A program made the position numbers and the translations under genes. Shown here piece by piece: positions 1 through 64,000 of a DNA stretch of 64,000 bases. Location of the stretch: positions 8,704 through 72,703 of the forward strand of contig JAYWAC010000199.1 in assembly GCA_043782755.1 (NCBI GenBank), read 5' to 3'. This DNA is from Pseudomonadota bacterium (GTDB taxonomy: Bacteria; Pseudomonadota; Gammaproteobacteria; Ga0077536). The notes under the pieces were generated by a model. It was not told the origin of the DNA. It did not search any database and worked only from the letters and a program-made list of their open reading frames with translations. How positions within the stretch are numbered: the stretch's first letter is position 1; every line of letters starts with the position of its first letter.

Positions 1-700
1 GCTTCAAAGGCATGGCGTATGCCCGGCAGCGCCGCATCACCTTCGGCGTTCAAGGAGACCTTGGACAAACGCATAGCCTGCGGACTGTGTCCCAGCAACT
101 TCTGACACCATTGCGCCACCATGTCATCGAGTTCATGGTCGGGTACGGCGCGATTGATCCAACCGAGCGCGGCTGCGTCACGCGCCGAACAAGGTTCGCC
201 GAGCAGGATGATTTCCTTGGCGCGGCGCTCGCCGACAATCTGTGCCAACAACTGCGTGCCATACCAGATGGGCGCATTGCCAAGGCGCGAATCGGTATGG
301 GCGAAGCGCGCCGACTCGGCGGCAATAGCCAGATCGCACAGCAGATTGAGTTCGTTGCCACCACCCACACACCAACCACGGATCTTCGCGACCACCGGCT
401 TGCCGCAGCCGCGTATGGCTTCGGCGAGTCGCATAAGCACGCGCCCGATGCGATGGCCTTCCTCAGTGTCAAAGGCATCTTCCATAGCGACATCGCCACC
501 GGTAGAGAAAGCGCGTTCACCACTACCGGTCAACACGATCACGCCGACCTCTCTATCGGCATCGGCGCGATCGAAGGCGGCGATCAGTTCGTGCATGGTC
601 TGTTCGCGGAAGGCGTTGTGCACGGCAGGCCGATCGATAGTGATGGTCGCCACGCCGTCGACGACCGCATACAACACATCGACAGGATCATGATTCATAG
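1..700 (-). CDS. Enoyl-CoA hydratase/isomerase (crotonase) family protein, 3'-partial (C-terminus runs off the window start)
   Basis: Minus-strand frame from the ATG at 700 reads MNHDPVDVLYAVVDGVATITIDRPAVHNAF...LTGSGERAFSTGGDV...GWCVGGGNELNLLCDLAIAAESARF, a typical crotonase fold. The listed + ORF 12..725 is its shadow. Confidence 0.7.
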
Positions 701-744
701 CAGCCAGGCGCCGCCGCCGCACTGATCATAGCGGCGGCCCCAGT

Positions 745-2349
745 TCATGCGCGCAGCTCGAATCCTTCGTAGCCCTTGTCCGCTACTTCGTTGAACATCG
801 CGCGATAGGACGGCACGCTGCCGGCATACATGAGGTATTGCCCGGTGCCGCCATCGCGGTTGTTGTTGCCGAAGAACCAGGAATCACGCATCTCATCGAT
901 CAACATGCCCTTGACCGACTGATGACATTTCTCGGTCCAGGCATCTTCCGCTTCTTGGGTGGCCTGGATGGTCTTGTAGCCGTTGTCGAGCAAGTAGCGT
1001 ATGCAGCGCGTGATCCAATCGGTATTGCTCTCCACGCAACGGGTGATGTTGCAGAAAGTGCCGGGGTTATGTGGACCCATGATCGCAAACAGATTGGGGA
1101 AGCCGGCGAACTGCACGCCGAGATTGGTGCGCGGCCCGTTCGCCCACCTGTCCTTCAAGGCCACGTCGCCTTCGCCACGAATGTCGATACGCATCAGCTC
1201 ACCAGTCAGACTCTGGAAACCGGTGCAGTAGATGATGATGTCGAAATCATAGCTGGCGTCTGAGGTTTCGACGCCGGTCTCGGTGATCTTGACTATCGGC
1301 GTGGCGCGCAGATCGACCACATCGATATTGCCCTGGTTGAAAGCCTCGTAGTAGTTTTTTTCACCAGGCGGACGCTTGGTGCCGTAGGGATGATTCTTCG
1401 GAATCAACTTCTCGGCCTTGATCGGATCCTTCACGCGCTGGCGGATCTTCGAAGCCAGAAACTCACTGATCTCGTCGGCCAGCACACGGTTGGTGAAGAC
1501 GTCATTGAAGTTGCCTAGCCACAGCGCGAAGCCGCCGCGCTCATAGAGTTCCTGGTATTTGGCCAGGCGTTCGGCCTGCGGCACTTCGCCACTGGCGCGC
1601 GTGTCCATGTCGTGGATAAAGGCCGCCGAGGTACGTTTGCAGAGTTCGAAGATCTCCTCCGCCTTGCCCTTCATCTCTTCCTGTTCCTGCGCACTGACCG
1701 GTCCGTTGCGCAGTGGCGTGCACCAGTTGGCGGTGCGCTGAAACAGTTTCAGCTCACCGACCTCGGGCGCGATGGTCTGCAGAATCTGCACGGCGGTCGG
1801 GCCGCTGCCAATGATCGCGACGCGCTTGCCTTTGAAGTCTATCGGCTCTTTCGGCCAGCGTGCGCTGTGCAGCGAACGTCCTTTATAGTCCTGCACACCT
1901 TCATAAGGCGGCAGTTGAAAGGCCGACAGCAGACCGGTAGCGCACAGCACGAAGCGCGCGCGCGATTTCTTGCCATCGAGGGTCTCGACCGTCCACATGC
2001 GGTCCGCATCGTTGAACACCGCGTGTTCGACACGGGAATTGAATTCAATATTGCGCTTGAGATCGAACTTGTCGGCCACGAAGTGGATGTAGCGCTCGAT
2101 CTCCGGCTGACTGGCGAACTTCTCGGACCAGGTCCATTCGTCGGTCAATTCCTTGGAGAACGAATACTGATAGCTGTACGACTCGGAATCGAAACGGGCG
2201 CCTGGATAGCGGTTCCAGTACCAGGTGCCACCGACGTCGGTGCCGGCTTCGAAGCCCTGTACCGACAGACCGAGTTCGCGCATGCGGTACTGCGCATAAA
2301 GGCCGGAGATGCCGGCCCCGATGATAATGACGTCAACACTGTCGTTCAT
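745..2349 (-). CDS. Type I Baeyer-Villiger monooxygenase (FAD/NADPH-dependent, cyclohexanone-monooxygenase-like)
   Basis: Two Rossmann motifs (IIIGAGISGLY and AIIGSGPTAV) and the BVMO fingerprint FxGxxxHxxxW(P) as YKGRSLHSARWP; 534 aa. Confidence 0.85.
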   Translation of the reverse strand: MNDSVDVIIIGAGISGLYAQYRMRELGLSVQGFEAGTDVGGTWYWNRYPGARFDSESYSYQYSFSKELTDEWTWSEKFASQPEIERYIHFVADKFDLKRNIEFNSRVEHAVFNDADRMWTVETLDGKKSRARFVLCATGLLSAFQLPPYEGVQDYKGRSLHSARWPKEPIDFKGKRVAIIGSGPTAVQILQTIAPEVGELKLFQRTANWCTPLRNGPVSAQEQEEMKGKAEEIFELCKRTSAAFIHDMDTRASGEVPQAERLAKYQELYERGGFALWLGNFNDVFTNRVLADEISEFLASKIRQRVKDPIKAEKLIPKNHPYGTKRPPGEKNYYEAFNQGNIDVVDLRATPIVKITETGVETSDASYDFDIIIYCTGFQSLTGELMRIDIRGEGDVALKDRWANGPRTNLGVQFAGFPNLFAIMGPHNPGTFCNITRCVESNTDWITRCIRYLLDNGYKTIQATQEAEDAWTEKCHQSVKGMLIDEMRDSWFFGNNNRDGGTGQYLMYAGSVPSYRAMFNEVADKGYEGFELRA

Positions 2350-2532
2350 GATGAAAACACTCCTCCCCGGAGATTTGAGCGAGCACGGATGTGGAGGATA
2401 GCAGTCTGTCCCGGGCCTGGGGATGACCCCTACCCGATGGATAGCGCAGGGCCCCGCGTACCGCGTCGACTCGAGTGACCGGGAGAGCGCTGGCCACCCC
2501 GGCGCTCAGCGGGGCGATACCACCCGTCGGGG

Positions 2533-2847
2533 TCAGCTGTCGTCCTCTCCCAGCTTGCCAGGCCGTCCCCTGTAAGCACGCATGCGGTCGCGAAAGCCGG
2601 GCTTGATCGTTGCGCCCGGCTCAGCGTCGGTGAAGTTCTCAAGGCGAATGATTTTCTTGTGGCGCCCCAGCGCATCGAGCTGCCCGGGCTGTGCTTCCTG
2701 CACCGGTGTCGGCGGTCGCGCGGTCTGAAACGAGATCGAGAAATGGGCGTGCCCGCAATGAGGACAGGCCGGCTCCTTGCGTGCCGACCATTCCTTGGTT
2801 GCGCTTAGCTTCCCGCATTGGCGACATTTGCATTCGGCCATGGCCAT
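2533..2847 (-). CDS. Small zinc-ribbon protein (CxxC...CxxC), function unknown
   Basis: MAMAECKCRQCGKL...ACPHCGH carries paired CxxC motifs. The internal ATG at 2847 is preceded by GGAGGA (7-nt spacer); the longer ORF start at 2952 would overlap the upstream DUF488 gene. Confidence 0.4.
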   Translation of the reverse strand: MAMAECKCRQCGKLSATKEWSARKEPACPHCGHAHFSISFQTARPPTPVQEAQPGQLDALGRHKKIIRLENFTDAEPGATIKPGFRDRMRAYRGRPGKLGEDDS

Positions 2848-2876
2848 GCTCATTCCTCCGCGTTCGACGAGCGCAT

Positions 2877-3272
2877 TCAAACACGTCGGCTGGCGATGAT
2901 GCGAGCCAACTCGTGTCGATGGCATTCCAGCTGCTCTTCCGCGCAGTGACACATGAGCGTCACCCCGCCGCGCTCCGCCAGCATCTTGATCAGACGCAGC
3001 GTGAATTTCTGCCCGTGGTTCTTGATGGTCTGGCTGCGCGCATCTACCGGACCATCCATGAACAGTTCTTCACGATAGCCACGAATGAAGGCCGCCCACG
3101 AGATGCGACCCTCCTGCATGTCGCGCAACAGAGTCTCGCTCGGACCGAGAGTCGGCATCCACACATCGTAGCGTTCACGGCTCATGCCGCGACCACGAAA
3201 GCGGGTGGCGAGGATACGCAGACCATCGTGCTCGGCAGCGATGGGACTATGGACAGATTTCGTTTGCAGCAT
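2877..3272 (-). CDS. DUF488 (YeaO-like) family protein
   Basis: GLRILATRFRGRGMSRERYDVWMPTLGPSETLLR...GGVTLMCHCAEEQLECHRHELA matches the conserved DUF488 signature (R..WPRG.SKE, L.P...LR; C-terminal CHR). Confidence 0.55.
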   Translation of the reverse strand: MLQTKSVHSPIAAEHDGLRILATRFRGRGMSRERYDVWMPTLGPSETLLRDMQEGRISWAAFIRGYREELFMDGPVDARSQTIKNHGQKFTLRLIKMLAERGGVTLMCHCAEEQLECHRHELARIIASRRV

Positions 3273-3306
3273 AGTCAGTGTGTGCTTGCGTGCAGCATCC
3301 GCCTGA

Positions 3307-3765
3307 TCATTTCAGGCTGTGCTCACACTGCACCGAGGTGCGGTAGACGACACCATCTTTCGGCGAGATGAACACGCCATAGTCGCGATGATGGGCGGTC
3401 TTGTTGGACTTGCCCGGTACGATGGCGATGCAGCCGCCATAGAGCACGGCATACAGTTCGGCATCGACGTTGGAGTGACGAAAGCCAACCACGGTGTTGG
3501 CGCCGCCGACATTCTTGATGCCGATCTCAAGCACACCATCGAGCTTGTATTCGCAGTAGCGGCCGTTGGCCTCGCTCTGCTCGCAGGACACGGCGCTCTT
3601 TACGCGCTCATAGAGGCTGGGTTCGGCGGCAGCGGCGATCATCGGTAGCCAAATGAATCCGCTCACGGCGCGAGCCAGCAGTGTGCGGATGCGCGGCTCT
3701 TGGCGTCGTGTAACGCCGCGAACGAGCCGCGCTGCTACGGAAGCGTAAGCTGTAGTCATGCTCAA
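3307..3765 (-). CDS. Hypothetical secreted protein (N-terminal signal peptide, 4 Cys)
   Basis: N-terminal basic region followed by a hydrophobic stretch, AVSGFIWLPMIAAAA/EP. No recognisable domain. Confidence 0.4.
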   Translation of the reverse strand: MSMTTAYASVAARLVRGVTRRQEPRIRTLLARAVSGFIWLPMIAAAAEPSLYERVKSAVSCEQSEANGRYCEYKLDGVLEIGIKNVGGANTVVGFRHSNVDAELYAVLYGGCIAIVPGKSNKTAHHRDYGVFISPKDGVVYRTSVQCEHSLK

Positions 3766-3838
3766 GGATCCCTCTTTCGAAGAATCTTAACCGCAATGCC
3801 GTCCACCTGGCGTGGGCGGCATTGCGACGCCGTGGGTC

Positions 3839-5842
3839 TCAGCTGGCGGCCGCCAGATAGGCCGCCTCGTCGAACGACGCCGGATAGTCGAAGTCGCTGA
3901 CCGTGATACGCCCGGCGCGAATGAGGCTTTCGGCATATTCGCCGCGATTGATCATCTTCAAGGGCGGCCGCGCGCCACGCAGCTGGTCGCGCAGCGCGCG
4001 CGTGGCATCCTCGTCCACTTCAAAGCTGCGGTTCTTGTCGCTCACCGTATTCAGCACCACGCCGTAGTCCTGGCGCGCACTCTCGACCGAGACCAGACCA
4101 CGCACTACGTCCATGCGCACCTTGTCGGTCACGCGCGCCAGCGGGTCACCCCAGCCGCCACCGCCGGGGGTCAGGATGCGCACGATATCGCCGGCTTTGA
4201 CCGGCACCGCTTCGCGCTTGTAGAGCACATGCTGCTCCTGCGGGGTAGCGGGATTGATGAGCGCGCCGCCGGAACGACCGGCCTGGCCACCATTGACGCC
4301 AAAGCAGGAGAAGATGGTGCGATAGGAAACCGTCAGGAAGTGGCCGTCGACCAGAATCTCGACGTCCTTGAGATAACCCAGACCACCGCGATAGGCGCCC
4401 GGTCCGCCGGAGTCGGGGAACATACCGACGCGATGCACAATGACCGGAAAGCGCTGCTCGATGAATTCGGTCGGCAGGTTCTTGGAATCGGGCACCAGAT
4501 CAACCGTGTCCGTGCCATCGGCGAAGGGCCGCCCGCCCGAGCCAGCGCCAAAGATTTCGCGATAGAGAAAATCCTTGCCGTCGAGATCCTTGCCGTAAAA
4601 ACCATAGAGCTGGATGCACTGCGAATCGCCGACCATCTGGCCATTGGTGGCCTTGGCCATGGCCGCCATATAGGCGCCTATCATGCGCAACATGCAGTCC
4701 ATGCGATCGGCGCCCGCAGCCGGATACTCGGCCGACAGCACTGTGCGCGGCGGCAGATAGGCTTTGAACACGCGGGTCAGACCTTCGTTGACGATCATGC
4801 CCGGCACGTGCGCTTTGACGAAGCCGCCTAACCACTTCGAGTAGTGACGGCCATCCATCACCCAGTTGACCGGGCCTGGTACCTGCGGATCGGTGCCGGC
4901 GAAATCGACGATGATCTTCTCGCGATCCTTGCGCACCGTGAGCTTGATCTTGATCGGCTTGTCGAGCGAGATGCCGTCGTTTTCGAGAAAGTCCTCGCCG
5001 ATGTATTCGCCATCGGGAATATGCGGCAGCGCTTCCTCGCGTACGATCTCCTCGCAGCGGTCCATGATGCGATAGAAAGCCGCCTCGACCACGTCGGTAC
5101 CATAACGGCGACACAGTTCCTCGACCCGGCGCGCAATGATGCGTGTGGCGCCGACAAAGGCATCGATATCGCCGCGCAGATCGTCCGGATAACGGCTGTT
5201 GCGCAGGATGATCTTCCAGGCCTCCTCGTTGCGCTCGCCCTTGGCGTAGAACTTGATCGGCGGTACCTGGATGCCTTCCTCGAACACCGTGGTGGCGGTC
5301 AAGGGCCAGCTGCCCGCGACCTTGCCGCCGACGTCATTACAATGGCCAAACACCTGGGAGAACCCGATCAGGCGTCCGTCGGAGAAGATCGGTACCACCA
5401 CGCAGAAGTCCGGCAAGTGACCGATGGTGCCACTCGACTCATGGATGTCGTTGTAGAGATACACATCACCTGCGTAAATCTCGTTCAGCGCGTAGTAGTT
5501 GCGTATCGGATCGGCGGTCGCCGCCCACGACACGCGCGTCACGCTATTGCAGTCGACGGTGTTCAGCGAGGCACGATAGTCATGCTGTTCGCGCACGATG
5601 GTCGAGACCGCAGTGCGTTCGACCGCCGCTTCGCCTTCGTCGATGGCGGCTTCCAACGCCCATTCGAGGACGTCGAGCGTGACACTGTCGATGCTGTCCT
5701 TGAGCGCGCGAATGCGCGGCCAGTGCTCGTCGTCGCGCGTGAAGCTCACTTTGCGATGCGGCGCGTAGTCGTCGGTCAGATAGCGCGACTCGTCAAAGAT
5801 GATCGAAGTCGCAAGATTTTTTTGCGGGCTGGGGGGTGTCAT
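3839..5842 (-). CDS. hyuB: Hydantoinase B / oxoprolinase family protein (HyuB-like subunit)
   Basis: About 668 aa from MTPPSPQK. Hydantoinase_B-like throughout (GGPGAYRGGLG...; DFCVVVPIF). Start ATG lies 4 nt after the HyuA stop. The listed 737-aa ORF has an implausible N-extension overlapping hyuA. Confidence 0.85.
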   Translation of the reverse strand: MTPPSPQKNLATSIIFDESRYLTDDYAPHRKVSFTRDDEHWPRIRALKDSIDSVTLDVLEWALEAAIDEGEAAVERTAVSTIVREQHDYRASLNTVDCNSVTRVSWAATADPIRNYYALNEIYAGDVYLYNDIHESSGTIGHLPDFCVVVPIFSDGRLIGFSQVFGHCNDVGGKVAGSWPLTATTVFEEGIQVPPIKFYAKGERNEEAWKIILRNSRYPDDLRGDIDAFVGATRIIARRVEELCRRYGTDVVEAAFYRIMDRCEEIVREEALPHIPDGEYIGEDFLENDGISLDKPIKIKLTVRKDREKIIVDFAGTDPQVPGPVNWVMDGRHYSKWLGGFVKAHVPGMIVNEGLTRVFKAYLPPRTVLSAEYPAAGADRMDCMLRMIGAYMAAMAKATNGQMVGDSQCIQLYGFYGKDLDGKDFLYREIFGAGSGGRPFADGTDTVDLVPDSKNLPTEFIEQRFPVIVHRVGMFPDSGGPGAYRGGLGYLKDVEILVDGHFLTVSYRTIFSCFGVNGGQAGRSGGALINPATPQEQHVLYKREAVPVKAGDIVRILTPGGGGWGDPLARVTDKVRMDVVRGLVSVESARQDYGVVLNTVSDKNRSFEVDEDATRALRDQLRGARPPLKMINRGEYAESLIRAGRITVSDFDYPASFDEAAYLAAAS

Positions 5843-5847
5843 GGGGT

Positions 5848-7922
5848 CATGCCTCGTGCGCGATTTGGGTAACGATGAGCTGGCCGTGTTCGTCGAGGAT
5901 CGCCCGCCAACCGGGGTCGAGGACGAACGTGGCGTCGTACTGTTCAATGATGGCCGGGCCGGCCAGTGGCACAGCGAGCGGCGCCGTGCTGCGTTCATAG
6001 ACCGGCAGATCCACTTCGCCCACGCCGCGAAACACGCCGCGCCGCACTTCACGAAGTGCGCCTTGCCAGCTGCAGCCTACACGGTCGGCCGACGCGAGTT
6101 TCAAGCGCGGGAAAAGACCGAAACCGGTAGCACCGATGTTGACGATCTCTACCGGTTGCTTGCCTTCATACTCATAACCGAAGCGATCGTCATGGGCACG
6201 ATGGAAGGCCTTGATGGCATGGCGCACGGCGACTTCGCTCAAAGCGCTGTCGAGGATGGTGACCGGCACACGCACCTCATAGGCCTGGCCGACATAGCGC
6301 ATGTCGGCAAAAGCGCTGATGGCGGTCTCTTCGGTAGGAAACCCTTCGCGTTCCAGATCGCCTTCGACCTGCTGGTAGACGCTGGCGAACTCGCGCGCGA
6401 GTCGCGCCACATCGAGGGTGTCCTCGCGCTGCACATCGGTTACCACGCGATCGGAACGCACGTCGGTCGACAACAGACCTTCGGCCGAGGTCACTCCCGG
6501 TGCCGGTGGCAGCACGATGGTCCGGATGCCTAAAGAGTCGGCGACCAGGCAGGCGTTCAAGCCACCCGCACCGCCAAAGGCCATCAATGCGTAACGGCGC
6601 GGATCACGCCCGCGTTTGACCGACACCACGTTGATACCCTGGGCGATATTGTTGGTGGCGAGATCGAGGATGCCGAGTGCGGCATCTTCCACACTCATGC
6701 CCAGCGGTGTCGCGATGTGTTGATCGATGGCGCGCCTTGCGGTGGCAATGTCGAGTCGTATCGCGCCGCCGAGCAGGTAGGGCGACACCCGTCCCAGCAC
6801 GATATGGGCATCGGTCAAGGCCGGTGCCGTACCACCACGGCCATAACACACGGGTCCCGGTTGTGCGCCCGCGCTCTGTGGCCCGACGCGCAGACTGCGT
6901 CCTGCCGCCAGCCACGCGATAGAACCCCCACCGGCACCGACAGTGTGCATGTCTATCATCGGCGCCTTGATGTTGTAGATGTCGATGCGACCCTCGGTCA
7001 GCATATTGGGCTGGCCGTGATCGATGAGACAGATGTCGGTCGAAGTGCCACCGATATCTATGGTGATGAGATCCGGATACCCGGCCGCCTTGCCGTAATA
7101 AGTGGCGGTGACGATGCCGGCCGCAGGGCCAGACAACACCGCCGCTATCGGCTGCGGTGCCATCTCCGCAGCGCGGATGATGCCACCGCTCGATTTCATC
7201 ACGAACAGTCGCGCATCGATCTTGGCCGCTTCGAGACGACTCTCAAGGTTTTGCAGATAACTGGTCACCAGCGGCATGAGGCCGGTGTTCAAACAGGTGC
7301 TGAGCGTGCGTTCGTATTCGCGGTATTCGCGAATGACATCCGACGAGATCGAGACGAAGCAGGCGGGATGCTCGTCGAGTATCAACTCGCGGGCACGACG
7401 CTCATGGGCCGGATTGCGATAGGAGTGGATGAAGGACACCGCGATCGCTTCGACACCCATCTCGCGGAAGTCCCGTGCCGCAGCGCGTACTGCGGTTTCA
7501 TCGAGCGGCGTGTGTTCGTTACCGCGAAAGTCGAGACGCCCCGGCGCTTCGCGGATCAATTCCAGCGGCACCACGCGCGGCGGCTTCAACCACCAGGTGA
7601 TGTCACCGAAATCACCCGGCACCGTCTGGCGCCCGACCTCAAGCATTTCGCGATAGCCCTGCGTGACTATCAAACCGAGTCGCGCGTATTTCGATTCGAG
7701 AATGGCATTGGTCGCGACGGTGGTGCCGTGACTGATGAAGCTCACGTCGGCGGCGCCGACGCCTACCTCTTCCAGCAGTTCGCGTATGCCGTTGGTGAAG
7801 GCAAGCGAAGGATCGTCGGGGGTGGAGGAAGTCTTGCGTACGAAGCGTTGTCCGGTGGCTTCGTTGACCGCCACCAGGTCGGTGAAAGTGCCGCCCGTAT
7901 CGACCCCGATGCGCCAAGCCAT
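5848..7922 (-). CDS. hyuA: Hydantoinase A / oxoprolinase family protein (HyuA-like subunit, ATP-binding ASKHA fold)
   Basis: MAWRIGVDTGGTFTDLV is the typical HyuA N-terminus; 691 aa; DIGGTSTD second phosphate motif. Confidence 0.85.
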
Positions 7923-8068
7923 AATGCCTCCTCGTGGCCAAAGTGGACGAAACGGGCCGTATTCTAGGGTGCTGAAAGTACGATGGCCTGCGCGGGCGGG
8001 CCATCACGCCCAAGCTTCAAGCCTAGTCCTTTGCACGCGCCTGTTCACCTACTTCGAATCACGCGCCA

Positions 8069-10189
8069 TCAGGGGCCGTCCTTGCCTTCATCCAGCGCAA
8101 ACACCCACAGCGTGGTCGCGCCACCCGGGTTCTCGATCTCCGGCGTCAAGGTCTGCCATGACACATCGACTGGACCGCCACCACCGCTGGTGATCGCGAC
8201 ATACTGACGACCGTCTCGCGCATAGCTGATGGGGAACGCATTGGGTGTCAGATCGAGACGCGTCTGCCACAGCGGCTTGCCGCTCGCACTGTCGGAGGCA
8301 CGGAAGTAACGATCGCGCGAACCTTCGAAGACGAGACCGCCCGCCGTGGCGAGCACGGCACTGGCCTCGGACGCACGACGACGTTGCTGCCAGCTCAGCT
8401 TGCGCGTCTCGAGATTGAGCGCGGCAACACGTCCGAACTTGCCATCGCTGTCGGGCCGCGGCAGCACGGTGTACTGGATATCCCAGGCCTCCTCCGGTTT
8501 CCACAGATAACTCATGCAGGATTCAAACATCGGGATATAGAGCGTGTGGCTGCGCGAGTCGTAAGAGGTTGACGGCCAGCTGCGTGCGCCACCGGGAAAG
8601 GGGCACACCATCTTCGGCTTGCCGGCTTCCGGTTCGAGCTTGGGATCGGTGGTCTTGCGGCCGGTCTTTGTATCGATGGCCGTCACCAGGTTCTGCAAGC
8701 CCATGTCGTGGGAAAACAGATAACGCCCGGTACGTGCGTCAAGCGCGTCGAGGATACCGAGCTTGCCCATGGTCACCACCACGCGGGTTGGGCCTTCGAC
8801 AGTCGGCAGGGTCAGCACGGTGCGCTCAAAGGCCCAATCCAGATCCCACACTTCGCGTGTATGGTGTTGGTAATGCCATACCAGTTGGCCGGTGTCGGGA
8901 TTCAGCGCGAGTGTAGTGTCGGTATAAAGCGCGTCGTTGGACGCCTCATTGGCGCCATTACGCTTCATCAGCGGTGCGATGTGATAGGTCTGACCTGTCC
9001 CGAAATAGACCAGATTGAGCTCTGCATCGTAGGTGCCGGCCAGCCACACCGAACCACCAAAGCGTTCTGCAAGCGGCGCGCCGTTCCACGAATCGCCGCC
9101 GACCTGACCCGGCCGTGCGATGGTATTGAAGCGCCACAGCTCCTTGCCCGTCGCGGCGTCCATGGCCAGGATGAAACAACCACCCGCATGGCCTGCGCCC
9201 GAACAACCAGACACGCCCTGTATCACTTTGCCATGGACCACGATCGGACCTGCGGTGAGGCGCAACACACCACCGGATTCCTCGATCATGTGATCCCACA
9301 ACAGACTGCCAGTGCGCGCATCAAGTGCGAGCATGTGATTGTCGAGGGTTGGCACAAACAGCGTGGTAGCGAAAAGCGCGAGATTGCGCGGCTGCGTGGT
9401 CGGTGGGCCTGCCGGTGTGACTGGCGCTGCAACGCGCGAATATTTCCACAGCATATCGCCGTTGCGCGCATCGATGGCCAACACCGCGCCATTGCTGTCG
9501 ACGAACATCACACCGTCATGCACCAGCGGAGTGATCTGATTGGTACCCGCCGTCAGCGACAGACTCCAGACCAAGCGCAGCTGGCGCGCATTATTGGTAT
9601 TGATTTGCGTCAGCGGGCTGAAACCATGGCCGTCGTCGGTGCGTCGCCAGTTCAGCCAGTCGTCGTCACGCGGTTGACGCAGCATGGCTTCGCTGACCGG
9701 CGTCATCGCTTTCAATAGTGCCGCGTGCGCCTGTTTCGCGTCGTGATAGATAGCATCTTCATTACGACTCGGATCGCCCGCGCCACCCGAGGCTGAACCG
9801 CCCTCGCTGGTGGGCGCGGCTTGCGCGCTTGCATCAGCAGCTGTCGTCGTCGGCAAACCCGGCAGACGGTTGTGCGTCAAGATGAAATCCGTCAGGGCCG
9901 CATAGGTCGGCGCGTCGAGGCCACCGGGTTTGGCCGGCGGCATGCTGCTCGTGATCAAGTCGCGCATCGCCGTCGCGCTGCGGGCCTGCCACTTCTTGAC
10001 GAAATCCTGGCCTGACAGCGGCGGCCCGAAAGCGCCACCGAGATGCACACCATGACAGGCCGCGCACTGCGCGGTATAGGCGCTCTCGCCGAGATCGGTG
10101 GCAGGTATGTCGGCCCGCACAGCACTCGCCGCCAGGCCGCACAACAACACACTGAACAGATGCGCCGCGCGCGCAGTAACGAAGCTCAT
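8069..10189 (-). CDS. Quinohaemoprotein-type PQQ-dependent dehydrogenase with N-terminal cytochrome c domain (signal peptide)
   Basis: Signal peptide MSFVTARAAHLFSVLLCGLAASAVRA, haem-binding CAACH, then beta-propeller PQQ repeats (W motifs, ALDARTG, ...). About 706 aa. Confidence 0.8.
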   Translation of the reverse strand: MSFVTARAAHLFSVLLCGLAASAVRADIPATDLGESAYTAQCAACHGVHLGGAFGPPLSGQDFVKKWQARSATAMRDLITSSMPPAKPGGLDAPTYAALTDFILTHNRLPGLPTTTAADASAQAAPTSEGGSASGGAGDPSRNEDAIYHDAKQAHAALLKAMTPVSEAMLRQPRDDDWLNWRRTDDGHGFSPLTQINTNNARQLRLVWSLSLTAGTNQITPLVHDGVMFVDSNGAVLAIDARNGDMLWKYSRVAAPVTPAGPPTTQPRNLALFATTLFVPTLDNHMLALDARTGSLLWDHMIEESGGVLRLTAGPIVVHGKVIQGVSGCSGAGHAGGCFILAMDAATGKELWRFNTIARPGQVGGDSWNGAPLAERFGGSVWLAGTYDAELNLVYFGTGQTYHIAPLMKRNGANEASNDALYTDTTLALNPDTGQLVWHYQHHTREVWDLDWAFERTVLTLPTVEGPTRVVVTMGKLGILDALDARTGRYLFSHDMGLQNLVTAIDTKTGRKTTDPKLEPEAGKPKMVCPFPGGARSWPSTSYDSRSHTLYIPMFESCMSYLWKPEEAWDIQYTVLPRPDSDGKFGRVAALNLETRKLSWQQRRRASEASAVLATAGGLVFEGSRDRYFRASDSASGKPLWQTRLDLTPNAFPISYARDGRQYVAITSGGGGPVDVSWQTLTPEIENPGGATTLWVFALDEGKDGP

Positions 10190-10200
10190 TTTGCTTATCC

Positions 10201-11487
10201 TCAAGCGACCAGGCGCACTGGCAATTTGGAAATACCGGAGACATGGGTGTTGCCGATGCGATGGGCCGGCCCCGCCACTTGCAGTCTGGGCAACACCGGC
10301 AGCAAGGCCTTCAGCGCCGAGCGCAGTTCGGCACGCGCGAGGTTGGTGCCGATGCAGAAGTGCGCGCCATAGCCGAAGGCGATGTGCTCGTTGGGCGTGC
10401 GGCCGATGTCAAACCGATAGGGATCATGGAATACCGCGTCGTCGCGATTAGCAGACGGATAGAACATGCATACCGTGTCGCCGGCCTTGATGCGTGTGCC
10501 GTTCAAGTCAAAGTCCTCGGTGCAGGTGCGCAGGAAGCTCACCACCGGCGAAGTCCACCGCAGGATCTCGTCGACCGTGCTGCCGATGAGATTCGGATCG
10601 GCGCACAATCGATCGCGCTGTGCGGGATGGTCGAGCAGGGCGACCAGGCCACCGACCGTGGCATTGCGCGTGGTGTCGTTGCCGGCCGCGATCAAGACGA
10701 ACAGATAGCCGATCAGTTGTTGATCGTTCATGAGCTTGCCCTGTACGCGGGCCGTCACCAGGCGATTGATGAAATCCGACGGTCCGCCGCCCGGCTTGCG
10801 ATGTTCGCGAATCAAGTTCTCGAGATACTCACGGAATTCATTGGACTGCCGCTCGGAAGCCTGCACAGGCGTTTCGCCGGGCAGCATGTGTTCGGGTTCG
10901 ACTTCGCCGATCACGGCGCTCGACCATACCAGGATCTGACGCCAGTCATCGGGCGCGAGGCCCATGATCTCGCCGGTCGCGGCGAGCGGCAGCTTGCAAG
11001 CGAGTTCGCGCACGAAGTCGACCGTGCCACGCGCCGCGAGACTCGCCATCAACTCGCCAGTGAACTGCGCGGCCAGGGTGTCGAAGTGTGCCGCCATGGC
11101 ACGCATGCAGCCCTGGGTGAAAGCGCCACTGGAAGCCTTCCGCGTCTGACGATGACGCGGGTCGTCCATGAAGACCAGATCCGGCGGCTCATAGGGATCC
11201 CAGCCGCGCTCGGTGCCGAAGGCATCGACGCCACCGCGCCCGAGCTCAACTTCATGCTTCAAGGTCAGACGCAGGCGCGGCCCCCCATTGATAAAGACGC
11301 GCGGGTGACCGGAGATGGTCATCACATCGGCATGGCGCGTGATAGCCCAGAACGGCTCGACGTCGTCGCGTTCATACCAATGGATGGGCGCTTCCTGACG
11401 AAGCAGATCCCAGGCCGCCCACGGAAAGCCACGCTCCGCATAGAGACTGGGCGTGTGTATGTCGATGGTCTTGAGATCGAGAGCCAT
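10201..11487 (-). CDS. Cytochrome P450
   Basis: I-helix AAGNDTT, EXXR, and haem-binding loop FGYGAHFCIG. Confidence 0.9.
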   Translation of the reverse strand: MALDLKTIDIHTPSLYAERGFPWAAWDLLRQEAPIHWYERDDVEPFWAITRHADVMTISGHPRVFINGGPRLRLTLKHEVELGRGGVDAFGTERGWDPYEPPDLVFMDDPRHRQTRKASSGAFTQGCMRAMAAHFDTLAAQFTGELMASLAARGTVDFVRELACKLPLAATGEIMGLAPDDWRQILVWSSAVIGEVEPEHMLPGETPVQASERQSNEFREYLENLIREHRKPGGGPSDFINRLVTARVQGKLMNDQQLIGYLFVLIAAGNDTTRNATVGGLVALLDHPAQRDRLCADPNLIGSTVDEILRWTSPVVSFLRTCTEDFDLNGTRIKAGDTVCMFYPSANRDDAVFHDPYRFDIGRTPNEHIAFGYGAHFCIGTNLARAELRSALKALLPVLPRLQVAGPAHRIGNTHVSGISKLPVRLVA

Positions 11488-12115
11488 GCCGTCGCTCCTC
11501 CCTAAATTGTGCTTGCACGTTCGAAGGCACTGGACGGATGGAGATCCGTCAGCTCCCCGCCTTCGGGTGATGCGTCAACGGGCAACGATGCGGCTTTGAT
11601 GTGGGGCTGGACTATCCCCCATTGGGGTAGTCGAGCGATGGGGGAGATATCTGGCGAGAATCGGATACCGTTCTTGGCAAGGCTTGCGGATCGCCCTTAC
11701 GGGGAGTAACTGCTCAGATCGCTGGATGGATCTAATGATATGGCCGTAGAGGATCAAATGTTATCGACGCTAGTTATCTATAAATTTATTCCTGTACAGG
11801 AGTATAGAGACATTGGCTTTCGACTGATTTTCTCGTTTTAGTCGGCATCTCGTTGATTAAATTTCCCGTACGAGCTGAATCATTTCTATCTCCGAAAACG
11901 CGTCTCGAATGGTGTTGAACAGGAATATCGATGAAGGGGCGTGGCAGAGTCATAGCCCTGAGATCCAATCCTTGCGGTACACGGATGGCCCCGTCCCGAC
12001 CTGGGCCAGGGTCAACTGCAAATCACAAGTAGCGAAATGAAGAAGCGAGAGGGTGGCAAGGGTCCCCCTACCCTCACCCGATCAACTCAATACGTCTGCA
12101 AGCTCGCTGGCGAGC

Positions 12116-14101
12116 TCAGTCCTGAGATGCCAGGCCGACCAGCACGGTGCCGCCCTGGACGGTATCGCCGACCGCGACACCGAGGCTTGTCACGACGCCA
12201 TCGCGGGGCGCACAGAGGGTGTGCACGAGCTTCATGGCTTCGAGAATTGCGACCGGCATCCCGGCGCTGACGACCTGCCCGACTTTGACCAGCAAGCCGG
12301 TGACGATGCCCGGCAGCGCCGCTCGCACATCGTCCGCCGCGTGGCTGAGGTCGCTGTCGGCGGCGCGGGCTCGCAGCGCCGATAACACGCGCAAGCGCAG
12401 CCACTGACCCGCGCACCACAGAGTGACCTCGTCCGCTGCACGACGGACCTGGTAGCGCCGCGCGCCACACAGCAAAACCAGCCCCCCCTGCTCGGCCTCA
12501 TAGCGCCGCACATGGTCGTCCAAATGACATTCGACGACGCGCTCACTGCGACAGATCAGCACCACATCGCGACGCATCTCGCCCTCGGCGACCTGCACGG
12601 CAAAACTCGCCGGACGCCCGGCTTGTGTGGTCAGCCGCAGGCCCTGACCGGCGTCCAGCGGACGGTCGGAGGCGTGGCGGGCGACCTCATGGAAATACCA
12701 GGCAGCGGCCGCCGCGCCCAGACGTTCGAGCTGTAGGTGGATGGCAGGCTGCCAGCCCGTCGGGAAGGCATCGGTGAGAAAGCCCGTGGTCAATATTTCG
12801 TCAAAGGCAGGCAGGTCGAGAATGGCCGCCAGCCAGGCCTGGTTGGTCTGCACGCCCTCGATGCGCATGCTCTGCACGCCGAGACGCAAGCGCTGCACGG
12901 CCGCTTCGCGCGTGCCGCCGAGCGCGATGAGCTTGGCCAACATCGAATCGTAATGCGGCGTGACCTCGCTCTCGGCGTCGATGCCACTGTCGACCCGCAA
13001 GCCCGGCAGGTCCGGCTCGGCGTAGGCCAACAGCGGCCCGCAGGAGCTTTGGTAGTCCTTGTCCGGCACTTCGGCATTGATGCGTGCTTCCAATGCCCAG
13101 CCGCTGCGGTGGATCTGATCCTGCGTGAAAGGCAGCGACTCACCGAGCGCGCTGCGAATCTGGGCTTCGACCAGATCGACGCCGGTAGTCAGCTCCGTGA
13201 CCGGGTGCTCGACCTGCAAGCGCGTATTCATTTCAAGGAAATAAGGTCCATCACCACGCTCGGCATCCAGCACGAATTCGACTGTGCCGGCCGAGTCGTA
13301 GGCGATCGCATGGCCAAGCGCCAGCGCGGCCTCAAACAAACGCGCGCGTACCATTTCACTCAGATGATGGGCCGGCGCTTCTTCGATGACCTTCTGATAA
13401 TTGCGTTGTATCGAGCATTCGCGTTCAAACAGATGCACCAGCGCACCGTGGCGATCGCCCAGCAACTGCACTTCGAGATGTCGAGGACGTGTAATACAGC
13501 GCTCGAGCAGCATGCGCTCGTCACCAAACGCCGCGCGTGCTTCAGCGCGGGCCGTGGCGAGCTGGCTGGCGAATTCATGGTGCGCATCGACGCGGCGCAA
13601 GCCCTTGCCGCCGCCACCGGCGCTGGCTTTGATCAGGAGCGGATAACCGAGCAGTTCGGCCTCGGCGGCCAAACGCGCAGCGCTTTGCTCGTCGCCGTCG
13701 TAGCCGGGGACACAGGCAACACCTGCTGCGCGCGCTAGACGCTTGCTTTCGATCTTCGAGCCCATGCGCGCGATGGCGTCGCGATGCGGCCCGATGAAGA
13801 CGATGCCGGCTGCTGCACAGGCGTCGATCAATTCGAGTTTCTCCGACAGGAAGCCATAGCCGGGGTGGATGGCCTGCGCGCCGCTAGCGACGGCGGCCTC
13901 GATAATCGCCTGGGCATTGAGATAGGACTCACGCGCCGGTGCCGGCCCGATGCGCACCGCGCTGTCGGCCTCGCGCACATGGCGGGCGTTGCTATCAGCA
14001 TCGGAATAGACAGCGATGGCGTGGATGCCGAGCTTGCGACAGCTGCGAATTACGCGGCAGGCAATCTCGCCACGATTGGCGATGAGCAGGCGACTGAACA
14101 T
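12116..14101 (-). CDS. Acyl-CoA carboxylase alpha subunit (biotin carboxylase + biotin carboxyl carrier domain; MCCase/GCCase/PCCase-like)
   Basis: ATP-grasp biotin carboxylase N-terminus MFSRLLIANRGEIACRVIR; C-terminal biotinyl-lysine motif EAMKL; 661 aa. Confidence 0.9.
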   Translation of the reverse strand: MFSRLLIANRGEIACRVIRSCRKLGIHAIAVYSDADSNARHVREADSAVRIGPAPARESYLNAQAIIEAAVASGAQAIHPGYGFLSEKLELIDACAAAGIVFIGPHRDAIARMGSKIESKRLARAAGVACVPGYDGDEQSAARLAAEAELLGYPLLIKASAGGGGKGLRRVDAHHEFASQLATARAEARAAFGDERMLLERCITRPRHLEVQLLGDRHGALVHLFERECSIQRNYQKVIEEAPAHHLSEMVRARLFEAALALGHAIAYDSAGTVEFVLDAERGDGPYFLEMNTRLQVEHPVTELTTGVDLVEAQIRSALGESLPFTQDQIHRSGWALEARINAEVPDKDYQSSCGPLLAYAEPDLPGLRVDSGIDAESEVTPHYDSMLAKLIALGGTREAAVQRLRLGVQSMRIEGVQTNQAWLAAILDLPAFDEILTTGFLTDAFPTGWQPAIHLQLERLGAAAAAWYFHEVARHASDRPLDAGQGLRLTTQAGRPASFAVQVAEGEMRRDVVLICRSERVVECHLDDHVRRYEAEQGGLVLLCGARRYQVRRAADEVTLWCAGQWLRLRVLSALRARAADSDLSHAADDVRAALPGIVTGLLVKVGQVVSAGMPVAILEAMKLVHTLCAPRDGVVTSLGVAVGDTVQGGTVLVGLASQD

Positions 14102-14107
14102 CGCGCT

Positions 14108-15700
14108 TTACATCCGATAAACCGGGCTAGGGCCTTCAAAACGCGGCGTGCTGGCGTCGGCCAATTCCAGGCAGATGCCGAGCACGTCGCGGGTTTGGCC
14201 AGGCTCGATGATGCCGTCGTCCCACAGCCGCGCGGTGGCGTAGTACGGATCGCTCTGGGTGTCGAACTGTTGGCGAGTCTGGGCCTCGAGTTCCGCCAGC
14301 GCGGCCTCATCGGCATCGCCCTTCAAAGACGCCCGCCTGAGATCGAGGAGCACATTGCTGGCGACATCGGCGCTCATGGTCGCGATGCGACTGTTCGGCC
14401 AGGTGAACAGGAAACGTGGCGCGAATCCGCGCCCGCTCATGCCGTAGTTACCGGCCCCGTAGCTGCCGCCGATCATGACGGTGAAACGCGGTACGCGCGC
14501 TGTGGCCATGGCATAGACCAGCTTGGCTGAATGCTTGGCGATGCCGCCGCGCTCGGCTTCGGTGCCGACCATGAAGCCGGTGATGTTCTGTAGGAACAGC
14601 AGCGGAATACGTCGCTGATTACACAGCTCGATAAAATGCGCGCCCTTCAAGGACGACTCCGAGAACAGCACACCGTTGTTGGCGAGAATGCCGACCGGAT
14701 AGCCGTGTACATGGGCGAAGGTGCAGATAAGAGTAGCGCCGTATTCCGGCTTGAATTCCTGCATTTCGCTGGCGTCGACCAGGCGCGCGATCACTTCGCG
14801 CACATCGTAGGGCTGCTTGAGATCGGTGCCGACGATGCCGCCGATCTCGGCGGCGTCGAACTTCGGCGCGCGTACCGCCTGACGCGTGGCGTGGCCCGCG
14901 CGCGGCCAATTCAGATGGGCGACGATATCGCGCAGCTTGGCCAGCGCCTCATGTTCATTCATGGCGAGATAATCGGTGACACCCGAGACCCGCGCATGCA
15001 TGGCCGCGCCACCCAAGGTTTCGCCATCAACCACTTCGCCGATCGCGGCCTTGACGATGGGCGGACCACCGAGATGAATGCGGCCAGTGCCGTCGACCAT
15101 CACCGACTCGTCGGACAAGGCCGGAATATAGGCGCCGCCCGCCGTGCAGCCGCCAAACACCGCAGACAACTGCGGCAGGCCATCGGCGCTCATGCGGCAC
15201 TGGTGATAGAAGGTCGTGCCGAAGTGGCCGTAGTCGGGAAAGACGCGGTCCTGCTCGGGCAGAAACGCGCCGCCGCAATCGACCAGGTAAAGACAGGGCA
15301 GGCGATTTTCCCAGGCGACCTCCTGGGCGCGCACGTGTTTGCGCACGGTCTCGGCGAAGAAGCTGCCACCCTTCACCGTCGCGTCGTTGGCAATCAACAT
15401 GCAGGGCACGCCGCTGACGCGACCGATGCCGGTCACCACGCCGGCCGCCGGCACCTCGTTACCATACAGACCGAAGCCCGCCAGTGCCGACAATTCGAGA
15501 AAGGGACTACCGGCGTCGAGTAAGAGATCGATACGATCGCGCACCGGCAACTTGCCGCGCTCGAGATGACGTGCGCGCAACTTCTCGCCGCCGCCTGCGA
15601 TAGCCCAGGCCATGCGCTCACGCAATTGCTCTAACAGCGTCGCATAGCTTGCGGCATTGCGCGTGAAGGTCTGCGCACGAACGTCGATACGGCTGATCAT
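14108..15700 (-). CDS. Acyl-CoA carboxylase carboxyltransferase (beta) subunit
   Basis: Carboxyltransferase N and C halves (GGEKLRARHLERGKLPVRDRID..., ...GGAYIPAL...). Start taken at MISRID (ATG at 15700). Confidence 0.88.
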   Translation of the reverse strand: MISRIDVRAQTFTRNAASYATLLEQLRERMAWAIAGGGEKLRARHLERGKLPVRDRIDLLLDAGSPFLELSALAGFGLYGNEVPAAGVVTGIGRVSGVPCMLIANDATVKGGSFFAETVRKHVRAQEVAWENRLPCLYLVDCGGAFLPEQDRVFPDYGHFGTTFYHQCRMSADGLPQLSAVFGGCTAGGAYIPALSDESVMVDGTGRIHLGGPPIVKAAIGEVVDGETLGGAAMHARVSGVTDYLAMNEHEALAKLRDIVAHLNWPRAGHATRQAVRAPKFDAAEIGGIVGTDLKQPYDVREVIARLVDASEMQEFKPEYGATLICTFAHVHGYPVGILANNGVLFSESSLKGAHFIELCNQRRIPLLFLQNITGFMVGTEAERGGIAKHSAKLVYAMATARVPRFTVMIGGSYGAGNYGMSGRGFAPRFLFTWPNSRIATMSADVASNVLLDLRRASLKGDADEAALAELEAQTRQQFDTQSDPYYATARLWDDGIIEPGQTRDVLGICLELADASTPRFEGPSPVYRM

Positions 15701-15788
15701 TGAGTAACGCAGTGTTCGATTGACACGAGGGTGAATGCGCCTGGACACTGCCTAAGGATTTTAGGAATTGCAAGCTTCGGAGTCTTCG

Positions 15789-16958
15789 ATGACAGTTGAT
15801 CACAGTAGCGCCGCCTGGCCTTATTTCAGCGCCGAACACGAGATGCTGCGCACGACTCTGCGTCGCTTCATTGCCGAGCGCGTCTTGCCACACGCCGATG
15901 CCTGGGAAGAAGCTGGCATGGTGCCGCGCGAGATCCTGCGCGAGATGGGTTCTTTAGGTCTGCTCGGCATCCGCTACTCAGCGCAATATGGCGGCAGTGA
16001 GATGGATACGCTCGCCACCGCCTTGCTCGCCGAGGAACTCGGTCGCTCTTCCTATGGCGGTTATGCTGTCACGGTGCTGGTGCACACCGACATGGCGAGC
16101 CCGCATCTGCATCATGCCGGCAATAAAGAACAGCTCGCGCGCTACATGCCCGACATCATCGCCGGCAAGCGCATCGCGGCAGTCGCCATGACCGAGGCCG
16201 ATGCCGGCTCTGATCTGGCCGGCATGCGTACCACCGCGCGTCGCGCAGGTGACGAGTGGGTATTGAATGGCGCCAAGATGTTCATCACCAACGGCGTCTA
16301 TGGCGACATCTATTTCGTCGCTGCCAAGACTGGCGCGCCGGGCCGCAATCGCGACATCTCGATGTTCATCGTCGAGAAGGGCACGCCGGGCTTCAGCGTC
16401 GCACGCCCATTGAAGAAGCATGGCTGGCTGTCCAGCGACACGGCCGAGCTCCATTTCGACAATTGCCGCATTCCGGTCGCCAATCTGCTCGGCGAAGAGA
16501 ACCGTGGTTTCTACTCCCTCATGCGCAATCTGCAGAACGAGCGCATCGTGCTGGGCGCGCAGTCCATGGGTGAAGCAGTGCGCGCCATCGAGCTCGCCGT
16601 GGAATGGACCACCCAGCGCCAGGCTTTCGGCAGCACCTTGTGGGACAAACAAACCATCCGCCAGCGCCTTGCAATGCGCAGTGCCCAAGTCGAAGCCTGT
16701 CGCTCGCTGATCTTCAATACCGCCTGGCGCGATGCCCAGGGTCAACAGGTCACCAAGGAAGTGTCGATGGTCAAAGCCCTGGCCGGTACTCTGGTCAACG
16801 AAGTGATGTACGACTGCCTGCAGTTCCACGGTGGCATGGGCTATATGCGCGAATCGGCCATCGAACGCATGACCCGCGACGCGCGCGTGCAATCCATCGG
16901 CGGCGGCGCGACGGAGGTGATGCTGGAAGAAGTGGCCAAGCGCATGGTGCCGCCATGA
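15789..16958 (+). CDS. Acyl-CoA dehydrogenase
   Basis: ACAD N, M and C domains (AAVAMTEADAGSD, GAKMFITNG, QFHGGMGY). ATG at 15789 with CGGAG 6 nt upstream; divergent from the carboxylase operon. Confidence 0.88.
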   Translation: MTVDHSSAAWPYFSAEHEMLRTTLRRFIAERVLPHADAWEEAGMVPREILREMGSLGLLGIRYSAQYGGSEMDTLATALLAEELGRSSYGGYAVTVLVHTDMASPHLHHAGNKEQLARYMPDIIAGKRIAAVAMTEADAGSDLAGMRTTARRAGDEWVLNGAKMFITNGVYGDIYFVAAKTGAPGRNRDISMFIVEKGTPGFSVARPLKKHGWLSSDTAELHFDNCRIPVANLLGEENRGFYSLMRNLQNERIVLGAQSMGEAVRAIELAVEWTTQRQAFGSTLWDKQTIRQRLAMRSAQVEACRSLIFNTAWRDAQGQQVTKEVSMVKALAGTLVNEVMYDCLQFHGGMGYMRESAIERMTRDARVQSIGGGATEVMLEEVAKRMVPP

Positions 16959-17010
16959 GCCATGGCTGCGTGCGTATGCTGAATCAGAACGCCAACGAAG
17001 AGGAAAAGCG

Positions 17011-17304
17011 ATGAGCTGCCAGGTGATACTCGAATTCAATGCCAAGCCCGACTGCGTGGAGAAAGTGCGCGCGTGGTTGAAAGGCGTGCTGCCCGACACG
17101 CGCTCCTTTGCTGGTTGCGTGACGTTGCACGTGATCCAGAACCAGGAAGACCCGACCGGTATCGTGATTGTCGAGCAATGGGACAGTCGCCAGCACTACG
17201 AGAAATATCTCGCCTGGCGCACCGAGCGCGGCGACATGGTCGAGTTCGGCGCGATGATGGCGGGACCACCGAATATTCGCTTTTTTGATTATTTCCGAGT
17301 GTAA
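17011..17304 (+). CDS. Antibiotic-biosynthesis-monooxygenase (ABM/Dabb) domain protein
   Basis: 97 aa; ferredoxin-like ABM pattern (VILEFNAKPD...VEQWDSRQHYEKYLAW). Confidence 0.65.
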   Translation: MSCQVILEFNAKPDCVEKVRAWLKGVLPDTRSFAGCVTLHVIQNQEDPTGIVIVEQWDSRQHYEKYLAWRTERGDMVEFGAMMAGPPNIRFFDYFRV

Positions 17305-17309
17305 AACCG

Positions 17310-17354
17310 TGGCGCCCTGTAGGTGCGACCATTCGCACATCCCTTGCAGGGCGC
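17310..17354. repeat. REP-like nested palindromic element (core GTGCGACCATTCGCAC inside outer stem GGCGCCCTG/CAGGGCGCC)
   Basis: Perfect inner and outer inverted repeats between the convergent ABM and cupin genes. The same core recurs at 17874-17959, 19952-19979 and 40927-40952. Confidence 0.75.
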
Positions 17355-17367
17355 CTTACCGCCTTGT

Positions 17368-17862
17368 CTACTTCTCCTGAAAATCCCCCGGCCACTTGTC
17401 GCGCCAGTCGTGCTCGAAATCGGCGACCGTCACGGCGCGCTTCAAGCTCAGATCGTCGTTCAGCAATTCGTAGATCACATCGGTCTCGCTGCGCATGCCG
17501 AAGAAGATGATGGCCTGTTCGTGGCCCGCGCCTTCGATATGTACTTCGCCTTCACCGCCGTGGGAATAGCTGCCGGCCGGCTTGACCTTCACCACTTCGC
17601 CGCCGTTGATCTGCTCACGCACGCGTAGCTCGCCTTCCAGCACCAGGGTCGAAGTGCAGGCCGCGTGGCGGTGATACATACACTGACCTTCGGCCTCGAA
17701 CTTGACCAGCATGTCGGCGGTGCGCGCCGCGACATCGACGCTCAGAATCCGGTAATAGGTGCCGGGCGTGAAAAACTTGTGCCACTCGACGGTGCTGGTG
17801 TCGTATTTGAAACCTGCTTTGTCGACGCTGCTGACGGCCTGTGCGGCGGCGTTATTACTCAT
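17368..17862 (-). CDS. Cupin-domain protein, function unknown
   Basis: Start at MSNNAAAQ (ATG at 17862). The longer listed ORF N-terminus MCEWSH is translation of a REP element. Cupin-like beta-sandwich motifs present. Confidence 0.5.
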   Translation of the reverse strand: MSNNAAAQAVSSVDKAGFKYDTSTVEWHKFFTPGTYYRILSVDVAARTADMLVKFEAEGQCMYHRHAACTSTLVLEGELRVREQINGGEVVKVKPAGSYSHGGEGEVHIEGAGHEQAIIFFGMRSETDVIYELLNDDLSLKRAVTVADFEHDWRDKWPGDFQEK

Positions 17863-17873
17863 AATCGTAGTCC

Positions 17874-17959
17874 CCTGTGGGTGCGACCATTCGCACATTG
17901 AAATTGATCATCTCGGTCCCCGTTTTGGAATGAAGGTGCGAATGGTCGCACCTACACGG
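17874..17959. repeat. Inverted pair of REP-like elements (GGTGCGACCATTCGCAC ... GGTGCGAATGGTCGCACC)
   Basis: Two copies in opposite orientation separated by about 35 nt, in the cupin/PQQ-ADH divergent intergenic region. Confidence 0.75.
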
Positions 17960-18117
17960 GTCGCGCGACGACATTCGTACGACCAGGCGCTTACCGAGAA
18001 CGCTGCCTGCCATTCTAACGCCTGATCCGCCCGACGCCGCCAGATCCGTCATCGGCAGGCAGCGCCGTCACGCTCTGCTAGAGTGCCGCTACTCCATCTT
18101 CACGGGCAGGCCACACC

Positions 18118-19923
18118 ATGATCACGCGACGCACTTGCGCCACTCTCGCGCTACTGCTGGTGACCGCCACGGCACCACCGCTCATGGCCGACGAAGCACG
18201 CCAGACCCACGCCGAAAGGGATCAGGACAACTGGCTGACCTATGGCCATGGTTTCAGCAATCAGCGCTACAGCACCTTGCAAGAGATCGACACCAGCAAT
18301 GTCGCGCAGCTCGCGCCCGCCTGGATCATGCAGACCGGTATGGTCGGCACCTTCCCCACCAATCCGCTGGTGGTCGATGGCGTGATGTTTGTGACCACGC
18401 CCTTCAATCATGTCATCGCCATCGATGCCGCCACCGGTGCGGAAAAATGGCGTTATACCCACCAGCCGAGCACCGACAAACTGTGTTGCGGCGCGCACAA
18501 CCGCGGTCTCGCCTGGGGCGCTGGGCGCCTGTTTATGATCACCGCCGATGCGCGCTTGGTAGCGCTCGACGCCAAGGACGGCAAGCTGGTGTGGGACATC
18601 CCGGTGGTCGATCCGATGAGCGGCAATCCGGATGACCTCGCCGCCATCACCCACTACGACCCCAAACATCACGAGGCCTTCGATCGCGCCACACGTTTCG
18701 CTGGCAACATGGCGCCGCTGGTCCATGACGGTAAGGTCTTCGTCGGCGTGAGCGGCACCGGTTACAGCGCAGTATTGAGTGACGCGGAGAGGAACAGCGC
18801 ATCGACCTTGGGCAGACCCGGGGTGCGCGATGGCTTGCGGGCTTTCTTGACGGCCTACAGCGTCGATGACGGTCATCTGGTGTGGCGTTGGTATGCGACC
18901 GCCGCCAGTGGCTGGGAAGGAGACTTCGTCGCCAAGACCGCTTTCGGCGATGCGCTGCCGCGCGATATCGCCGCCGAACGTGCAAATGCCGACCAATACC
19001 GCGATGCCTGGAAGACCGGCGGCGGCTCCATATACTCGACGCCGTCGATCGACGCCGAGCACGGCTTGATCTATTTCGGCACCGGCAACGCCTCTCCCGG
19101 CTACGAAGACGACAAGCGTCCGGGTGACAATCTCTACACCTCGTCCTTGATCGCCCTCGACATCGCAACCGGCAAGCTGCGCTGGTATCACCAGCTTGTG
19201 CCCCATGATCTATGGGGCTATGACGCTTCCTCGCCGCCGCTGTTGCTCGATCTGAAAGGCCCCGACCAACAGCCAGTGCCGGCGCTGGCCGCCGCCTCGA
19301 AATCGGGTTGGATGTATGTGTTGAATCGTCTCACCGGCGCACCACTGCTGCGCTCGCAGGCCTTCGTGCCGCAGGATGCGCCGATGTTCCGGCGCGCCAC
19401 ACAAGAAGGCATAGATGTGTTACCCGGCGCGGGCGGCGGCGCCAACTGGCCACCCAGCGCCTACAGCCCCCAGACCGGCTGGGTCTATGTGCCGGCCAGC
19501 GATGCCGCCACCCACTATCAGTTGGAGAAAAACGCGCAGGGCCGGGACGTGACTGTCTTGAGCTTCAAGACCGATGTGAAGCGCGCCGGCACCTTGTCGG
19601 CCATCGATCCCAAGGATGGCAAGATTCAATGGCAATTGAAGACCACACTGCCGATGATGTCAGGCGCACTGGCGACCGCCGGCGGCTTGGTGTTCGCCGG
19701 TGAATCCAACGGCGATTTCATTGCGCTCGATGCCAGGAGCGGCAAGCGTCTATGGCGCTTCGCGACCGGCGCTGGCGTCAACGCGCCGGCCATCACCTAT
19801 CGCGTCGGCGGCAGGCAGTATGTGGCCGTCGCCGCAGGTGGCCATGCCTTATTCAAGTTTCCGCTGGGGGATGCGGTGATTGCGTTTGCGTTGCCCATAG
19901 GTGCGCATTCAGACGCACATTAA
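18118..19923 (+). CDS. PQQ-dependent alcohol dehydrogenase (methanol/ethanol family quinoprotein), secreted
   Basis: Signal peptide; NWLTYGHGFSNQRYSTLQEI; vicinal Cys-Cys (DKLCCGAHNRG) characteristic of the PQQ-ADH ring-disulfide; eight propeller W-motifs. Confidence 0.85.
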   Translation: MITRRTCATLALLLVTATAPPLMADEARQTHAERDQDNWLTYGHGFSNQRYSTLQEIDTSNVAQLAPAWIMQTGMVGTFPTNPLVVDGVMFVTTPFNHVIAIDAATGAEKWRYTHQPSTDKLCCGAHNRGLAWGAGRLFMITADARLVALDAKDGKLVWDIPVVDPMSGNPDDLAAITHYDPKHHEAFDRATRFAGNMAPLVHDGKVFVGVSGTGYSAVLSDAERNSASTLGRPGVRDGLRAFLTAYSVDDGHLVWRWYATAASGWEGDFVAKTAFGDALPRDIAAERANADQYRDAWKTGGGSIYSTPSIDAEHGLIYFGTGNASPGYEDDKRPGDNLYTSSLIALDIATGKLRWYHQLVPHDLWGYDASSPPLLLDLKGPDQQPVPALAAASKSGWMYVLNRLTGAPLLRSQAFVPQDAPMFRRATQEGIDVLPGAGGGANWPPSAYSPQTGWVYVPASDAATHYQLEKNAQGRDVTVLSFKTDVKRAGTLSAIDPKDGKIQWQLKTTLPMMSGALATAGGLVFAGESNGDFIALDARSGKRLWRFATGAGVNAPAITYRVGGRQYVAVAAGGHALFKFPLGDAVIAFALPIGAHSDAH

Positions 19924-19951
19924 ATCCCCAACGCAGGCCGTGCTTGCGTTT

Positions 19952-19979
19952 GAATGTGCGATTGAAATCGCACCTACAG
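19952..19979. repeat. REP-like palindrome (ATGTGCGATTGAAATCGCACCTACAG)
   Basis: Same family core, between the convergent PQQ-ADH and SDR genes. Confidence 0.7.
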
Positions 19980-19982
19980 TGC

Positions 19983-20750
19983 TTATGTCAGCGTCAAACC
20001 ACCATCGACAATGAGCGTCTGACCGGTGACGAAAGAGGCTTCCTCGGAACACAGGAAGGCCACCACTGCCGCCACTTCGTCGGGCCGGCCGAGGCGACCG
20101 AGCGGTGTCTGCGCCGCCCAAGCGGGTGCAATCTCGCGCTCGAATCTTTCGCCGGCGTAGTAACGCGCTGAGTGAGTGTCGATATAACCCGGGCTCACGC
20201 CATTGACGCGAATGCCGCGCGGCGCAAGCTCGACCGCGAGATAACGCAGCATGGATTCCAACGCGGCCTTGGCCGGCCCAAGCAGGCCGTGACGCTCGAT
20301 GACGCGTATCGCATCGAAGCCCGACAAGGCCACCATGGCCCCACCGTTCGTCATCAGCGTCGCTGCATGCTGCGCGAGGGCGACGAAACCAGCAATGGTG
20401 ATGCCAAAAGTGCGCGCGAGATTATGTGGGCCGGCTTCCATCAGCGGTTTGAAAGCGGTCGCTGCGGCATTGGCAACCAACACATCGAGCTGCGCACCAC
20501 CGGTGCGTATCACTTCGAACATCGCCGCCACGGCGTCGGCATCACCGATATCAGCGCGCAAGGCGCGGGCACAACCACCGGCCGCCTCGATCGCCGCTAC
20601 CGCAGCCTGCGCGGTGTCGTCATCGCGACGATAATTGAGCAATACTTCGGCGCCCGCCCTGGCGAAGCGCTCGGCAACCGCGAGACCAATGCCGCGCGTG
20701 CCGCCGGTGATCAATACGCGCTGGCCAGTGAATGATTGAGTGGTCATCAC
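19983..20750 (-). CDS. SDR-family (short-chain dehydrogenase/reductase fold) oxidoreductase
   Basis: TGGTRGIG cofactor motif, NAA motif, PGYIDT C-terminal motif. Canonical YxxxK Tyr not evident (HGLLGPAK). Confidence 0.8.
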
Positions 20751-20753
20751 GGC

Positions 20754-21905
20754 TTACCGATAGGAAATGTATTCGCGCCCGAAAATCTCGCGCGCCACCA
20801 CGCCCTTCATAATCTCCGGCGTACCGTCACCGATCTCGAGACCAATCACATCGCGCAGGCGCTGCGCATAGGGCATGGAATTGTCGTATCCCATCCAGCC
20901 GTTCAAGACCATGCAAGTGTGGATGGCCTGCACCGCTACGTGGGGTGCAAGCCATTTCACCATCGCCGCCTCACGGGTATGAGGTCGGCCTTGATCGCGC
21001 AACCACAGGGTTTGATAGGCAAGCAGACGCGCGGCATGGAGTTGCGTGCTGTGTTCGGCGATCTGAAAAGCATAGCCTTCGTGCCGCGCAAGCGGCTTGC
21101 CGAAAGTATGGCGCTGTTTAGCGAATTCGACGGTCTCGTCGAGCGATTGCTGGGCGGTGCCTATGCAGGCCAGTGCGATGATCGCGCGGTTGTAATCGAA
21201 GGCCTCCATGGCCTGCGCGAAACCGGCCGTGTCGGCACCGAGCTGGTGATCGCGCGGCACGCGCACGTTGTCGAAGAACAGCGAGCCGCGGCCGGTGAGT
21301 TTGCCGCCCATGCTGTCATACACCCGACGCGTGACACCCGGTGCGTCCAGTGGCACCACAATCGCGCCTATGCCCTTGGCTCCCGCCGCGCCCACCCGCG
21401 CAAACACCACGCAGTAGTCGGCATAACCGGCCATGGTGATGGAGGCCTTCTCACCGTTCACCACCCATACGTCGCCATCAAGCGTGGCGCGAGTTTTTAT
21501 CGAGGCGGCATCGGAGCCGGCACCCGGTTCCGTCAAACCAAACGAGACCAAGGTCTCGCCACTCGCAATCCCCGGCAGGATCTTCTGCTTGATCCGTTCC
21601 TGGGCGTACTGGCCGATGAGATCGGCACTGATCGCGCCAAGTTGCACAAACATGGTGAAGTTGTGATCGCCCCGCGCGATCTCTTCAGCGGCGATGCCGG
21701 CCATCACATAACTGCCGCCGACGCCGCCATAGACTTCCGGCACACGCAAGCCGGTCACACCCAGTTCGGCAAAGGCGCGAATGCGTTCGCGCGGAATGGC
21801 TTCACCGCTGTCCCAGCGCGCATAGTCGGGCGCCAGTTGCTCCAGCGCATAGCGCCGCAAGCTGTCGCGAAATACGCGTTCGCTCTCATCGAAATCGAAA
21901 TCCAT
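20754..21905 (-). CDS. Acyl-CoA dehydrogenase
   Basis: ACAD motifs (LTEPGAGSDAAS, WVVNGEKASIT, catalytic-region E). Confidence 0.85.
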   Translation of the reverse strand: MDFDFDESERVFRDSLRRYALEQLAPDYARWDSGEAIPRERIRAFAELGVTGLRVPEVYGGVGGSYVMAGIAAEEIARGDHNFTMFVQLGAISADLIGQYAQERIKQKILPGIASGETLVSFGLTEPGAGSDAASIKTRATLDGDVWVVNGEKASITMAGYADYCVVFARVGAAGAKGIGAIVVPLDAPGVTRRVYDSMGGKLTGRGSLFFDNVRVPRDHQLGADTAGFAQAMEAFDYNRAIIALACIGTAQQSLDETVEFAKQRHTFGKPLARHEGYAFQIAEHSTQLHAARLLAYQTLWLRDQGRPHTREAAMVKWLAPHVAVQAIHTCMVLNGWMGYDNSMPYAQRLRDVIGLEIGDGTPEIMKGVVAREIFGREYISYR

Positions 21906-21907
21906 GC

Positions 21908-22687
21908 TCAGTTCCCCTGAAATTTAGCCGCGCGCTTGTCGAGAAAGGCGCGTATGCCCTCGTGCGCATCCTGTGTCTGGAATAGATAGCTGACGGCCTG
22001 ACGCTCGGCTTCTATGCCGTTGTTAAGACTCGCCAGGGCCGCGCCATGCACCAACAATTTCGCCGACCGCAACGCCAGCGGTGGCAGACCAGCCAGTCGT
22101 TCTGCCCACGCATGCGCCTCGTTCAATACTTCATCGTCAGACACCACAGCGTTGATCAAACCATGGCTGAGCGCGCTCTGCGCATCCATGGGCTCGCCGA
22201 AATAGATCATCTGCTTGGCGATCGCCGGCGGCAGCAAACGCGCGAGCCTTTGTGTGCCGCCCGCGCCCGGCAGAAGGCCGAGCTTGATTTCTGGTACACC
22301 CAGACGCGCATCAACGCTCAACAAACGGAAGTCGCAGGCCAGCGCCAATTCACAACCGCCGCCCAAGGCCAGACCATGGACTGCCGCGATGGTCGGCATG
22401 GGTAAGGCTTCAATGGCGTTGAAGGCGAGCTGCAGAGCGGCGAGGAAACGATAGGGCGCGTCAGCGCCCTTCAAGGTATCGAGCGCGGCGATATCGGCGC
22501 CGGCGCAGAACACGCGACCGGCACCGCACACGATCAGCGCACGCAGCGTGTGGTCATCGCGCAACTGGCGGGCCAGGGCTTCGATCTCCGTGGCCATCGC
22601 GGTGTTGACCGCGTTCAAGCGCGCGGGTCGATTGAGCGTCAGCACGCCGATACCGCCGTCGGCCGCGTATTGCAAAGTCTCAAACAT
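21908..22687 (-). CDS. Enoyl-CoA hydratase/isomerase
   Basis: Crotonase fold: VFCAGADI, HGLALGGGCELALACDFR. A 2-nt gap to the downstream ACAD indicates an operon. Confidence 0.85.
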   Translation of the reverse strand: MFETLQYAADGGIGVLTLNRPARLNAVNTAMATEIEALARQLRDDHTLRALIVCGAGRVFCAGADIAALDTLKGADAPYRFLAALQLAFNAIEALPMPTIAAVHGLALGGGCELALACDFRLLSVDARLGVPEIKLGLLPGAGGTQRLARLLPPAIAKQMIYFGEPMDAQSALSHGLINAVVSDDEVLNEAHAWAERLAGLPPLALRSAKLLVHGAALASLNNGIEAERQAVSYLFQTQDAHEGIRAFLDKRAAKFQGN

Positions 22688-22904
22688 GTCAGCTCCTCGC
22701 TAGCGCATACGCGCGCGTTCGAATGGTGTTCTCTCTCGGCGATAGTACAAAATCGCCAAGCCGTCCGCGCGGCCCTTTCGAGCGACACATCCTGCTAGAC
22801 TTTCAGCGGCGTGGATGTCTCGCACTTTCCGCAGAGAAAGCCAGCGGCCGCCATCACATCTCAGGCAGCGCCTAGCGCGCCATTCGCGACAGGGGAGAAC
22901 GATC

Positions 22905-24548
22905 GTGCCTCAATCCGCAGCGGCCCTTGCGGCCGAATCCTACGATTACATCGTCGTCGGCGCGGGCTCGGCCGGATGCGTGATGGCCAACCGTCTGAGC
23001 GAGGATGGCGCGCGCGTGCTGTTGCTCGAAGCCGGCGCCTGGGATCGCGATCCGTTGATCCACATACCCATCGCCATCGGCAAGATTTTTCCCGAACGTC
23101 TGCATGACTGGGGCTATTTCTTTCAGTCGGACCCGGGCCTTGATGGGCGCGGCATCGAGTGTGCGCGCGGCAAAGTCATCGGCGGCTCGTCCTCGGTCAA
23201 CGTGATGGCCTATGTGCGCGGCCATCGCGGTGACTTCGACCGCTGGGCGGCAAGCGGCCTCGGCGGCTGGTCCTATGACGACGTACTGCCCTACTTCCGC
23301 CGCAGCGAAACCTGGGAAGGTGGCAGCGATGCCTATCGTGGCGGCGACGGTCCGCTCAAGGTGCGTCGTAGCCGTTATGACGATGCCTTACTGTCGTCCT
23401 TCATTCAGGCCGGCGGGCAGGCCGGCTATGCCATCACCAAGGATTACAACGGTGCCGAGCAGGAGGGCTTCGATTTCATTCAACAGACCATCCATCGCGG
23501 GCGCCGTTGCAGCGCGGCGACCGCCTATCTGCATCCGATCCGCAAGCGGCCATCGCTGCACGTGGTGGTGAAGGCCATGGTCTCGCATGTGCTGCTCGAA
23601 CAGGGGCGTGCGCGCGGCGTGGCTTACAAGGTCAACGGACACGCGCTGGTGGCGCGCGCGGAACGCGAAGTGATTCTATGTGGCGGCGTGATCGACACGC
23701 CCAAGCTGCTGATGCTGTCCGGCATCGGCGATCCCGAACAGCTCGCGGCCCACGGCATTGCGGTGCAACTGGCTAATCCTAGTGTCGGTGCCAATTTGCA
23801 AGATCATCTGTCCGTCATGATCAGTTACCGACGCCGCGACAAAGGCCCGTTTGCGGCGGCCATGCGCTATGACCGCCTGGCGCGCGCGATGCTGACCTCG
23901 TGGTTGGGCGGCGAAAGCTTTGCGAGCGATGTACCTACCGGCGTGACGGCCTTCGTCAAGAGTGCGGCTGACAAGCTGTTACCCGACGTGCAGTTCCTGT
24001 TCCTCTCCGCACCACTACCGGCCCACCCCTGGTTGCGTCCCTTCAGCACACCGGTGGCCGACGGTTTCGGCTGCCGGGTGGTGCTGTTGCGACCCGAGAG
24101 TCGTGGCCGAGTCACGCTGGCATCAAGCGACCCGCAAGCCTCACCGCTGATCACGCCAAACTTCCTCACCAGCGCCAAGGATCGCGCAACTTTACGGCGC
24201 GGCGTGCGCATGCTGCGCGAGGTCATGGCGCAGTCGGCCATGGACCGTCACGTCGAGACGGAAATCGCGCCAGGCCCGGCGACACTCGAGGATGACCAGC
24301 TCGACGCCTTCGTGCGTAAGACCTCGGTCACCGTTCATCATCCAGTCGGCACCTGTCGCATGGGCGGCGACCATGACATCGCGCGCGTGGTCGACCCGCA
24401 GTTGCGTGTCTGCGGCATTGAAGGTCTGCGCGTGGTCGATGCTTCGGTGATGCCAGACATGGTCGGCGGCAACATCAATGCAGCGGTGATGATGATCGCC
24501 GAAAAGGCTGCGGATCTCGTACGCGGCAGACCGGCGGCGAAGATTTAA
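22905..24548 (+). CDS. GMC-family FAD oxidoreductase (choline/alcohol dehydrogenase-like)
   Basis: YDYIVVGAGSAGCVMANRLSED FAD motif and GMC signature regions. GTG start at 22905 preceded by AGGGGAG. Confidence 0.82.
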   Translation: MPQSAAALAAESYDYIVVGAGSAGCVMANRLSEDGARVLLLEAGAWDRDPLIHIPIAIGKIFPERLHDWGYFFQSDPGLDGRGIECARGKVIGGSSSVNVMAYVRGHRGDFDRWAASGLGGWSYDDVLPYFRRSETWEGGSDAYRGGDGPLKVRRSRYDDALLSSFIQAGGQAGYAITKDYNGAEQEGFDFIQQTIHRGRRCSAATAYLHPIRKRPSLHVVVKAMVSHVLLEQGRARGVAYKVNGHALVARAEREVILCGGVIDTPKLLMLSGIGDPEQLAAHGIAVQLANPSVGANLQDHLSVMISYRRRDKGPFAAAMRYDRLARAMLTSWLGGESFASDVPTGVTAFVKSAADKLLPDVQFLFLSAPLPAHPWLRPFSTPVADGFGCRVVLLRPESRGRVTLASSDPQASPLITPNFLTSAKDRATLRRGVRMLREVMAQSAMDRHVETEIAPGPATLEDDQLDAFVRKTSVTVHHPVGTCRMGGDHDIARVVDPQLRVCGIEGLRVVDASVMPDMVGGNINAAVMMIAEKAADLVRGRPAAKI

Positions 24549-24603
24549 GACGTCGCGCCGCTCGCGTACTGACGAACTCAACAGACACAGCGAGGCAACA
24601 CCC

Positions 24604-25488
24604 ATGGCAATGATAGGCAAGGTCGGCGGCGTCGAAATCGGACGCATCCTCGACAGCTCCCTGCTCGGCTTCACCGCGCAGAAATGGTTTCCCGATTTCA
24701 ACCGCGACGCGCTGCGCGCCCATGAGCATTGGCTGTGCCCGCAGCATTACGACCCTGAATGCGGTCGCATCGCCATGCCGGTGCATAGCTGGTTCCTGCG
24801 CGTCGGCAAATATAACGTGCTCATCGACACCTGCATGGGCAACGACAAGAACCGCGCCGAGTTCGGTGAGATGCACATGCTGACCAATCATTATCTGGAA
24901 CGCATGGCGGCCCTCGGTCTTCAGCCCGAAGACATCGATTACGTGCTGTGCACTCACCTGCATGTCGACCATGTCGGCTGGAATACGCGCCTTGTGAACG
25001 GCCGCTGGGTGCCGACCTTTCCGAATGCGAAGTACGTGATGTCACGACGCGAATACGAAGCCGCGCGGGAGGAAGCCGCCAGCCCCGATGCGCCGAGCTT
25101 CATCCGCAATACCTTTGAGGATTCCGTCCATCCAGTGGTGGAAGCCGGCAAGTCCTGCCTGGTCGACGACGTGCACGAACTACTGGATTGTCTGACCTTG
25201 CGCTCTGCGCCCGGTCACTCTCCCGGGCATGTCCGCATCGAACTCAAGTCGCAGGGACAGCTGGCCGTATTCGCCGGTGACATGCTGCACTCGCCCATCC
25301 AGATCCCCTTCTGGCAATGGAGCAGCGTGGTGTGCTGGAATCAGGGGATGGCGACCCGCGCGCGTCGCGAACTGCTGGAATATTGCTGTGCGGAAAATGC
25401 GCTCTTAATCCCCGGACACTTCGAAGCACCTCACGTCGGGCGCATACGCGAGGCGGGCGACAGCTTCGCGATCGATTTCGGCTGGTAA
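24604..25488 (+). CDS. MBL-fold metallo-hydrolase
   Basis: HxHxDH motif THLHVDHVG plus downstream His/Asp ligands. Confidence 0.75.
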   Translation: MAMIGKVGGVEIGRILDSSLLGFTAQKWFPDFNRDALRAHEHWLCPQHYDPECGRIAMPVHSWFLRVGKYNVLIDTCMGNDKNRAEFGEMHMLTNHYLERMAALGLQPEDIDYVLCTHLHVDHVGWNTRLVNGRWVPTFPNAKYVMSRREYEAAREEAASPDAPSFIRNTFEDSVHPVVEAGKSCLVDDVHELLDCLTLRSAPGHSPGHVRIELKSQGQLAVFAGDMLHSPIQIPFWQWSSVVCWNQGMATRARRELLEYCCAENALLIPGHFEAPHVGRIREAGDSFAIDFGW

Positions 25489-25511
25489 TCCGCCGGCGGG
25501 AAAGCAGGCTG

Positions 25512-25991
25512 CTAGACCGGATAGATGATCGAATTCGGCACCAGGGTCGAATCGTAGATACAGTGGCGTTCACTGAAACGCCACTGCCCGTCCATCTCAC
25601 GCTGCAGACGATCGCGATAGCGGCCGGCCATGAGGATGCGCGGCAAGGCCTCGGGCAGCACTTCGATGACCGAGAAGTTCGCCACCGCCTCCACCTCGTC
25701 ATCCGCCTCGCTCATCACGCGCAGATTGGTGACGTGGTGACGCAGATAGCGCGGTTCATACATCATGGTTTCGCGCACCGCCGTCACGCGGTCCTTCAGC
25801 ATGTCGCGACTCTCGCAGCGCATGATGGCGAGCGGCAACCCGCGCTCGACATTCTCGCGCGCAATGATCAGATACAGGCAGTTCTCGGTGAAACACTCGG
25901 GCCAGTCCTCCAACGGGCCATCGTCGAGCGTTTCGGCGTAACGCGCGTAGAGATCTTCCAGTTCACGAACCAGAACGAGATTGACCGACAC
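25512..25991 (-). CDS. Aromatic ring-hydroxylating dioxygenase beta (small) subunit
   Basis: NTF2-like RHD beta pattern; GTG start 1 nt after the alpha-subunit stop (translational coupling). Confidence 0.72.
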   Translation of the reverse strand: MSVNLVLVRELEDLYARYAETLDDGPLEDWPECFTENCLYLIIARENVERGLPLAIMRCESRDMLKDRVTAVRETMMYEPRYLRHHVTNLRVMSEADDEVEAVANFSVIEVLPEALPRILMAGRYRDRLQREMDGQWRFSERHCIYDSTLVPNSIIYPV

Positions 25992-25992
25992 C

Positions 25993-27273
25993 TCAGAGTT
26001 CCATTACTTGACGATAGTACTTGTAGAAAGCCCGTATCGCGGTCTCGGTCACCATGTGCTCCTCATCGAGCGTATCGCGCCCGCCCATTTCGAGGATCGC
26101 GTCACCCCCGGGGTAGTGTTTCAAACCGTCCTGGGCGAGCTTGATGATCTCACTGTCGTCGCCGGACACCAGCCCCGAGACGCTCATGAGATTGGCCTGA
26201 CGCAGGCGTCGCGTGCGCATCGCCTCGTCATCATCGGCATAGCCGAAGAAGGTCCACGACAATTCAAAGGCGTCCGGCCCACGCGGCTGGATCTGGCGCA
26301 TGGCGATGGTGTTCGACTGCTGCTGGACGATGAGATTGGGCCAGATGGTGTGCATGACCACCGTCGCTGAGTCCTTGAACTCCTTGACCGGGTCAAGCAG
26401 GCGCGGGTCGCGCAGCTTGAAGTCAGTGCGCAGATTGGCGATGTCCTTGGTGTGCTCGGTGGCGGCTTGCGTACCGCGTCGCGAGATCAGCAGACCATGC
26501 CTGCCGGTGTCATCCATCTTGACCTGCGACTCCTGATCGGCGCGGAACAGACCGAAAGTCACCAGGAACACGTGCAGCAAGGAGGCGTGGTAAGGGTCCT
26601 TGATGTTCTCGAACATCAGTTTCCAGTTGCCGGGAATCAACTGCCGGCTATAACCCAGCACTGTCAACGCGCGACCGTCGAACACGCGCTCAAAATAGTA
26701 ACGATTGGTCTCGCCCAGGTAGTCTAGAAAATCTTCTACCTCTTGGCAGAAAGACGCGAACAGCACGCCATGATGTTCGGTGACTTTAAGCTGCCGCAGG
26801 CCGTGCTTGGATAAATCGAAATCCTCCGGCATACCGCCCTGCCCTTTCACACCGGCGCGGAACGGCACACCTTTCAAGTCGCCGTTCAAGTCGTAGGTCC
26901 ACTGGTGATAGGGACAAGTAAAGCGCATCGCGTTACCCAAGCGCTGGCGACAGAACTTCACACCGCGATGGGCGCAATGATTGGCGAAGGCGCGCAATTC
27001 GCCCTCACGATTACGACACACGATCACCGGGCGATTGCCAATTGTGGTGGTCAGATAGCTGCCTGGTTCGGATATCTCCACCGCCAGACCGACATAGGCC
27101 CAGCTGCGACCACAGAAGATGCGTTCCATCTCGCGCGCGAACACTGCTTCATCGGTATACAGCCAGTAGGGTACGCGACTGTATTCATGCGGCGGCCACG
27201 GCTTATGCGCCGCAGGTTCAAGGGGCGAGATATTTGGCGTGGGGTTCATAGAATTCCTAGACGTGCATGGCAA
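25993..27273 (-). CDS. Rieske [2Fe-2S] aromatic ring-hydroxylating dioxygenase alpha (large) subunit
   Basis: Rieske CxH-X16-CxxH (CAHRG...CPYHQW) and mononuclear-iron catalytic domain. Confidence 0.85.
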   Translation of the reverse strand: MPCTSRNSMNPTPNISPLEPAAHKPWPPHEYSRVPYWLYTDEAVFAREMERIFCGRSWAYVGLAVEISEPGSYLTTTIGNRPVIVCRNREGELRAFANHCAHRGVKFCRQRLGNAMRFTCPYHQWTYDLNGDLKGVPFRAGVKGQGGMPEDFDLSKHGLRQLKVTEHHGVLFASFCQEVEDFLDYLGETNRYYFERVFDGRALTVLGYSRQLIPGNWKLMFENIKDPYHASLLHVFLVTFGLFRADQESQVKMDDTGRHGLLISRRGTQAATEHTKDIANLRTDFKLRDPRLLDPVKEFKDSATVVMHTIWPNLIVQQQSNTIAMRQIQPRGPDAFELSWTFFGYADDDEAMRTRRLRQANLMSVSGLVSGDDSEIIKLAQDGLKHYPGGDAILEMGGRDTLDEEHMVTETAIRAFYKYYRQVMEL

Positions 27274-27282
27274 TGCCTGCGC

Positions 27283-28758
27283 TCAGGCTAGCGCGACATG
27301 CACATTCTTGATCTGGGTATAGGCCAGCAATTCTTCCAGCCCTTCTTCGCGACCCATGCCCGACTGCTTGTAGCCGCCGAAGTCGGCGCCAAGAAAATGG
27401 GCGCTGGTGTGATTGATCCAGACATAACCGGCCTCGATACGCGACGCCGCGCGATGGGCGCGCGTCAGATCGCGTGTCCAGATCGATGCCGTCAGTCCAT
27501 AGTCGAGTGCGTTGACGTCACGCAGCATGCGGTCTTCGTCATCCCACGGTATGACCGCCAACACCGGCCCGAAGATCTCTTCGCGAAACACGCGCATGGC
27601 GGGCGTGACGTCGGCGAAGACGGTGGGCTCGACAAACCAGCCCTTGGCCAAGGCCGGATCCGCCGGTCGACCGCCACCGCACACCAGGCGCGCGCCATCA
27701 GCCTTGGCGCTCGCGATATGACTCATCACCTTATCGAACTGCGCGCTCGAAATGAGACAACCCATGGTGGTCTCGGCGTCGGTCGGGTCACCGCAGCGAT
27801 GGCGCTGGGGAATGAGTTCGACGATGCCTTGCACGACCTGTTGGTAGACCGAGCGATGCACGAAGCAGCGCGTCGTTGAACCGCAGGACTGTCCGGCCCA
27901 CCAGAAATTCATGCCGCTGACCGCGCCTGAAATTGCGGCCGGCAGATCAGCATCGGGATAGATGATGAGAGGATTCTTGCCGCCCAGCTCGAGCGTGACC
28001 GGCATGATCTTGTCAGCCGCGCTTTTGAGGATCGCGATGCCGGTGGCTGTCGAACCGATAAGCGCGGCCTTGCGCACGCGCGGATGGGCGACCAGCGCCT
28101 CACCGCATTCGCGATCGCCGGGCAGGAAATTGACCACGCCCGGTGGCAGGGTTTCACCCACCAGTTCAGCCAGACGCAAGGCCGACAAGGGCGCCTGGGC
28201 CGGTGGTTTCATGATCACGGTATTGCCGGCAGCGACTGCGGGTGCCAGCTTGCCGGCGAGAAACATCAGCGGATGATTGTAGGCCACCAGGCGTGCGACC
28301 ACGCCCAGCGGTTCGCGTACTGAATAGTTGAGCGCGCTCGAACCCATCGGCAAGGTGCTGCCCTTGAGTTCATGCACGAGGCCGGCGAAGTAATCGATCT
28401 GCGCGGCGGCGATGACGGCGTCCTTGCTCATCTCGCGTACCGGATTGCCGCAGTTGATGGCATCGATCATCGCAAACTCAGCGGCGCAGGCCCGCACGCG
28501 CGCGGCGAGTGCGCGCAAGGCGGTCGCGCGCTCAATAGGCTTGACCTCGCGCCACCGTGTAAAGGCTTGGTCGGCCGCCGCGACCGCCGCTGCGACATCC
28601 TCGGTATCGGCCACCGCGACTGGGCCGAGATCATCTTGATTAGCGGGATTGAAGGTCGACGCGTAGCCGCCATGGGGCACGTGCCACGCACCGCCGTAGT
28701 AGAGGTCACGCTGCTTGGGCAATACGCCGTAGTGGTCTTGGGCTGTCTTCGCACTCAT
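27283..28758 (-). CDS. NAD(P)-dependent aldehyde dehydrogenase
   Basis: ELGGKNP and catalytic Cys region GQSCGSTTR. Start taken at MSAKTAQ (ATG at 28758); the longer ORF N-terminus looks spurious. Confidence 0.85.
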   Translation of the reverse strand: MSAKTAQDHYGVLPKQRDLYYGGAWHVPHGGYASTFNPANQDDLGPVAVADTEDVAAAVAAADQAFTRWREVKPIERATALRALAARVRACAAEFAMIDAINCGNPVREMSKDAVIAAAQIDYFAGLVHELKGSTLPMGSSALNYSVREPLGVVARLVAYNHPLMFLAGKLAPAVAAGNTVIMKPPAQAPLSALRLAELVGETLPPGVVNFLPGDRECGEALVAHPRVRKAALIGSTATGIAILKSAADKIMPVTLELGGKNPLIIYPDADLPAAISGAVSGMNFWWAGQSCGSTTRCFVHRSVYQQVVQGIVELIPQRHRCGDPTDAETTMGCLISSAQFDKVMSHIASAKADGARLVCGGGRPADPALAKGWFVEPTVFADVTPAMRVFREEIFGPVLAVIPWDDEDRMLRDVNALDYGLTASIWTRDLTRAHRAASRIEAGYVWINHTSAHFLGADFGGYKQSGMGREEGLEELLAYTQIKNVHVALA

Positions 28759-28768
28759 ATCGCTACCA

Positions 28769-29302
28769 CTAATTTTCGTGACCGACCGCGCTAGGCCGCT
28801 TCTTGCGACCCGCTGCGGGCCCACGCTCGCCGTATGCCACGCGGGCCTGCTGACGTTGTTCAAGATTGGCGCGCAGACGCGCGAGCAGGCTCTGCAATTG
28901 TTGAACGTCCTTGGGCGCAAATCCGCTCAATGCATTGGCGTTGACCGTCACCGCATAGGGCAGCAGTTTGTTCTCGAGCGCGCGACCGCTGCGGGTCAGA
29001 TGCACATGGCTGTTACGTCGGTCGACTTGCGAGCGGCGGCGTTCGATGTAACCACGCGCTTCCATCTTGGCGAGTTGCTGCGCGGTGGTCGCCTCGGTCG
29101 CGCCGACGCGGTCGCTCAGCACGCGTTGCGTCAGACCATCCTCCTCCCACAACGCGCGCAGATAAAACCACATGCCGACCGGAATATCGTGACCGGCGAG
29201 ATGGTTCTGCAGATCCTGGGCGAACGCCAGATGGGTCATGCGCACCATCGCACCGACGCTTTCGCTGAAGGGCAAGCTGTGCTTTTTCGCGCCCGTTTTC
29301 AT
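28769..29302 (-). CDS. MarR-family transcriptional regulator
   Basis: Winged-helix region LTQRVLSDRVGATEATTAQQLAKMEARGYIERRRSQVDRRNSHVHLT. Start uncertain (29302 chosen; candidates at 29338 and 29248). Confidence 0.7.
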   Translation of the reverse strand: MKTGAKKHSLPFSESVGAMVRMTHLAFAQDLQNHLAGHDIPVGMWFYLRALWEEDGLTQRVLSDRVGATEATTAQQLAKMEARGYIERRRSQVDRRNSHVHLTRSGRALENKLLPYAVTVNANALSGFAPKDVQQLQSLLARLRANLEQRQQARVAYGERGPAAGRKKRPSAVGHEN

Positions 29303-29363
29303 GGCTTCGAAGCCTATGCTAAATTGCTTAGGATGCAAAGTATTTCACTAAAGGCAGGAACCG

Positions 29364-29924
29364 ATGACCGCGCGCATACCCCGCCTCCGCTTTGAACAAT
29401 TGCCGGCGCCGATAGCCGACGGCCTGCGCGCCAAGGTCGAACGCCTCGGCTATCTCGGCGAGTTCTTCGCCGCCACCGCCCATCAGCCCGAGGCCTTGAA
29501 GGCCTTCATGGATTTCACTGATCTGGCCAAGGGTGAACTCGACATGCGCCTGGTGGAGTTGCTCGCTCTCACCGTGGCGACCATGAAGCATGTTGCCTAC
29601 GAAAAGAATCAACATGAACGGCTGGCGGTGAAGCTCGGCTACAGCCGCGACTGGGTGATGGCTGTCGAAGCGCTCAATCCCGATGCACAGACACTATTCA
29701 ACGACGACGAACGCGCGGTGCAGCGCTATGTCATCGCGGCGGTCGAGCGCGACGGCGTCGATGTCGGCTCGCTATTGCAAGCCGTGGTCGAACGCCTCGG
29801 CGTCGCCGGCGCGGTGGCGGTGATGTTCGTCATGGGCCGCTATACGACCCACGCCATCATCGTCAACAGTCTCGATATCAAAGCCCCCGTGCCGTCGATT
29901 TTCGACGACGGCTTCACCGCTTGA
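29364..29924 (+). CDS. Carboxymuconolactone decarboxylase (AhpD-like) family protein
   Basis: CMD-fold helical protein. Assignment is by overall similarity, moderate. Confidence 0.55.
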   Translation: MTARIPRLRFEQLPAPIADGLRAKVERLGYLGEFFAATAHQPEALKAFMDFTDLAKGELDMRLVELLALTVATMKHVAYEKNQHERLAVKLGYSRDWVMAVEALNPDAQTLFNDDERAVQRYVIAAVERDGVDVGSLLQAVVERLGVAGAVAVMFVMGRYTTHAIIVNSLDIKAPVPSIFDDGFTA

Positions 29925-29941
29925 AAGAAGGAAGCAAGCTC

Positions 29942-31060
29942 ATGACGCAAGCACCGGTCAACATCATCGATCAAACGGGCCTGGCGGCACGCGGCAACCA
30001 TCCCGAGAACTGGAAGCCGGCCCGGGAATGGTGGCCTGTCACCATCACGCGTGAACGCTTTGATGAGGAAATCGAGCGCCTGGCTTCACAGCCGCGTCCA
30101 GCCAACGGTCGTCGTCAGGTGCAGTTCGTACATCCCAGCGCCCATCCCGCCACACCCGGTCTGAATCCCGGTGTGCGCGTGACGCTCGATGTATTGCTGC
30201 CGGGTGAGGAAACCGCGCCTGTCCGCCACAACTCGACGCAGGTGAATTTCTGCATCCGTGGTCAGGGCATGACCATCGTCGGCGGTAAGCCGATCCGCTT
30301 CCAACAATATGACGTGTGGAATCATCCATCCTACCTGTCCTATCGCCACGTCAACGACTCGCAGGCATTGCAGGCCCGTCTGACTTATTCCAATGCACCG
30401 CTGCTGGAGATGCTGCGTGTCCATCTGGTTGACGAAGATCCGCCGATGGTGGCTGAGCTTGACCTCCTGCACGACCAGCTGCCGGAAGACAAACGCCGTA
30501 CCAGTCCCTTTGGTATTTTCGAGATCGATGACGACGGCGCGCGCCTCATGCCCTATGAAATCTTGATCAACCCGCCGGCGATGGAATCCAAAGCCCATCA
30601 TTGGCCGTGGCAAATGGTCAAAGAAAATCTCGACAAGCTGACCGCGCTCGGCAAGGACTACATCGGGCGTCGTCTCTATCTGCTCTACAATCCATTGACC
30701 GGTCGCTCTAACGGCACCACGCCGAATTTCTTCGCGACCATGACCGTGCGACCACCGAAGATCATCGACCGTCCCCATCGACATGTATCATCGGCCATCA
30801 ACTATTATTTTTCCGGCAGCGGTTACAGCGTGGTCGATGGTCAACGCTACGAATGGAAGGCCGGTGATCTGATGGTCTCGGCGCCGGGCTGGGCGGTGCA
30901 TAACCATGCATCCTACGACGAGCCGGTATATGAACTGACGATTCAGGATCAACCGCTGCACATCATGATGGAGTCCCTGCTGTGGCAGGAGAGCATGAAA
31001 GAACCGGCGGCGATCCTCGGTTCGAACGCAGGCTTTGCCACCAATCGCCATGCCGGCTGA
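29942..31060 (+). CDS. Bicupin ring-cleavage dioxygenase, gentisate 1,2-dioxygenase-like
   Basis: Two cupin modules with metal-ligand His (HRHVSSAINYYFSGSGYSVVDGQ). ATG at 29942 with GAAGGAAG RBS. Confidence 0.65.
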   Translation: MTQAPVNIIDQTGLAARGNHPENWKPAREWWPVTITRERFDEEIERLASQPRPANGRRQVQFVHPSAHPATPGLNPGVRVTLDVLLPGEETAPVRHNSTQVNFCIRGQGMTIVGGKPIRFQQYDVWNHPSYLSYRHVNDSQALQARLTYSNAPLLEMLRVHLVDEDPPMVAELDLLHDQLPEDKRRTSPFGIFEIDDDGARLMPYEILINPPAMESKAHHWPWQMVKENLDKLTALGKDYIGRRLYLLYNPLTGRSNGTTPNFFATMTVRPPKIIDRPHRHVSSAINYYFSGSGYSVVDGQRYEWKAGDLMVSAPGWAVHNHASYDEPVYELTIQDQPLHIMMESLLWQESMKEPAAILGSNAGFATNRHAG

Positions 31061-31112
31061 GACAGCGGCGAGAATCACGACGTTGCAATCAAAGCGCGAG
31101 GCCGCCTGAACC

Positions 31113-31730
31113 ATGTTCTTCAAAACCAGCGAGGGCATGCGCCCTGCGCCACTCAAGCACAACCCGGTCAATGCACTGGTATGCCCACGCCCGATTGCCT
31201 GGGTCAGCACGCTGGGCGCCGATGGCACACCCAACCTTGCGCCGTTCTCCTACTTCAACGCGGTGTCGGCCGACCCGCCCTTCGTGATGTTCGCGCCCAA
31301 TGCCAAGGCAGCGGGCGCCGCCAAGGACAGTTATGCCAATCTGCTCACGACAGCGGAATTCGTGGTGTCGCTGGTCAGTCGCGCGCAGGCCGAGCAGATG
31401 AACGCGACGTCCAAGATCTATGCCCTGGGCGTGAATGAATTCGAACGCTGTGGCGTGACATCGGCACCGTCACACACGGTGCGCCCGCCGCGCGTCGCGG
31501 GCTCCCATGCGGCCTTTGAATGTCGGGTGTATCAGATCATCGGCCTGCCAGTAGGCAGTGATCAACGCGAGAGTCATGTCGTGATCGGCGAGGTCACCGG
31601 TATCTTCATCGACGATGCCGTCATCGTGGATGGCCAAGTGAGCGAGCGTTTGCTCGATCCTCTGGCGCGTCTCGGTGCCTTCAACTATGGGACGCTAGGT
31701 GAGATCCTCGCCATTCCCCGCCCGGCATAA
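31113..31730 (+). CDS. Flavin reductase-like (NADH:FMN oxidoreductase, DIM6/NTAB family) protein
   Basis: Flavin_Reduct domain pattern (ICPRPIAWVST...APFSYF...). Confidence 0.72.
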   Translation: MFFKTSEGMRPAPLKHNPVNALVCPRPIAWVSTLGADGTPNLAPFSYFNAVSADPPFVMFAPNAKAAGAAKDSYANLLTTAEFVVSLVSRAQAEQMNATSKIYALGVNEFERCGVTSAPSHTVRPPRVAGSHAAFECRVYQIIGLPVGSDQRESHVVIGEVTGIFIDDAVIVDGQVSERLLDPLARLGAFNYGTLGEILAIPRPA

Positions 31731-31768
31731 GTGCGCTCATGCCGTGCCGGTCGGCGCGAGGTGGCAGC

Positions 31769-32290
31769 TCACCACTGACGCGGGCGACCGACATCCAGAT
31801 GGACGAAATTGGACGAGGCGTAATAGCCGACGCCGCCCAGCTTGAGGCGGGCCGCGACGTCGCGCAGATGACGGGTGCGGGTGTCGGCGAGGCGTAGATC
31901 GATGGCCATGCCATCCATGTGCAGACTGTGTTCCGCCACCCCTGTGCTGGTCCGACGCAGGAAGGCATTGGTGGCCGGTGAGCGATAGCCGCAGATGATC
32001 CGATAGGGCGCATCACTGCCGACAGCAGCGTGCACGAGATAGAGCTGGTCGAGTAACTGTCGGCGGATCGGATAGATCTCGGCGGTACGGAAATCGCGCA
32101 GCAGATGATTGATTGCACCGAGAGCGTGGTCGTTATACACGCCATTGGCATAGTAGGTGATGGCGAGCCGCTCACCGGTATGCAGATGTTCAAAGGCCAG
32201 TGAGCGTCGCGCTGCGGGCATGGCCCAGGCCGGTGCCGCGAATAGCGCGGCCGCGCTCATGCCCAGTTGCAGTAGACCTCGCCGCGACAT
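31769..32290 (-). CDS. DUF882 / peptidase-M15-like protein YcbK(MepK)-like, Tat signal peptide
   Basis: MSRRGLLQLGMSAAALFAAPAWA Tat-type signal; Zn ligands (EHSLHMDGMAIDL...FVHLDV). Confidence 0.68.
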   Translation of the reverse strand: MSRRGLLQLGMSAAALFAAPAWAMPAARRSLAFEHLHTGERLAITYYANGVYNDHALGAINHLLRDFRTAEIYPIRRQLLDQLYLVHAAVGSDAPYRIICGYRSPATNAFLRRTSTGVAEHSLHMDGMAIDLRLADTRTRHLRDVAARLKLGGVGYYASSNFVHLDVGRPRQW

Positions 32291-32411
32291 CGAGGTGGCC
32301 GCCGTGCGTGTTTGTTCCGTCGATTTGTTTATCGGCACCCTTTCCCCCACGTCGGTTCGGTCGCGAACCGGGCTAGTATAGGCAGACCCTACCCCGAGCA
32401 ATCAAGTACGA

Positions 32412-34067
32412 ATGCAGGCCCCCATCATTACCCACGCCCATGCGCGCGTGCTCTACGTTCTGTTGTTTCTCGTTATCATCACGTTATCGCCGACCTCGGT
32501 GCGCGCCGCGAACGATATCGCCGCGCTGCTCGCCGGCGACGCGCCCCAGCTGCAGATCGCGGGTGAGACCGTGTGGTCCACACCCTTCTTGCGTCAACTC
32601 TATGCCGCGCCTGACAGCGCGCCGCGCTGGACCAGCAAGCAACTCGCGGTCTTGCGCAGCGCGATCGCCGAGAGCTTCGCCGACGGTCTCGATCCCCACG
32701 ATTTTCTTGCCGACAGACTTGACGACCTTGACACGCTGCCAAGCGCGATGCGCGAAGTGCTCGCGACCGAGGCGCTCGCGCGACTCGCCTTCACCTTGCG
32801 CTTCGGCAAATGCAATCCAGAGGCGCTCGATCCCGATTGGAATTATTCGCGCAGCTTTGGCAAGACCGATCCGACGGTGTGGTTGCGCGAGTCAATCGCG
32901 AGCGACAAGTTGGCCGAGCGTCTCGCCGCTCTGCGGCCGGCCGACAACTACTATCGCGCACTGCAGAAGGCCCTCGCCGATTATCGTGCGCGGCAAGAGC
33001 GTGGCGAGAAATGGCCGAGTGTCGCAAGCGGTCCAACGCTGAAGCCTGGCATGAGCGAACCACGCATCGCGCAAGTGCGCGCGCGACTGCTGGCGAGCGC
33101 TGAGTATGTGGATGCGTCCGACGCCACCGATGCGTCGCTGTTTGACGATCGCCTGGCCGAAGCGGTGCGCGACTTTCAGCGTCGCCAGGGATTGGAGATC
33201 GACGGCGCAGTAGGACGCGGCACGGTCGCAGTGTTGAATGTCTCGATATCCGAACGCATCGCGCAGCTGCGCGTCAATCTCGAACGGGTGCGTTGGGTGT
33301 TCCGCGATCTGGAAGCCGAGGCCTTGTCCGTCAACATCGCAGCCTTCGAGGCGGTCTATCTCGATCATGGCCAGGTGCGCTGGTCGGGCCGCGTGATCGT
33401 CGGCAAACCCTATCGTAAAACGCCGATCTTCAAGGACCATCTGTCCTACGTCGAATTGAATCCGAGCTGGACCGTGCCGCCGACTATCCTGCGCGAGGAC
33501 ATTCTGCCCAAGCTCAAGGTCGACCCCGACTTCCTGGCCAAAAAGAATTTGCGATTGATCGACTTCGACGGCGCTGCGGTCGACCCGCGCAAGATCGACT
33601 GGCGCGCGCGGGGCGCTGGCTTCCCCTACTTCCTGCGTCAGGAGGCCGGGCCCGACAATCCGCTGGGTCGAGTGGCCTTCATGTTCCCCAATGTGCATGC
33701 CGTCTATCTGCACGACACGCCGACCCGCAGCCTGTTTGCGCTGGCCGAACGCGCCTTCAGTTCGGGCTGTATCCGCATCGAGAACCCGCTCAAGCTCGCC
33801 GAAGAGGTGTTGCGCGACGATCCGCACTGGACGCGTGCGGCCTTGGAGCAGGCTATCGCCAAGGGTCACAACCAGCGCATCAACCTGCCGCGTAAGATCA
33901 GCATCATGCTGCTGTATCTGACCGCTTTTCCCGGCGTGGATGGCGAAGTGCAGTTTCGTCGCGATGTTTACGAGCGGGACGGCGCGGTGCGGGCGGCACT
34001 AGACGCGCCCCTGCGCTGGACCCCGCCCAAGGACTTCCAACTGCCCGCCGCGCGAGGCAGTGCCTAA
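32412..34067 (+). CDS. L,D-transpeptidase, YcbB/LdtD family (PG-binding domain + YkuD catalytic domain)
   Basis: Signal peptide; peptidoglycan-binding DFQRRQGLEIDGAVGRGT; catalytic HDTP...SSGCIRIENP. Confidence 0.8.
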   Translation: MQAPIITHAHARVLYVLLFLVIITLSPTSVRAANDIAALLAGDAPQLQIAGETVWSTPFLRQLYAAPDSAPRWTSKQLAVLRSAIAESFADGLDPHDFLADRLDDLDTLPSAMREVLATEALARLAFTLRFGKCNPEALDPDWNYSRSFGKTDPTVWLRESIASDKLAERLAALRPADNYYRALQKALADYRARQERGEKWPSVASGPTLKPGMSEPRIAQVRARLLASAEYVDASDATDASLFDDRLAEAVRDFQRRQGLEIDGAVGRGTVAVLNVSISERIAQLRVNLERVRWVFRDLEAEALSVNIAAFEAVYLDHGQVRWSGRVIVGKPYRKTPIFKDHLSYVELNPSWTVPPTILREDILPKLKVDPDFLAKKNLRLIDFDGAAVDPRKIDWRARGAGFPYFLRQEAGPDNPLGRVAFMFPNVHAVYLHDTPTRSLFALAERAFSSGCIRIENPLKLAEEVLRDDPHWTRAALEQAIAKGHNQRINLPRKISIMLLYLTAFPGVDGEVQFRRDVYERDGAVRAALDAPLRWTPPKDFQLPAARGSA

Positions 34068-34262
34068 CCGCCTCTCGGCGTCACGAAGGGGGCGCCGGCG
34101 GCGCCAAACGCGTATCATGCGGCACCGCCGCATTCCAGCTCTCCGTCGCGCCCACGCGCGCCTGGCTCTAGAACTCGAATGCCTCGGCACTGCGCCACCA
34201 CGCCAGTCCTCGGAACGGCGGCGGCGGCTTGACTCAACGCTTGCCTGTTTCGGAATCCTATC

Positions 34263-35888
34263 GTGCTCACAACTGCCAACGTCACCATCCAATTCGGCGC
34301 CAAGCCCCTGTTCGAAAACGTCTCGGTCAAATTCGGCAATGGCAATCGCTATGGCCTGATCGGCGCCAACGGCTGCGGCAAATCGACCTTCATGAAAATC
34401 CTCGGCGGTGAACTCGCGCCGACCAATGGCAACATCTCGATCGACCCAGGCGAGCGTCTCGGCAAGCTGCGCCAGGACCAGTTCGCCTTTGAGGACTGCA
34501 CAGTGTTGAACACCGTGATCATGGGGCACGAGCAGTTGTGGGAAGTGAAATCGGAACGCGAGCGCATCTACGCCATGGAACACATGAGCGAAGAAGACGG
34601 CATGCGCGTCGCCGAACTGGAAGTGCGTTTCGCCGAACTCGATGGCTACACCTGCGAATCGCGCGCTGGTGAGTTGCTGATGGGCGTCGGCATACCCATT
34701 GAACAGCATGAAGGCCCGATGAGTCAGGTCGCGCCAGGCTGGAAGTTGCGCGTGTTGTTGGCCCAGGCTTTGTTTGGCGAGCCACATATTCTGCTGCTCG
34801 ACGAACCGACCAATAACCTCGACATCAACGCCATCCGCTGGTTGGAAGAGATCCTCAACACGCGCAGCTGCACGATGGTGATCGTGTCCCACGATCGTCA
34901 CTTCCTCAACAGCGTGTGCACGCACATGGCCGATCTCGACTACGGCGAGCTGCGTGTGTATCCGGGCAACTACGACGACTACATGACGGCCTCGACCGCA
35001 GTGCGCGAGCGTATGCTCGCCAACAATGCCAAGAAGCAGACCCAGATCGAAGATCTGAAACAGTTCGTCAGTCGCTTCTCGGCCAACGCCTCGAAAGCAC
35101 GCCAGGCCACCTCGCGCGCGCGCCAGATTGAGAAGATACAGCTCGAGGACGTCAAGCCTTCGAGCCGCGTCAATCCTTACATCCGCCTTGAGCAGAGCAA
35201 GAAGCTCCATCGCCTGGCGGTAGAAACCGAGAAACTGAGCAAGGGCTTTGACGGCGTAACGCTGTTCGACAAGCTCGACCTCGCAGTGGCGGCCGGTGAG
35301 CGCGTCGCGATCATCGGGCCTAACGGTATCGGTAAGACCACCCTACTGCATTGCCTGGCGGGCGATGTCACGCCGGACAAGGGCCAAGTGAAATGGGCCG
35401 AGAACGCCGAGGTCGGCTATGTGCGCCAGAACCGCGCGGCTGACTTCGAGAAAGACAGCAATCTGTTTGAATGGATGAGCCACTGGCGTCAGAAGGGCGA
35501 CGATGACATGCGCGTGCGCGCGGTGCTCGGTCAGTTGCTGTTCTCCAAGGACGACAGCAATAAATCTGTACATGTGATCTCGGGCGGTGAAGAAGCACGC
35601 ATGCTGTTTGGCAAGCTGGTGCTGGAAAAGCCCAATGTCTTACTGCTCGACGAACCGACCAATCACTTGGACATGGAATCCATCGAGTCGCTGAACCAGG
35701 CCTTGGACAATTATCCCGGCACGCTGATCTTCGTCAGCCATGATCGGGAATTCGTGTCTTCGCTGGCCACGCGCGTCATTGAGATGACCCATGAAGGCAT
35801 CATCGACTTCAAGGGCACTTATGATGAATATCTGCAGTCGCGCGGTCTGGAGAAAGCGGCACCCCGTAGAGTGCCCGCCAAAGCCTAG
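34263..35888 (+). CDS. ABC-F family ATPase (YbiT/Uup-like, two ABC domains, no TMD)
   Basis: Two Walker A motifs ([18 protein letters not shown]), two LSGG signatures, and an inter-domain linker. Confidence 0.85.
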
Positions 35889-35942
35889 TCCCTCAGGAAT
35901 GTGTCGGAGCATGCGCCCCGACACAGGCCGCAACGCTAACGC

Positions 35943-37091
35943 TTAAGCCGCGTCTTCACGCACTTCAATCGGCTGCGGATTCAGTTCCTGCAGCGCCGGC
36001 AACACTTCCTTGGCAAAGAGCTTCATGCTCTTCTCCGCCATCTTCATCGGCATGCCACCGTACTTGAAGACGAACATGATTTCCTCGCAACCGAACTGCA
36101 TGGCCAGATCCTTGGCGCGCTTGATGGTCTGCGTCGGCGTGCCCCACGGATGGGAGTCGACGAAACCACGCAGGAAAGGCGTCGGATCAGCAGCCAGTGC
36201 TTTCTGCATCGCGCCATAGGACTCATAACCCTTGATGTTGCCGAGGTGACTGCCGCGCAGCTCGTAGTGACGCAGCGCCGAATCGGCGTACTCCACCATG
36301 TATTGCTCGGCACCCGCTTGCGCTTCGGCCTCGGTCTCGGCCACATACGTCCACAACGCGAGCTTGGTTTTGGACGGCGCGAAGCCGGCCTTGGCATGCA
36401 GGCGTGCATACTTGCGCGCCGTTTCGAGCGAGAGCCCCAAGCTCGTGGTGGGAATCACCAACGGCCGCACACCGTGACGCGCGATGATCTCGACGGTCTC
36501 GTCGGTACCGCCGGCACACCATAGATTGGCGCTCAAATCGCGGTCCGGTTGCGGGCGCAGTTTGAGCCCTTTAATCTTGTAGTGCTTGCCGTCGAAATCG
36601 CACTTGCCGGTCGCGAGCAGCTTATTCAAGACCTGCAGCGATTCGTCGAAACGCTCGCGCGCCTCACCCTGATCGATGGAAAGGCCTGCGTATTCACGAC
36701 GACCAAGACCCCGGCCGACGCCACAGATAATCTCGCGCTTGGGGCCTAAAAAAGTGTCGAGCATATTGATGTCTTCGGCGACGCGCACCGGGTTGTGCCA
36801 CGGCAACACGGTGACCATGGTGCCAAGGTCGACACGCTTGGTGATACCCGCCACATAGGTCAGGTATTGCAGCGGGTTGGTGATCATCGTGTAAGGCGTG
36901 AAGTGATGCTCGATGGTCCACACTGCGTCGAAGCCGGTGTCATCGGCGATACGTGCGATATCCAGCTCTTCCAGGACGATCTCGCGATCGGATTGTTGCG
37001 GACGGGCCGCGACTTGCTCGCCGCGCTCTTCCGCTTCGTAACGATCCCAGTCCGAATAATTCTGATTAAAGATTGTGGCGCCTACGCGCAT
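35943..37091 (-). CDS. LLM-class (luciferase-like) flavin-dependent oxidoreductase
   Basis: TIM-barrel LLM pattern from MRVGATIFNQ (ATG at 37091). Confidence 0.78.
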   Translation of the reverse strand: MRVGATIFNQNYSDWDRYEAEERGEQVAARPQQSDREIVLEELDIARIADDTGFDAVWTIEHHFTPYTMITNPLQYLTYVAGITKRVDLGTMVTVLPWHNPVRVAEDINMLDTFLGPKREIICGVGRGLGRREYAGLSIDQGEARERFDESLQVLNKLLATGKCDFDGKHYKIKGLKLRPQPDRDLSANLWCAGGTDETVEIIARHGVRPLVIPTTSLGLSLETARKYARLHAKAGFAPSKTKLALWTYVAETEAEAQAGAEQYMVEYADSALRHYELRGSHLGNIKGYESYGAMQKALAADPTPFLRGFVDSHPWGTPTQTIKRAKDLAMQFGCEEIMFVFKYGGMPMKMAEKSMKLFAKEVLPALQELNPQPIEVREDAA

Positions 37092-37311
37092 GGTCGGTTT
37101 CTCCCTTGGTTGAATGGCATGACGATGGTCGGCTTCACCGGATGCGAGCCCAGACCAGCACCGATACATCGACGTTCGCACAATCATGACCGCTTTGCTT
37201 GATTCGCCTCAAGCAGCAGGCCGTGCATCGCGCACGAAACGCGCACGCGGTGGAATTTCCAATCCTAAGGCGAAGCTTGTCTCCCCCCGAATAGGTGTAG
37301 GCCTGTCATCC

Positions 37312-38145
37312 TTACAGGCTGATGCGCTTGAAAGCCGGCTCGCGCTGTTCAAGAAAGGAGCGCACGCCTTCGCGGAAATCAGGCCGCGTGAGGCTTTCCT
37401 CCATGAGTCGGTTGGTCTCTTCCATGGCCGGCCCCAAGGTCAGCATAAGATGACGATAGACCTGCTGCTTGATGATCATGATCGAAGTCGGCGAGACAGT
37501 GCGTGCCAGTTCGACGATATATTGGCGCGCGCTTTCAAGTGCGGTGCCGGTTTCACAGAGACGATCAGCGAGACCGATCTTCTCAGCTTCTTCGCCATCG
37601 AAACGTCGCGCACTCCATAGGATATCGAGTGCACGCGAAGTACCGATCAGACGCGGCAGCAACCAGCTCACGCCATGCTCGGCCACCAGGCCACGGCCGG
37701 CGAAGGCGGTCGAGAATTTGGCCTGACGTTCGACGAAACGCATGTCGCTCAAGACTGCGAAGCAGAAGCCTAAACCCGCACACGGTCCGTTGATGGCGGC
37801 CAACACCGGTTTGCGCACCGCCAGCAGATAGGTGTAGGCAATGCTGAAGTCGGCGCCCATCGCGGCATCGCCCGGCGCGGCGGCGAGTGCCGAGTCTTCT
37901 TCGCCAGCGAGACTCGCGGCTGCCGAGATTTCGTCCAGCGCCGCCATGTCCATGCCGGCGCAGAAGCCGCGCCCGGCACCGGTCAGAATGATGCCGACCA
38001 CACACGGATCGCGCACGGCGGCCGCCACCGCGTGGCGGATCTCGGCCAGCATGGTGCGCGTGAAAGCGTTCAGCCTCTCGGGCCGGTTCATGGTGATGAT
38101 GGCGACCGGATCCTCGACCCGATAGAGAATGTCTCGATACTGCAT
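37312..38145 (-). CDS. Enoyl-CoA hydratase/isomerase
   Basis: Crotonase motifs GFCAGMDM, INGPCAGLGFCFAVLSDMR. Confidence 0.8.
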   Translation of the reverse strand: MQYRDILYRVEDPVAIITMNRPERLNAFTRTMLAEIRHAVAAAVRDPCVVGIILTGAGRGFCAGMDMAALDEISAAASLAGEEDSALAAAPGDAAMGADFSIAYTYLLAVRKPVLAAINGPCAGLGFCFAVLSDMRFVERQAKFSTAFAGRGLVAEHGVSWLLPRLIGTSRALDILWSARRFDGEEAEKIGLADRLCETGTALESARQYIVELARTVSPTSIMIIKQQVYRHLMLTLGPAMEETNRLMEESLTRPDFREGVRSFLEQREPAFKRISL

Positions 38146-38312
38146 GCTGCGCTCCCCTGCACTGCGTGTATGGCTGGGCCATGCTGGCGGGCCATACGAT
38201 GAAAATGACGATGAATGATTTGGCTGACGGGCAGGATACCATCGCTCCGCCGGTCGCTTGCGAAGGCCTCGGCCCGCCTCGACAATACTGGCCTAGCCCC
38301 GGGAGTACGACG

Positions 38313-39116
38313 ATGACCGCCAGCCAAGCACAGACCAGCACCGAACTCGATGTTAGCTATGATCTCAAGGACGGCATCGCCACCCTCACGCTGAATCGTC
38401 CGAGCCGCTACAACACCCTGACCGGCGACGTCATCGCCACGCTCAGCGCCCATCTCGCGGCGATCGCCGCGAGCAATGAAGTGCGCGTGGTGATCATTGC
38501 GTCTACCGGCAAAGCGTTTTCCACCGGGCACGATTTGAAAGAAATGAACGCCAACCGCGACGAGAGCTTTTATCGTCGCCTGCTGGCCGATTGCTCACGC
38601 ATGATGCAGGCCATCGTCGCCTTACCTCAACCGGTCATCGCCCAGGTGCAGGGCATCGCCACCGCCGCCGGTTGTCAGCTGGTCGCGAGTTGCGATCTGG
38701 CGATCGCAGGCCGCAGCGCGCGCTTCGCCACCAATGGCATCGCTAACGGTCTCTATTGCGCGACGCCATCGGTGGCCTTGAGTCGTGTGGTGCACCGCAA
38801 GCACGCGCTGGAAATGCTACTGACTGGCGACTTCATCGACGCCGCCCGCGCCGCCGAGATTGGCCTCGTCAATCACGTCGTCGACGATGCCGATCTCGCC
38901 CAGACCACGCGCGACCTGGCTGGTCGCATCGCCGAGAAATCGCAATACGCGGTGCGTCTCGGCAAGGCCTCGTTCTACCGCCAGATCGACCAGGGATTGG
39001 ACAGTGCCTATCGCGGCACCTCTCAAGAACTGGTGTGCAATCTGCTCGCGACCGACGGCATCGAAGGACTGAATGCCTTCATCGAGAAGCGCCCGCCGCA
39101 ATGGCAGGACCGCTGA
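38313..39116 (+). CDS. Enoyl-CoA hydratase/isomerase
   Basis: Crotonase motifs (FSTGHDLKEM, AQVQGIATAAGCQLVASCDLAIA). ATG at 38313 with GGGAG RBS. Confidence 0.75.
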   Translation: MTASQAQTSTELDVSYDLKDGIATLTLNRPSRYNTLTGDVIATLSAHLAAIAASNEVRVVIIASTGKAFSTGHDLKEMNANRDESFYRRLLADCSRMMQAIVALPQPVIAQVQGIATAAGCQLVASCDLAIAGRSARFATNGIANGLYCATPSVALSRVVHRKHALEMLLTGDFIDAARAAEIGLVNHVVDDADLAQTTRDLAGRIAEKSQYAVRLGKASFYRQIDQGLDSAYRGTSQELVCNLLATDGIEGLNAFIEKRPPQWQDR

Positions 39117-39192
39117 ATCGACGTCACTGATTTCGACTGAGCGCACGCACATCGCGCGCGCATCGCATCATTTCGCACAAGGAACTCTCGGC

Positions 39193-40839
39193 ATGAACGA
39201 CGCCGTCCGCAATCCCTACGAGCAAGACCTCGATCAGGTCCCCGCCAACTATGTACCGCTCTCGCCGCTCAGCATGATCGCGCGCGCGGCGGCGGTCTAT
39301 CCCAATCGGCTGGCGGTGGTGCACGGCACGCGCCGTTACAGCTGGCTGGAAACTTTCACGCGCTGCCGACGACTGGCCTCGGCGCTGTCCAAGCGCGGCA
39401 TAGGCCGCGGCGATACCGTGGCGGTGATCGCGACCAATATTCCGGCTTTCTATGAAGGCTTGTTTGGTATTCCGGCGACCGGCGCAATCATCAATCCGAT
39501 CAACATTCGTCTCGATGCCGAAGCCATCGCCTTCATTCTCGATCACGGCGAAGCCAAGCTCGTGTTGGTCGACACCGAGTTCGCCGCTGTCACGCGCGAC
39601 GCGCTGGCGATGGCCAAGGTCAAACCGCTGGTCATCGACATCGCCGACGAAGACGCGCCTTGTCACGATCGCATCGGCGTCATGGAATACGAAGACTTCA
39701 TCCAGGACGGCGATGCCGACTTCCCGTGGGTGTTACCGGACAACGAATGGCAGGCGATGGCGCTCTGCTATACCTCGGGCACGACCGGCAACCCCAAGGG
39801 CGTGGTCTATCACCATCGCGGTGCTTATCTCAATGCCATCAGCTGCGCGATGGCCTGGAACATGGTGCATCATCCGGTCTATCTGTGGACCTTGCCAATG
39901 TTCCATTGCTGCGGCTGGACCTTTCCGTGGACCATCGCCGCACTGGCCGGCACCAATATCTGTCTGCGCCACATTGCCGCCAAACCCATCTACGACGCCA
40001 TTGCTGATCACAAGGTCACACATTTCTGCGGCGCGCCCATCGTTTTGAATTTCATCATTCACGCGCGCGCCGAGGACAAACGTCCACTGCCGTATACGGT
40101 CGAAGTGATGACCGCCGGCGCGGCGCCGCCGGCGGCAATACTGCGCTCCATGGAAGCCAATGGCTTTCACATCACCCACACCTATGGCCTGACCGAGGTC
40201 TATGGCCCGGCGGTGTTCAATGCGCCGCAGGACGACTGGGTGACACTCGACGAAGAAGCCTATGCCGAAAAACTGATCCGCCAAGGCGTGCGCTATCACG
40301 TGCTGGAAGATCTGGAAGTCATGGACCCGGAAACCATGCAGCCGGTGCCGCGCGATGGCGAGACACTGGGCGAAGTGATGTTCAAGGGCAATGTCGTGAT
40401 GCGCGGCTATCTCAAGAACAAAAAGGCCACTGAAGAATCATTGGCCGGCGGTTATTTTCATTCCGGCGATCTGGCGGTGATGTATCCCGATGGTTACATC
40501 CAGATCAAGGATCGCTCTAAGGACATCATCATTTCCGGCGGCGAGAACATTTCGTCCATCGAAGTGGAAGAAGTGTTGTACAAGCATCCGGATATTCTCG
40601 AAGCGGCAGTGGTTGCGCGCCCCGATGAGAAATGGGGCGAGACGCCCTGCGCCTTCGTGACCCTGAAGCCGGGTGCGGGCGAAGTGAGCGCCCAGCAGAT
40701 CATCGCCTACTGCCGCGAGAAGCTCGCGCACTTCAAGGCGCCGAAGACCATCGTGTTCTGCGATCTGCCAAAGACCGCGACCGGCAAGATTCAGAAGTTC
40801 AAGTTGAGGAAGGATGCGGAGGCGATGGGGAGTCGGTAA
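39193..40839 (+). CDS. AMP-dependent acyl-CoA synthetase/ligase (medium-chain type)
   Basis: AMP-binding motif YTSGTTGNPKGV, adenylation core, and C-terminal lysine region. ATG at 39193. Confidence 0.85.
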   Translation: MNDAVRNPYEQDLDQVPANYVPLSPLSMIARAAAVYPNRLAVVHGTRRYSWLETFTRCRRLASALSKRGIGRGDTVAVIATNIPAFYEGLFGIPATGAIINPINIRLDAEAIAFILDHGEAKLVLVDTEFAAVTRDALAMAKVKPLVIDIADEDAPCHDRIGVMEYEDFIQDGDADFPWVLPDNEWQAMALCYTSGTTGNPKGVVYHHRGAYLNAISCAMAWNMVHHPVYLWTLPMFHCCGWTFPWTIAALAGTNICLRHIAAKPIYDAIADHKVTHFCGAPIVLNFIIHARAEDKRPLPYTVEVMTAGAAPPAAILRSMEANGFHITHTYGLTEVYGPAVFNAPQDDWVTLDEEAYAEKLIRQGVRYHVLEDLEVMDPETMQPVPRDGETLGEVMFKGNVVMRGYLKNKKATEESLAGGYFHSGDLAVMYPDGYIQIKDRSKDIIISGGENISSIEVEEVLYKHPDILEAAVVARPDEKWGETPCAFVTLKPGAGEVSAQQIIAYCREKLAHFKAPKTIVFCDLPKTATGKIQKFKLRKDAEAMGSR

Positions 40840-40875
40840 AGGCTCAGCGCCGAATCCGGGTTTACCTCCCCCCTC

Positions 40876-40903
40876 TGTGGGTCCGACTTCAGTCGGGCCC
40901 ACA
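40876..40903. terminator. Stem-loop (11-bp stem GTGGGTCCGAC/GTCGGGCCCAC, 4-nt loop) in a convergent intergenic region; possible bidirectional terminator/REP-associated hairpin
   Basis: Near-perfect inverted repeat 37 nt past the acyl-CoA synthetase stop. No U-tract, so not a canonical intrinsic terminator. Confidence 0.35.
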
Positions 40904-40926
40904 ATGAAATGTGTAGATAGAAGGAT

Positions 40927-40952
40927 GGATGTGCGATTGAATTCGCACATCC
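40927..40952. repeat. REP-like palindrome (GATGTGCGATTGAATTCGCACATC)
   Basis: Same GTGCGA...TCGCAC family core; sits between the convergent acyl-CoA ligase and leuD genes. Confidence 0.7.
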
Positions 40953-40965
40953 CAAGGCACTGCCT

Positions 40966-41604
40966 TCAAGCAAACAACCAGGGGGCTTCCGCCTTCTTCT
41001 TCGTCTCATAGGCCTTGATGTCATCGGCATACTTCAACGACAAGCCAATGTCATCGAGACCATGCAGTAGACGCTCTTTCAAATCCGCCTTGAAATCGAA
41101 CTTGTATAGCGCGCCACTCGCCGTGGTCACTGTCTGCGCGACGAGGTCGACCTTAAGCTTGTAGCCCGGCGTTACCGCCACTTGCTGGAACAGCAGATCG
41201 ACCACCGCGTCCGGCAAGGTCAGTGGCAGGAGACCATTCTTGCAGGCGTTACTAAAGAAGATGTCGGCATAGCTCGGCGCAATCAGCGCGCGAATGCCGA
41301 AATCATATAACGCCCACGGCGCATGTTCGCGCGATGAACCACACCCAAAGTTATCACGCGCCAGCAGGATCTCGGCGCCCTTGTAGCGCGCCTGATTCAG
41401 CGCGAAGTCTGTGTTCAAAGGCCGCTTGCTGTTGTCTTGATCCGGTTCGCCCTTGTCGAGATAACGCCATTCGTCAAACAGGTTCGGACCGAAGCCGGTG
41501 CGCTTGATCGACTTCAAGAACTGCTTGGGAATGATCGCGTCGGTGTCGACGTTGGGACGATCGATGGGCACGACCAGGCCGTGCAATTGCGTGAATGCCT
41601 GCAT
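40966..41604 (-). CDS. leuD: 3-isopropylmalate dehydratase small subunit
   Basis: Full-length LeuD-type aconitase swivel domain. Confidence 0.93.
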
Positions 41605-41607
41605 GAT

Positions 41608-43008
41608 TCAAAACTCCCGCACGTCGACGAAGTGACCGGCGATAGCGGCCGCTGCGGCCATCGCCGGGCTGACCAGATGGGTGCGCCCATTGCGACCCTG
41701 ACGACCTTCGAAATTACGATTCGAGGTGCTCGCGCAACGCTCGCCCGGCTCGAGTTGATCGGGATTCATACCCAGACACATCGAGCAACCCGGTTCGCGC
41801 CAATCGAAACCCGCGTCGCGAAAGATCTTGTCCAAACCTTCCGCTTCGGCCTGTTGCTTGATCAGGCCCGAGCCCGGCACCACCAGCGCGGCCTTGACCG
41901 AGGCCGCACGCTTACGCCCTTTCACCACCGCCGCCGCCGCGCGCAAGTCTTCGATGCGCGCATTGGTGCAGGAGCCAATGAAGATCTTGTCGACCGCAAT
42001 GTCGGTGATGGGCGTGCCCGCTTTCAGATCCATGTACTTCAGCGCATTGCGCATGCCGATGCGACGCGTCTCATCGCTGGCCGCTTCCGGATCCGGCACC
42101 ACGTCGCCGATGGCGACCACCATTTCCGGCGACGTGCCCCACGACACCTGCGGTTCGATTTCATCACCGTTAATAGTGATCTCGGTGTCGAACTTCGCAT
42201 CGGCATCAGAATGCAGATCCTGCCATTGCGCCACGGCTCTCTCCCAATCTGCACCACTCGGCGCATAGGGACGACCGTTGACGTAGTCACGCGTGATGTC
42301 ATCGAACGCGATGAGACCCGCACGACCGCCGGCCTCAATGGACATATTGCACACCGTCATGCGCCCTTCCATGCTCATCGCGCGTATCACCGGGCCGGCG
42401 TATTCCATGGTGTGGCCGGTGGCACCGGCGGTGCCGATCATGCCGATGATGTGCAGGATGAGATCCTTGGGCGTCACGCCACGCGAGAGCGCGCCGTTGA
42501 CGGTGATGCGCATGTTACGGGCCTTGCTCAGCACCAGACATTGGGTGGCGAGCACATGCTCGACTTCCGAGGTACCAATGCCGAAGGCCCAGGTCGCCAG
42601 TGCGCCGTTGGTGGCGGTATGGGAATCGCCACAAACGATGGTCATGCCGGGCAAACTCCAACCCTGTTCGGGACCGGTGACGTGCACGATACCCTGACGG
42701 ATGTCACCGATGTCGTGATGCAGGATGCCGTAGGTCTTGCAGTTCTTGGACAAGGTATCGAGCTGCAGACGCGCTATCGGGTCCTTGATATTCGTGACGT
42801 CCTCGGTCGGCACGTTGTGATCCGACACCGCCTTGGTCCCGGTCACGCGCCACAGCGGGCGGTTGGCCAGCTCCAGACCCTCGAAGGCCTGCGGCGTGGT
42901 GACCTCATGAGCGATGTGACGGTCGATGTAGACCAGCGCCGAGCCATCGTCGAACTCACGCACGAGATGGGACTGCCAGAGCTTGTCGTAGAGGGTTTTT
43001 CCAGCCAT
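41608..43008 (-). CDS. leuC: 3-isopropylmalate dehydratase large subunit
   Basis: Aconitase catalytic domain (VCGDSHT, GSCTNAR, cluster cysteines); 466 aa; 3-nt gap to leuD. Confidence 0.93.
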
Positions 43009-43180
43009 GTGAATGACGCTCGAGCTTGCGAAGGGCGGCTAGTCTACCATCGCCGCAGCAGGCTTGACCTCGCGCCACGAACAGACAGGAAGAGGCTGGG
43101 GACGAAGCTTGGGATGGCCGTCGCAACTCGGCTAAGATGCGAGGCCATCGCGCCTTGCCACGGCCCGGAGAACATGACCG

Positions 43181-43684
43181 ATGCACGACAAGAAACGCTA
43201 CATCGCGGGCCTGCTGCTGCTGGTCGCAAGCCACGCCTATGCCGACTTCAACGATGGCGTGGTGGCGCTGATGGCGGGCAAGTTCGAGACCGCACTAAAG
43301 GTCTTCGTGCCGCTCGCAGAGACCAATAATCACGCCTATGCCCAATACTTCCTGGCGCGCATGTACGAGCGCGGTGAGGGCGTGCCCCAGGACCGCAAAG
43401 CCGCAGCCAAGTGGTATCGCAAGGCCGCCGAGCAAGGGGTCAACGATGCCCAGTTCCACCTCGCCACGATGTACGAAAATGGCGACGGCGTGCCCAAGGA
43501 TATGGAATACGCCTATGGCTGGTACAGCGTCGCGGCCCACCTCGGCAGCGCCAAGGCCGGGCCGGCCCTGGAGCACACTAAGAACCAGTTGCGCGGGGAT
43601 GAGCTGGTCGAGGCCGACAAGCTGTCGCGGGAATTGATTACGAAATACGGCACGGTGCCGGAAAGTACATCGCGCGCGCAATGA
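43181..43684 (+). CDS. Sel1-repeat (SLR/TPR-like) secreted protein
   Basis: Signal peptide; three Sel1 repeats (AQYFLARMYERGEGVPQD, AAKWYRKAAEQG, AQFHLATMYENGDGVPKD). Confidence 0.7.
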   Translation: MHDKKRYIAGLLLLVASHAYADFNDGVVALMAGKFETALKVFVPLAETNNHAYAQYFLARMYERGEGVPQDRKAAAKWYRKAAEQGVNDAQFHLATMYENGDGVPKDMEYAYGWYSVAAHLGSAKAGPALEHTKNQLRGDELVEADKLSRELITKYGTVPESTSRAQ

Positions 43685-43982
43685 GCGTGGCGGGACAGAT
43701 GACAGATCGACTCAGACCCGCAGATTGACGTAGGAACCCTTGCTGCGGGAATCGGCGCCACCGCCCATGCGCGCGATGAGCGCGCCGAGCAGGCCGGCCG
43801 GTGAATTGCTCGACGCGCTGCGCTCACGCGCCGCCTCGTCTACCGGTCTGACGTAGACATTGGACCTGAGATTCGCGCGCTCATCGCGCGGCGCATCGGC
43901 GCTGAAGCGGCGATAGGAAGCCGACAACGCTCTGTCTGCCCTCGCCGTTGAACCTACCGCTCCGATAGCCATGGCTCGCTAC

Positions 43983-44762
43983 TTATTCCTTGGCGCCGCG
44001 CTTGCGCGCACGGGTCTTGGGTGCATCGGCCGGTGGGTCGACCAATTGCATGAGTTTGTCGAGGTTGGCGAGCGAGTACATGTGTTGATAGATCAGATCG
44101 AGATAACCCTGGTCCATGAATTCCTTGAGCTGCTCGGGCTTAAGCTTCTGCAGGCGCTCGCGCGTCACACAGAAAAAGCCACTCAATGAGTAAGTGCCCC
44201 CAGAGTTTAGTGAAATATTCGCCTGGGTGGAATCCAGCAGGTCAGCCTTGACGAGGGCATCACAGAATCTGGTCGTGGCCTGGGTGGCAAGCAGGAAGTC
44301 CTGCAGAAATTTGACGCTGTTGGCGAGATAGGGGCTCTGCTCACCGCCCTCGGCCAGCAGACGCTCGCCCTCTTTGGCGGTGTTGAAGCCCGAATAGGTC
44401 TCGTCGATGCAGACCGTATATTGCTCGGGATTGGCATCGGTATTGGCCAGGATATAGGGATAACGGCGCAGGTAGGCCGGCACGTAGGTACCCTGCCAGG
44501 CGCCGTCGACGCCGATCAAGAGGTTCTGATCGGTGGCAATGCCGAGCAGCACCGTCGGCACCGCCACACCACTGCTGTCGCGCGCGAACACCACGGCATA
44601 TTCGCGCGCTGCGATCGCGAATTCGCTGGCGGCGAGATAGATGGAATTGGTCCCTGCGGCGAAGGAATAGCCTTGGTCGGAGTCGATGTACCAGTCGGCG
44701 TGGCGCTCGCGATTGAGCGCCGTGACGTTGCGGTACAGGAGCGGGAGTAAGGGTTCGGCCAT
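43983..44762 (-). CDS. SapC-family protein
   Basis: Matches the SapC family pattern as I recall it (YSFA, EF..AA..Y..VF, W.G.YVPAYLRRYPY.LA). Start ATG at 44762 is 1 nt after the TpsA TGA stop. Confidence 0.5.
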   Translation of the reverse strand: MAEPLLPLLYRNVTALNRERHADWYIDSDQGYSFAAGTNSIYLAASEFAIAAREYAVVFARDSSGVAVPTVLLGIATDQNLLIGVDGAWQGTYVPAYLRRYPYILANTDANPEQYTVCIDETYSGFNTAKEGERLLAEGGEQSPYLANSVKFLQDFLLATQATTRFCDALVKADLLDSTQANISLNSGGTYSLSGFFCVTRERLQKLKPEQLKEFMDQGYLDLIYQHMYSLANLDKLMQLVDPPADAPKTRARKRGAKE

Positions 44763-44763
44763 A

Positions 44764-47700
44764 TCAATACCGGCGATGCAGGGTCGGAAGGATGACGTCG
44801 CCACTCCAGATTACAGCGCCCTCGGCGTCGAGTCTGACGAGCCCAGCGAGCTGGTTGACGGCGCTCGGCGCCAGGACTTCGTTCAACAGTTCGGTGTCGG
44901 GCAGTTCCTCGAGTTCGTCGAAATCATCAGCCGGCGCCGCGTCTTTTTTGGCGGGCGGCGCAGTGGGCTTGGTCGTCGGGCGCGCGGCGGGTGCGGGACT
45001 CTGCTCCAGAGTCTCGAAACCTTCGTCGACATCGGCGGGCGGCGGCTCGGGCGCGGCCTTGACCGGCGGCGTCGCAGGCGCCTCCTCCAGCGGCGCGAAC
45101 AGGTCTTCGCTGCCCTCCTCCAGGGACGGCAGATCGGCGGCGGGCGCCGCCTTGCTGTCCTTGCCAGCCGCGGCGGCGGGCGGCTGTGCACCGGTGTCTG
45201 GCTTTTCCTCGGCCTCGATCACGTCCTGGAATTCGTCACCACCGACGTCGTTCTTTTTCTGCTTCTCGAGATAGGCGTGCAGCTGGGTCTGGTAGTCGCG
45301 ATAGCTGGCGAGTTCTGCGCGGTACTGGCTGAGCAGCGCTTCGCCCTTGTCCTTTGGTGTCGCGCCACTCGCCATCGATTTCTCAATGGCGGCAATGCGC
45401 TGATCGAGACCGTCAATCAAGGTGGCCAATTGCTCCTCGGTGACACTGGGCGCACAACCCTCGGCGTCTTCGCACTGATCCAGCGACTTGGCGATACCGT
45501 CGCCCATCACCCCGAAGAGCGTGAGGTCTTCCTCGAACAGCGAGGAATCGACGAAGGCCACGGCTTGCAGAATGGTGAGAATGGCCGCCGGGTTGGGAAA
45601 GGACGCGCGGGTGTTCTGCAACAGATTGGCCGGTGCACCAAGCGCGGTCAGCGAACCGATAAGAGCGGTGGCGGTGACGTTGGTGGTCGACGCTTGCGCG
45701 CGTGACCGAACGTTGAAGTCGATGCGGGTCTTGGTGGCGCGCGCACCCTGCGCGACCAGCACTTCGCCACCCGCCAGATTCATGATCATGTTGGTCGAGT
45801 TCTGCACTTCATTGGTCGCGGCCAGCATCACGCGCCCACCGGTGAAGGTCACGGTATTGCCGCTGGTGGGTGCACTGATATTGCCGAGCTTCACACCACC
45901 GGGTAATCCATCATTGCCGGCCTGCACCTTGTCGCCCAGCGCCATCACGACGATGGTGCCATCACCCGGCGCGCCGGCGCCGACGGTGATGTTGTTGCCC
46001 TTGGAAAAATCCACCGTGCTGCCGATCAGCAGCAGATTGCCACCGGTCAAGAGCGATTCCGAGACCGTGATGTAGTCGGCCGGTGCGGACAACACCGTAC
46101 CTTTCAGGACATCGCCACCGGGCGCCGCAGCGAATTGACCGCCGATGGCGAGCGTGCCCTTGAAGTTACCGAACTTGTCAGCGGCGATGTGACCGGGACC
46201 ATCAACCAGGTCGATGAACATATCGGTGTTGGCGGTCGGCACGATGCTGAGCGTCACGCCGACATCGGCCAAAACCTGGTCGTTGAAATCAAAGATGTTG
46301 CTGGAGGACGCCAGCTTGACCGTGTTCTTGATGGTCAAGGGGCCATTGAAATGCAGATCCTGTGCGCTGACATCGACACCCAGTATCGTGGCGCCGTTGA
46401 AATTTAGATTGCGTCCGGTGACGGCACCCTGCAGCTCGGCGTTGGCACCGAAGCGCACATCACGCGCAGTGATGTTGCCGCGCAGCAGGGTATCGCCGTC
46501 GTAGCTTTGATCGGCGCCATTGGTCACGACGTTGTCGAAAGTTGCCTTGCCGCCCGCGACGTTCGATCCGAAGGCGCCATTGACCGTCACGTTGCCGCGC
46601 ACGGTGATGTCACCACTGCCGGTCGCGGTCAAGGTCAGCGGCGCGTTGTTGTTGATGTCGCCGACCACACGCAGGCCGAGATTGCCGACGTCGACATTGC
46701 TCTGGGCGAAACTCAAGCTGCTGGCAGTGACCGTGCCAACGACAGACGCTGGCGCGCCCGGCACGCTCAACACGCCGTTGCCGCTGGTGGTCAGAGCGTC
46801 GACGCCGCTGAACGCCAATTGATCGCTGGCCGCGCCGGGCACACCGCGCAACACGCCGGCGCCATCGCTGCTCAAGATCCAGGTCGCATCGACCAGTGAC
46901 TTCAATTCGTCCTTGGCGCCGGCGCCCATGTTGATAGTGTTGGTGGTACCGCTAGGCGCACCGGTCAAGGTCACGGCGTCGTTGCCGCTGCCGAGAGTCA
47001 AGGTTTCGACACCGGAGAAATCACCGGCGAAGGTGCTGCTGGTGGCGTTCATGCCCGCGTTCGTAGCACTGCTGATGCGCGCCGTGATGGCGGAGGTATA
47101 GGCACTCACGTCGACCAGGTCATTGCCCGCACCGAGATTCAAGCTACCAGCCACGCGCGCGCCGGCGCCAAAGGTCACGGTGTCATTACCGCCATTGGTG
47201 AGGATATTGCCGGCCCAGGTCGTGCCGGCCTGCAGCGTGACCGCGTCGCCGCCGGTTTCGCTGAAGCCAGTGGTCAGGCTCAAGCCGGCGTCACCGATGT
47301 GATTGATATTGATGGCGGAAGTAGTGGCCGCACCGCTGCTGCCGGTGATAGTCACCGTCAGCGCGTTCGCGCCGGTCACGGTGAATTGATCGGCGCCACT
47401 GCTGCCCAGCATGAAGTTGTGGGTGCTGGCGGTGCCGGCGACGAAATCGCCGCCGTCGATACCAACGAACAACTGCGGCGTGATATTGGACGACCCTTCT
47501 TCCTTGAAGATGAAGATGTCGCGCTTGTTGCCGCCACGGATGCTGAAGTTCTCAAAGGTGGTAGTGGCGGTAGCAAAGGTATTGCCGTAACGGCCGCGAC
47601 CGTTGCCGGTGATAATCCACACGGTGTCGATGTCGGCACCCTGCAATTGCGTGCCATTACCGATCACCCCATCGACGTCGAAATAAGTACCGCTGATCAG

Positions 47701-50700
47701 CGGCAGATCGGGCGGGCTGCTGATGGTGGCATCACGCACCGTGCCGGCCTGGCCACTGCCGGAGTCGTTGTCGGTCACGGCATTGACCAACACCAGATCC
47801 GAACCACTGTAGTCAAGCGTGTCGACACCGGTGCCGAGATTGATGCTGCCTATCAGGCGTGAAAATTCGCCAGAACTGGGGTTGGTTGGCGGTGAAGTCT
47901 CATGTGCGCCAAACAACACCGTGTCATTGCCATTCTCACCGAGAATGTTGGCGGTCAAGGTGGTATTGCTGCCGCCGTTAGCGATGATGATGAACACATC
48001 ATTGCCCGCGCCGCCGGCCAATTGGCCGAAACTGAGTGCGCCGCCGGTCGCAGCGGTGAAGGTATCAACCGCGCTGCCACCCTGTAGATTTTCAAAGTCC
48101 GTGAAGGTGAATTCTGGCGTGCCGTCCGGCGCGCCGTTAGGCGTGTCGTCGATCGTGCCCGCGCCGCTGCCGGTCAGATCCCACGCACTCTGCTGGTTGC
48201 GGCCCACCAATTTGTCGTTGGTGGCGGCGCTACCGATGAAGGATTCAAAGCCACTGAAATTCGCGAAGGTCGAGCTGCCATCGGCGGCGCTGCCGCTCTG
48301 CAGATTGACGGTGACCGCAGTGCCGCGCGTCTGATAAGTGAAGGTATCAAGGCCAGCGCCACCATCGACATTGCCGCTCACCGATCCCGCCACGGCGATG
48401 GTCACGCTATCGGCGCCACTGCCACCTTGCAGTTGTTCAAAGCCGGAAAAGTCGAACTCAACTGAACTCGGTGCGCCGACCGAGGTGTCATCAATGGTGC
48501 CGGCATTGGCGCCGGTCACGGTCCAGTTGCTGTCGTTATCAGTGCCGATCAGCCTGTCACCGCTGCCACTGCCGCCGACCAAGGTTTCGATGTTGGCGAA
48601 GTTGCCAATGTCGGTTGCGGTGAGATTGGCGAGATCGATCGTGACGGCGGTGGCGCGCGTCCCATAGCTGAGAGTGTCGTGACCACCGAGGCCGTCGATG
48701 GTGCCGCTCAAACTGCCACCGGTAGCGAGATTAAAGGTGTTGGCGCCGGCATTGCCTGTCAGGTTTTCGATGCCCGACCAGGTGCCACTCAAACCAGATG
48801 CCGTGCCACTGTTGGCGCCAGTCACGGTGTAAGTGTTGTTGCCGGCGAGCGTATCGTTGCCAGCACCACCGATGACCGTCTCGACGGCGGTGAAACTATC
48901 GACCACCAGACCATTGCCTATGCTGCCGGCATTGAGCGCGGTGGAGATGAAATCGAGATCGACGCCAAGGCCGCTGGCATCGATGCGATCGCCACTCGAC
49001 GCACCACCGACAATGGTGAAACCGCCGGGCGCGGTCGCGCTGACGATTTCATCGATGTTGAAATTCGAGGCCGTGCCGCTCTGACCAAAGCTGGCATCGA
49101 GGCTACTGACGGTGAGCGTGTTGCTGGTGAAATTCAGATCGCGCGCGGCGACCAGCGTGAAGTTGTCGGTCGCGACGTCGGTATAGGGGCCGGCCAGGGT
49201 CAGCGCAGCGCTAGCACCGGTAGTACGAATATCGACGCTGTCGGCGCCTGCGCCGGTGTCAAGATTCTCGACTGTCAACGAGACCGCCGAGGTGACGAAC
49301 ACATCGCCGCCGGAAGTCGCCTCCAACGCACTGCCACCAGTCAAGGCCACTCCCAGCGCGTTGACGCGGCTCACACCAAGGGTGCTGCCAGCGTCAAGTA
49401 TCAGGTTGGCACCACCACTCTTGGCCAGCACCGCACCGGCGGTGTCGCGTATCGCGCCGCTGCCGGCGGTGATGGTCTGTGCACCCGCACCATTGAAGGT
49501 GCTGGTGCCGGCGCCCTGGAAGATCACATTGCGCGCGGCACTCAAGTCGCTGTTGGTGGTGATGTTGTCGGCGATGATCAAATCGTCGCCCGCGCTCTGC
49601 ACATCGATGTCGCCAGTGGCGGTGATGGCCGTGCTGCCGGCAAGGATGAGATTGCCGGCCGCGCCGGCGGTCTTGGTCAAGCCGACGGTCGACAGCGTGC
49701 CGCCCTGCGCGTCCAGAGTCTGCGCCACCGCGCCATCCAGCGTGCCGACGCCAGCGAGAGTGATATTGCCGCTGGCGGTCAAATCACCGGCCAGCTCGAA
49801 GGCGTTGTTGATCGAGAGGTTGCCGTCGTTGACCGCGACATCACCGCTGATGTGGATGAACGTCGGGCTGACCAAGGTGAGGTTGCCGTTCGACGCCTTG
49901 CTCAAGGAATCGATGGTCAAGCTGCCGCTGCCATCGGTGCCGGCACGCAAGGTTTGATTGGCGCTACCGCTGGCGGCCACCACCACAGTGATGCCGGACA
50001 AGTCGAGATCATCGGCCGCCGCCAATGAACCCAAGCCGAGGTCGAGCGTGCCACTGCCGCCACCGAGTGAGCCGATGGTGGCGTTCTGATCGTTGATGTC
50101 AAACGTTGCACCGACCGCGATCGTGATCGCACCGGCATTGCCGACGCCGCCGGCCGCACCGAGCTTGAGTACACCGGCATTGATCTGCGTGTCGCCGGCA
50201 TAGCTGTTGTTGCCGGACAGCACCAGGGTATCGGGTCCGATCTTGCTCAGAGTATTGCCGGCGCCACCGCTGATAGTGCCGCTTATCGTGAAATCGATAT
50301 TGCCTGCCGCGCCGTCGTCGACGTTGATAGTGGCGGCCGTGGCGAGATTCACCGCGCCGCTCAAGGTGCCTGTATTGCTCGCTTTCAAAGCGCCGCTGCC
50401 ACCATCGCCATTGCCGTTCAGGCTGAGATCCTCGTTGGAGGTGCCGGTGAAGGCGACTTCCAAAGTACCGCCATTGACGGTCGTGCTGCCGGTCGCGCTG
50501 CCGAGACTCGCGGTCGACGCGGCGCGCAGCGTGCCGCCCGAGATCAGTGTTACGCCGTTATAACTGCCGGTGCCGACGGTCAGCGTTTGGGTGCCGCTGC
50601 CTGACTTGCTCAGCGACAAAGTATCGCCACCGACTTCAGTGATATCACCTGCGTAGCTGCCGCCACCGCCGGAAATATCCAAGCTCGCGGTATCGGCGAC

Positions 50701-53700
50701 CGCCGCCGAATTGTTGGTCACTACACTGCCCGCCACGCCATCGAGCTTGCTGACAGTCTGATCGAAACCAGCGAGGTTGAAGATCGCCCCCGATGCCGTG
50801 AGGTTGAGGCCGCTGCTGTTGGCGAGCACATCGGCGACACCCGCTTTCAGCGTGCCCTGGGCGACATTGGTCGCACCGCTATAGGTATTGGCGCCATTGC
50901 TCAGCACCAAGGTGCCGGCACCGCTCTTGGTCAGACTGCGCGCGCCACCGCTCTCGCCGATGGCGGTGTTGATGGTCAAGGTGCCGGCGCCACCGAGGGT
51001 CGCATTGTCGATCAGCGTCACGCTCACGCTGTTCGCTAGCGAAGATGTACCGGTGGCGGTCAGCGCGCCGACGCCACCGTTACCGCTGCCGCTCAAATTG
51101 ACGCTCTCGCTACTCGCCAGCGCGAGACCGTTGAGATCGAGTGTACCGCCGTTGGCGGTGGTCTGGCCGGCGGTGGTGCCAAGACTGGCAGCGGTACTGA
51201 TGCTGAGCGTGCCGCCGCTGATGCTGGTGGCGCCGGCGTAGGTACCACTCACCACCGACAGACTTTGCGCACCGCTGCCAGACTTGGTCAGCGACAAATC
51301 GTCGAGAGCGTTCTGCGTGATGTTGCCAGCGTAGCTACCGCCACCACCGCTGATGGTCAGCGTCGCGGCGCTGCCGCCGCCACCTGCGTCATTGGTCACC
51401 ACGCTGCCAGCCACGCCGTCGAGTTTGGTGAGAGCCTGGTTGAAGCCCGCCAAATTCAAACGCGCGCCCGACGCAACACTCACACCTGAACTGTTATCGA
51501 GCACGTTGCCCGCGCCTGCCGCAAGCGTGCCCTGGGCGATCGTGGTGCCACCGGCATAGCTGTTGTTGCCGCTCAGTACCAGCGTACCTGCGCCGACCTT
51601 GCTGAGATTGCCGCTACCGCCGATCACCGCGTTGATGGTCAAGGTGGCGGTCGTACCGATAGCGCCCGTGCCCGTCAAGACGATGGCATTGCCGGCCGCC
51701 ACCGCGTTGCTGCCGATCAAGGCACCGGCGCCGCCCGCGCCGCTGCCGGTCAGATTGATGGTCTCACTGCTGGCCAGCGCGAGGCCGCCGAGATCGAGCG
51801 TGCCGGTGCTGGCGGTGGTCTGGCCGCTGGCGTTGCCGAGACTGGCGGCGGTGTTGATCAACAGTGTGCCGCCACTGACCGTGGTGGCGCCGTCATAGCT
51901 GCCGGTCGCGACGGCGAGAGTCTGGGTGCCCGATCCGGATTTGGTGAGCGACAAGGTGTCGCTGCCGTTCTCGGTGATGTCGCCGGAGAAACTGCCGCCG
52001 CCGCCGGTGATGGTCAAGGTCGCCACATCAGCGATGTTGCCGGCGTTATTGGTCACCACCGTGCCGGCCGCACCGTCGAGTTTGCCGAGCAGTTGGTCGA
52101 AGCCGGCCAGATTGAAGGTCGCGCCCGCGCCGTTCAGGATCAGACCCGAGGTCGCACCGAGTACATTGTTCGCGCCGGCCTGCAGGGTGCCACCATTGAC
52201 GGTCGTCGCGCCGCTATAGGTGTTGCCGCTGCCCGACAGGATCTGGGTACCGGTGCCGGCCTTGGTGAAGGACAAGGTGTCGGTGACGGTCTGAGTGATA
52301 TTGCCGGCATAGTTGCCGCCATTGCCGGTGATGGTGAAGGTCGCGACGTCACCGACATTGCCGGCGTTGTTGGTGACGATGGCGCCCGCCACACCCGTCA
52401 CGGCGACGATGGACTGATCGAAACCGGCGAGATTGAAGGTCGCGCCTGATGTCGTGAGATTGAGTCCCGCGCTATTGGTCAGGATGTTGGCGGCGCCGGC
52501 GGCGAGCGTGCCACCCGACACCGTCGTCACACCGGTATAGCTATTGGTGCTAGCGAGCACCTGCGTGCCGGTGCCGGACTTGGTCAAGGACAAGACGTCG
52601 TCGGCCGATTCGGTGATATCACCCGCGAACGAACCGCCGCCGGCGGCGATGGTGAGCGTGGCGGCGGCATTGCTGGTACCGACCGCATCGTCATTGGTGA
52701 CGGTGCCGGTGCCCGACAGCGAAGCGATGGTCTGGTTAAAACCGTGCAGATTAAAAGTCGTACCGGCGGCGAGGGTCAGATTGGTCGAGGCCGCGAGTGC
52801 GTTGGCGAGACCGATGGCGAGTACACCCTGGCTCAAGTCCAAGCCACCAAGCGTGGTGGCAACGCCGAGCTGCAGGGTGCCGGGACCGGACTTGGTCAAG
52901 GTGCCGGCGCCCGAGATGCCGACCGTGGTAACCGCGAGCGTGCCGGCGGCCTGGGAAATATTGGCGGTGCCTGCGCTCGTCATGACCATACCGCCGGTGA
53001 CGGTCGTGGTGCCTACTGTCGAGTGCAGCAAGGTCGGGTTGTTGCCGCCACTGAAGGTGATGGCGTCAGCGATGGTGGTGCCGCCGGGTGTGGCGAGTTC
53101 AAGGGTCGCGCCGGCGTTGGCGGCATTGTTGATGACGATGCCGCCACTGCTGCTGCCGAGACTGGCGGCGGTGGTGACTTTGAGCGTGCCGCCGGTGACC
53201 GTGGTCGCGCCATCGTAGGTGCCCGTGCCGACCGACAACACCTGCGTACCGCTAGTCGATTTGGTGACAGACAAAGTATCGGTGCCGTTCTCGGTGATGT
53301 TACCGGCATAGCTGCCGCCGCCGCCGGTAATGGTCAGGGTCGCGACGTCGCCCGTGCTGCCGACATCGTTGGTCAACACTGCGCCCGCCACGCCGTCGAG
53401 CTTCACTATCGATTGGTCGAAGCCGGCGAGATTGAAAATCGCGCCCGCATTGCTGATGTTGAGTCCCGCGCTCTGCGCGAGCAGATTTGCGACGCCGGCT
53501 TTCAACACGCCGCCGCTGATGGTGGTGACGCCCGTAAAGGTATTACCACCGCCGGACAAGATCTGCGTGCCGGTGCCGGACTTGGTCAGCGAGAAAGTAT
53601 CCCCACCGACCTCCGTCAAGTTGCCGGCGAAACTGCCACCGCCGCCGGTGATATTGAGCGTCGCGCTGTCGGCCACCGCCACTGAGTTGTTGGTGACCGT

Positions 53701-56700
53701 GGTGCCCGCCACGCCATCGAGTTTGGCGATGGCCTGATCGAAACCGGCGAGATTCAAACTCGCGCCAGCAGTGCTCAAGTTCACACCCGCACTATTGTCG
53801 AGGACATCGGCCGCACCGGCCACCAAAGCGCCCTGAGCGATGATGGTCGCACCGCTATAGCTATTGGCGGCATTGGCCAGCACCAGGCTGCTGGTACCGG
53901 CCTTGGTGAGACTGCGTGCGCCGCCGCTTTCGCCGATGGCGGCATTCATGGTCAAGGTGCCCGCGCCACCGATGGTGGCATCGCCGCTCAAGTTCACGGT
54001 ATTGGTCGCCGCCAGCGAGACTGTGCCGGTGCTGGTCAAGGCGCCGACACCGCCGTTACCGGTGCCGCTCAAATTCAAGGTCTCGGTCGAAGCCAAGGCC
54101 ACGCCGTTCAAATTCAAAGTGCCACCGTTAGCGGTAGTCTGTCCGGTGGCGGTGCCGAGGCTCGCGCCGGTGCTGATCGATAAGGTGCCACCGCTGATGG
54201 TGGTCGCGCCGCCGTAGGTACCGTTCACCACGGCCAGACTCTGGGTGCCCGTGACCGACTTGGTGAACGACAAGGTATCGCTGCCGTTCTCGGTGATATC
54301 ACCGGCGTAAGCGCCGCCGCCAGCGGTGATGGTCAGGGTCGCGACATCGCCAGTATTGCCAACGTCATTGCTCACCACCGCGCCCGCCACGCCATCGAGT
54401 TTAGCGATGGACTGATCGAAGCCGGCCAGATTGAGCGTCGCGCCGCTGACCGACAGATTGACGCCCGTGCTGTTGTCCAGCACGTTGGTCGCGCCGGCGG
54501 CGAGCGTGCCTTCGTTCACCGTGGTCGAACCGCTATAGCTATTGTTGCCGATCAAAGTGACGAGACCGGCACCGGCCTTGGTCAAGGAGCGCACACCGCT
54601 TTCGCCGATAGCCGCGTTGATGGTGAACACGCCCACGCTGGAGATAGTGGCATCAGCGGTCAAGGTGATGGTGTTGCTCGCGGCGATCGATGACACACCG
54701 GTGCCGAGCAACGCGCTGCTGTTGCCGAGGCTGATGGCCTCGCTGCTGGCGAGATTGAGACTGCTGAGATTAAGCGTGCCGCCATTGACGAGCGTGCCGC
54801 CGACGGCGGTGCCGAGACTCGCGGCGGTGGTGATAGTGAGCTCGCCGCCGGTGACGCTGGTAACGCCATCATAGCTGCCGGTGCCGACCGACAAGGTCAA
54901 CACGCCACCAGTGGATTTGGTCAGCGACAAGGTGTCGGTGCCGTTCTCGGTGATATCACCGGCGTAGGTGCCACCACCGGTAACGGTGAGCGTGGCGCTA
55001 TTGGCGGTGTTGCCGGCGTCATTGGTGACGACGCTGCCCGCCACGCCGTCAAGTGCATCGACGGTCTGATCGAAACCGGCCAGATTGAAAGTCGCGCCGG
55101 CGGCCGTGAGGTTGAGATCGCCTGGACCAAGTACATTGTTCGCACCGGCCTGCAAAGTACCGCCACTGACGATGGTGTTACCGGTGTAGGTACTGCCGCC
55201 ACCGGACAAAATCTGCGTGCCGGTGCCGGACTTGGTGAGCGTCAAGATATCGCTGCCGTTCTGCGTCAGGTTACCCGCGAAGCTGCCGCCGCCAGCGGTG
55301 ATGGTCAAGGTCGCGACATCGGCACTGGCGCCAGCATCGTTGATGACGACCGTGCCGGTCACGCCATCGAGTTTCTTCAAGCTTTGATCAAAACCCGCGA
55401 GATTGAATCGCGCACCCGACACCGAGAGATTGAGTCCACTGCTGTTATCGAGCACATCGGCCGCGCCCGCTGCGAGCGTGCCGGCGCTGACCGTCGTCGC
55501 GCCGGTGTAGGTGTTGTTGCCCGCCAGGATCAGACTGCCCGCGCCGATCTTGGTGAGCGCGCGCGGACTACCGCTTTCGCTGATCACCGCGCCTATCGTC
55601 AGCGTGCCCGCGCCGCCGATCGACGTATCGCCATCCAGCACCACGCTATTGCCGCTGTCGATCGAGGCCGTGCCGGTTTCGCTCAATGCGCCGATGCCCG
55701 CGTTGCCAGTGCCGCCCAAATGAATGGTCTCGCTGCCGCTCAAGGAAACGCCATTCAATTCCAAGGTGCCGCCATTGGCGGTGGTCGCACCAGTATTCGA
55801 ACCGAGACTCGCGGCGGTGATGATGCTGAGGGTGCCGCCGATGATGGTGGTAGTGCCGTCGTAGCTACCCGTCGCCACCGACAGACTCTGAGTGCCGGTG
55901 CCCGACTTGAGCAGTGACAGGGTATCGCTGCCGTTCTCGGTGATGTCACCGGCATAGCTGCCGCCGCCGCCGGTGATGGTGAGCGTGGCCGTATCGGCGC
56001 TCGCGCCCGCGTCATTGGTGACCACCGCACCCGCCGCGCCATCGAGTTTGGCAATCGATTGATCGAAGCCCGCCAGATTGAATACGCCGCTCGCACCCAT
56101 GTCGAGACCCGTGCCATTGGTCAGCACGTTCGCGATGCCCGCTTGCAAGCGACCAGCGCTGACATGGGTCAGGCCGTTGTAGTTCTGCGCGGCGGTCATG
56201 ACCAAGCTACCGGCACCGATCTTGGTCAAGGACAAACTGGCCGCGCCATCGCTGAGTGCACCGACCTCCAACACGCCGCCGGCGTTCGCCACGTCGATCG
56301 TGGTGTCGTCGGTGGCACCGACGTTGGTCAAGGTTATAGTCCCCGACAAGGTCAGGGTATTGGCAGTCGAATGTCGCAGCGCGGCCGAGCCACCGCCATT
56401 GCCTTCGATGCTGAGGTTTTCAGCGATGGTGGCGTCCGCACCCAAGGCAAATTCGAGCTGTGCGTCGTTGGCCACCGTGGTGCCGCCCAGCGCGTCGCCG
56501 AGACCGCCCGCATCGGTGACCTTGAGCAGGCCGGCGTTGACCGTAATGGTGCCCGCCGCGCCGATGAAGTCGGCGGAATTGTCTGCCGCCAGGACCAGGG
56601 TGCCGCTGCCGGTCTTGGTCAGCGCGCGCGTGCCGCCGTTATCGATCGTGGTCAAGAGCGTGAGTGTGCCGCTGCCACCGATGGTGGCATTGCCGCTCAT

Positions 56701-59655
56701 GGTCAACACATTACTGGCACCAATCGAGGACGTACCGGTCGCGGTCAGGGCACCGACATTGCTGATACCACTGCCCTTGATATCGATGGCTTCGGTGCTG
56801 GCCAGCACCAGGTTGTTCAAGTTCAAGGTGCCGGTAGCGGACACCACCGTGTCATCGGTCGCGTCACCGAGGCTGTTGGCAGTGGTGATGGTGAGCGTGC
56901 CGTCATTGACGGTCAGCAAACCTGCGTAGGTGGTTGCGCCGATACTGAAAGTCTGCGACCCGCTGCCGGTCTTCACGATCGAGATATCGTCGGCGGTGTT
57001 ATCGAAGACGGTGCCACTGAAAGTCTGAGCATTGCCGCCATTGATGGTCAGCGTGACAGGGTTGGCGCCGGGGTCGTCATTGCTGACCACACCGCTGCCC
57101 GCCAGACCGGTCACAGTCTGATTGGTAGTCTCCATCTCGAAGCGCGCGGTCGCGCCGCTGATATTCAAGATGCTATTAGCGAATACGTTGTCGACGCCGG
57201 CGACGATGCTGCCGGCACTCAAGGTGGTGGTACCGGAATAAGTGCTGGAGTTGTTCAGAGTCAGCAGGCCGCTGCCGAGTTTGTCGAAGCCGAAAGTCGC
57301 GCCGCTGATCACACCATTCAGTATCAACTCGGTGCCCGGCACGTCGATGTGGCTGTTGGCGGTCAGCGCGATATTGCCGTCGAAACTGGCAGAACCCGTA
57401 CCGCGCAAGGTGCCGCCGGCCAAGGTCAAGGCTTCGGCGCCGACACTGACGTTGTCGAGATCGAGCGTGCCCGTGCCACTGACGGTGGTGCCGCCATTGG
57501 TGGTACCGAGACCATCGGCATTGGTGACATGCAATACACCGGCGCTGACGGAAGTCGCACCGATATAGCCATTGGCCTCGCTGAGCGTCAGCGTGCCGTC
57601 GCCAATCTTGCTCAAGGCAGTTGAACCGACGATCAATTTACCTGCCACCTGGGTGGCGGTGCCGGCGCGGATATCGGCGCTGAAGGTCGCGCCACCCGTG
57701 GTGATCTCACCGAAAGAGCCACCCGTACCGGAGATCAGCGTGACGGACCCGGTAGTCGCGCCGCCGATATTGGTTTTCACGCCACCGGCAGTCAGCGTGC
57801 CGGACGCGGCGCTGAAGGTCACCGCGCCGCCCTTGGTCTCGATGATGTCGTTCTGATCGGCGAACACCACGTTGCCGCCGGTCGAGCGTAGGGTCAGGCT
57901 GCCGGTGGTGAGATCGAGATGAACCGCGTTGTTGGTGGTGACTGCGCTGGACGAGGCGCCCGTCACATCATTGACCGTGAGCAGGCCCGTCGCTTCGAGA
58001 ATGATGTTGGTGGTGACAGCGAGGCTGTCGACCTTGCCCCAGCTTATGGTGTTGGGCGCGGCGTCGGCTTCGCCCGCAGCCAGATTCGCGTCGACATTGG
58101 AGATAGTGCCGTCCAGAGAACCGCCGTTATTGGCGTCGATGATGGTGAGGGTCGACGGATCGAGCAACAGTGTGCCGGGCGCACCGCGCGCTGCACTGGT
58201 ATCGACCTCACCGGCGAAAGTCAGATCCTGTTTGCCCGACACTTCCACCATCCCACCATCGCCACCGCGCTTGCCGCCCTGCGCGGAAATCTTGCCATGA
58301 AAGCGCGTGCTGTCGTCGGACCAGACCACGACCTTGCCGCCGTCGCCGGTGCCGGTGGCGTCGGCCTTGAGAGTGGCCGCGCTGCCGACGAAGACTTGTT
58401 TAGCGTTGGTGATACTCGAATTCGCACCGTGCAGGTCGCCGCCGAGCAGCGCTTCGCCACCGCCCTTGTGACCGGAGACATTTAGCGCGGCATCGAAATT
58501 GAAAGCGAGCTGTTCGGCTGTCGCCTTGACGCGACCGCCGGTGGCGCGCGTGCTGGTCGCCGAGACCTGACTGCCTTGATTGAAGTCCAGCTTGGTGCGG
58601 GCTGCGACATCAATGCTGCCGCCATCACCGCCGCGCGCGTCGGCGGCGAGCGTGCCGCGATTTTCGATTTCATTGCCACGGATGGCGATCTGCCCACCCT
58701 TGTCCGTGGCGGTTGCGGCCGAGGCGTCGATGGTGCCGGTGTTCAACACCGACGCGCCGGATCCTGTACCGACCAGCAGAATCTTGCCGCCGCTCTTCTC
58801 GATGCGGCCAGCCTTGAGCACGCCGGCATTGTTGATGGCCTTGTCGAACACGCCGGCCGCTGCGCTCGCCGTGATCAGAATCTGGCCACCGTCGGCATTG
58901 ATCTGACCACTGTTGGCGACCTGGTCTGCAAGCTTGGCGGCGTTGTCGATGACCGCCTTGTCGACTTTGAAACGCAACAGCCCATCGCCATCGAAATCGA
59001 CCGTGGCCTGTTCACCCGCCAGCAGATTGACGCGGCCGGCGGTGGCCATGATTACGCCTTCGTTGGCGACGGATTTGCCGATCAGCGCGACATCGCCGCC
59101 CTTATCGGCTGTGATGCTGCCCTGATTGACGACGCGACCATCACCGCCGTCCTGCGCGCTCAGCTGGTAGCGACCACTCATGAACTCATCGATGCCGACG
59201 TGCATCGCGCCCGCAATCAAGCCGCCGACGTTCACTTCCGCGCCGGGCCGGAAGAACACGCCATTGGGATTCATCAACACGACTTGGCCATTGGCCTTGA
59301 TCTGGCCAAATATCTCGCTCGGCTTCTGATCGAAAATGCGGTTTAGCGCGCTGGACTTCGCGTTAGGTTGCTGGAAACGCACCTGCTCGCCCTTGGCAAC
59401 ATCGAAGCTCTGCCAGTCGATGGCGGTGCGCTGGCTGTGCTGGCTGATGGTGGTGACACGGTGGGCGGCGTCCTGACTGATGTTGGCGCGGCCGGCACGC
59501 ACCTGACCGCCGACCGGCGCAGCGGCGAGCGGCGCGCTGGCAAAGGTCGCGACGAGTCCGGGCAGAAGCGCGAGCTGCACTGAACGGGCGAGCCGCGTGA
59601 GACGGAATGGCGACCGTGCCGCAGCGCCGTCGGCGATGTGATTACGCATATTCAT
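44764..59655 (-). CDS. Giant two-partner-secretion exoprotein (TpsA / filamentous-haemagglutinin-family adhesin), about 4960 aa
   Basis: AAGGAG RBS 7 nt before the ATG at 59655. N-terminal extended signal region; TPS domain with NPNGV motif (QVVLMNPNGVFFRPGAEVNVGG). About 24 tandem PATR repeats (L.K.G.GTLTLSG.N.YTG.TTV..GTL). RTX-like GGxGxD nonapeptides (GGAGNDTLA, GGSGADSVT, GENGNDTVL). C-terminal coiled coil and Pro/Glu-rich region. Confidence 0.9.
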   Translation of the reverse strand: MNMRNHIADGAAARSPFRLTRLARSVQLALLPGLVATFASAPLAAAPVGGQVRAGRANISQDAAHRVTTISQHSQRTAIDWQSFDVAKGEQVRFQQPNAKSSALNRIFDQKPSEIFGQIKANGQVVLMNPNGVFFRPGAEVNVGGLIAGAMHVGIDEFMSGRYQLSAQDGGDGRVVNQGSITADKGGDVALIGKSVANEGVIMATAGRVNLLAGEQATVDFDGDGLLRFKVDKAVIDNAAKLADQVANSGQINADGGQILITASAAAGVFDKAINNAGVLKAGRIEKSGGKILLVGTGSGASVLNTGTIDASAATATDKGGQIAIRGNEIENRGTLAADARGGDGGSIDVAARTKLDFNQGSQVSATSTRATGGRVKATAEQLAFNFDAALNVSGHKGGGEALLGGDLHGANSSITNAKQVFVGSAATLKADATGTGDGGKVVVWSDDSTRFHGKISAQGGKRGGDGGMVEVSGKQDLTFAGEVDTSAARGAPGTLLLDPSTLTIIDANNGGSLDGTISNVDANLAAGEADAAPNTISWGKVDSLAVTTNIILEATGLLTVNDVTGASSSAVTTNNAVHLDLTTGSLTLRSTGGNVVFADQNDIIETKGGAVTFSAASGTLTAGGVKTNIGGATTGSVTLISGTGGSFGEITTGGATFSADIRAGTATQVAGKLIVGSTALSKIGDGTLTLSEANGYIGATSVSAGVLHVTNADGLGTTNGGTTVSGTGTLDLDNVSVGAEALTLAGGTLRGTGSASFDGNIALTANSHIDVPGTELILNGVISGATFGFDKLGSGLLTLNNSSTYSGTTTLSAGSIVAGVDNVFANSILNISGATARFEMETTNQTVTGLAGSGVVSNDDPGANPVTLTINGGNAQTFSGTVFDNTADDISIVKTGSGSQTFSIGATTYAGLLTVNDGTLTITTANSLGDATDDTVVSATGTLNLNNLVLASTEAIDIKGSGISNVGALTATGTSSIGASNVLTMSGNATIGGSGTLTLLTTIDNGGTRALTKTGSGTLVLAADNSADFIGAAGTITVNAGLLKVTDAGGLGDALGGTTVANDAQLEFALGADATIAENLSIEGNGGGSAALRHSTANTLTLSGTITLTNVGATDDTTIDVANAGGVLEVGALSDGAASLSLTKIGAGSLVMTAAQNYNGLTHVSAGRLQAGIANVLTNGTGLDMGASGVFNLAGFDQSIAKLDGAAGAVVTNDAGASADTATLTITGGGGSYAGDITENGSDTLSLLKSGTGTQSLSVATGSYDGTTTIIGGTLSIITAASLGSNTGATTANGGTLELNGVSLSGSETIHLGGTGNAGIGALSETGTASIDSGNSVVLDGDTSIGGAGTLTIGAVISESGSPRALTKIGAGSLILAGNNTYTGATTVSAGTLAAGAADVLDNSSGLNLSVSGARFNLAGFDQSLKKLDGVTGTVVINDAGASADVATLTITAGGGSFAGNLTQNGSDILTLTKSGTGTQILSGGGSTYTGNTIVSGGTLQAGANNVLGPGDLNLTAAGATFNLAGFDQTVDALDGVAGSVVTNDAGNTANSATLTVTGGGTYAGDITENGTDTLSLTKSTGGVLTLSVGTGSYDGVTSVTGGELTITTAASLGTAVGGTLVNGGTLNLSSLNLASSEAISLGNSSALLGTGVSSIAASNTITLTADATISSVGVFTINAAIGESGVRSLTKAGAGLVTLIGNNSYSGSTTVNEGTLAAGATNVLDNSTGVNLSVSGATLNLAGFDQSIAKLDGVAGAVVSNDVGNTGDVATLTITAGGGAYAGDITENGSDTLSFTKSVTGTQSLAVVNGTYGGATTISGGTLSISTGASLGTATGQTTANGGTLNLNGVALASTETLNLSGTGNGGVGALTSTGTVSLAATNTVNLSGDATIGGAGTLTMNAAIGESGGARSLTKAGTSSLVLANAANSYSGATIIAQGALVAGAADVLDNSAGVNLSTAGASLNLAGFDQAIAKLDGVAGTTVTNNSVAVADSATLNITGGGGSFAGNLTEVGGDTFSLTKSGTGTQILSGGGNTFTGVTTISGGVLKAGVANLLAQSAGLNISNAGAIFNLAGFDQSIVKLDGVAGAVLTNDVGSTGDVATLTITGGGGSYAGNITENGTDTLSVTKSTSGTQVLSVGTGTYDGATTVTGGTLKVTTAASLGSSSGGIVINNAANAGATLELATPGGTTIADAITFSGGNNPTLLHSTVGTTTVTGGMVMTSAGTANISQAAGTLAVTTVGISGAGTLTKSGPGTLQLGVATTLGGLDLSQGVLAIGLANALAASTNLTLAAGTTFNLHGFNQTIASLSGTGTVTNDDAVGTSNAAATLTIAAGGGSFAGDITESADDVLSLTKSGTGTQVLASTNSYTGVTTVSGGTLAAGAANILTNSAGLNLTTSGATFNLAGFDQSIVAVTGVAGAIVTNNAGNVGDVATFTITGNGGNYAGNITQTVTDTLSFTKAGTGTQILSGSGNTYSGATTVNGGTLQAGANNVLGATSGLILNGAGATFNLAGFDQLLGKLDGAAGTVVTNNAGNIADVATLTITGGGGSFSGDITENGSDTLSLTKSGSGTQTLAVATGSYDGATTVSGGTLLINTAASLGNASGQTTASTGTLDLGGLALASSETINLTGSGAGGAGALIGSNAVAAGNAIVLTGTGAIGTTATLTINAVIGGSGNLSKVGAGTLVLSGNNSYAGGTTIAQGTLAAGAGNVLDNSSGVSVASGARLNLAGFNQALTKLDGVAGSVVTNDAGGGGSAATLTISGGGGSYAGNITQNALDDLSLTKSGSGAQSLSVVSGTYAGATSISGGTLSISTAASLGTTAGQTTANGGTLDLNGLALASSESVNLSGSGNGGVGALTATGTSSLANSVSVTLIDNATLGGAGTLTINTAIGESGGARSLTKSGAGTLVLSNGANTYSGATNVAQGTLKAGVADVLANSSGLNLTASGAIFNLAGFDQTVSKLDGVAGSVVTNNSAAVADTASLDISGGGGSYAGDITEVGGDTLSLSKSGSGTQTLTVGTGSYNGVTLISGGTLRAASTASLGSATGSTTVNGGTLEVAFTGTSNEDLSLNGNGDGGSGALKASNTGTLSGAVNLATAATINVDDGAAGNIDFTISGTISGGAGNTLSKIGPDTLVLSGNNSYAGDTQINAGVLKLGAAGGVGNAGAITIAVGATFDINDQNATIGSLGGGSGTLDLGLGSLAAADDLDLSGITVVVAASGSANQTLRAGTDGSGSLTIDSLSKASNGNLTLVSPTFIHISGDVAVNDGNLSINNAFELAGDLTASGNITLAGVGTLDGAVAQTLDAQGGTLSTVGLTKTAGAAGNLILAGSTAITATGDIDVQSAGDDLIIADNITTNSDLSAARNVIFQGAGTSTFNGAGAQTITAGSGAIRDTAGAVLAKSGGANLILDAGSTLGVSRVNALGVALTGGSALEATSGGDVFVTSAVSLTVENLDTGAGADSVDIRTTGASAALTLAGPYTDVATDNFTLVAARDLNFTSNTLTVSSLDASFGQSGTASNFNIDEIVSATAPGGFTIVGGASSGDRIDASGLGVDLDFISTALNAGSIGNGLVVDSFTAVETVIGGAGNDTLAGNNTYTVTGANSGTASGLSGTWSGIENLTGNAGANTFNLATGGSLSGTIDGLGGHDTLSYGTRATAVTIDLANLTATDIGNFANIETLVGGSGSGDRLIGTDNDSNWTVTGANAGTIDDTSVGAPSSVEFDFSGFEQLQGGSGADSVTIAVAGSVSGNVDGGAGLDTFTYQTRGTAVTVNLQSGSAADGSSTFANFSGFESFIGSAATNDKLVGRNQQSAWDLTGSGAGTIDDTPNGAPDGTPEFTFTDFENLQGGSAVDTFTAATGGALSFGQLAGGAGNDVFIIIANGGSNTTLTANILGENGNDTVLFGAHETSPPTNPSSGEFSRLIGSINLGTGVDTLDYSGSDLVLVNAVTDNDSGSGQAGTVRDATISSPPDLPLISGTYFDVDGVIGNGTQLQGADIDTVWIITGNGRGRYGNTFATATTTFENFSIRGGNKRDIFIFKEEGSSNITPQLFVGIDGGDFVAGTASTHNFMLGSSGADQFTVTGANALTVTITGSSGAATTSAININHIGDAGLSLTTGFSETGGDAVTLQAGTTWAGNILTNGGNDTVTFGAGARVAGSLNLGAGNDLVDVSAYTSAITARISSATNAGMNATSSTFAGDFSGVETLTLGSGNDAVTLTGAPSGTTNTINMGAGAKDELKSLVDATWILSSDGAGVLRGVPGAASDQLAFSGVDALTTSGNGVLSVPGAPASVVGTVTASSLSFAQSNVDVGNLGLRVVGDINNNAPLTLTATGSGDITVRGNVTVNGAFGSNVAGGKATFDNVVTNGADQSYDGDTLLRGNITARDVRFGANAELQGAVTGRNLNFNGATILGVDVSAQDLHFNGPLTIKNTVKLASSSNIFDFNDQVLADVGVTLSIVPTANTDMFIDLVDGPGHIAADKFGNFKGTLAIGGQFAAAPGGDVLKGTVLSAPADYITVSESLLTGGNLLLIGSTVDFSKGNNITVGAGAPGDGTIVVMALGDKVQAGNDGLPGGVKLGNISAPTSGNTVTFTGGRVMLAATNEVQNSTNMIMNLAGGEVLVAQGARATKTRIDFNVRSRAQASTTNVTATALIGSLTALGAPANLLQNTRASFPNPAAILTILQAVAFVDSSLFEEDLTLFGVMGDGIAKSLDQCEDAEGCAPSVTEEQLATLIDGLDQRIAAIEKSMASGATPKDKGEALLSQYRAELASYRDYQTQLHAYLEKQKKNDVGGDEFQDVIEAEEKPDTGAQPPAAAAGKDSKAAPAADLPSLEEGSEDLFAPLEEAPATPPVKAAPEPPPADVDEGFETLEQSPAPAARPTTKPTAPPAKKDAAPADDFDELEELPDTELLNEVLAPSAVNQLAGLVRLDAEGAVIWSGDVILPTLHRRY
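50050..57625 (-). repeat. Tandem array of about 24 autotransporter-associated beta-strand (PATR) repeat units, about 105 aa / 315 nt each, inside tpsA
   Basis: Recurrent protein motif ...TKSGTGTQ.LSG.N.YTG.TTV.GGTL.AGA.NVL...GLNL...GA.FNLAGFDQS..KLDG.AG.VVTNDAG...D.ATLTITGGGGS.AG.ITENG.DTLS. The similar periodic shadow ORFs on the + strand (for example 50888, 51563, 53864, 54542) show the DNA-level periodicity. Confidence 0.7.
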
Positions 59656-59907
59656 GCGGTCGCTCCTTCCTCGGCATTCGAGATCGATCGAATGTCCGTG
59701 GCCCATGATGGTGTGCGGGCCGTGTTGTAGTGTGATTCAAGCGCCGCACATCGGCGGGCGGCTGAGAAACTGCCGCGCTTAACATAGTGCGCGCCCCAGC
59801 TACGCGAAACCGTTACATATTCCCGCATACCCGCCGACGGCGGTGTGCAGGCCTTGCGCACCTTACCGTCACGTCCTCCGGTCTGACGCCGCACACCCGT
59901 TCCTCGC

Positions 59908-61938
59908 TCAGAAGAACAGGTTGAAATCCAGCCAGTATTTCGGTCCCCAGCCGCCTTGCGGACGCGGGCTGCTGCCGACCGGTGCGGCCATGGTGAGCTT
60001 GGTGGAAAACCGCTTGGGATTATTGAACGACAGTGCGACACCGACGGAATTGAAATTCCCAGATTTGCGTTCGGTGGGCGTGAGCGCGCTGTTCAGATAG
60101 CCCGAAGCGACATCGTAAAACATAGAAAACTGCACCAGCTCGCCCCAGGTGCGATTGCCGAAAGCCGGCACGTCGGAGATAAACGGGGCGTTGATGATCC
60201 ACTCCACCGAACCGAAAATAGCGCGATCGAACAATTTCTCGGTTGGACGATAGCCGCGCACGTTGTCCGGACCGCCGACGTCGTATTGCTCGAGCGGTAC
60301 CAGCAGATCGGGCGACCACATCACCTCGGTGGTGAACAGCAGGTTGTGATTCTTGAGTTTGTCCCACAGCGGCGTCAGTGCCTGGAAGCGCGACAGTCGC
60401 AGCATGACCTTGTTGAAATCGCCTTCGGCGAACTTGCCGTTGCCGCCTTGGCGGGTCGGCGGTACGAAGGCTGGGTTCTTGCCCATCGCGCCGAACAGAT
60501 CATTAAAACCGTGGGAGATCTCGAGACTGCCGGTATTCAGTCCGCCAAAGCGCGCATCGACCGAATCGAAATTGAATTCACCCGAAGCGACCGCCAAGCT
60601 GTCGATGTTCTGCTTGCGGCCATCGGCCTTGGTGCCGCTGCGTTTCTTGGCAAAGCGCGCGGTGGCGCTGAAATTCATTAGGCGGCTGCGGATGAAACTC
60701 TTGGTCAACGAGACGTTGTAGTTGCGAATGTCGCTGTGGATTTTGGCGTCGCGAAACTGACCGCCGACGTCGAATTGATTGCGGTCCGCGCCGAAGCCGA
60801 GCTGGGTGTCATATAGCAGCGGGATCGGGATCTGATAATCGAGCGCATAGAACCAGGTGTTGGCCGGCGCCACGGTGCGCTGGATGGTGGTGGTGAATTT
60901 GTCGCCCTGACCGAGCGGATCGTTGACCGTCACGCGGCCGAGCTCACGATTGAGGCCGGTCTCGCGGATGCCATGGTTGTCCCAACGCAAGGCCGCCTCG
61001 ACACGCTTCTCGTCCTGCACCTTCAACATCATGTCAGCGCTACCGACGCGGGTGCCGGGCTGGAACACACCGAAAGACGACAAGCCCGGGTTGTCCGACA
61101 CGGTGAGCAGCGCGGTCTCAATCGATTCCTTGGTCACCGGCTCGCCAACGAGCTTGCCGAATGGTCGCGTTAGCACGGCGGGCTTGTACATCTTGTTGCC
61201 CTCGGTCACGACTTTGCCGAGCACGCCTTCCATGACCTGAATCTTGACCTCGCTACTTTCCACCGACTGCACCGGCACAAAGGCTTGCGCCAGGATCAGG
61301 CCATGGTCGCGGTAGTACTTAGTGACGGTGTCGGCTACTTCCTGCAGGCGACCGACGGTGAAACCGTCCGGCCGCTCAGCGAGTTTGGCGTCGATCAGGG
61401 CCTGCACCTCAGCGACCGCGATGTTGTGCTTGGGCCGGTCGATGACGCCTTCGAGCACGAAGCGCTTGACCTCGACCTTGTCGCCATCGTCGATTTCCAA
61501 AGGCCTGTCGGCCAGTGCCGGCACCGAGAAGGTCTCGGGCGGCGGTGCCTTGGGCGGCTCGCGCGGCTTCTCGCCGGGTCGGATCGCGCCGGGCTTGGCC
61601 GCGTCGGGGAGATCGACGGCGGCCGCTAACGAGCTTTCATTGACGGCCATGGCGGCGGCCAACTCGGGGCGCGCCGGGCCGGGCCGCGCGCTCGGCACTG
61701 CGGCAGAAGACGCAGGAGAAAGTTCTTGTGTAGCCACCACTTGCGGACCAGCCACCGACATATCGAAGGCTGGACGGATGGCTCCGGGACGGGCCGTGGC
61801 GAGATTGTCATCTGGTTCGACGACGGCGGCAAACGACAGGCTCGCACGCGCCACGATGCCTGCCATGCAAAGTGCATGCAGGCAGCGCAACGCTGGCCCT
61901 CGCCTAGAGTCGCCCACTATATGCATAAGACCATTCAA
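59908..61938 (-). CDS. TpsB outer-membrane transporter (ShlB/FhaC/HecB family; POTRA domains + 16-strand barrel)
   Basis: POTRA region VKRFVLEGV...; conserved loop-6 VRGY motif (DNVRGYRP); C-terminal ...YWLDFNLFF aromatic terminus. Start codon uncertain (MNGLMH / MHIV). Confidence 0.85.
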   Translation of the reverse strand: MNGLMHIVGDSRRGPALRCLHALCMAGIVARASLSFAAVVEPDDNLATARPGAIRPAFDMSVAGPQVVATQELSPASSAAVPSARPGPARPELAAAMAVNESSLAAAVDLPDAAKPGAIRPGEKPREPPKAPPPETFSVPALADRPLEIDDGDKVEVKRFVLEGVIDRPKHNIAVAEVQALIDAKLAERPDGFTVGRLQEVADTVTKYYRDHGLILAQAFVPVQSVESSEVKIQVMEGVLGKVVTEGNKMYKPAVLTRPFGKLVGEPVTKESIETALLTVSDNPGLSSFGVFQPGTRVGSADMMLKVQDEKRVEAALRWDNHGIRETGLNRELGRVTVNDPLGQGDKFTTTIQRTVAPANTWFYALDYQIPIPLLYDTQLGFGADRNQFDVGGQFRDAKIHSDIRNYNVSLTKSFIRSRLMNFSATARFAKKRSGTKADGRKQNIDSLAVASGEFNFDSVDARFGGLNTGSLEISHGFNDLFGAMGKNPAFVPPTRQGGNGKFAEGDFNKVMLRLSRFQALTPLWDKLKNHNLLFTTEVMWSPDLLVPLEQYDVGGPDNVRGYRPTEKLFDRAIFGSVEWIINAPFISDVPAFGNRTWGELVQFSMFYDVASGYLNSALTPTERKSGNFNSVGVALSFNNPKRFSTKLTMAAPVGSSPRPQGGWGPKYWLDFNLFF

Positions 61939-62080
61939 TAAGCCCGCTAACGCACTGAATAACTGGGCCTACTTCGGCGCCCATCGGACCTCGGCGAGTA
62001 TAGCAACGTCCTTTCGAGTGCGGCAACGGCCGAGCGGGCCTAGCGCCACCGCCAGCGATCAGACCAGCCCCGCCACACCT

Positions 62081-63109
62081 TTAGGGCTGGACGGCAGCAG
62101 TCGGCGCGGCGGCCGGTGCCGGCGCGGCCTGCTTGATGAGATCCTGACGCCAAGTCTCGAGCGCGTCGGCAGCCGGCGCCTCGACCGGATACTCTTTCTC
62201 TATCTTCTCGATCGCGGCCTGACGGACCTTGGCCATCGCTTCCTGCACCATGCGTGCGCGCAACTGATCCCGTACGCGCTCGAAGTCCAGCATCTCCGCT
62301 TCAACGGTCGCGCCACGTTTCAAGATATGCAGGCCAGTCTCGGACGCTATCGGCTCGCTGACCTGGCCAGTCTTGAGTTTCTTCAGGGCCTCGGCTATCG
62401 GCGGCAGCAGATCGGCCGATTTGAGCAAGCCCATGTAGCCATCGTTGACGCGGCTCGCCTCGTGAGCGGAATACTGCTTGGCCAGCGCGCCAAAATCGCC
62501 CTTGCCGCCACGCAGCTCGTCGGACACGCGGTTGGCCCGCGCCCAGGCAGTCTTGACTTCCTTATCGGGCGCGGCGGGATCGAGCGGGATAAAGATCTGC
62601 CACAGATGCACTCGCTCCGGCACGCGGAAGGCATCGGGATTCTTGTCATAGGCTTCGCGCACCTGGCTGTCGCTCGGGAATTTCGGATCGAGATTCACGC
62701 GTACCACCTGATTCAGATAGGACTCGACCAGCACACGCTGGCCGGCACGCTCCATGACGGTTTTGATCTGCGCGTTCTCATCAGCCTTGTTGGCATAGGC
62801 CGCCTTCAAGACCGCCTGATTGAGGGTTTCCTGATGCACGAACTGTTTGAAGACATCGGCGGAAGTCAGGATCTCGTTGCGACGCGGTGCATCGACGATA
62901 CTCAATACCTCGCCGAGCAGCTTGGCATCCAGCGTGGCGGTCGTGGAGCGGGTTTTAGCTTCGCTGGCGGCCGCTTTTACGGCGGGGGTATGTGGCTCTT
63001 TGGCCGCTGCGATCGTGTCGGGCGCGAGCAGGAAGCGCTGGCCGAGTGCGCCAGCAACGATGAGTAGCGCGCCGAACAAGAGTGCGGCGGGGGTCGACAG
63101 ATTTTTCAA
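62081..63109 (-). CDS. Parvulin-type peptidyl-prolyl cis-trans isomerase (SurA/PpiC-like periplasmic chaperone, N-terminal membrane anchor)
   Basis: N-terminal hydrophobic anchor PAALLFGALLIVAGAL; rotamase domain HLWQIFIP...GDFGALAKQYS...GYMGLL...GLHILK. Apparent TTG start. Confidence 0.72.
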   Translation of the reverse strand: MKNLSTPAALLFGALLIVAGALGQRFLLAPDTIAAAKEPHTPAVKAAASEAKTRSTTATLDAKLLGEVLSIVDAPRRNEILTSADVFKQFVHQETLNQAVLKAAYANKADENAQIKTVMERAGQRVLVESYLNQVVRVNLDPKFPSDSQVREAYDKNPDAFRVPERVHLWQIFIPLDPAAPDKEVKTAWARANRVSDELRGGKGDFGALAKQYSAHEASRVNDGYMGLLKSADLLPPIAEALKKLKTGQVSEPIASETGLHILKRGATVEAEMLDFERVRDQLRARMVQEAMAKVRQAAIEKIEKEYPVEAPAADALETWRQDLIKQAAPAPAAAPTAAVQP

Positions 63110-63344
63110 GGCACTCGCTCCCGAAGTCGCACATTGCGACGATGGACAGGGATTCTAGCCGGCAATTCGAACCCGCGCGAAGCGTGCAGCGCGCCGTTAG
63201 CAGCCCTTGCCTGAAACAGAAATTTTGTTGATGCTGAGTAGCTTATTCCATAAACTTCGGCGCACCCTCAAACAACGCACCTGCACGCGGAACGCGAAGA
63301 TCCGCGCCACCAATGAACTTAAGGCCCGACGGCAACGAGAGCGA

Positions 63345-64000
63345 ATGGCGCCGAAAACCACCAACCTGACCATCATGTTTGCCGATATCAGCGGCAGCAC
63401 GCGGCTCTACGAGCTGCTTGGCGATGGTCCGGCACGTGCCAAGGTCGCCAGCTGTCTGGAGATGCTGACCGACGTCACCGAGAGACATCGCGGCACGGTC
63501 ATCAAGACCATCGGCGACGAAATCATGTGCACCTTCCCGACCCCGGAACGGGCGGTCAGTGCCGCCTGCGAGATGCACGAAATGGTGGAAGACGAGGTCA
63601 CGGTGCAGACCGCACAAGGACGCCTGTCGCTCGCCGTGCGTATCGGCCTGCACCATGGCCCGACCATCCTTGACGCCGGCGACGTGTTTGGCGACGCGGT
63701 CAATGTCGCGGCGCGCATGGCTTCGATGTCCAAGGGCGGTCAGATCATCACCACCCAAACCACGGTCGACGAATTGCCTCCGATCTTGAAGGCCAGCACG
63801 CGCTTCATCGACAGAGCGCCGGTCAAGGGCAAGAAGGAGACCATGGATATCTACGAGGTGCTGTGGCAGCAGGACGATGTCACGCGCATGTCTACCGGCG
63901 TGATTCCGGAACCGGTGCAGCGCGCCTGCCTCAATCTTACTTACCACGAACTCAACGTGATCATGAACGATGAGCGCCCACAGGTGATACTTGGCCGCAG
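63345..64000 (+). CDS. Class III adenylate/guanylate cyclase (CHD domain), 3'-partial
   Basis: LTIMFADISGSTRLYE...IGDEIMCTF...RIGLHHGP...GDAVNVAARM. Runs off the window end. Confidence 0.75.
   Translation, partial: MAPKTTNLTIMFADISGSTRLYELLGDGPARAKVASCLEMLTDVTERHRGTVIKTIGDEIMCTFPTPERAVSAACEMHEMVEDEVTVQTAQGRLSLAVRIGLHHGPTILDAGDVFGDAVNVAARMASMSKGGQIITTQTTVDELPPILKASTRFIDRAPVKGKKETMDIYEVLWQQDDVTRMSTGVIPEPVQRACLNLTYHELNVIMNDERPQVILGR

Follow-up and report, generated by a model that had tools for sequence, protein, structure and literature searches.

Two-partner secretion (TPS) of a giant beta-helical exoprotein is represented by FhaB/FhaC of Bordetella, which involves the periplasmic parvulin Par27. 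Other TPS loci carry a third gene. In EtpBAC of ETEC and HMW1ABC of Haemophilus, this gene codes for a cytoplasmic glycosyltransferase (EtpC, HMW1C) that acts on the exoprotein before export. Accessory factors also accompany autotransporters (Aah/TibC) and RTX toxins (HlyC), and acyltransferases of the CdiC/HlyC type are found in some contact-dependent inhibition (CDI) and RTX loci. In CdiBAI, the tpsB and tpsA genes are followed by a small coupled gene for the immunity protein CdiI. CdiI proteins are hypervariable and toxin-specific.

The founding SapC protein (PF07277), which has never been assigned a function, is encoded by sapCDEF of Campylobacter fetus; its gene adjoins those for the type I secretion of S-layer proteins. 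In the epibiont of Chlorochromatium aggregatum, sapC (Cag_662) adjoins and is co-expressed with the genes of LEPRxLL giants (Cag_663/665; 20,647-36,806 aa) and TolC (Cag_664) (bioRxiv 10.64898/2026.03.19.712371). Distant SapC proteins sit in TonB-receptor, halogenase and dioxygenase neighbourhoods, and the family was predicted to be enzymatic from its conservation pattern (Iyer et al. 2010, PMC2938197).

The window, a stretch of 64,000 nucleotides from an uncultured gammaproteobacterium, contains a genuine type Vb (two-partner) secretion operon, which is chromosomally conserved (Table 1). The four co-directional minus-strand genes of the sequence-only reading, coding for a peptidyl-prolyl isomerase (PPIase), TpsB, TpsA and SapC, were all found in place, and profile searches bore out the proposed families. 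A conserved small ORF is the fifth gene of the locus. Neither biosynthetic genes nor type I secretion genes were found within it.

Table 1. Features of the type Vb locus and its flanks in the window.
Feature	Position	Strand	Evidence
Sel1-repeat protein, signal peptide, convergent with the operon	43181..43684	+	ORF
Small conserved ORF, 86 aa, start 10 nt past the SapC stop	43712..43972	-	ORF and relatives
SapC-family protein, 259 aa, ATG 1 nt past the tpsA stop	43983..44762	-	PF07277 E 7.5e-66
TpsA, 4963 aa and stop, giant non-toxin exoprotein	44764..59655	-	ORF, translation, source-scaffold gene call
Conserved C-terminal module of TpsA	44767..46209	-	Comparison with relatives
~100-aa repeat module, 3 copies detected	47866..48840	-	Iterated HMM built here
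PATR / autotransporter-type beta-strand repeats, ~aa 681-3166	50158..57615	-	PF12951 5.5e-84; TIGR02601 2.2e-97
TPS secretion domain, aa 57-299, NPNGV motif	58759..59487	-	PF05860 E 1.6e-36; TIGR01901 2.9e-21
AAGGAG ribosome-binding site, 7 nt 5' of tpsA ATG 59655	59663..59668	-	Sequence reading
TpsB (Omp85-family transporter), 652 aa as called	59908..61866	-	PF03865 2.9e-23; POTRA_2 9e-11
Parvulin-type PPIase, 342 aa	62081..63109	-	PF00639 1.4e-17; PF13145; PF13616
Class III nucleotide cyclase start, divergent; gene cut by window end	63345..64000	+	Translation

The locus shares with FhaB/FhaC an N-terminal TPS domain with NPNG motif, an Omp85-type TpsB that has POTRA and the loop-6 motif VRGY, a beta-helical exoprotein of giant size and a parvulin-type PPIase. 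The open frame of tpsA extends over 44764-59706, with ATG 59655 as the likely start; the length agrees with the ~4960 aa expected earlier and is the same in the source-scaffold gene call. The strong ribosome-binding site proposed for tpsA could be read directly. A long signal-like region (aa 1-46, 59518-59655) precedes the TPS domain. PF05860 was missing in the whole-protein scan and clear in the N-terminal 543 aa, and TIGR01901 matched full-length TpsA. Unlike in FhaB, the passenger consists of PATR repeats, which are characteristic of autotransporters: HMM searches detected 18 PATR/TIGR02601 repeats, in a region whose bounds are approximate, coming from a motif search.

A second repeat module of ~100 aa has the consensus W.ITG.NAG...F.GIENLTGG.G.DTF...SG.IDGG.G.DTL. 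The iterated HMM found 25 copies in the TpsA of a Desulfobulbus MAG (L025) and 7-16 copies in L001, L002, L007 and L008. In addition, 12 LEPR-XLL giants whose genes lie just 3' of SapC have one or two copies within aa 160-375. The module is thus common to TPS-type and LEPR-type giants. It is absent from several SapC-linked giants, among them those of L073, L079, L080 and the Vibrio loci.

The C-terminal module is the best-conserved portion of TpsA among relatives and lies 5' of SapC in L001-L009, L016 and L095-L102. It starts with a beta-rich domain (aa 4483-4687), followed by a hydrophobic segment and the invariant SLDQCEDAEGCAP core (aa 4688-4817). Then come a linker that is acidic and proline-rich and, at the very C-terminus, the conserved sequence ...LPTLHRRY. 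A paralogue of the core forms a separate ORF of ~190 aa with signal peptide between the giant and SapC in L004, L006-L009 and L016. The AF2 model of the module was poor (pLDDT 62). The proline-rich stretch and the conserved extreme C-terminus are reminiscent of the FhaB prodomain. With the TPS domain, the PATR beta-helix repeats, the shared repeat module and this prodomain-like C-terminus, TpsA is most likely adhesin-like and not a CDI toxin.

The order of tpsB, tpsA and a small coupled gene resembles CdiBAI, and SapC occupies the cdiI slot directly 3' of tpsA. Position is all that speaks for an immunity-like protein or antitoxin. As the sequence-only reading had noted, neither a VENN-type or PT motif nor a toxin domain was found in TpsA, and its C-terminus is conserved, not polymorphic. 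The SapC family is large and conserved, with 6293 clusters at 50% identity and homologues at 35-92% identity, in contrast to hypervariable immunity genes. SapC is also encoded 5' of giants and next to autotransporters that are not toxins. The missing toxin module, the conserved C-terminus and the conserved family led us to reject SapC as an immunity protein, a role of negligible probability.

TpsB carries the expected VRGY motif (NVRGY) and C-terminal phenylalanine (...NLFF). Several POTRA domains had been proposed; the Pfam scan identified a single one. The open frame reaches 61938 and could also start at ATG 61923, whereas the gene caller picks 61866. P0121 (652 aa) is 100% identical to TpsB across the 520 aa queried. 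The PPIase upstream of tpsB is a parvulin, as anticipated, and its extent is identical in the source-scaffold gene call. Its N-terminal hydrophobic anchor indicates a likely periplasmic, membrane-tethered protein. It is encoded directly 5' of TpsB in relatives with TpsB identities of 68% and 47%, so that the PPIase-TpsB adjacency is conserved in its own right. Position and domain suggest an analogy to Par27; different from FhaB/FhaC, the PPIase is membrane-anchored and encoded in the operon.

The sapC gene is coupled to tpsA by a TGA-T-ATG junction, in line with the 1-nt spacing described before. PF07277, the sole Pfam match of SapC, aligns over its full profile (positions 1-220 of 220). The family is made up of stand-alone proteins with a length of ~240-260 aa, and homologues occur across classes. 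Among homologues at 35-92% identity, 23 residues are invariant, many of them polar or charged, including His, Glu, Arg-Arg-Tyr-Pro and Cys-x-Asp-Glu. The AF2 model was confident (pLDDT 89), and its comparison with the PDB gave no neighbour among solved structures; the modelled fold is without representative there. No fold or sequence relative was found that gives SapC an activity.

A signal peptide or hydrophobic segment was not found in SapC, which suggests a cytoplasmic protein. The family name and the historical Pfam description would make it an extracytoplasmic protein, whether a partner in the periplasm or at the surface or a component of S-layer type, and a recent preprint speculates that SapC stabilises TolC (bioRxiv 10.64898/2026.03.19.712371). 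The lacking export signal, which is also absent in SapC of Chromatium okenii according to its genome paper, and the stand-alone size of family members make such a location very improbable.

The order PPIase-TpsB-TpsA-SapC-small ORF is kept at 61-68% and 47-53% identity, and uncultured gammaproteobacteria related to this one show the full gene order at TpsB identities as low as 47%. The tpsA-sapC adjacency is retained in related genomes, with a spacing of 1 nt in L081, 2 nt in L090 and 13 nt in L092; the junction upstream of SapC measures 2-3 nt in L001 and L002. Part of this conservation could be vertical inheritance, since the adjacency co-occurs with leuCD synteny in the gammaproteobacterial lineage. 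Beyond this lineage, SapC comes after TPS genes in two MAGs of Desulfobacterota (TpsB-TpsA-SapC in L025, TpsB-SapC in L065), and after a 3211-aa autotransporter in Rahnella (L073). In a neighbour-joining tree with moderate support values, SapC proteins formed a closest TPS group (71% bootstrap), a second TPS group (90%) and a basal group with L065 and L073 (78%).

The small ORF has a C-terminal motif, LLxxLIxRMGGxxxSxxKGxYVNLRV, which is kept also in L001. A gene is called at its position in L081-L083, L084-L085, L087, L090 and L092. Pfam and NCBIfam searches with this ORF gave no match. A PF08238 gene is located at the position of the Sel1-repeat protein in L081, L084, L087, L090 and L092 (cluster 14, 9 loci); the link of this conserved neighbour to the operon may be no more than synteny.

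SapC was also found beside other giants. Close homologues were evaluated if flanked by at least 4 kb on both sides; TpsA, one classical autotransporter and LEPR-XLL/RTX giants counted as giant exoproteins. SapC adjoined a giant or a SecA-like/HlyD-like gene set in 36 of the 51 loci from genomes and in 14 of the 22 from metagenomes. About a third of the assessable loci had no giant within 6 kb. LEPR-XLL proteins made up 15 of the 17 giants downstream of SapC, and the order SapC then LEPR-XLL occurred in 16 species-level genomes. This SapC subfamily accompanies giant exoproteins regardless of export route. Hence, the SapC-TPS pairing highlighted by the sequence-only reading is new, as the literature search found no paper mentioning both 'SapC' and 'two-partner secretion', but it is not exclusive to TPS. 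In Campylobacter fetus, SapC likewise adjoins the genes that export large surface proteins, with an ABC/MFP/TolC type I system as the route there and Sec plus TpsB as the predicted route here. In Chlorochromatium, the sapC gene is immediately beside giant exoproteins; it is upstream of the giant, downstream in our locus, and the giants have an N-terminal LEPR-XLL motif without TPS domain or TpsB.

The divergent cyclase gene opens a trio, cyclase-FHA / PP2C / Ser-Thr kinase-FGE, that is conserved 5' of the operon. Relatives of the cyclase have a C-terminal FHA domain, and the trio is called in L088, L089 and L091 (PF00211+PF00498, PP2C, Pkinase+FGE-sulfatase). SapC may be a regulatory component or target of this module, for instance a phospho-dependent partner of the FHA domain, not touching TpsA. 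The tpsB-tpsA pair would then have been inserted between PPIase and SapC here, or lost in sister lineages. The trio adjoins SapC in L021, L022, L023 and L074, which have no TPS genes and differ in arrangement and SapC clade. L022 has the order of the window minus tpsBA, with the PPIase directly upstream of SapC (52-nt gap). Two FHA-domain genes and then T6SS TssK/L/M come after SapC in L025. Against this, the trio was detected in just 5 of 80 genome and 0 of 80 metagenome loci, whereas giants or export genes occur in ~2/3 of the assessable loci. The tight coupling of SapC to tpsA is conserved, and in Desulfobacterota and Rahnella SapC still follows T5SS genes in the absence of the trio. A purely regulatory SapC is possible, if unlikely; a regulated accessory factor would be compatible with both ideas.

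Since SapC occurs without TPS genes, it is not a strictly TpsA-dedicated partner. It is also retained in L084/L085, where an IS element disrupts tpsA; its function cannot depend on TpsA alone. Occurrence without giants and the conserved polar residues would also suit an enzyme that acts in the metabolism of small molecules or peptides, as predicted for another SapC context (Iyer et al. 2010, PMC2938197), for which the adjacency to tpsA is functionally meaningless. The locus without biosynthetic genes, the recurrence of the SapC-giant adjacency across phyla and export routes and the 1-nt coupling to tpsA render this improbable.

We infer that SapC most likely serves giant exoproteins as an accessory factor before their export, be it a modifying enzyme or a pilot. 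TpsA would be exported via Sec and then via the Omp85-type TpsB, probably helped in the periplasm by the membrane-anchored parvulin. SapC would be translated by coupling to the end of tpsA and act on the giant protein ahead of export. The invariant residues (His, Glu, Arg-Arg-Tyr-Pro and Cys-x-Asp-Glu) lead us to favour a modifying enzyme, with a targeting or holding factor as second choice. SapC may be controlled by the neighbouring module of Ser/Thr kinase, PP2C and FHA-cyclase. This joint explanation, a type Vb operon with a coupled SapC that acts on the giant before export, preferably as modifying enzyme, we consider about evenly balanced between right and wrong. EtpBAC/HMW1ABC and the CdiC/HlyC type may offer the best functional analogy, and the proposed logic would match that of EtpC/HMW1C, Aah/TibC and HlyC: a cytoplasmic accessory gene lies beside the exoprotein gene, in etpBAC directly 3' of tpsA. 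In contrast to EtpC, HMW1C, CdiC and HlyC, SapC matches no glycosyltransferase or acyltransferase family and lacks a structural neighbour in the PDB. A SapC gene is not part of the fha locus. The frequent location of SapC genes beside giant secreted proteins opens a testable route to what this poorly understood orphan family does.

The locus at 43.7-63.1 kb consists of five co-directional minus-strand genes, as seen in an ORF scan of the window. The sequence-only reading had described four of them (ppiC-like, tpsB, tpsA and sapC-like), and all were found in place. The fifth, an 86-aa ORF after SapC, had been overlooked. The metagenome scaffold L088 matches the window, and the relatives are uncultured Gammaproteobacteria.

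Features of the locus and of the related loci (L handles) discussed in the text; window positions unless a handle is given
Feature	Position	Strand	Description
leuC, leuD	40966-43008	-	flank of the locus
Sel1-repeat protein	43181-43684	+	secreted; flank of the locus
Small ORF	43712-43972	-	86 aa; begins 10 bases past the SapC stop
SapC	43983-44762	-	PF07277, E 7.5e-66, full length
TpsA	44764-59655	-	4963 aa; longest open frame begins at 59706
PATR repeats	50158-57615	-	bulk of the TpsA passenger
TpsB	59908-61866	-	open frame up to 61938; PF03865, 2.9e-23; POTRA_2, 9e-11
PPIase	62081-63109	-	342 aa; hydrophobic N-terminal anchor; parvulin domain PF00639, 1.4e-17; PF13145; PF13616
Class III cyclase with FHA domain	63345-64000	+	gene start; continues past the window
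Cyclase, PP2C and kinase genes	L088:3-3806; L089:1-6578; L091:1-6279		trio region
tpsA homologue cut by a DDE transposase	L084:5625-9998; L085:5626-9998		IS element; fragments of 526 and 423 aa
Separate core ORF	L004:2993-3562		~190 aa, signal peptide
TpsB-TpsA-SapC, FHA and T6SS genes	L025:10943-20435		Desulfobulbus MAG
LEPR-XLL gene set	L014:3520-9929		example
SapC and PKMT	L069:7741-9390; L076:986-2305		Brachymonas MAGs

The TPS part of the locus is a system of a known kind. The genes tpsB and tpsA are adjacent in the same orientation, an arrangement kept in the related loci L088, L089 and L091. TpsB has a ShlB-type barrel, the NVRGY loop-6 motif and the C-terminal end ...NLFF. The predicted VRGY motif and terminal Phe were thus present; of the predicted POTRA domains, Pfam recognised a single one. 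For TpsA, the expected size of about 4960 aa was borne out. An AAGGAG at 59663-59668 lies 7 nt ahead of the start ATG at 59655, in agreement with the 4963-aa gene call on the source scaffold. At the N-terminus, a charged region precedes a hydrophobic stretch that ends in ...APLAAAP. The TPS domain was matched by TIGR01901 on the whole protein (2.9e-21) and by PF05860 on the N-terminal 543 aa only (E 1.6e-36), the latter being absent from a Pfam scan of the full-length protein. The NPNGV motif is also present, so that TPS domain, motif and ribosome binding site all agree with the earlier description. The passenger has 18 PATR repeats (PF12951, E 5.5e-84; TIGR02601, 2.2e-97). Such repeats are usually described in classical autotransporters. 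Tandem Repeats Finder detected no DNA-level tandem repeats in tpsA; the PATR repeats are therefore old and diverged. The HMM checks proposed for PF03865, PF05860 and PF12951 all gave matches. As the features of TPS family members are present and the mode of action is established knowledge, the TPS part likely works like other TPS systems. The PPIase has a parvulin (PpiC-type) catalytic domain, and its NCBIfam PPIase matches were all under the family cut-offs. A Par27-like role may be proposed from one feature, its conserved place upstream of TpsB (L088, L089 and L091).

The gene after tpsA encodes a SapC protein, as predicted. The match to PF07277 covers profile positions 1-220 of 220 with 222.3 bits (cut-off 28.9). 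The protein contains the family motifs PAYxRRYP and TVCIDE, both invariant. No signal peptide was found on SapC. Family members are stand-alone proteins of ~240-260 aa and form 6293 clusters at 50% identity. An alignment of 33 sequences, down to 35% identity, had 23 invariant positions, including H21, E47, N80, W89, R99-R100-Y101-P102, C118-x-D120-E121 and H227. An uncharacterised enzyme was predicted for SapC from its conservation pattern, in a neighbourhood of TonB receptor, halogenases and JmjC dioxygenases that differs from that of the window (Iyer et al. 2010, PMC2938197). The tpsA/sapC junction reads TGA-T-ATG: the SapC ATG is located one base past the tpsA stop, the spacing of 1 nt noticed before. 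A called protein, P0242, joins the C-terminus of TpsA to the N-terminus of SapC (...LPLFYRQVMPLSRERHRDWYIDPDQGY...). The fusion is probably a frameshift or assembly error; it shows the tpsA-sapC adjacency independently.

The neighbourhood survey showed that this adjacency is conserved in related genomes. Two related assemblies have the same PPIase-TpsB-TpsA-SapC-small ORF order, one on a 5.7-Mb contig (TpsB 68% and SapC 61% identical, TpsA of 4558 aa) and GCA_050183625.1 (TpsB 47% and SapC 53% identical, TpsA of 5651 aa). A homologue of the TpsA C-terminus precedes SapC in species-representative genomes (L001-L009, L016), other assemblies (L081-L087) and JGI metagenomes (L095-L102), with junctions of 1-13 nt in the nearest relatives. 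More distant arrangements are SapC after TpsB-TpsA in a Desulfobulbus MAG (L025), after TpsB in a Desulfuromonadales MAG (L065) and after a 3211-aa classical autotransporter in Rahnella rivi (L073). A SapC tree built by neighbour joining had moderate bootstrap values: 71% for the closest TPS-linked group, 90% for a second TPS-linked group and 78% for a basal group with L065 and L073. The small ORF shares this conservation. Its C-terminal motif LLxxLIxRMGGxxxSxxKGxYVNLRV is kept in the window, L001, L081-L087, L090 and L092, in relatives of 55-86 aa; it had no family match and no signal peptide. The leuC, leuD and Sel1 flanks keep their position in relatives down to ~45% SapC identity, so a stable chromosomal neighbourhood may account for part of the conserved adjacency. 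The SapC gene, together with the small ORF, is a conserved member of the TPS operon and new at the level of a variant. Overall, the observation of this pairing was confirmed and its interpretation supported, with refinements.

The pairing is broader than TPS. The survey covered two samples of 80 SapC loci each, one from species-representative genomes and one from metagenomes; both consist of the loci most similar to the window SapC rather than of the whole family. Loci were assessable if SapC had 4 kb or more of flank on both sides. They were counted as positive with a co-directional giant ORF (at least 1000 aa) within 6 kb, T5SS markers, a LEPR-XLL giant (a very large exoprotein with an N-terminal LEPR-XLL motif) or a SecA-like/HlyD-like set. 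This applied to 36 of the 51 assessable genome loci and 14 of the 22 from metagenomes, giants being recognised by the length of ORFs encoded on the SapC strand, with domain matches checked for a part. A giant was located at most 700 nt from SapC in 23/51 and 13/22 loci, respectively. Fifteen of 17 giants just downstream of SapC have the LEPR-XLL motif (NF012209), several with RTX repeats. The general link of SapC to giant exoproteins is again new at variant level. According to a 2026 preprint, sapC of Chlorochromatium adjoins LEPRxLL giants and TolC and is co-expressed with them (bioRxiv 10.64898/2026.03.19.712371). The name SapC comes from the Campylobacter fetus sapCDEF type I secretion cluster, and survey and literature agree in outline. 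Unlike C. fetus sapC with its adjacent type I export genes, the window sapC has tpsA, the small ORF, Sel1 and leuCD as neighbours, with PPIase and cyclase upstream; no sapCDEF-type ABC, membrane-fusion or TolC genes were found in 36-64 kb of the window.

A recurrent gene set accompanies SapC and LEPR-XLL giants. It encodes DUF3467, GAF+HlyD, a fusion of PqqD-like/M50-like and HlyD domains with a daptide-type HExxH, and a SecA paralogue truncated to ~675 aa. Frequent further members are a radical SAM enzyme, two unknown ~280-aa families and TolC. Besides L014, the set occurs in L032, L036, L043, L047, L049, L053, L054, L058, L061, L070, L075, L112, L115, L117 and L120. It may be an apparatus for the export or maturation of giant proteins that has yet to be described. 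A ~100-aa repeat of the window TpsA (aa 3606-3930) was searched with an iterated HMM. It has 25 copies in the TpsA of L025, 7-16 copies in L001, L002, L007 and L008, and one or two copies at a fixed N-proximal place in 12 LEPR-XLL giants; none were detected by this HMM in several other SapC-linked giants.

Among relatives, TpsA is best conserved over its last 480 aa. This part comprises a beta-rich domain, a hydrophobic segment with the invariant core SLDQCEDAEGCAP after it, a coiled coil, an acidic/proline-rich linker and the end ...LPTLHRRY, a layout that may be likened to the FhaB prodomain. A homologue search with this region retrieved 6 proteins only. An AF2 model of aa 4483-4830 from 7 sequences reached a pLDDT of 62, with values below 50 in the most conserved core. 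In L004, L006-L009 and L016, a paralogous 'QCE...C' core is encoded as a separate ORF (~190 aa, signal peptide) between the giant gene and SapC. The TpsA C-terminus bears on a cdiI-like immunity function of SapC, whose gene occupies the slot of cdiI in CDI loci. As first noticed, TpsA has no toxin module: a motif search found no VENN-like motif, and Pfam no PT-VENN or toxin domain. CDI immunity genes are hypervariable and toxin-specific; SapC has the 23 invariant residues in sequences down to 35% identity. The immunity reading was rejected because TpsA has a conserved C-terminus and no toxin, and SapC, too, belongs to a conserved family.

A conserved trio of genes runs divergently from the PPIase and encodes the class III cyclase with FHA domain, a PP2C phosphatase and a Ser/Thr kinase (~1660 aa) that carries an FGE-sulfatase-like domain. 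The minus-strand ORF at 63243-63947 (234 aa) was rejected as a cyclase gene: it lies antisense to the actual gene on the plus strand and is not a gene itself. The trio is found beside SapC in four genomes with no visible TPS gene. L022 has the window order minus tpsBA (kinase←PP2C←cyclase PPIase→SapC, with a PPIase-SapC gap of 52 nt), L023 and L074 have PP2C← and SapC→cyclase-FHA, and L021 has SapC→cyclase-FHA. After TpsB-TpsA-SapC, the Desulfobulbus MAG (L025) has two FHA-domain genes and then T6SS genes (TssK/VasE, DotU/TssL, IcmF/TssM-like). The IS-split tpsA loci L084 and L085 retain SapC (65% identical), the small ORF and the SapC-Sel1-leuCD synteny despite the disruption. SapC is not strictly dependent on TpsA, given the four loci without TPS and the intact SapC beside a split tpsA. 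The main rival explanation is built on such arrangements: SapC would functionally belong to the kinase/PP2C/FHA-cyclase module, and tpsBA would have been inserted between PPIase and SapC. The conserved tpsA-sapC junctions and the giants beside SapC outside TPS loci are the observations on the other side.

The best-supported explanation is that SapC may be an accessory factor that acts in the cytoplasm on the giant exoprotein, ahead of its export. In the favoured version it would modify the exoprotein, since the invariant polar residues point to an enzyme; alternatively, it would be a holding or targeting factor. Modifying enzymes for exoproteins have precedents in EtpC/HMW1C, Aah/TibC and HlyC/CdiC, and the EtpC gene occupies the same slot after tpsA. 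By sequence or fold, SapC was not found to be a member of these three enzyme groups. In two Brachymonas MAGs (L069, L076), a PKMT-type protein-lysine methyltransferase (PF10119, PF21782) is encoded directly after SapC; its family is the one that methylates the rickettsial autotransporter OmpB. The accessory-factor and signalling explanations can be combined in a phospho-regulated accessory factor. An extended proposal, rather unlikely as it stands, is that SapC is a novel-fold maturation or piloting factor of the cytoplasm, independent of the secretion route. It would recognise the ~100-aa repeat or a terminal module shared by TpsA, autotransporters and LEPR-XLL/RTX giants, and would modify the giant covalently or hand it to the translocase. 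In this lineage it would be gated by the Ser/Thr kinase/PP2C/FHA-cyclase switch, which could resemble the threonine-phosphorylation control of type VI secretion.

To our knowledge, TPS is usually described as a two-gene system, and the known third genes encode immunity proteins or glycosyl/acyl-transferases. The literature search retrieved no paper joining SapC with two-partner secretion. With a translationally coupled, conserved SapC gene, a new class would be added to the TPS accessories. The large SapC family (~6300 clusters at 50% identity) has carried its name for decades, with no function assigned and no solved structure. Its close members track giants across type I-like, Va and Vb routes, which narrows the hypotheses to a pre-export handling of very large proteins. 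This is testable by simple genetics and mass spectrometry. For a specialist in secretion the finding is a moderate surprise, and through it the function of an old orphan family can be put to the test.

What the first reader, a model, noticed from the sequence alone, without database searches (positions are those of the whole stretch)
46900..48900. RTX-like GGxGxD calcium-binding nonapeptides embedded in a TPS (T5bSS) substrate
Motifs GGAGNDTLA, GGSGSGDRL, GGSGADSVT, GGAGLDTFT, GGSAVDTFT, GGAGNDVFI, GENGNDTVL, GGNDTVTFG and GAGNDLVDV occur within about 70-aa units (..WTVTGANAGTIDD...FSGFE.LQGG.G.D). RTX repeats are characteristic of type I secretion substrates, which need a C-terminal T1SS signal. 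Here they sit mid-protein in an N-terminally targeted TpsA, implying calcium-dependent folding of a beta-roll module after TPS export. I am not aware of this domain mix being common.
Basis: partly seen in the sequence, partly recalled or inferred. Interest (0 to 1): 0.6.

Follow-up and report, generated by a model that had tools for sequence, protein, structure and literature searches.

The report
RTX-like calcium-turn repeats in a TpsA
A giant two-partner-secreted surface protein carries a 700-residue block of spaced-out, RTX-related "calcium-turn" repeats; this block is not the classic toxin-type repeat, and the same combination occurs in many unannotated giant proteins of environmental bacteria.

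Summary
The nine quoted motifs are real and sit at aa 3613-4200 of a 4,980-aa ORF (44764-59706, minus strand). That ORF is a genuine TpsA, with an N-terminal TPS domain and a ShlB/POTRA TpsB gene next door.

The motifs are far above chance: GGxGxD occurs 4 times against 0.22 expected, and 0 of 2000 shuffles reach that. Only 4 of the 9 fit GGxGxD. None are in tandem at 9-residue spacing. PF00353 gives no hit, and my own tandem-nonapeptide HMM scores -33 bits.

The real unit is a super-repeat of about 100-115 aa, not 70. There are three clear copies (aa 3605-3935) and degenerate remnants to about aa 4306.

A profile of the region hits the solved CyaA RTX domain (E 4e-18) and serralysins (E 3e-6). 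AlphaFold models it confidently (pLDDT 90) as short strands flanking the Gly/Asp turns. The best PDB fold matches are almost all calcium-binding RTX proteins, although TM-scores are low.

So this is an RTX-related, probably Ca2+-stabilised solenoid, but not a canonical beta-roll.

The domain mix is not rare. The module has 21,205 cluster representatives. Of the top 148, 47 have an N-terminal TPS domain, and three of these that I checked have adjacent TpsB genes. The TPS-bearing proteins almost never carry tandem nonapeptides (1/47 against 31/101).

The type V and RTX reviews I searched do not mention the combination. Interest is moderate.

The parts
44764..59706 (-). TpsA exoprotein gene, 4,980 aa
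   Evidence: Single ORF. Orthologues at 73-78% identity with the same synteny are in L001, L002 and L003/P0346.
58759..59487 (-). TPS secretion domain (aa 74-316)
   Evidence: PF05860 E 1.3e-36 on the N-terminal 500 aa. TIGR01901 E 2.9e-21. The full-length scan misses it.
50152..57609 (-). Shaft of PATR / autotransporter-type beta-strand repeats (about aa 700-3185)
   Evidence: PF12951, 18 stretches, E 5.5e-84. TIGR02601, 21 stretches, E 2.2e-97. Extent estimated by motif search.
46789..48921 (-). RTX-like long-period repeat module (aa 3596-4306), the object of the finding
   Evidence: This is the only part of the protein matched by the module HMM (aa 3596-4306, 720 bits). Profile hits to CyaA RTX and serralysin. 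It is strongly acidic, at -7.2 net charge per 100 aa.
47902..48894 (-). Three well-preserved super-repeats (aa 3605-3702, 3703-3816, 3817-3935). Each has three Gly/Asp turns: A = U-x-x-I-E-x-L-x-GGxGxD-x-L-x-G followed by a W-x-V-T-G-A-N-A-G-T hairpin; B = F-x-G-F-E-x-L-x-GGxGxD-x-F; C = I-D-GGxGxD-T-L-x-Y...V-x-V-x-L
   Evidence: 34-47% pairwise identity and 115-177 bits against their own HMM. AlphaFold pLDDT 90.2, pTM 0.88, with 3-5-residue strands on both sides of each turn. Foldseek top hits are 7rah_E and 7usl_C at prob 1.00.
46789..47901 (-). Degenerate remnants of the same repeat (aa 3936-4306), including the quoted GGNDTVTFG and GAGNDLVDV
   Evidence: Weak matches to the super-repeat HMM (3-7 bits). 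pLDDT 45-80. Conserved 70-79% with the L002 orthologue.
45607..46788 (-). Beta-rich C-terminal passenger segment without the motif (aa 4307-4700)
   Evidence: Translation. No module HMM match. Only sub-threshold Bactofilin and pentapeptide-like Pfam hits.
44767..45606 (-). Acidic, helical and Pro/Ala-rich tail (aa 4701-4930) plus a highly conserved last 50 aa
   Evidence: Net charge -11.8 per 100 aa. The last 50 aa are 92% identical to L002, against about 74% overall.
59908..61938 (-). TpsB outer-membrane transporter
   Evidence: PF03865 ShlB E 2.9e-23 and PF08479 POTRA_2 E 9e-11. 64% identical orthologue upstream of P0346 in L003.
62081..63109 (-). Parvulin-type PPIase upstream of tpsB on the same strand; a possible periplasmic chaperone
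   Evidence: PF00639 E 1.4e-17 and PF13145. Its C-terminal tail is conserved upstream of tpsB in L003.
43983..44804 (-). SapC-family gene immediately downstream, conserved in the orthologous loci
   Evidence: PF07277 E 8.9e-66. 71-88% identical in L001, L002 and L003 at the same position.

Best explanation
The region (aa 3596-4306 of a 4,980-aa TpsA) is a long-period, RTX-related repeat module. Each super-repeat of about 100-115 aa contributes three GGxGxD-type Gly/Asp turns, each flanked by short beta-strands. The turns are separated by a beta-hairpin (W-x-V-T-G-A-N-A-G-T) and by a 'D-T-L-x-Y...V-x-V-N-L...F-x-x-I-E' connector.

Shown here:
- It is homologous at profile level to the RTX domain of CyaA and to serralysin C-terminal domains.
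- It is predicted with high confidence to be an all-beta solenoid whose nearest solved relatives are Ca2+-binding RTX proteins.
- It lacks tandem nonapeptides.
- It lies in a protein exported by a two-partner (type Vb) system.
- The same module is a common building block of giant TpsA proteins.

Inferred:
- The protein crosses the inner membrane by Sec. It is threaded unfolded through the TpsB barrel, possibly helped by the co-encoded parvulin PPIase.
- The Asp at position 6 of each turn, together with backbone carbonyls of stacked turns, binds Ca2+. That would neutralise this very acidic segment and lock it into a rigid solenoid at the far end of the PATR-repeat shaft.
- Its role would be a calcium-stiffened extension or presentation segment of a surface fibre or adhesin, not a type I secretion element.
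For: TPS system: (TPS domain, TpsB).

Motif enrichment: (0/2000 shuffles).

Repeat anatomy.

Homologues: 80 hits, many named 'Ca2+-binding RTX toxin-like protein' and carrying PF00353 or PF08548 elsewhere in the chain.

Profile against PDB sequences: CyaA RTX 3.8e-18 and 1e-12, serralysin 3e-6, MpAFP 1.9e-4.

Structure: AlphaFold pLDDT >90 over aa 3609-3930, and 90.2 with pTM 0.88 for the trimmed model. Foldseek top hits are mainly RTX proteins (CyaA fragments, AprA/PrtC/serralysins, 6sus, 3p4g). Classical autotransporter helices are not significant (IcsA E 0.79).

Conservation: the Asp of the B turn and the flanking Gly, Leu and Phe are >=90% conserved across diverse homologues (A1 positions D177, D292, G172, G287).

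Charge: the regular part carries -8.5 net charge per 100 aa, against -3.9 in the PATR shaft.

Spread: 21,205 representatives at E<=1e-3. 47 of the top 148 have an N-terminal TPS domain at E<=1e-55. TpsB genes lie next to P0346, P0202 and P0214.

No type I secretion genes among the ORFs scanned across the 64-kb window.
Against: - PF00353 and NCBIfam do not recognise the region.
- Only about half of the turns in this particular protein keep the full GGxGxD. One B turn has Asn instead of Asp (GNAGAN, aa 3651). The motifs are only partly conserved between orthologues.
- Foldseek TM-scores to RTX structures are low (0.2-0.35), so the similarity is local, not global.
- AlphaFold places no ions, and I could not inspect coordinates, so the geometry of the putative Ca2+ sites is unverified.
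- Periplasmic Ca2+ tracks the medium (my own knowledge, not checked here). Ca2+ therefore cannot act as the cytosol-versus-outside switch it is in type I secretion.
- No experiment bears on function.
Confidence: 0.72

Rival explanations
1. Canonical RTX beta-roll: tandem GGxGxDxUx nonapeptides forming the classical 18-residue-per-turn roll of type I substrates, transplanted into a TpsA.
For: Four perfect GGxGxDxU nonapeptides are present. There is profile and fold similarity to CyaA and serralysin RTX domains.
Against: - No two motifs lie at 9- or 18-residue spacing.
- PF00353 gives no hit at E<=10.
- A tandem 4x9 HMM run with --max gives -33 bits overall and only single-turn matches. The positive controls score 63 to 1,489 bits.
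- The module lies 670 aa from the C-terminus.
- No ABC or MFP genes were found among the ORFs scanned in the window.
Confidence: 0.05
2. An ordinary beta-solenoid with Gly/Asp-rich turns that no longer binds calcium. On this view the motifs are evolutionary remnants of an RTX-type ancestor and serve only as tight turns in a passive spacer.
For: About half of the turns are degenerate (GNAGAN, GSAATND, GGSAVD, GLGGHD). The C-terminal copies are eroded. Motifs drift between orthologues. pLDDT is lower beyond aa 3935.
Against: Asp at turn position 6 is kept in 9 of the 10 turns of the regular part. It is >=90% conserved at two B-turn columns across the family. The segment is the most acidic beta-rich part of the passenger, which is hard to fold without counter-ions. 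All close structural matches are Ca2+-loaded proteins.
Confidence: 0.2
3. The module is a ligand-binding head rather than a structural stalk. It would sit just before a periplasmically retained C-terminal prodomain, like the mature C-terminal domain of FhaB, with the protruding W-x-V-T-G-A-N-A-G-T hairpins forming the binding face.
For: Its position is at the distal end of the shaft. It is followed by an acidic Pro/Ala-rich tail and a very conserved last 50 aa. Each repeat has a conserved aromatic hairpin.
Against: In many other TPS-bearing proteins the same module fills nearly the whole passenger, for example aa 551-4304 of 4,511 in P0211 and 736-5473 of 5,715 in P0214. That fits a shaft better than a head. 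No homology to the FhaB prodomain was tested or found.
Confidence: 0.15
4. Chance clustering of G/D-rich peptides in a Gly-, Thr- and Asp-rich low-complexity protein.
For: The protein is 17% Gly throughout.
Against: 0 of 2000 shuffles reach the observed counts. The preceding 3,602 residues, which are equally Gly-rich, have zero GGxGxD. There is significant homology to thousands of proteins and to solved RTX domains.
Confidence: 0.01

Closest known systems
RTX domain of Bordetella adenylate cyclase toxin CyaA (PDB 7usl, 7rah, 6sus)
   Same: Best sequence-profile hit (E 3.8e-18) and best fold hit (prob 1.00). The shared grammar is 'GGxGxD-T-L/V-x-Y ... I-E-N-x-x-G-S-x-x-x-D-x-L-x-G'. From the printed alignment, in CyaA this falls at repeated IENxxG-type sites that I read as the starts of, and links between, its nonapeptide blocks.
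   Different: CyaA has long tandem nonapeptide blocks, is secreted C-terminus-first by a type I system, and needs a C-terminal signal. Here there are no tandem blocks, only the 'linker-like' grammar repeated every 100-115 aa. Export is by TpsB. TM-score is only 0.3-0.35.
Serralysin / alkaline protease C-terminal beta-roll (1kap, 1sat, 1go7, 1h71)
   Same: GGxGxD turns flanked by short strands, which is the Ca2+ beta-roll paradigm. Profile E 3e-6. Foldseek E 1.6e-3 to 1e-2.
   Different: In serralysins the period is 18 residues per coil with Ca2+ on both edges, they are type I substrates, and they hit PF00353/PF08548, which this region does not.
MpAFP / region IV of the Marinomonas ice-binding adhesin MpIBP (3p4g)
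   Same: A one-sided Ca2+-bound solenoid with a longer repeat of about 19 residues, consensus xGTGNDxUxUxGGxUxGxUx (recalled from my own knowledge). By eye, the 21-residue stretch from turn B to turn C here (GGSGADSVTIAVAGSVSGNVD) fits that pattern. Profile E 1.9e-4. Foldseek E 0.03.
   Different: MpAFP is a regular tandem 19-mer array in a type I-secreted adhesin. Here such coils alternate with hairpin and connector insertions.
FhaB/FHA and other TpsA exoproteins (type Vb)
   Same: N-terminal TPS domain, adjacent TpsB, a very long beta-rich passenger, and a Pro-rich C-terminal tail.
   Different: Three T5SS/TPS reviews that I text-searched contain no mention of 'RTX', so no RTX-type passenger is described there. 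Here the shaft is built of PATR/autotransporter-type repeats followed by the RTX-like module.
Unnamed family of long-period RTX-like repeat proteins, usually annotated 'Ca2+-binding RTX toxin-like protein' or 'beta strand repeat-containing protein'
   Same: The same super-repeat consensus. 21,205 cluster representatives. The window protein is a member.
   Different: About two thirds of the top members lack a TPS domain, and many of those add canonical tandem nonapeptide blocks.

Membership tests
Canonical RTX repeat proteins (PF00353 HemolysinCabind; type I substrates) | Tandem GGxGxDxUx nonapeptides at a 9-residue period | tested here: not met
   No pair of motifs lies 9 or 18 aa apart. A tandem 4x9 HMM with --max gives -33 bits, while positive controls give 63 to 1,489 bits.
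Canonical RTX repeat proteins (PF00353 HemolysinCabind; type I substrates) | PF00353 match at or above the gathering score | tested here: not met
   No PF00353 hit at E<=10 on aa 3503-4369 or on the full protein. Full-length scans of such proteins are unreliable, since they also missed the TPS domain. The fragment scan is the valid test.
Canonical RTX repeat proteins (PF00353 HemolysinCabind; type I substrates) | Sequence homology to solved RTX domains | tested here: met
   Profile A1 against PDB sequences: 7usl_C 3.8e-18, 7rah_E 1e-12, 1h71 3e-6, 3p4g 1.9e-4.
Canonical RTX repeat proteins (PF00353 HemolysinCabind; type I substrates) | Parallel beta-roll fold with Gly/Asp turns between short strands | tested here: inconclusive
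   The confident model (pLDDT 90.2) has 3-5-residue strands on both sides of each turn. The best Foldseek hits are mainly RTX proteins. However, TM is only 0.2-0.35 and I could not inspect coordinates.
Canonical RTX repeat proteins (PF00353 HemolysinCabind; type I substrates) | Ca2+ binding that drives folding | not testable with these tools
   Only indirect support: conserved position-6 Asp and strong net negative charge.
Canonical RTX repeat proteins (PF00353 HemolysinCabind; type I substrates) | Type I secretion: ABC transporter and MFP genes in the locus, repeats close to a C-terminal signal | tested here: not met
   No ABC, HlyD or TolC families among 28 neighbouring ORFs scanned across the 64-kb window. 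The module ends 674 aa before the C-terminus.
TpsA exoproteins (two-partner secretion, type Vb) | N-terminal TPS domain | tested here: met
   PF05860 E 1.3e-36, aa 74-316. TIGR01901 E 2.9e-21.
TpsA exoproteins (two-partner secretion, type Vb) | Cognate TpsB (Omp85-type barrel with POTRA domains) encoded alongside | tested here: met
   PF03865 and PF08479 in the ORF 59908-61938 directly upstream on the same strand. This arrangement is conserved in L003.
TpsA exoproteins (two-partner secretion, type Vb) | Sec signal peptide ahead of the TPS domain | not tested
   A hydrophobic stretch LALLPGLVATFASAPLAAAP precedes the TPS domain in the translation. No predictor was run.
TpsA exoproteins (two-partner secretion, type Vb) | TpsB-dependent secretion | not testable with these tools
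   This needs an experiment.
Long-period RTX-like super-repeat family (unnamed) | A unit of about 105-110 aa with three GGxGxD turns, a W-x-I-T-G-x-N-x-G hairpin and a D-T-L-x-Y...V-N-L...I-E connector | tested here: met
   Three copies at aa 3605-3935. The consensus is shared with 80 homologues and with 16 TPS-bearing giants. 21,205 representatives.
MpAFP-type one-sided Ca2+ solenoid (MpIBP region IV) | Regular tandem array of 19-residue repeats | tested here: not met
   Only isolated 21-residue coils between turns B and C. Weak profile and fold hits to 3p4g.

The most novel reading that the evidence does not exclude
RTX-type calcium-driven folding may not be exclusive to type I secretion. 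A large, essentially unannotated class of TpsA exoproteins may use a long-period RTX-like repeat, in some of them along nearly the entire shaft, as a Ca2+-dependent extracellular folding element that helps pull the chain through TpsB.

The near-absence of canonical tandem nonapeptide blocks in TPS-bearing proteins (1/47 against 31/101, p = 2.5e-5) could reflect selection against repeats that would fold too early in the Ca2+-containing periplasm. It could also reflect selection against repeats that fold in the wrong direction (C to N).
Probability: 0.2. Interest if true: 0.7.

Novelty: new variant of a known kind. Interest (0 to 1): 0.45.

Why it matters
What powers translocation of huge passengers across the outer membrane in type V secretion is still debated. 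There is no ATP or proton gradient there, and the favoured idea is that folding on the outside drives it.

A TpsA passenger whose folding could be switched with calcium would give a direct experimental handle on that idea. One could secrete with and without Ca2+, or mutate the position-6 aspartates.

The result also shows that textbooks and domain databases tie 'RTX' too tightly to type I secretion. The long-period RTX-like module is invisible to PF00353. Full-length Pfam scans of these giant proteins even miss the TPS domain. RefSeq calls at least one clear example (WP_196137586.1, Aliikangiella) a 'hypothetical protein'.

For this particular locus the practical message is modest: it is a giant calcium-stiffened surface fibre of an uncultured gammaproteobacterium.

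Tried and rejected
- Pfam and NCBIfam on the region gave nothing.
- Pfam on full-length giants is unreliable. The TPS domain was missed in the window protein and was reported in only 3 of 16 TPS-bearing relatives. I therefore used fragment scans and my own HMMs.
The single-protein scan of genome contigs returned one orthologous MAG contig.
- The homologue search with the TPS domain returned only short fragments (530 aa or less), so it said nothing about domain architectures.
- Model coordinates are not exposed to scripts, so I could not measure the geometry of the Ca2+ sites.
- Literature searches for TpsA plus RTX, calcium or beta-roll found no paper describing the combination. The hits were about FhaB-CyaA interaction or were genome surveys listing both systems separately.
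- A type I origin was considered and rejected: no type I genes among the ORFs scanned in the window.
- Chance was rejected.
- A SapC literature search gave nothing useful for this locus.

Full report
**What is at the coordinates.** The finding (46900-48900) lies inside one minus-strand ORF, 44764-59706, encoding 4,980 aa. It corresponds to aa 3603-4269. All nine quoted peptides are there, starting at aa 3613, 3711, 3761, 3782, 3876, 3898, 3923, 4172 and 4192.

They are not a composition artefact. Within aa 3603-4269, GGxGxD occurs 4 times against 0.22 expected (0 of 2000 shuffles). A looser turn pattern occurs 8 times against 0.49 expected (0 of 2000). The 3,602 preceding residues are equally Gly-rich and have none.

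Only four of the nine are true GGxGxD, and no two are 9 or 18 residues apart. The repeat unit is not about 70 aa. There are three clear super-repeats of 98-119 aa (aa 3605-3702, 3703-3816, 3817-3935), with 34-47% pairwise identity. Eroded copies follow to about aa 4306-4320.

Each unit has three Gly/Asp turns:
- Turn A is 'F-x-x-I-E-x-L-x-GGxGxD-x-L-x-G', followed by a 'W-x-V-T-G-A-N-A-G-T' hairpin.
- Turn B is 'F-x-G-F-E-x-L-x-GGxGxD-x-F'.
- Turn C lies about 21 residues after B and is 'I-D-GGxGxD-T-L-x-Y', followed by a 'V-x-V-x-L' connector.

**The host protein and its locus.** The protein is a bona fide TpsA:
- TPS domain PF05860 at aa 74-316 (E 1.3e-36) and TIGR01901.
- A shaft of 18-21 PATR/autotransporter-type repeats over about aa 700-3185.
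- A ShlB+POTRA_2 TpsB gene directly upstream (59908-61938), preceded by a parvulin PPIase gene.
- A SapC-family gene directly downstream.

None of the 28 neighbouring ORFs scanned across the window belongs to a type I secretion family; those that matched a family are metabolic enzymes or a cell-wall transpeptidase, and three matched nothing.

Orthologues at 73-78% identity occur in three gammaproteobacterial or 'Pseudomonadota' MAGs. They share the order TpsA, SapC, (Sel1), leuCD, and L003 also shows TpsB upstream.

**Is it RTX?**

Against:
- PF00353 does not hit the translated region even at E<=10, and NCBIfam has nothing.
- I built a tandem 4x9 nonapeptide HMM from 158 canonical blocks. Run without filters it gives the whole protein -33 bits, with only single-turn matches of up to 13 aa. 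Control proteins score 63 to 1,489 bits.

For:
- The 80 homologues of the region are mostly 'Ca2+-binding RTX toxin-like' proteins. Many carry PF00353 or PF08548 elsewhere in the chain.
- A profile of the region plus 20 homologous segments hits the solved CyaA RTX domain (7usl_C, E 3.8e-18; 7rah_E, 1e-12), serralysins (3e-6) and the Ca2+-dependent antifreeze solenoid 3p4g (1.9e-4).
- In the printed alignment, the module's 'I-E-x-L-x-GGxGxD' and 'GGxGxD-T-L-x-Y' elements pair with CyaA's 'IENxxGSxxxDxLxG' and 'GGAGxDTVxY' segments. I read those as the parts that start and link its nonapeptide blocks.

**Predicted structure.** AlphaFold gave pLDDT >90 for aa 3609-3930 in the long model. It gave pLDDT 90.2 and pTM 0.88 for a trimmed model of aa 3600-3935. 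The model is all-beta, with 3-5-residue strands on both sides of every Gly/Asp turn and a longer hairpin at each W-x-V-T-G motif.

Foldseek against the PDB returns mainly Ca2+-binding RTX proteins at the top:
- CyaA fragments, prob 1.00, E 4e-6 to 8e-6.
- AprA, PrtC and serralysins, about 1e-3 to 1e-2.
- 6sus and 3p4g.

Classical autotransporter helices are not significant. TM-scores are low (0.2-0.35), so this is a related but distinct architecture.

The Asp at turn position 6 is kept in 9 of 10 turns of the regular part. It is >=90% conserved at B-turn columns across the family. The segment carries -8.5 net charge per 100 aa, twice that of the PATR shaft. I could not examine coordinates, and ions are not modelled, so calcium binding is inferred and not shown.

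**How common is the combination?** A profile search of 1.84 billion cluster representatives found 21,205 proteins with the module at E<=1e-3, and 3,062 at E<=1e-30.

I built a TPS-domain HMM from 98 relatives and scanned the 148 best representatives. 47 (32%) have an N-terminal TPS domain (E 1e-55 to 1e-114, residues about 15-330). This fraction comes from the top of a list seeded with a TpsA, so it should not be extrapolated to the whole family.

Three of the 47 were checked in their genomes, and each has a ShlB-type TpsB next door:
- P0346, an orthologue.
- P0202, which is RefSeq WP_196137586.1 from Aliikangiella sp., annotated 'hypothetical protein'.
- P0214, which has 65 GGxGxDxU turns and sits at the same Sel1-leuCD position.

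In many of these proteins the module fills almost the whole passenger.

It is, however, hidden:
- PF00353 hit only 1 of 16 such proteins.
- Full-length scans reported the TPS domain itself in only 3 of those 16.
- The precomputed Pfam field is empty for the three proteins I looked up.

It is also absent from the literature I could search. A TPS review and two type V reviews contain no mention of RTX. The main RTX review defines the family by type I secretion. Targeted searches found nothing.

**An unexpected pattern.** Among the 47 TPS-bearing proteins, only one has a run of three or more 9-spaced motifs, and four have any such pair. Among the 101 without a detectable TPS domain the counts are 31 and 49 (Fisher p = 2.5e-5 and 9e-7). 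The comparison is not phylogenetically corrected, and some 'TPS-negative' entries are N-terminally truncated. Taken at face value, two-partner substrates use the long-period module but avoid canonical tandem blocks.

**Most likely mechanism.**
- Shown: an RTX-related repeat module sits at the distal end of the passenger of a TpsB-dependent exoprotein.
- Inferred: after Sec export and threading through TpsB, the acidic module binds Ca2+ at stacked Gly/Asp turns. The B-to-C coil resembles the one-sided Ca2+ solenoid of MpAFP. The module then becomes a rigid extension of the surface fibre.

Ca2+ is present in the periplasm as well as outside (my own knowledge). The switch therefore cannot work as in type I secretion. 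Premature folding would have to be prevented kinetically or by chaperones, for which the conserved parvulin gene is a candidate. A role as a folding ratchet is possible but unsupported.

**Verdict.** The segment is RTX-related, probably calcium-stabilised, and not a canonical beta-roll. The domain mix is widespread yet unannotated and undescribed in the sources searched. I rate it a new variant of known kinds, of moderate interest.

Noticed in passing
window 43983-44804 (-); L001 13186-14001; L002 6888-7703; L003 14652-15377: A SapC-family gene (PF07277) immediately follows the TpsA gene and is conserved there at 71-88% identity in three orthologous loci. It is absent next to the distant TPS-bearing relatives P0202 and P0214. 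Its function is unknown.
   Followed up: partly
window 62081-63109 (-); L003 2-169: A parvulin-type PPIase gene lies upstream of tpsB on the same strand, and its tail is conserved upstream of tpsB in L003. It could be a dedicated periplasmic chaperone for the giant substrate.
   Followed up: partly
window 44767-45606 (-), aa 4701-4980: The TpsA ends with an acidic, helical and Pro/Ala-rich segment (net charge -11.8 per 100 aa). Its last 50 aa are 92% identical to the L002 orthologue, against about 74% overall. The layout recalls the FhaB prodomain (Pro-rich region plus conserved extreme C-terminus). Homology was not tested.
   Followed up: no
window 50152-57609 (-), aa ~700-3185: The shaft of this TpsA is built of PATR / TIGR02601 repeats (18-21 copies). 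These are named for autotransporter passengers, not for the usual filamentous-haemagglutinin repeats.
   Followed up: no
whole TpsA (44764-59706) and proteins P0202, P0214, P0346, alignment A2: Full-length hmmscan of giant repetitive proteins misses clear domains. TPS was not reported for the window protein and was reported for only 3 of 16 relatives. The precomputed Pfam fields are empty for the three proteins looked up. Database domain architectures therefore under-report such combinations.
   Followed up: yes
L005 5001-22148 (P0214) and L004 5001-17450 (P0202): P0214 (5,715 aa, 65 GGxGxDxU turns and none in tandem) sits next to Sel1 and leuCD, like the window gene. It may be a positional orthologue in which the RTX-like module has replaced most of the shaft. 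P0202 is RefSeq WP_196137586.1 from Aliikangiella, labelled 'hypothetical protein', and a T6SS Hcp gene lies nearby.
   Followed up: partly
representatives P0201-P0348: Canonical 9-spaced nonapeptide runs are strongly depleted in TPS-bearing carriers of the module (1/47) compared with carriers lacking a TPS domain (31/101). The comparison is not phylogenetically corrected.
   Followed up: partly
window 1-41000: The rest of the window encodes mainly catabolic and housekeeping enzymes: hydantoinase A/B, PQQ dehydrogenases, P450, biotin carboxylase with carboxyltransferase, Rieske oxygenase, aldehyde dehydrogenase, enoyl-CoA hydratases, and leuCD. There are no secretion genes among them. GC is an even 0.58-0.65, so the TPS locus shows no compositional sign of recent transfer.
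   Followed up: partly

Follow-up and report, generated by a model that had tools for sequence, protein, structure and literature searches.

A 23-unit PATR array in a giant two-partner-secretion protein, probably an ancient and stably inherited β-helical shaft

The tpsA gene and its PATR array

We identified an array of 23 PATR units in TpsA, a giant two-partner-secretion exoprotein of 4980 aa encoded in the window (the whole 64,000-nucleotide stretch of DNA that was analysed). This array is likely to be the ancient β-helical shaft of a giant type Vb exoprotein and to be stably inherited today. The structural and annotation parts of the original prediction for this region are right, whereas its dynamic claims, of an array that is prone to recombination, variable in length and uncertain in copy number, are not supported.

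The tpsA gene (44764..59706, minus strand) is a single ORF, unbroken along 14.9 kb, for which collinear orthologs were found on three contigs (L001, L095 and L096). Its product carries a TPS secretion domain at aa 74-316 (58759..59487, minus strand; TIGR01901, E 2.9e-21) with an NPNG motif at aa 146. Directly upstream of tpsA lies tpsB (59908..61938, minus strand), encoding the outer-membrane transporter partner (PF03865 ShlB, E 2.9e-23; PF08479 POTRA_2, E 9e-11). The TPS domain in TpsA and the adjoining ShlB/POTRA_2 gene upstream identify the two as a two-partner (type Vb) pair. The label tpsA, given to the gene in the original prediction, is thus borne out by the N-terminal TPS domain (PF05860, E 1.7e-36) together with the adjoining tpsB. 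A parvulin-type PPIase gene is found farther upstream, beyond tpsB, and a SapC-family gene, a Sel1-repeat gene and leuCD are found downstream of tpsA. The context of the locus is chromosomal. An identical-sequence look-up with TpsA, TpsB and SapC returned no match.

The PATR repeat was reportedly defined by Doyle et al. in 2015. Searches of TpsA against Pfam and NCBIfam gave matches to TPS and PATR and to no other family. PF12951 (PATR) reaches 276.2 bits (cut-off 27) and TIGR02601 reaches 317.9 bits (cut-off 19.85), with 18 significant stretches for the former and likewise 18 stretches for the latter; fewer than five units in such a scan had been named beforehand as the outcome that would speak against the array. 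The count of 23 units comes from an HMM trained on TpsA's own copies, which has strong matches from aa 698 to aa 3185. As delimited with this HMM, the array spans aa 698-3258, about 7.7 kb of DNA (49933..57615, minus strand). Units 1 to 12 start at aa 698, 807, 910, 1029, 1160, 1265, 1384, 1490, 1595, 1708, 1814 and 1933, and units 13 to 23 at aa 2040, 2147, 2270, 2374, 2480, 2587, 2701, 2806, 2925, 3032 and 3153, with a unit-to-unit spacing of 103-131 aa. About 24 units had been placed at 50050-57625 within tpsA; the gene and the place agree with our result to within about 100 nt, while the count is 23.

Two types of unit are interleaved along the array. Type 'a' units, present in 11 copies, are about 106 aa long and carry the motif FNLAGFDQ ... 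TLTITGGGGSYAGDITENG, whereas type 'b' units are 113-123 aa long with the motif TAASLG ... GNGGVGAL. The motif that had been predicted to recur about every 105 aa is found in full only in the 11 'a' units, the others being different in sequence and, for the interleaved 'b' units, in length. Per-bin coverage by off-diagonal HSPs and unit typing delimit a core of 18 units at aa 1160-3152 (50251..56229, minus strand), in which the order from aa 1160 is a b a a b a b a a b a a a b a b a b. This core holds nearly all of the self-similarity seen in the DNA; the first four units and the last unit of the array are more divergent. The conserved residues of the units form the Gly/Thr/Leu/Asn pattern of a solenoid core.

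Self-comparison of tpsA by BLASTN, used here as a dot-plot, shows the expected periodic off-diagonals, with 54 HSPs that add up to 25.9 kb and whose offsets lie near multiples of 106-119 aa. When the codons of the array are shuffled, a single HSP is left, located outside the array. Tandem Repeats Finder reported no long-period array, since the units are less than about 70% alike. The DNA-level periodicity that had been described is accordingly present as off-diagonal HSPs but is weak, with units about 62-77% identical and no array called by Tandem Repeats Finder. The PATR repeats themselves are real and far above chance expectation.

Age and stability of the array

DNA identity among the PATR units is about 62-75%; for units of the same type the median is 66% and the highest value 75%. 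At the protein level, adjacent units share 26-61% identity and the best pair anywhere in the array, the units at aa 1814 and aa 2806, reaches 75%. The closest pairs have a dS of 0.7-1.0 and a dN of about 0.2, demonstrating that the unit duplications are old and that purifying selection acts on the units (dN/dS about 0.25).

The best self-HSP of tpsA is 2074 nt long, 69% identical and offset by 2970 nt. It pairs block X (gene nt 4153-6211, aa 1384-2070; 53496..55554, minus strand) with block Y (gene nt 7123-9187, aa 2374-3062; 50520..52584, minus strand), the two copies of an ancient duplication of about 2 kb comprising several units. The best partner of each unit is likewise about 990 aa distant. 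Both observations indicate that the array grew in part by ancient multi-unit block duplication. Block Y is also found in the ortholog on L095. The array was thus built long ago from duplicated single units and multi-unit blocks, one of them about 2 kb in size, after which the units diverged under purifying selection until every position had its own conserved sequence. The array is therefore most likely inherited as a fixed structure and no length-variable contingency region.

An exhaustive search of tpsA for exact direct repeats found none of at least 30 nt. The longest, of 28 nt, encodes YAGDITENG (54939..54966, with its partner at 54282..54309, minus strand); there are 10 in-frame pairs of at least 23 nt, 4 of them at least 25 nt. 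All of these exact repeats (23-28 nt) encode conserved peptide motifs, and the DNA on either side of them is about 30% divergent.

We compared the window with two loci, L001 and L095, at 70% and 78% DNA identity respectively, so that both comparisons are between species. L001 is a metagenome-assembled (MAG) contig. Its protein is collinear with that of the window over aa 10-1822 at 68% identity, with 20 gap positions and identical unit spacings, whereas out-of-register alignments reach about 35% at most. For each of the 10 units compared with L001 the best cross-species match is the positional ortholog (10/10), and positional orthologs are 60-75% identical between species. The second locus, L095, is syntenic with the window and lies on a 567-kb contig of GCA_964267835.1, where the neighbours are likewise SapC, Sel1 and leuCD. 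Its alignment with the window forms one collinear HSP that covers gene nt 3286-14901 (aa 1096-4967) with 77.6% identity. The DNA-level comparison of indels with L095 comprises units 5-23; within this part of the array the largest indel is 9 nt and the net length difference is +24 nt. The two loci, which were assembled independently, jointly cover 23 of the 23 units, and the number and order of units are unchanged.

The ortholog on L095 carries frameshifts, reflecting either an error-prone assembly or a pseudogene. A 2051-aa ortholog fragment on this locus is missing from the protein-database matches listed. In our first protein-database search no listed match exceeded about 1217 aa, and full-length orthologs were recovered via contigs; the protein database presumably leaves out long proteins.

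To these alignments we add an analysis of quartet site patterns, in which 259 sites support orthology, 86 are concerted and 68 follow the third pattern, the baseline for homoplasy. Within-genome 'a' paralogs are slightly more alike than the corresponding cross-species pairs. Gene conversion among 'a' units was considered and rejected, as the excess of concerted sites over the baseline (86 against 68) is not significant and these sites are mostly third codon positions. The proportion at codon position 3 (57 of 86) points to shared codon bias.

These results bear directly on the claims that the array is recombination-prone and that it varies adhesin length. Such claims picture a stalk of the kind found in Periscope Proteins, in which the number of units would change often by slipped-strand or RecA recombination and thereby tune the length of the protein. 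Periscope Proteins (SasG, Rib and Sgo_0707, with ShdA in the set) share with TpsA a rod-like surface stalk of tandem repeats and are operationally defined by tandem repeats of more than 50 residues with at least 80% identity (PMC8201768). The array in TpsA plainly grew by duplication, including that of the block of about 2 kb, and retains the 10 in-frame exact repeats of at least 23 nt. Moreover, strain-level variation in PATR number is documented both in ShdA, which has 4-6 units depending on the strain (PMC9704523), and in Brucella Bma proteins, among which BmaA differs in PATR number among strains (PMC8111173). However, the repeats of Periscope Proteins are at least 80% identical and strain-variable in number (PMC8201768, PMC9704523), whereas in TpsA adjacent units are 26-61% identical, the best pair reaches 75%, the DNA median is 66% and the number of units is kept across species. 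Length variation scales with repeat identity, and neighbouring domains in ordinary multidomain proteins are less than 50% identical (PMC8201768, PMC9704523); judged by its sequence, the PATR array appears to behave like this ordinary multidomain class in repeat identity. Recombination by RecA in bacteria has an exact-identity minimum (MEPS) of at most about 30 bp, and where the flanks are divergent strand exchange is aborted by mismatch repair (PMC8918686). Exact repeats in tpsA are all shorter than 30 nt and lie within flanks about 30% divergent. Ten of them, at 23-28 nt, are near the MEPS of about 30 bp, so that rare in-frame deletions or duplications in the array are possible, but there is no hotspot. 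With no pair of units above 75% identity in DNA or protein, a dS of 0.7-1.0 between the closest units, no signal of gene conversion or other concerted evolution in the quartet sites, and the same number and order of units in L001 and L095, compared here between species, we consider a frequently changing stalk very unlikely, and neither the recombination-prone character nor the variable adhesin length is upheld.

The repeats had further been said to break assemblies and to leave the copy number uncertain. If the repeats had confused the assembler, the copy number in the window could be wrong, through either collapse or expansion, and in keeping with this all five short-read contigs of relatives break within or near tpsA (5/5): L001 ends at aa 1822, L002 at aa 1167, L003 at aa 577 and L004 at aa 589, and L096 starts at aa 3012. 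However, because the longest exact repeat is 28 nt, the array can be resolved by assemblers with any k-mer above 28. The 14.9-kb ORF is intact and the two independent assemblies of relatives agree in unit count and order, so the copy number of the window is not in doubt and an assembly artefact is extremely improbable. The contigs of the relatives give no clear sign of repeat-induced breakage: their terminal 150 nt share 79% identity at best with internal sequence, and two of the breaks lie upstream of the array. Cuts are expected when a gene of 15 kb is recovered on contigs of 6-24 kb, and strain heterogeneity within the metagenomes would explain the breaks equally well. Visible periodicity in an adhesin gene should therefore not automatically be read as hypervariability or mis-assembly. 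The deciding measures are inter-unit DNA identity, the longest exact repeat and the collinearity of orthologs, and all three point to a stable array in tpsA.

Predicted structure, role and relation to known systems

We modelled one a-b-a triplet of the array (aa 1160-1489) with AlphaFold2, using an alignment of five paralogous triplets. The model has a pLDDT of 90.1 and a pTM of 0.88 and consists of about 30 strands, without any helix. The sole PDB sequence match is the IcsA passenger (5KE1, E 3.6e-7). In a Foldseek search of the PDB, the leading matches are nearly all β-helices, namely EspC, EspP, IcsA, Ag43, Hap, Hbp, the TPS domains of HxuA and EtpA, pectate lyases and tailspikes. IcsA has the highest probability (0.97), with weak statistics throughout (E at least 7e-3, TM at most 0.37). 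TpsA thus scores above the HMM cut-offs of the PATR family, and the embedding of its units in a β-helix is indicated by AlphaFold2 and Foldseek, at weak fold statistics.

In autotransporters, PATR lies within the β-helical stalk and is important for efficient secretion of the passenger (PMC9977779). We propose a comparable arrangement for TpsA, in which the N-terminal TPS domain would target the protein to the adjoining TpsB channel and the 23 PATR units would fold successively into a long right-handed β-solenoid outside the cell. At 4.8 Å per rung and 20-33 residues per rung, the resulting rigid rod is estimated at about 40-60 nm, and it would carry the C-terminal region of about 1700 aa, which is without annotation. 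If autotransporters are a guide, the PATR cores probably also aid export efficiency and folding. Secretion, the rod shape and any adhesive function of TpsA are in this way predictions. For the last 678 aa of the C-terminal region, four database homologues only were found.

Alternatively, each unit could be a ligand-binding or self-associating module, the array as a whole forming a multivalent adhesin or aggregation surface. This reading is compatible with the β-helix and differs in function only. Every position is conserved between species (60-75%) with a dN/dS of about 0.25, and the β-helical Foldseek matches include the self-associating adhesins Ag43 and Hap, both of which speak for this reading. 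Nevertheless, structural constraint alone can explain the conserved Gly/Thr/Leu/Asn core pattern, and neither a binding motif nor a ligand domain was detected, as the tripeptide RGD, for which we searched TpsA, is absent and the Pfam matches consist of PATR and TPS only. We therefore regard a binding array as unlikely and favor the structural shaft.

The shaft most closely recalls the passengers of type Va autotransporters (IcsA, ShdA, Brucella BmaA/B/C and Serratia Ssp), which share with TpsA the 32-residue PATR core (PF12951/TIGR02601) and a β-helical stalk. Unlike these proteins, TpsA lacks a C-terminal barrel; it begins instead with a TPS region at the N-terminal end and is paired with TpsB as a separate protein. 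The number of PATR units also differs, being 23 in TpsA and 1-6 in the characterised type Va examples compared (PMC9704523, PMC8111173, PMC9977779), and the interleaved a/b supra-repeat is a feature of TpsA that sets it apart from type Va passengers. We considered whether TpsA might itself be a classical type Va autotransporter and rejected this, as the 12-stranded C-terminal barrel is missing in Pfam searches of the whole protein and of its C-terminal 1794 aa. A shaft of 23 PATR units in a two-partner-secretion protein shows that the occurrence of PATR is not limited to the barrel route of autotransporters, and its presence in TpsA fits a general role in β-helix folding and export.

By sequence, TpsA has the features that define type Vb, namely a TPS domain, NPNG and an adjacent ShlB/POTRA_2 TpsB. 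The same TPS domain with NPNG and adjacent POTRA/ShlB TpsB are found in TpsA proteins of the FHA type (Bordetella FhaB, E. coli EtpA, Haemophilus HMW1 and HxuA), which also resemble TpsA in their very large size, predicted β-helical shaft and few cysteines. They differ in the shaft, which in TpsA consists of PATR units. Pfam detected no FHA-type repeats (Fil_haemagg_2, PF13332) in TpsA, only PATR and TPS. CdiA and BcpA are likewise giant TpsA proteins with an adjacent TpsB, as here. A CdiA-type toxin was rejected, since TpsA has no VENN, VDNN or (L/V)YVN motif, no toxin domain by Pfam and no FHA repeats. In particular, a Pfam scan of the C-terminal 1794 aa in pieces found neither an autotransporter barrel nor a toxin domain, and the gene downstream of tpsA belongs to the SapC family, with nothing to mark it as an immunity gene. 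The absence of a VENN motif and of a toxin domain argues that TpsA is not CdiA-like.

A metagenome scan with the N-terminal alignment recovered only distant TPS relatives (34-50% identity) without PATR arrays, and a scan with the post-array region as query found no relative. Not one of about 50 TPS-domain relatives (34-50% identity) contains a PATR array; 2 PATR units occur in two of them. PF12951 and PF05860 are annotated together in about 10 of the best 120 database homologues, which shows that a minority of type Vb proteins carry PATR and that this architecture is already present in databases. Such homologues bear the generic name 'filamentous hemagglutinin N-terminal domain-containing protein', and in the searchable library we found no paper discussing the combination of PATR with TpsA proteins. 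As a speculation to which we attach little credence, this locus and its few relatives might represent an uncharacterised type Vb subclass. Its members would combine a type Va-style PATR solenoid, with a fixed and position-specific a/b supra-repeat, with a lineage-restricted C-terminal region of about 1700 aa without known domains. They would act together with the SapC-family gene conserved downstream and with a parvulin chaperone linked in the operon, perhaps as a surface coat or an S-layer-like system rather than a classical adhesin.

Antisense open reading frames

The array had also been described as a source of misleading shadow ORFs, with two serially similar examples quoted from the opposite strand. 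We found both on the plus strand as exact matches to the quoted sequences, MAPLLSTKVPAPLLVRLRAPPLSP... at 50888..51241 and MAALASTRLLVPALVRLRAPPLSP... at 53864..54217, each 117 aa long and starting with TTG. The two are read in the antisense frame that shares its third codon positions with the sense frame, for which GC3 is 0.79. The largest shadow ORF, of 521 aa and also with a TTG start (56059..57624, plus strand), lies in a second open antisense frame. Both antisense frames are unusually open: over 2561 codons, stops number 42 in the frame of the 117-aa ORFs and 10 in the other.

Comparison of seven shadow ORFs with Pfam gave no match, and in the ortholog on L001 the frame equivalent to that of the 521-aa ORF is interrupted by 6 stops. 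The existence of both quoted ORFs, the lack of Pfam matches and the broken frame in L001 agree with the description of these ORFs as misleading. They arise as a side effect of GC-rich codon usage in a coding sequence that is periodic, and annotators can safely disregard the plus-strand ORFs at 50-57.7 kb.

Orthologs of tpsA in related genomes

All five short-read contigs of close relatives that carry TpsA orthologs end within the array of PATR units or just before it, at aa 1822 (L001), 1167 (L002), 577 (L003), 589 (L004) and 3012 (L096) in the numbering of the TpsA exoprotein. In the assembled parts of these contigs, the longest exact repeats do not exceed 21 nt. The breaks in L003 and L004 coincide near aa 580, before the PATR array begins, and hint at strain-level divergence beginning downstream of the conserved N-terminal region.

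The record title of L003 (CAMCBY010000026.1) describes a Klebsiella pneumoniae MAG. The ortholog encoded on this contig is nevertheless 77% identical to the window's TpsA, whose other close relatives carry no label beyond Gammaproteobacteria or Pseudomonadota MAGs. The Klebsiella pneumoniae label likely reflects mis-binning or mislabelling.

The tpsA ortholog of GCA_964267835.1 (L095 1..11623) is located on a 567-kb contig (CAXWJM010000027.1) and is split into at least six consecutive called ORFs of 2051, 765, 381, 218, 503 and 540 aa. Several stretches of 30-90 codons are out of frame relative to the window gene. These stretches reflect either indel errors of long reads or a pseudogene.

The region downstream of the PATR array

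The array is followed by a C-terminal region of about 1720 aa (aa 3259-4980; window 44764..49932, minus strand) for which Pfam returned zero families above threshold and a PDB sequence search returned no credible match. A search among 5.8 billion proteins identified only four homologues of the last 678 aa of TpsA. The C-terminal end consists of a predicted helical segment, then an acidic tract rich in Pro, Ala and Glu, and finally a tail of about 40 aa. Two of the three cysteines in TpsA (C4745 and C4751) are found in the C-terminal region.

A second, weak repeat region lies 3' of the PATR array at about aa 3600-3900 (window 47.9-48.9 kb, minus strand), with a period of about 110 aa and motifs such as GG.G.D.L.G...W.VTGANAGTIDD. 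The stretch between aa 3709 and 3795 occupies about 256 nt in the window versus about 100 nt in L096 (L096 2093..2194), a gap of roughly 52 aa; L095 does not show this length difference from the window.

Genes flanking tpsB and tpsA

Directly upstream of tpsB and on the same strand is a gene for a parvulin-type PPIase (62081..63109, minus strand; Rotamase, E 1.4e-17), which may encode a dedicated periplasmic chaperone of the giant TpsA. Such a role would resemble that of Par27 with FHA in Bordetella. Further upstream, a 234-aa ORF (63243..63947, minus strand) has no match in a Pfam scan.

Directly downstream of tpsA, a SapC-family gene (43983..44804, minus strand; PF07277, E 8.9e-66) has an ORF that overlaps the tpsA stop. 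The order tpsA, SapC, 86-aa ORF, Sel1 and leuCD is kept in the relatives L095 and L096, which suggests that SapC and the TpsA exoprotein are functionally linked.
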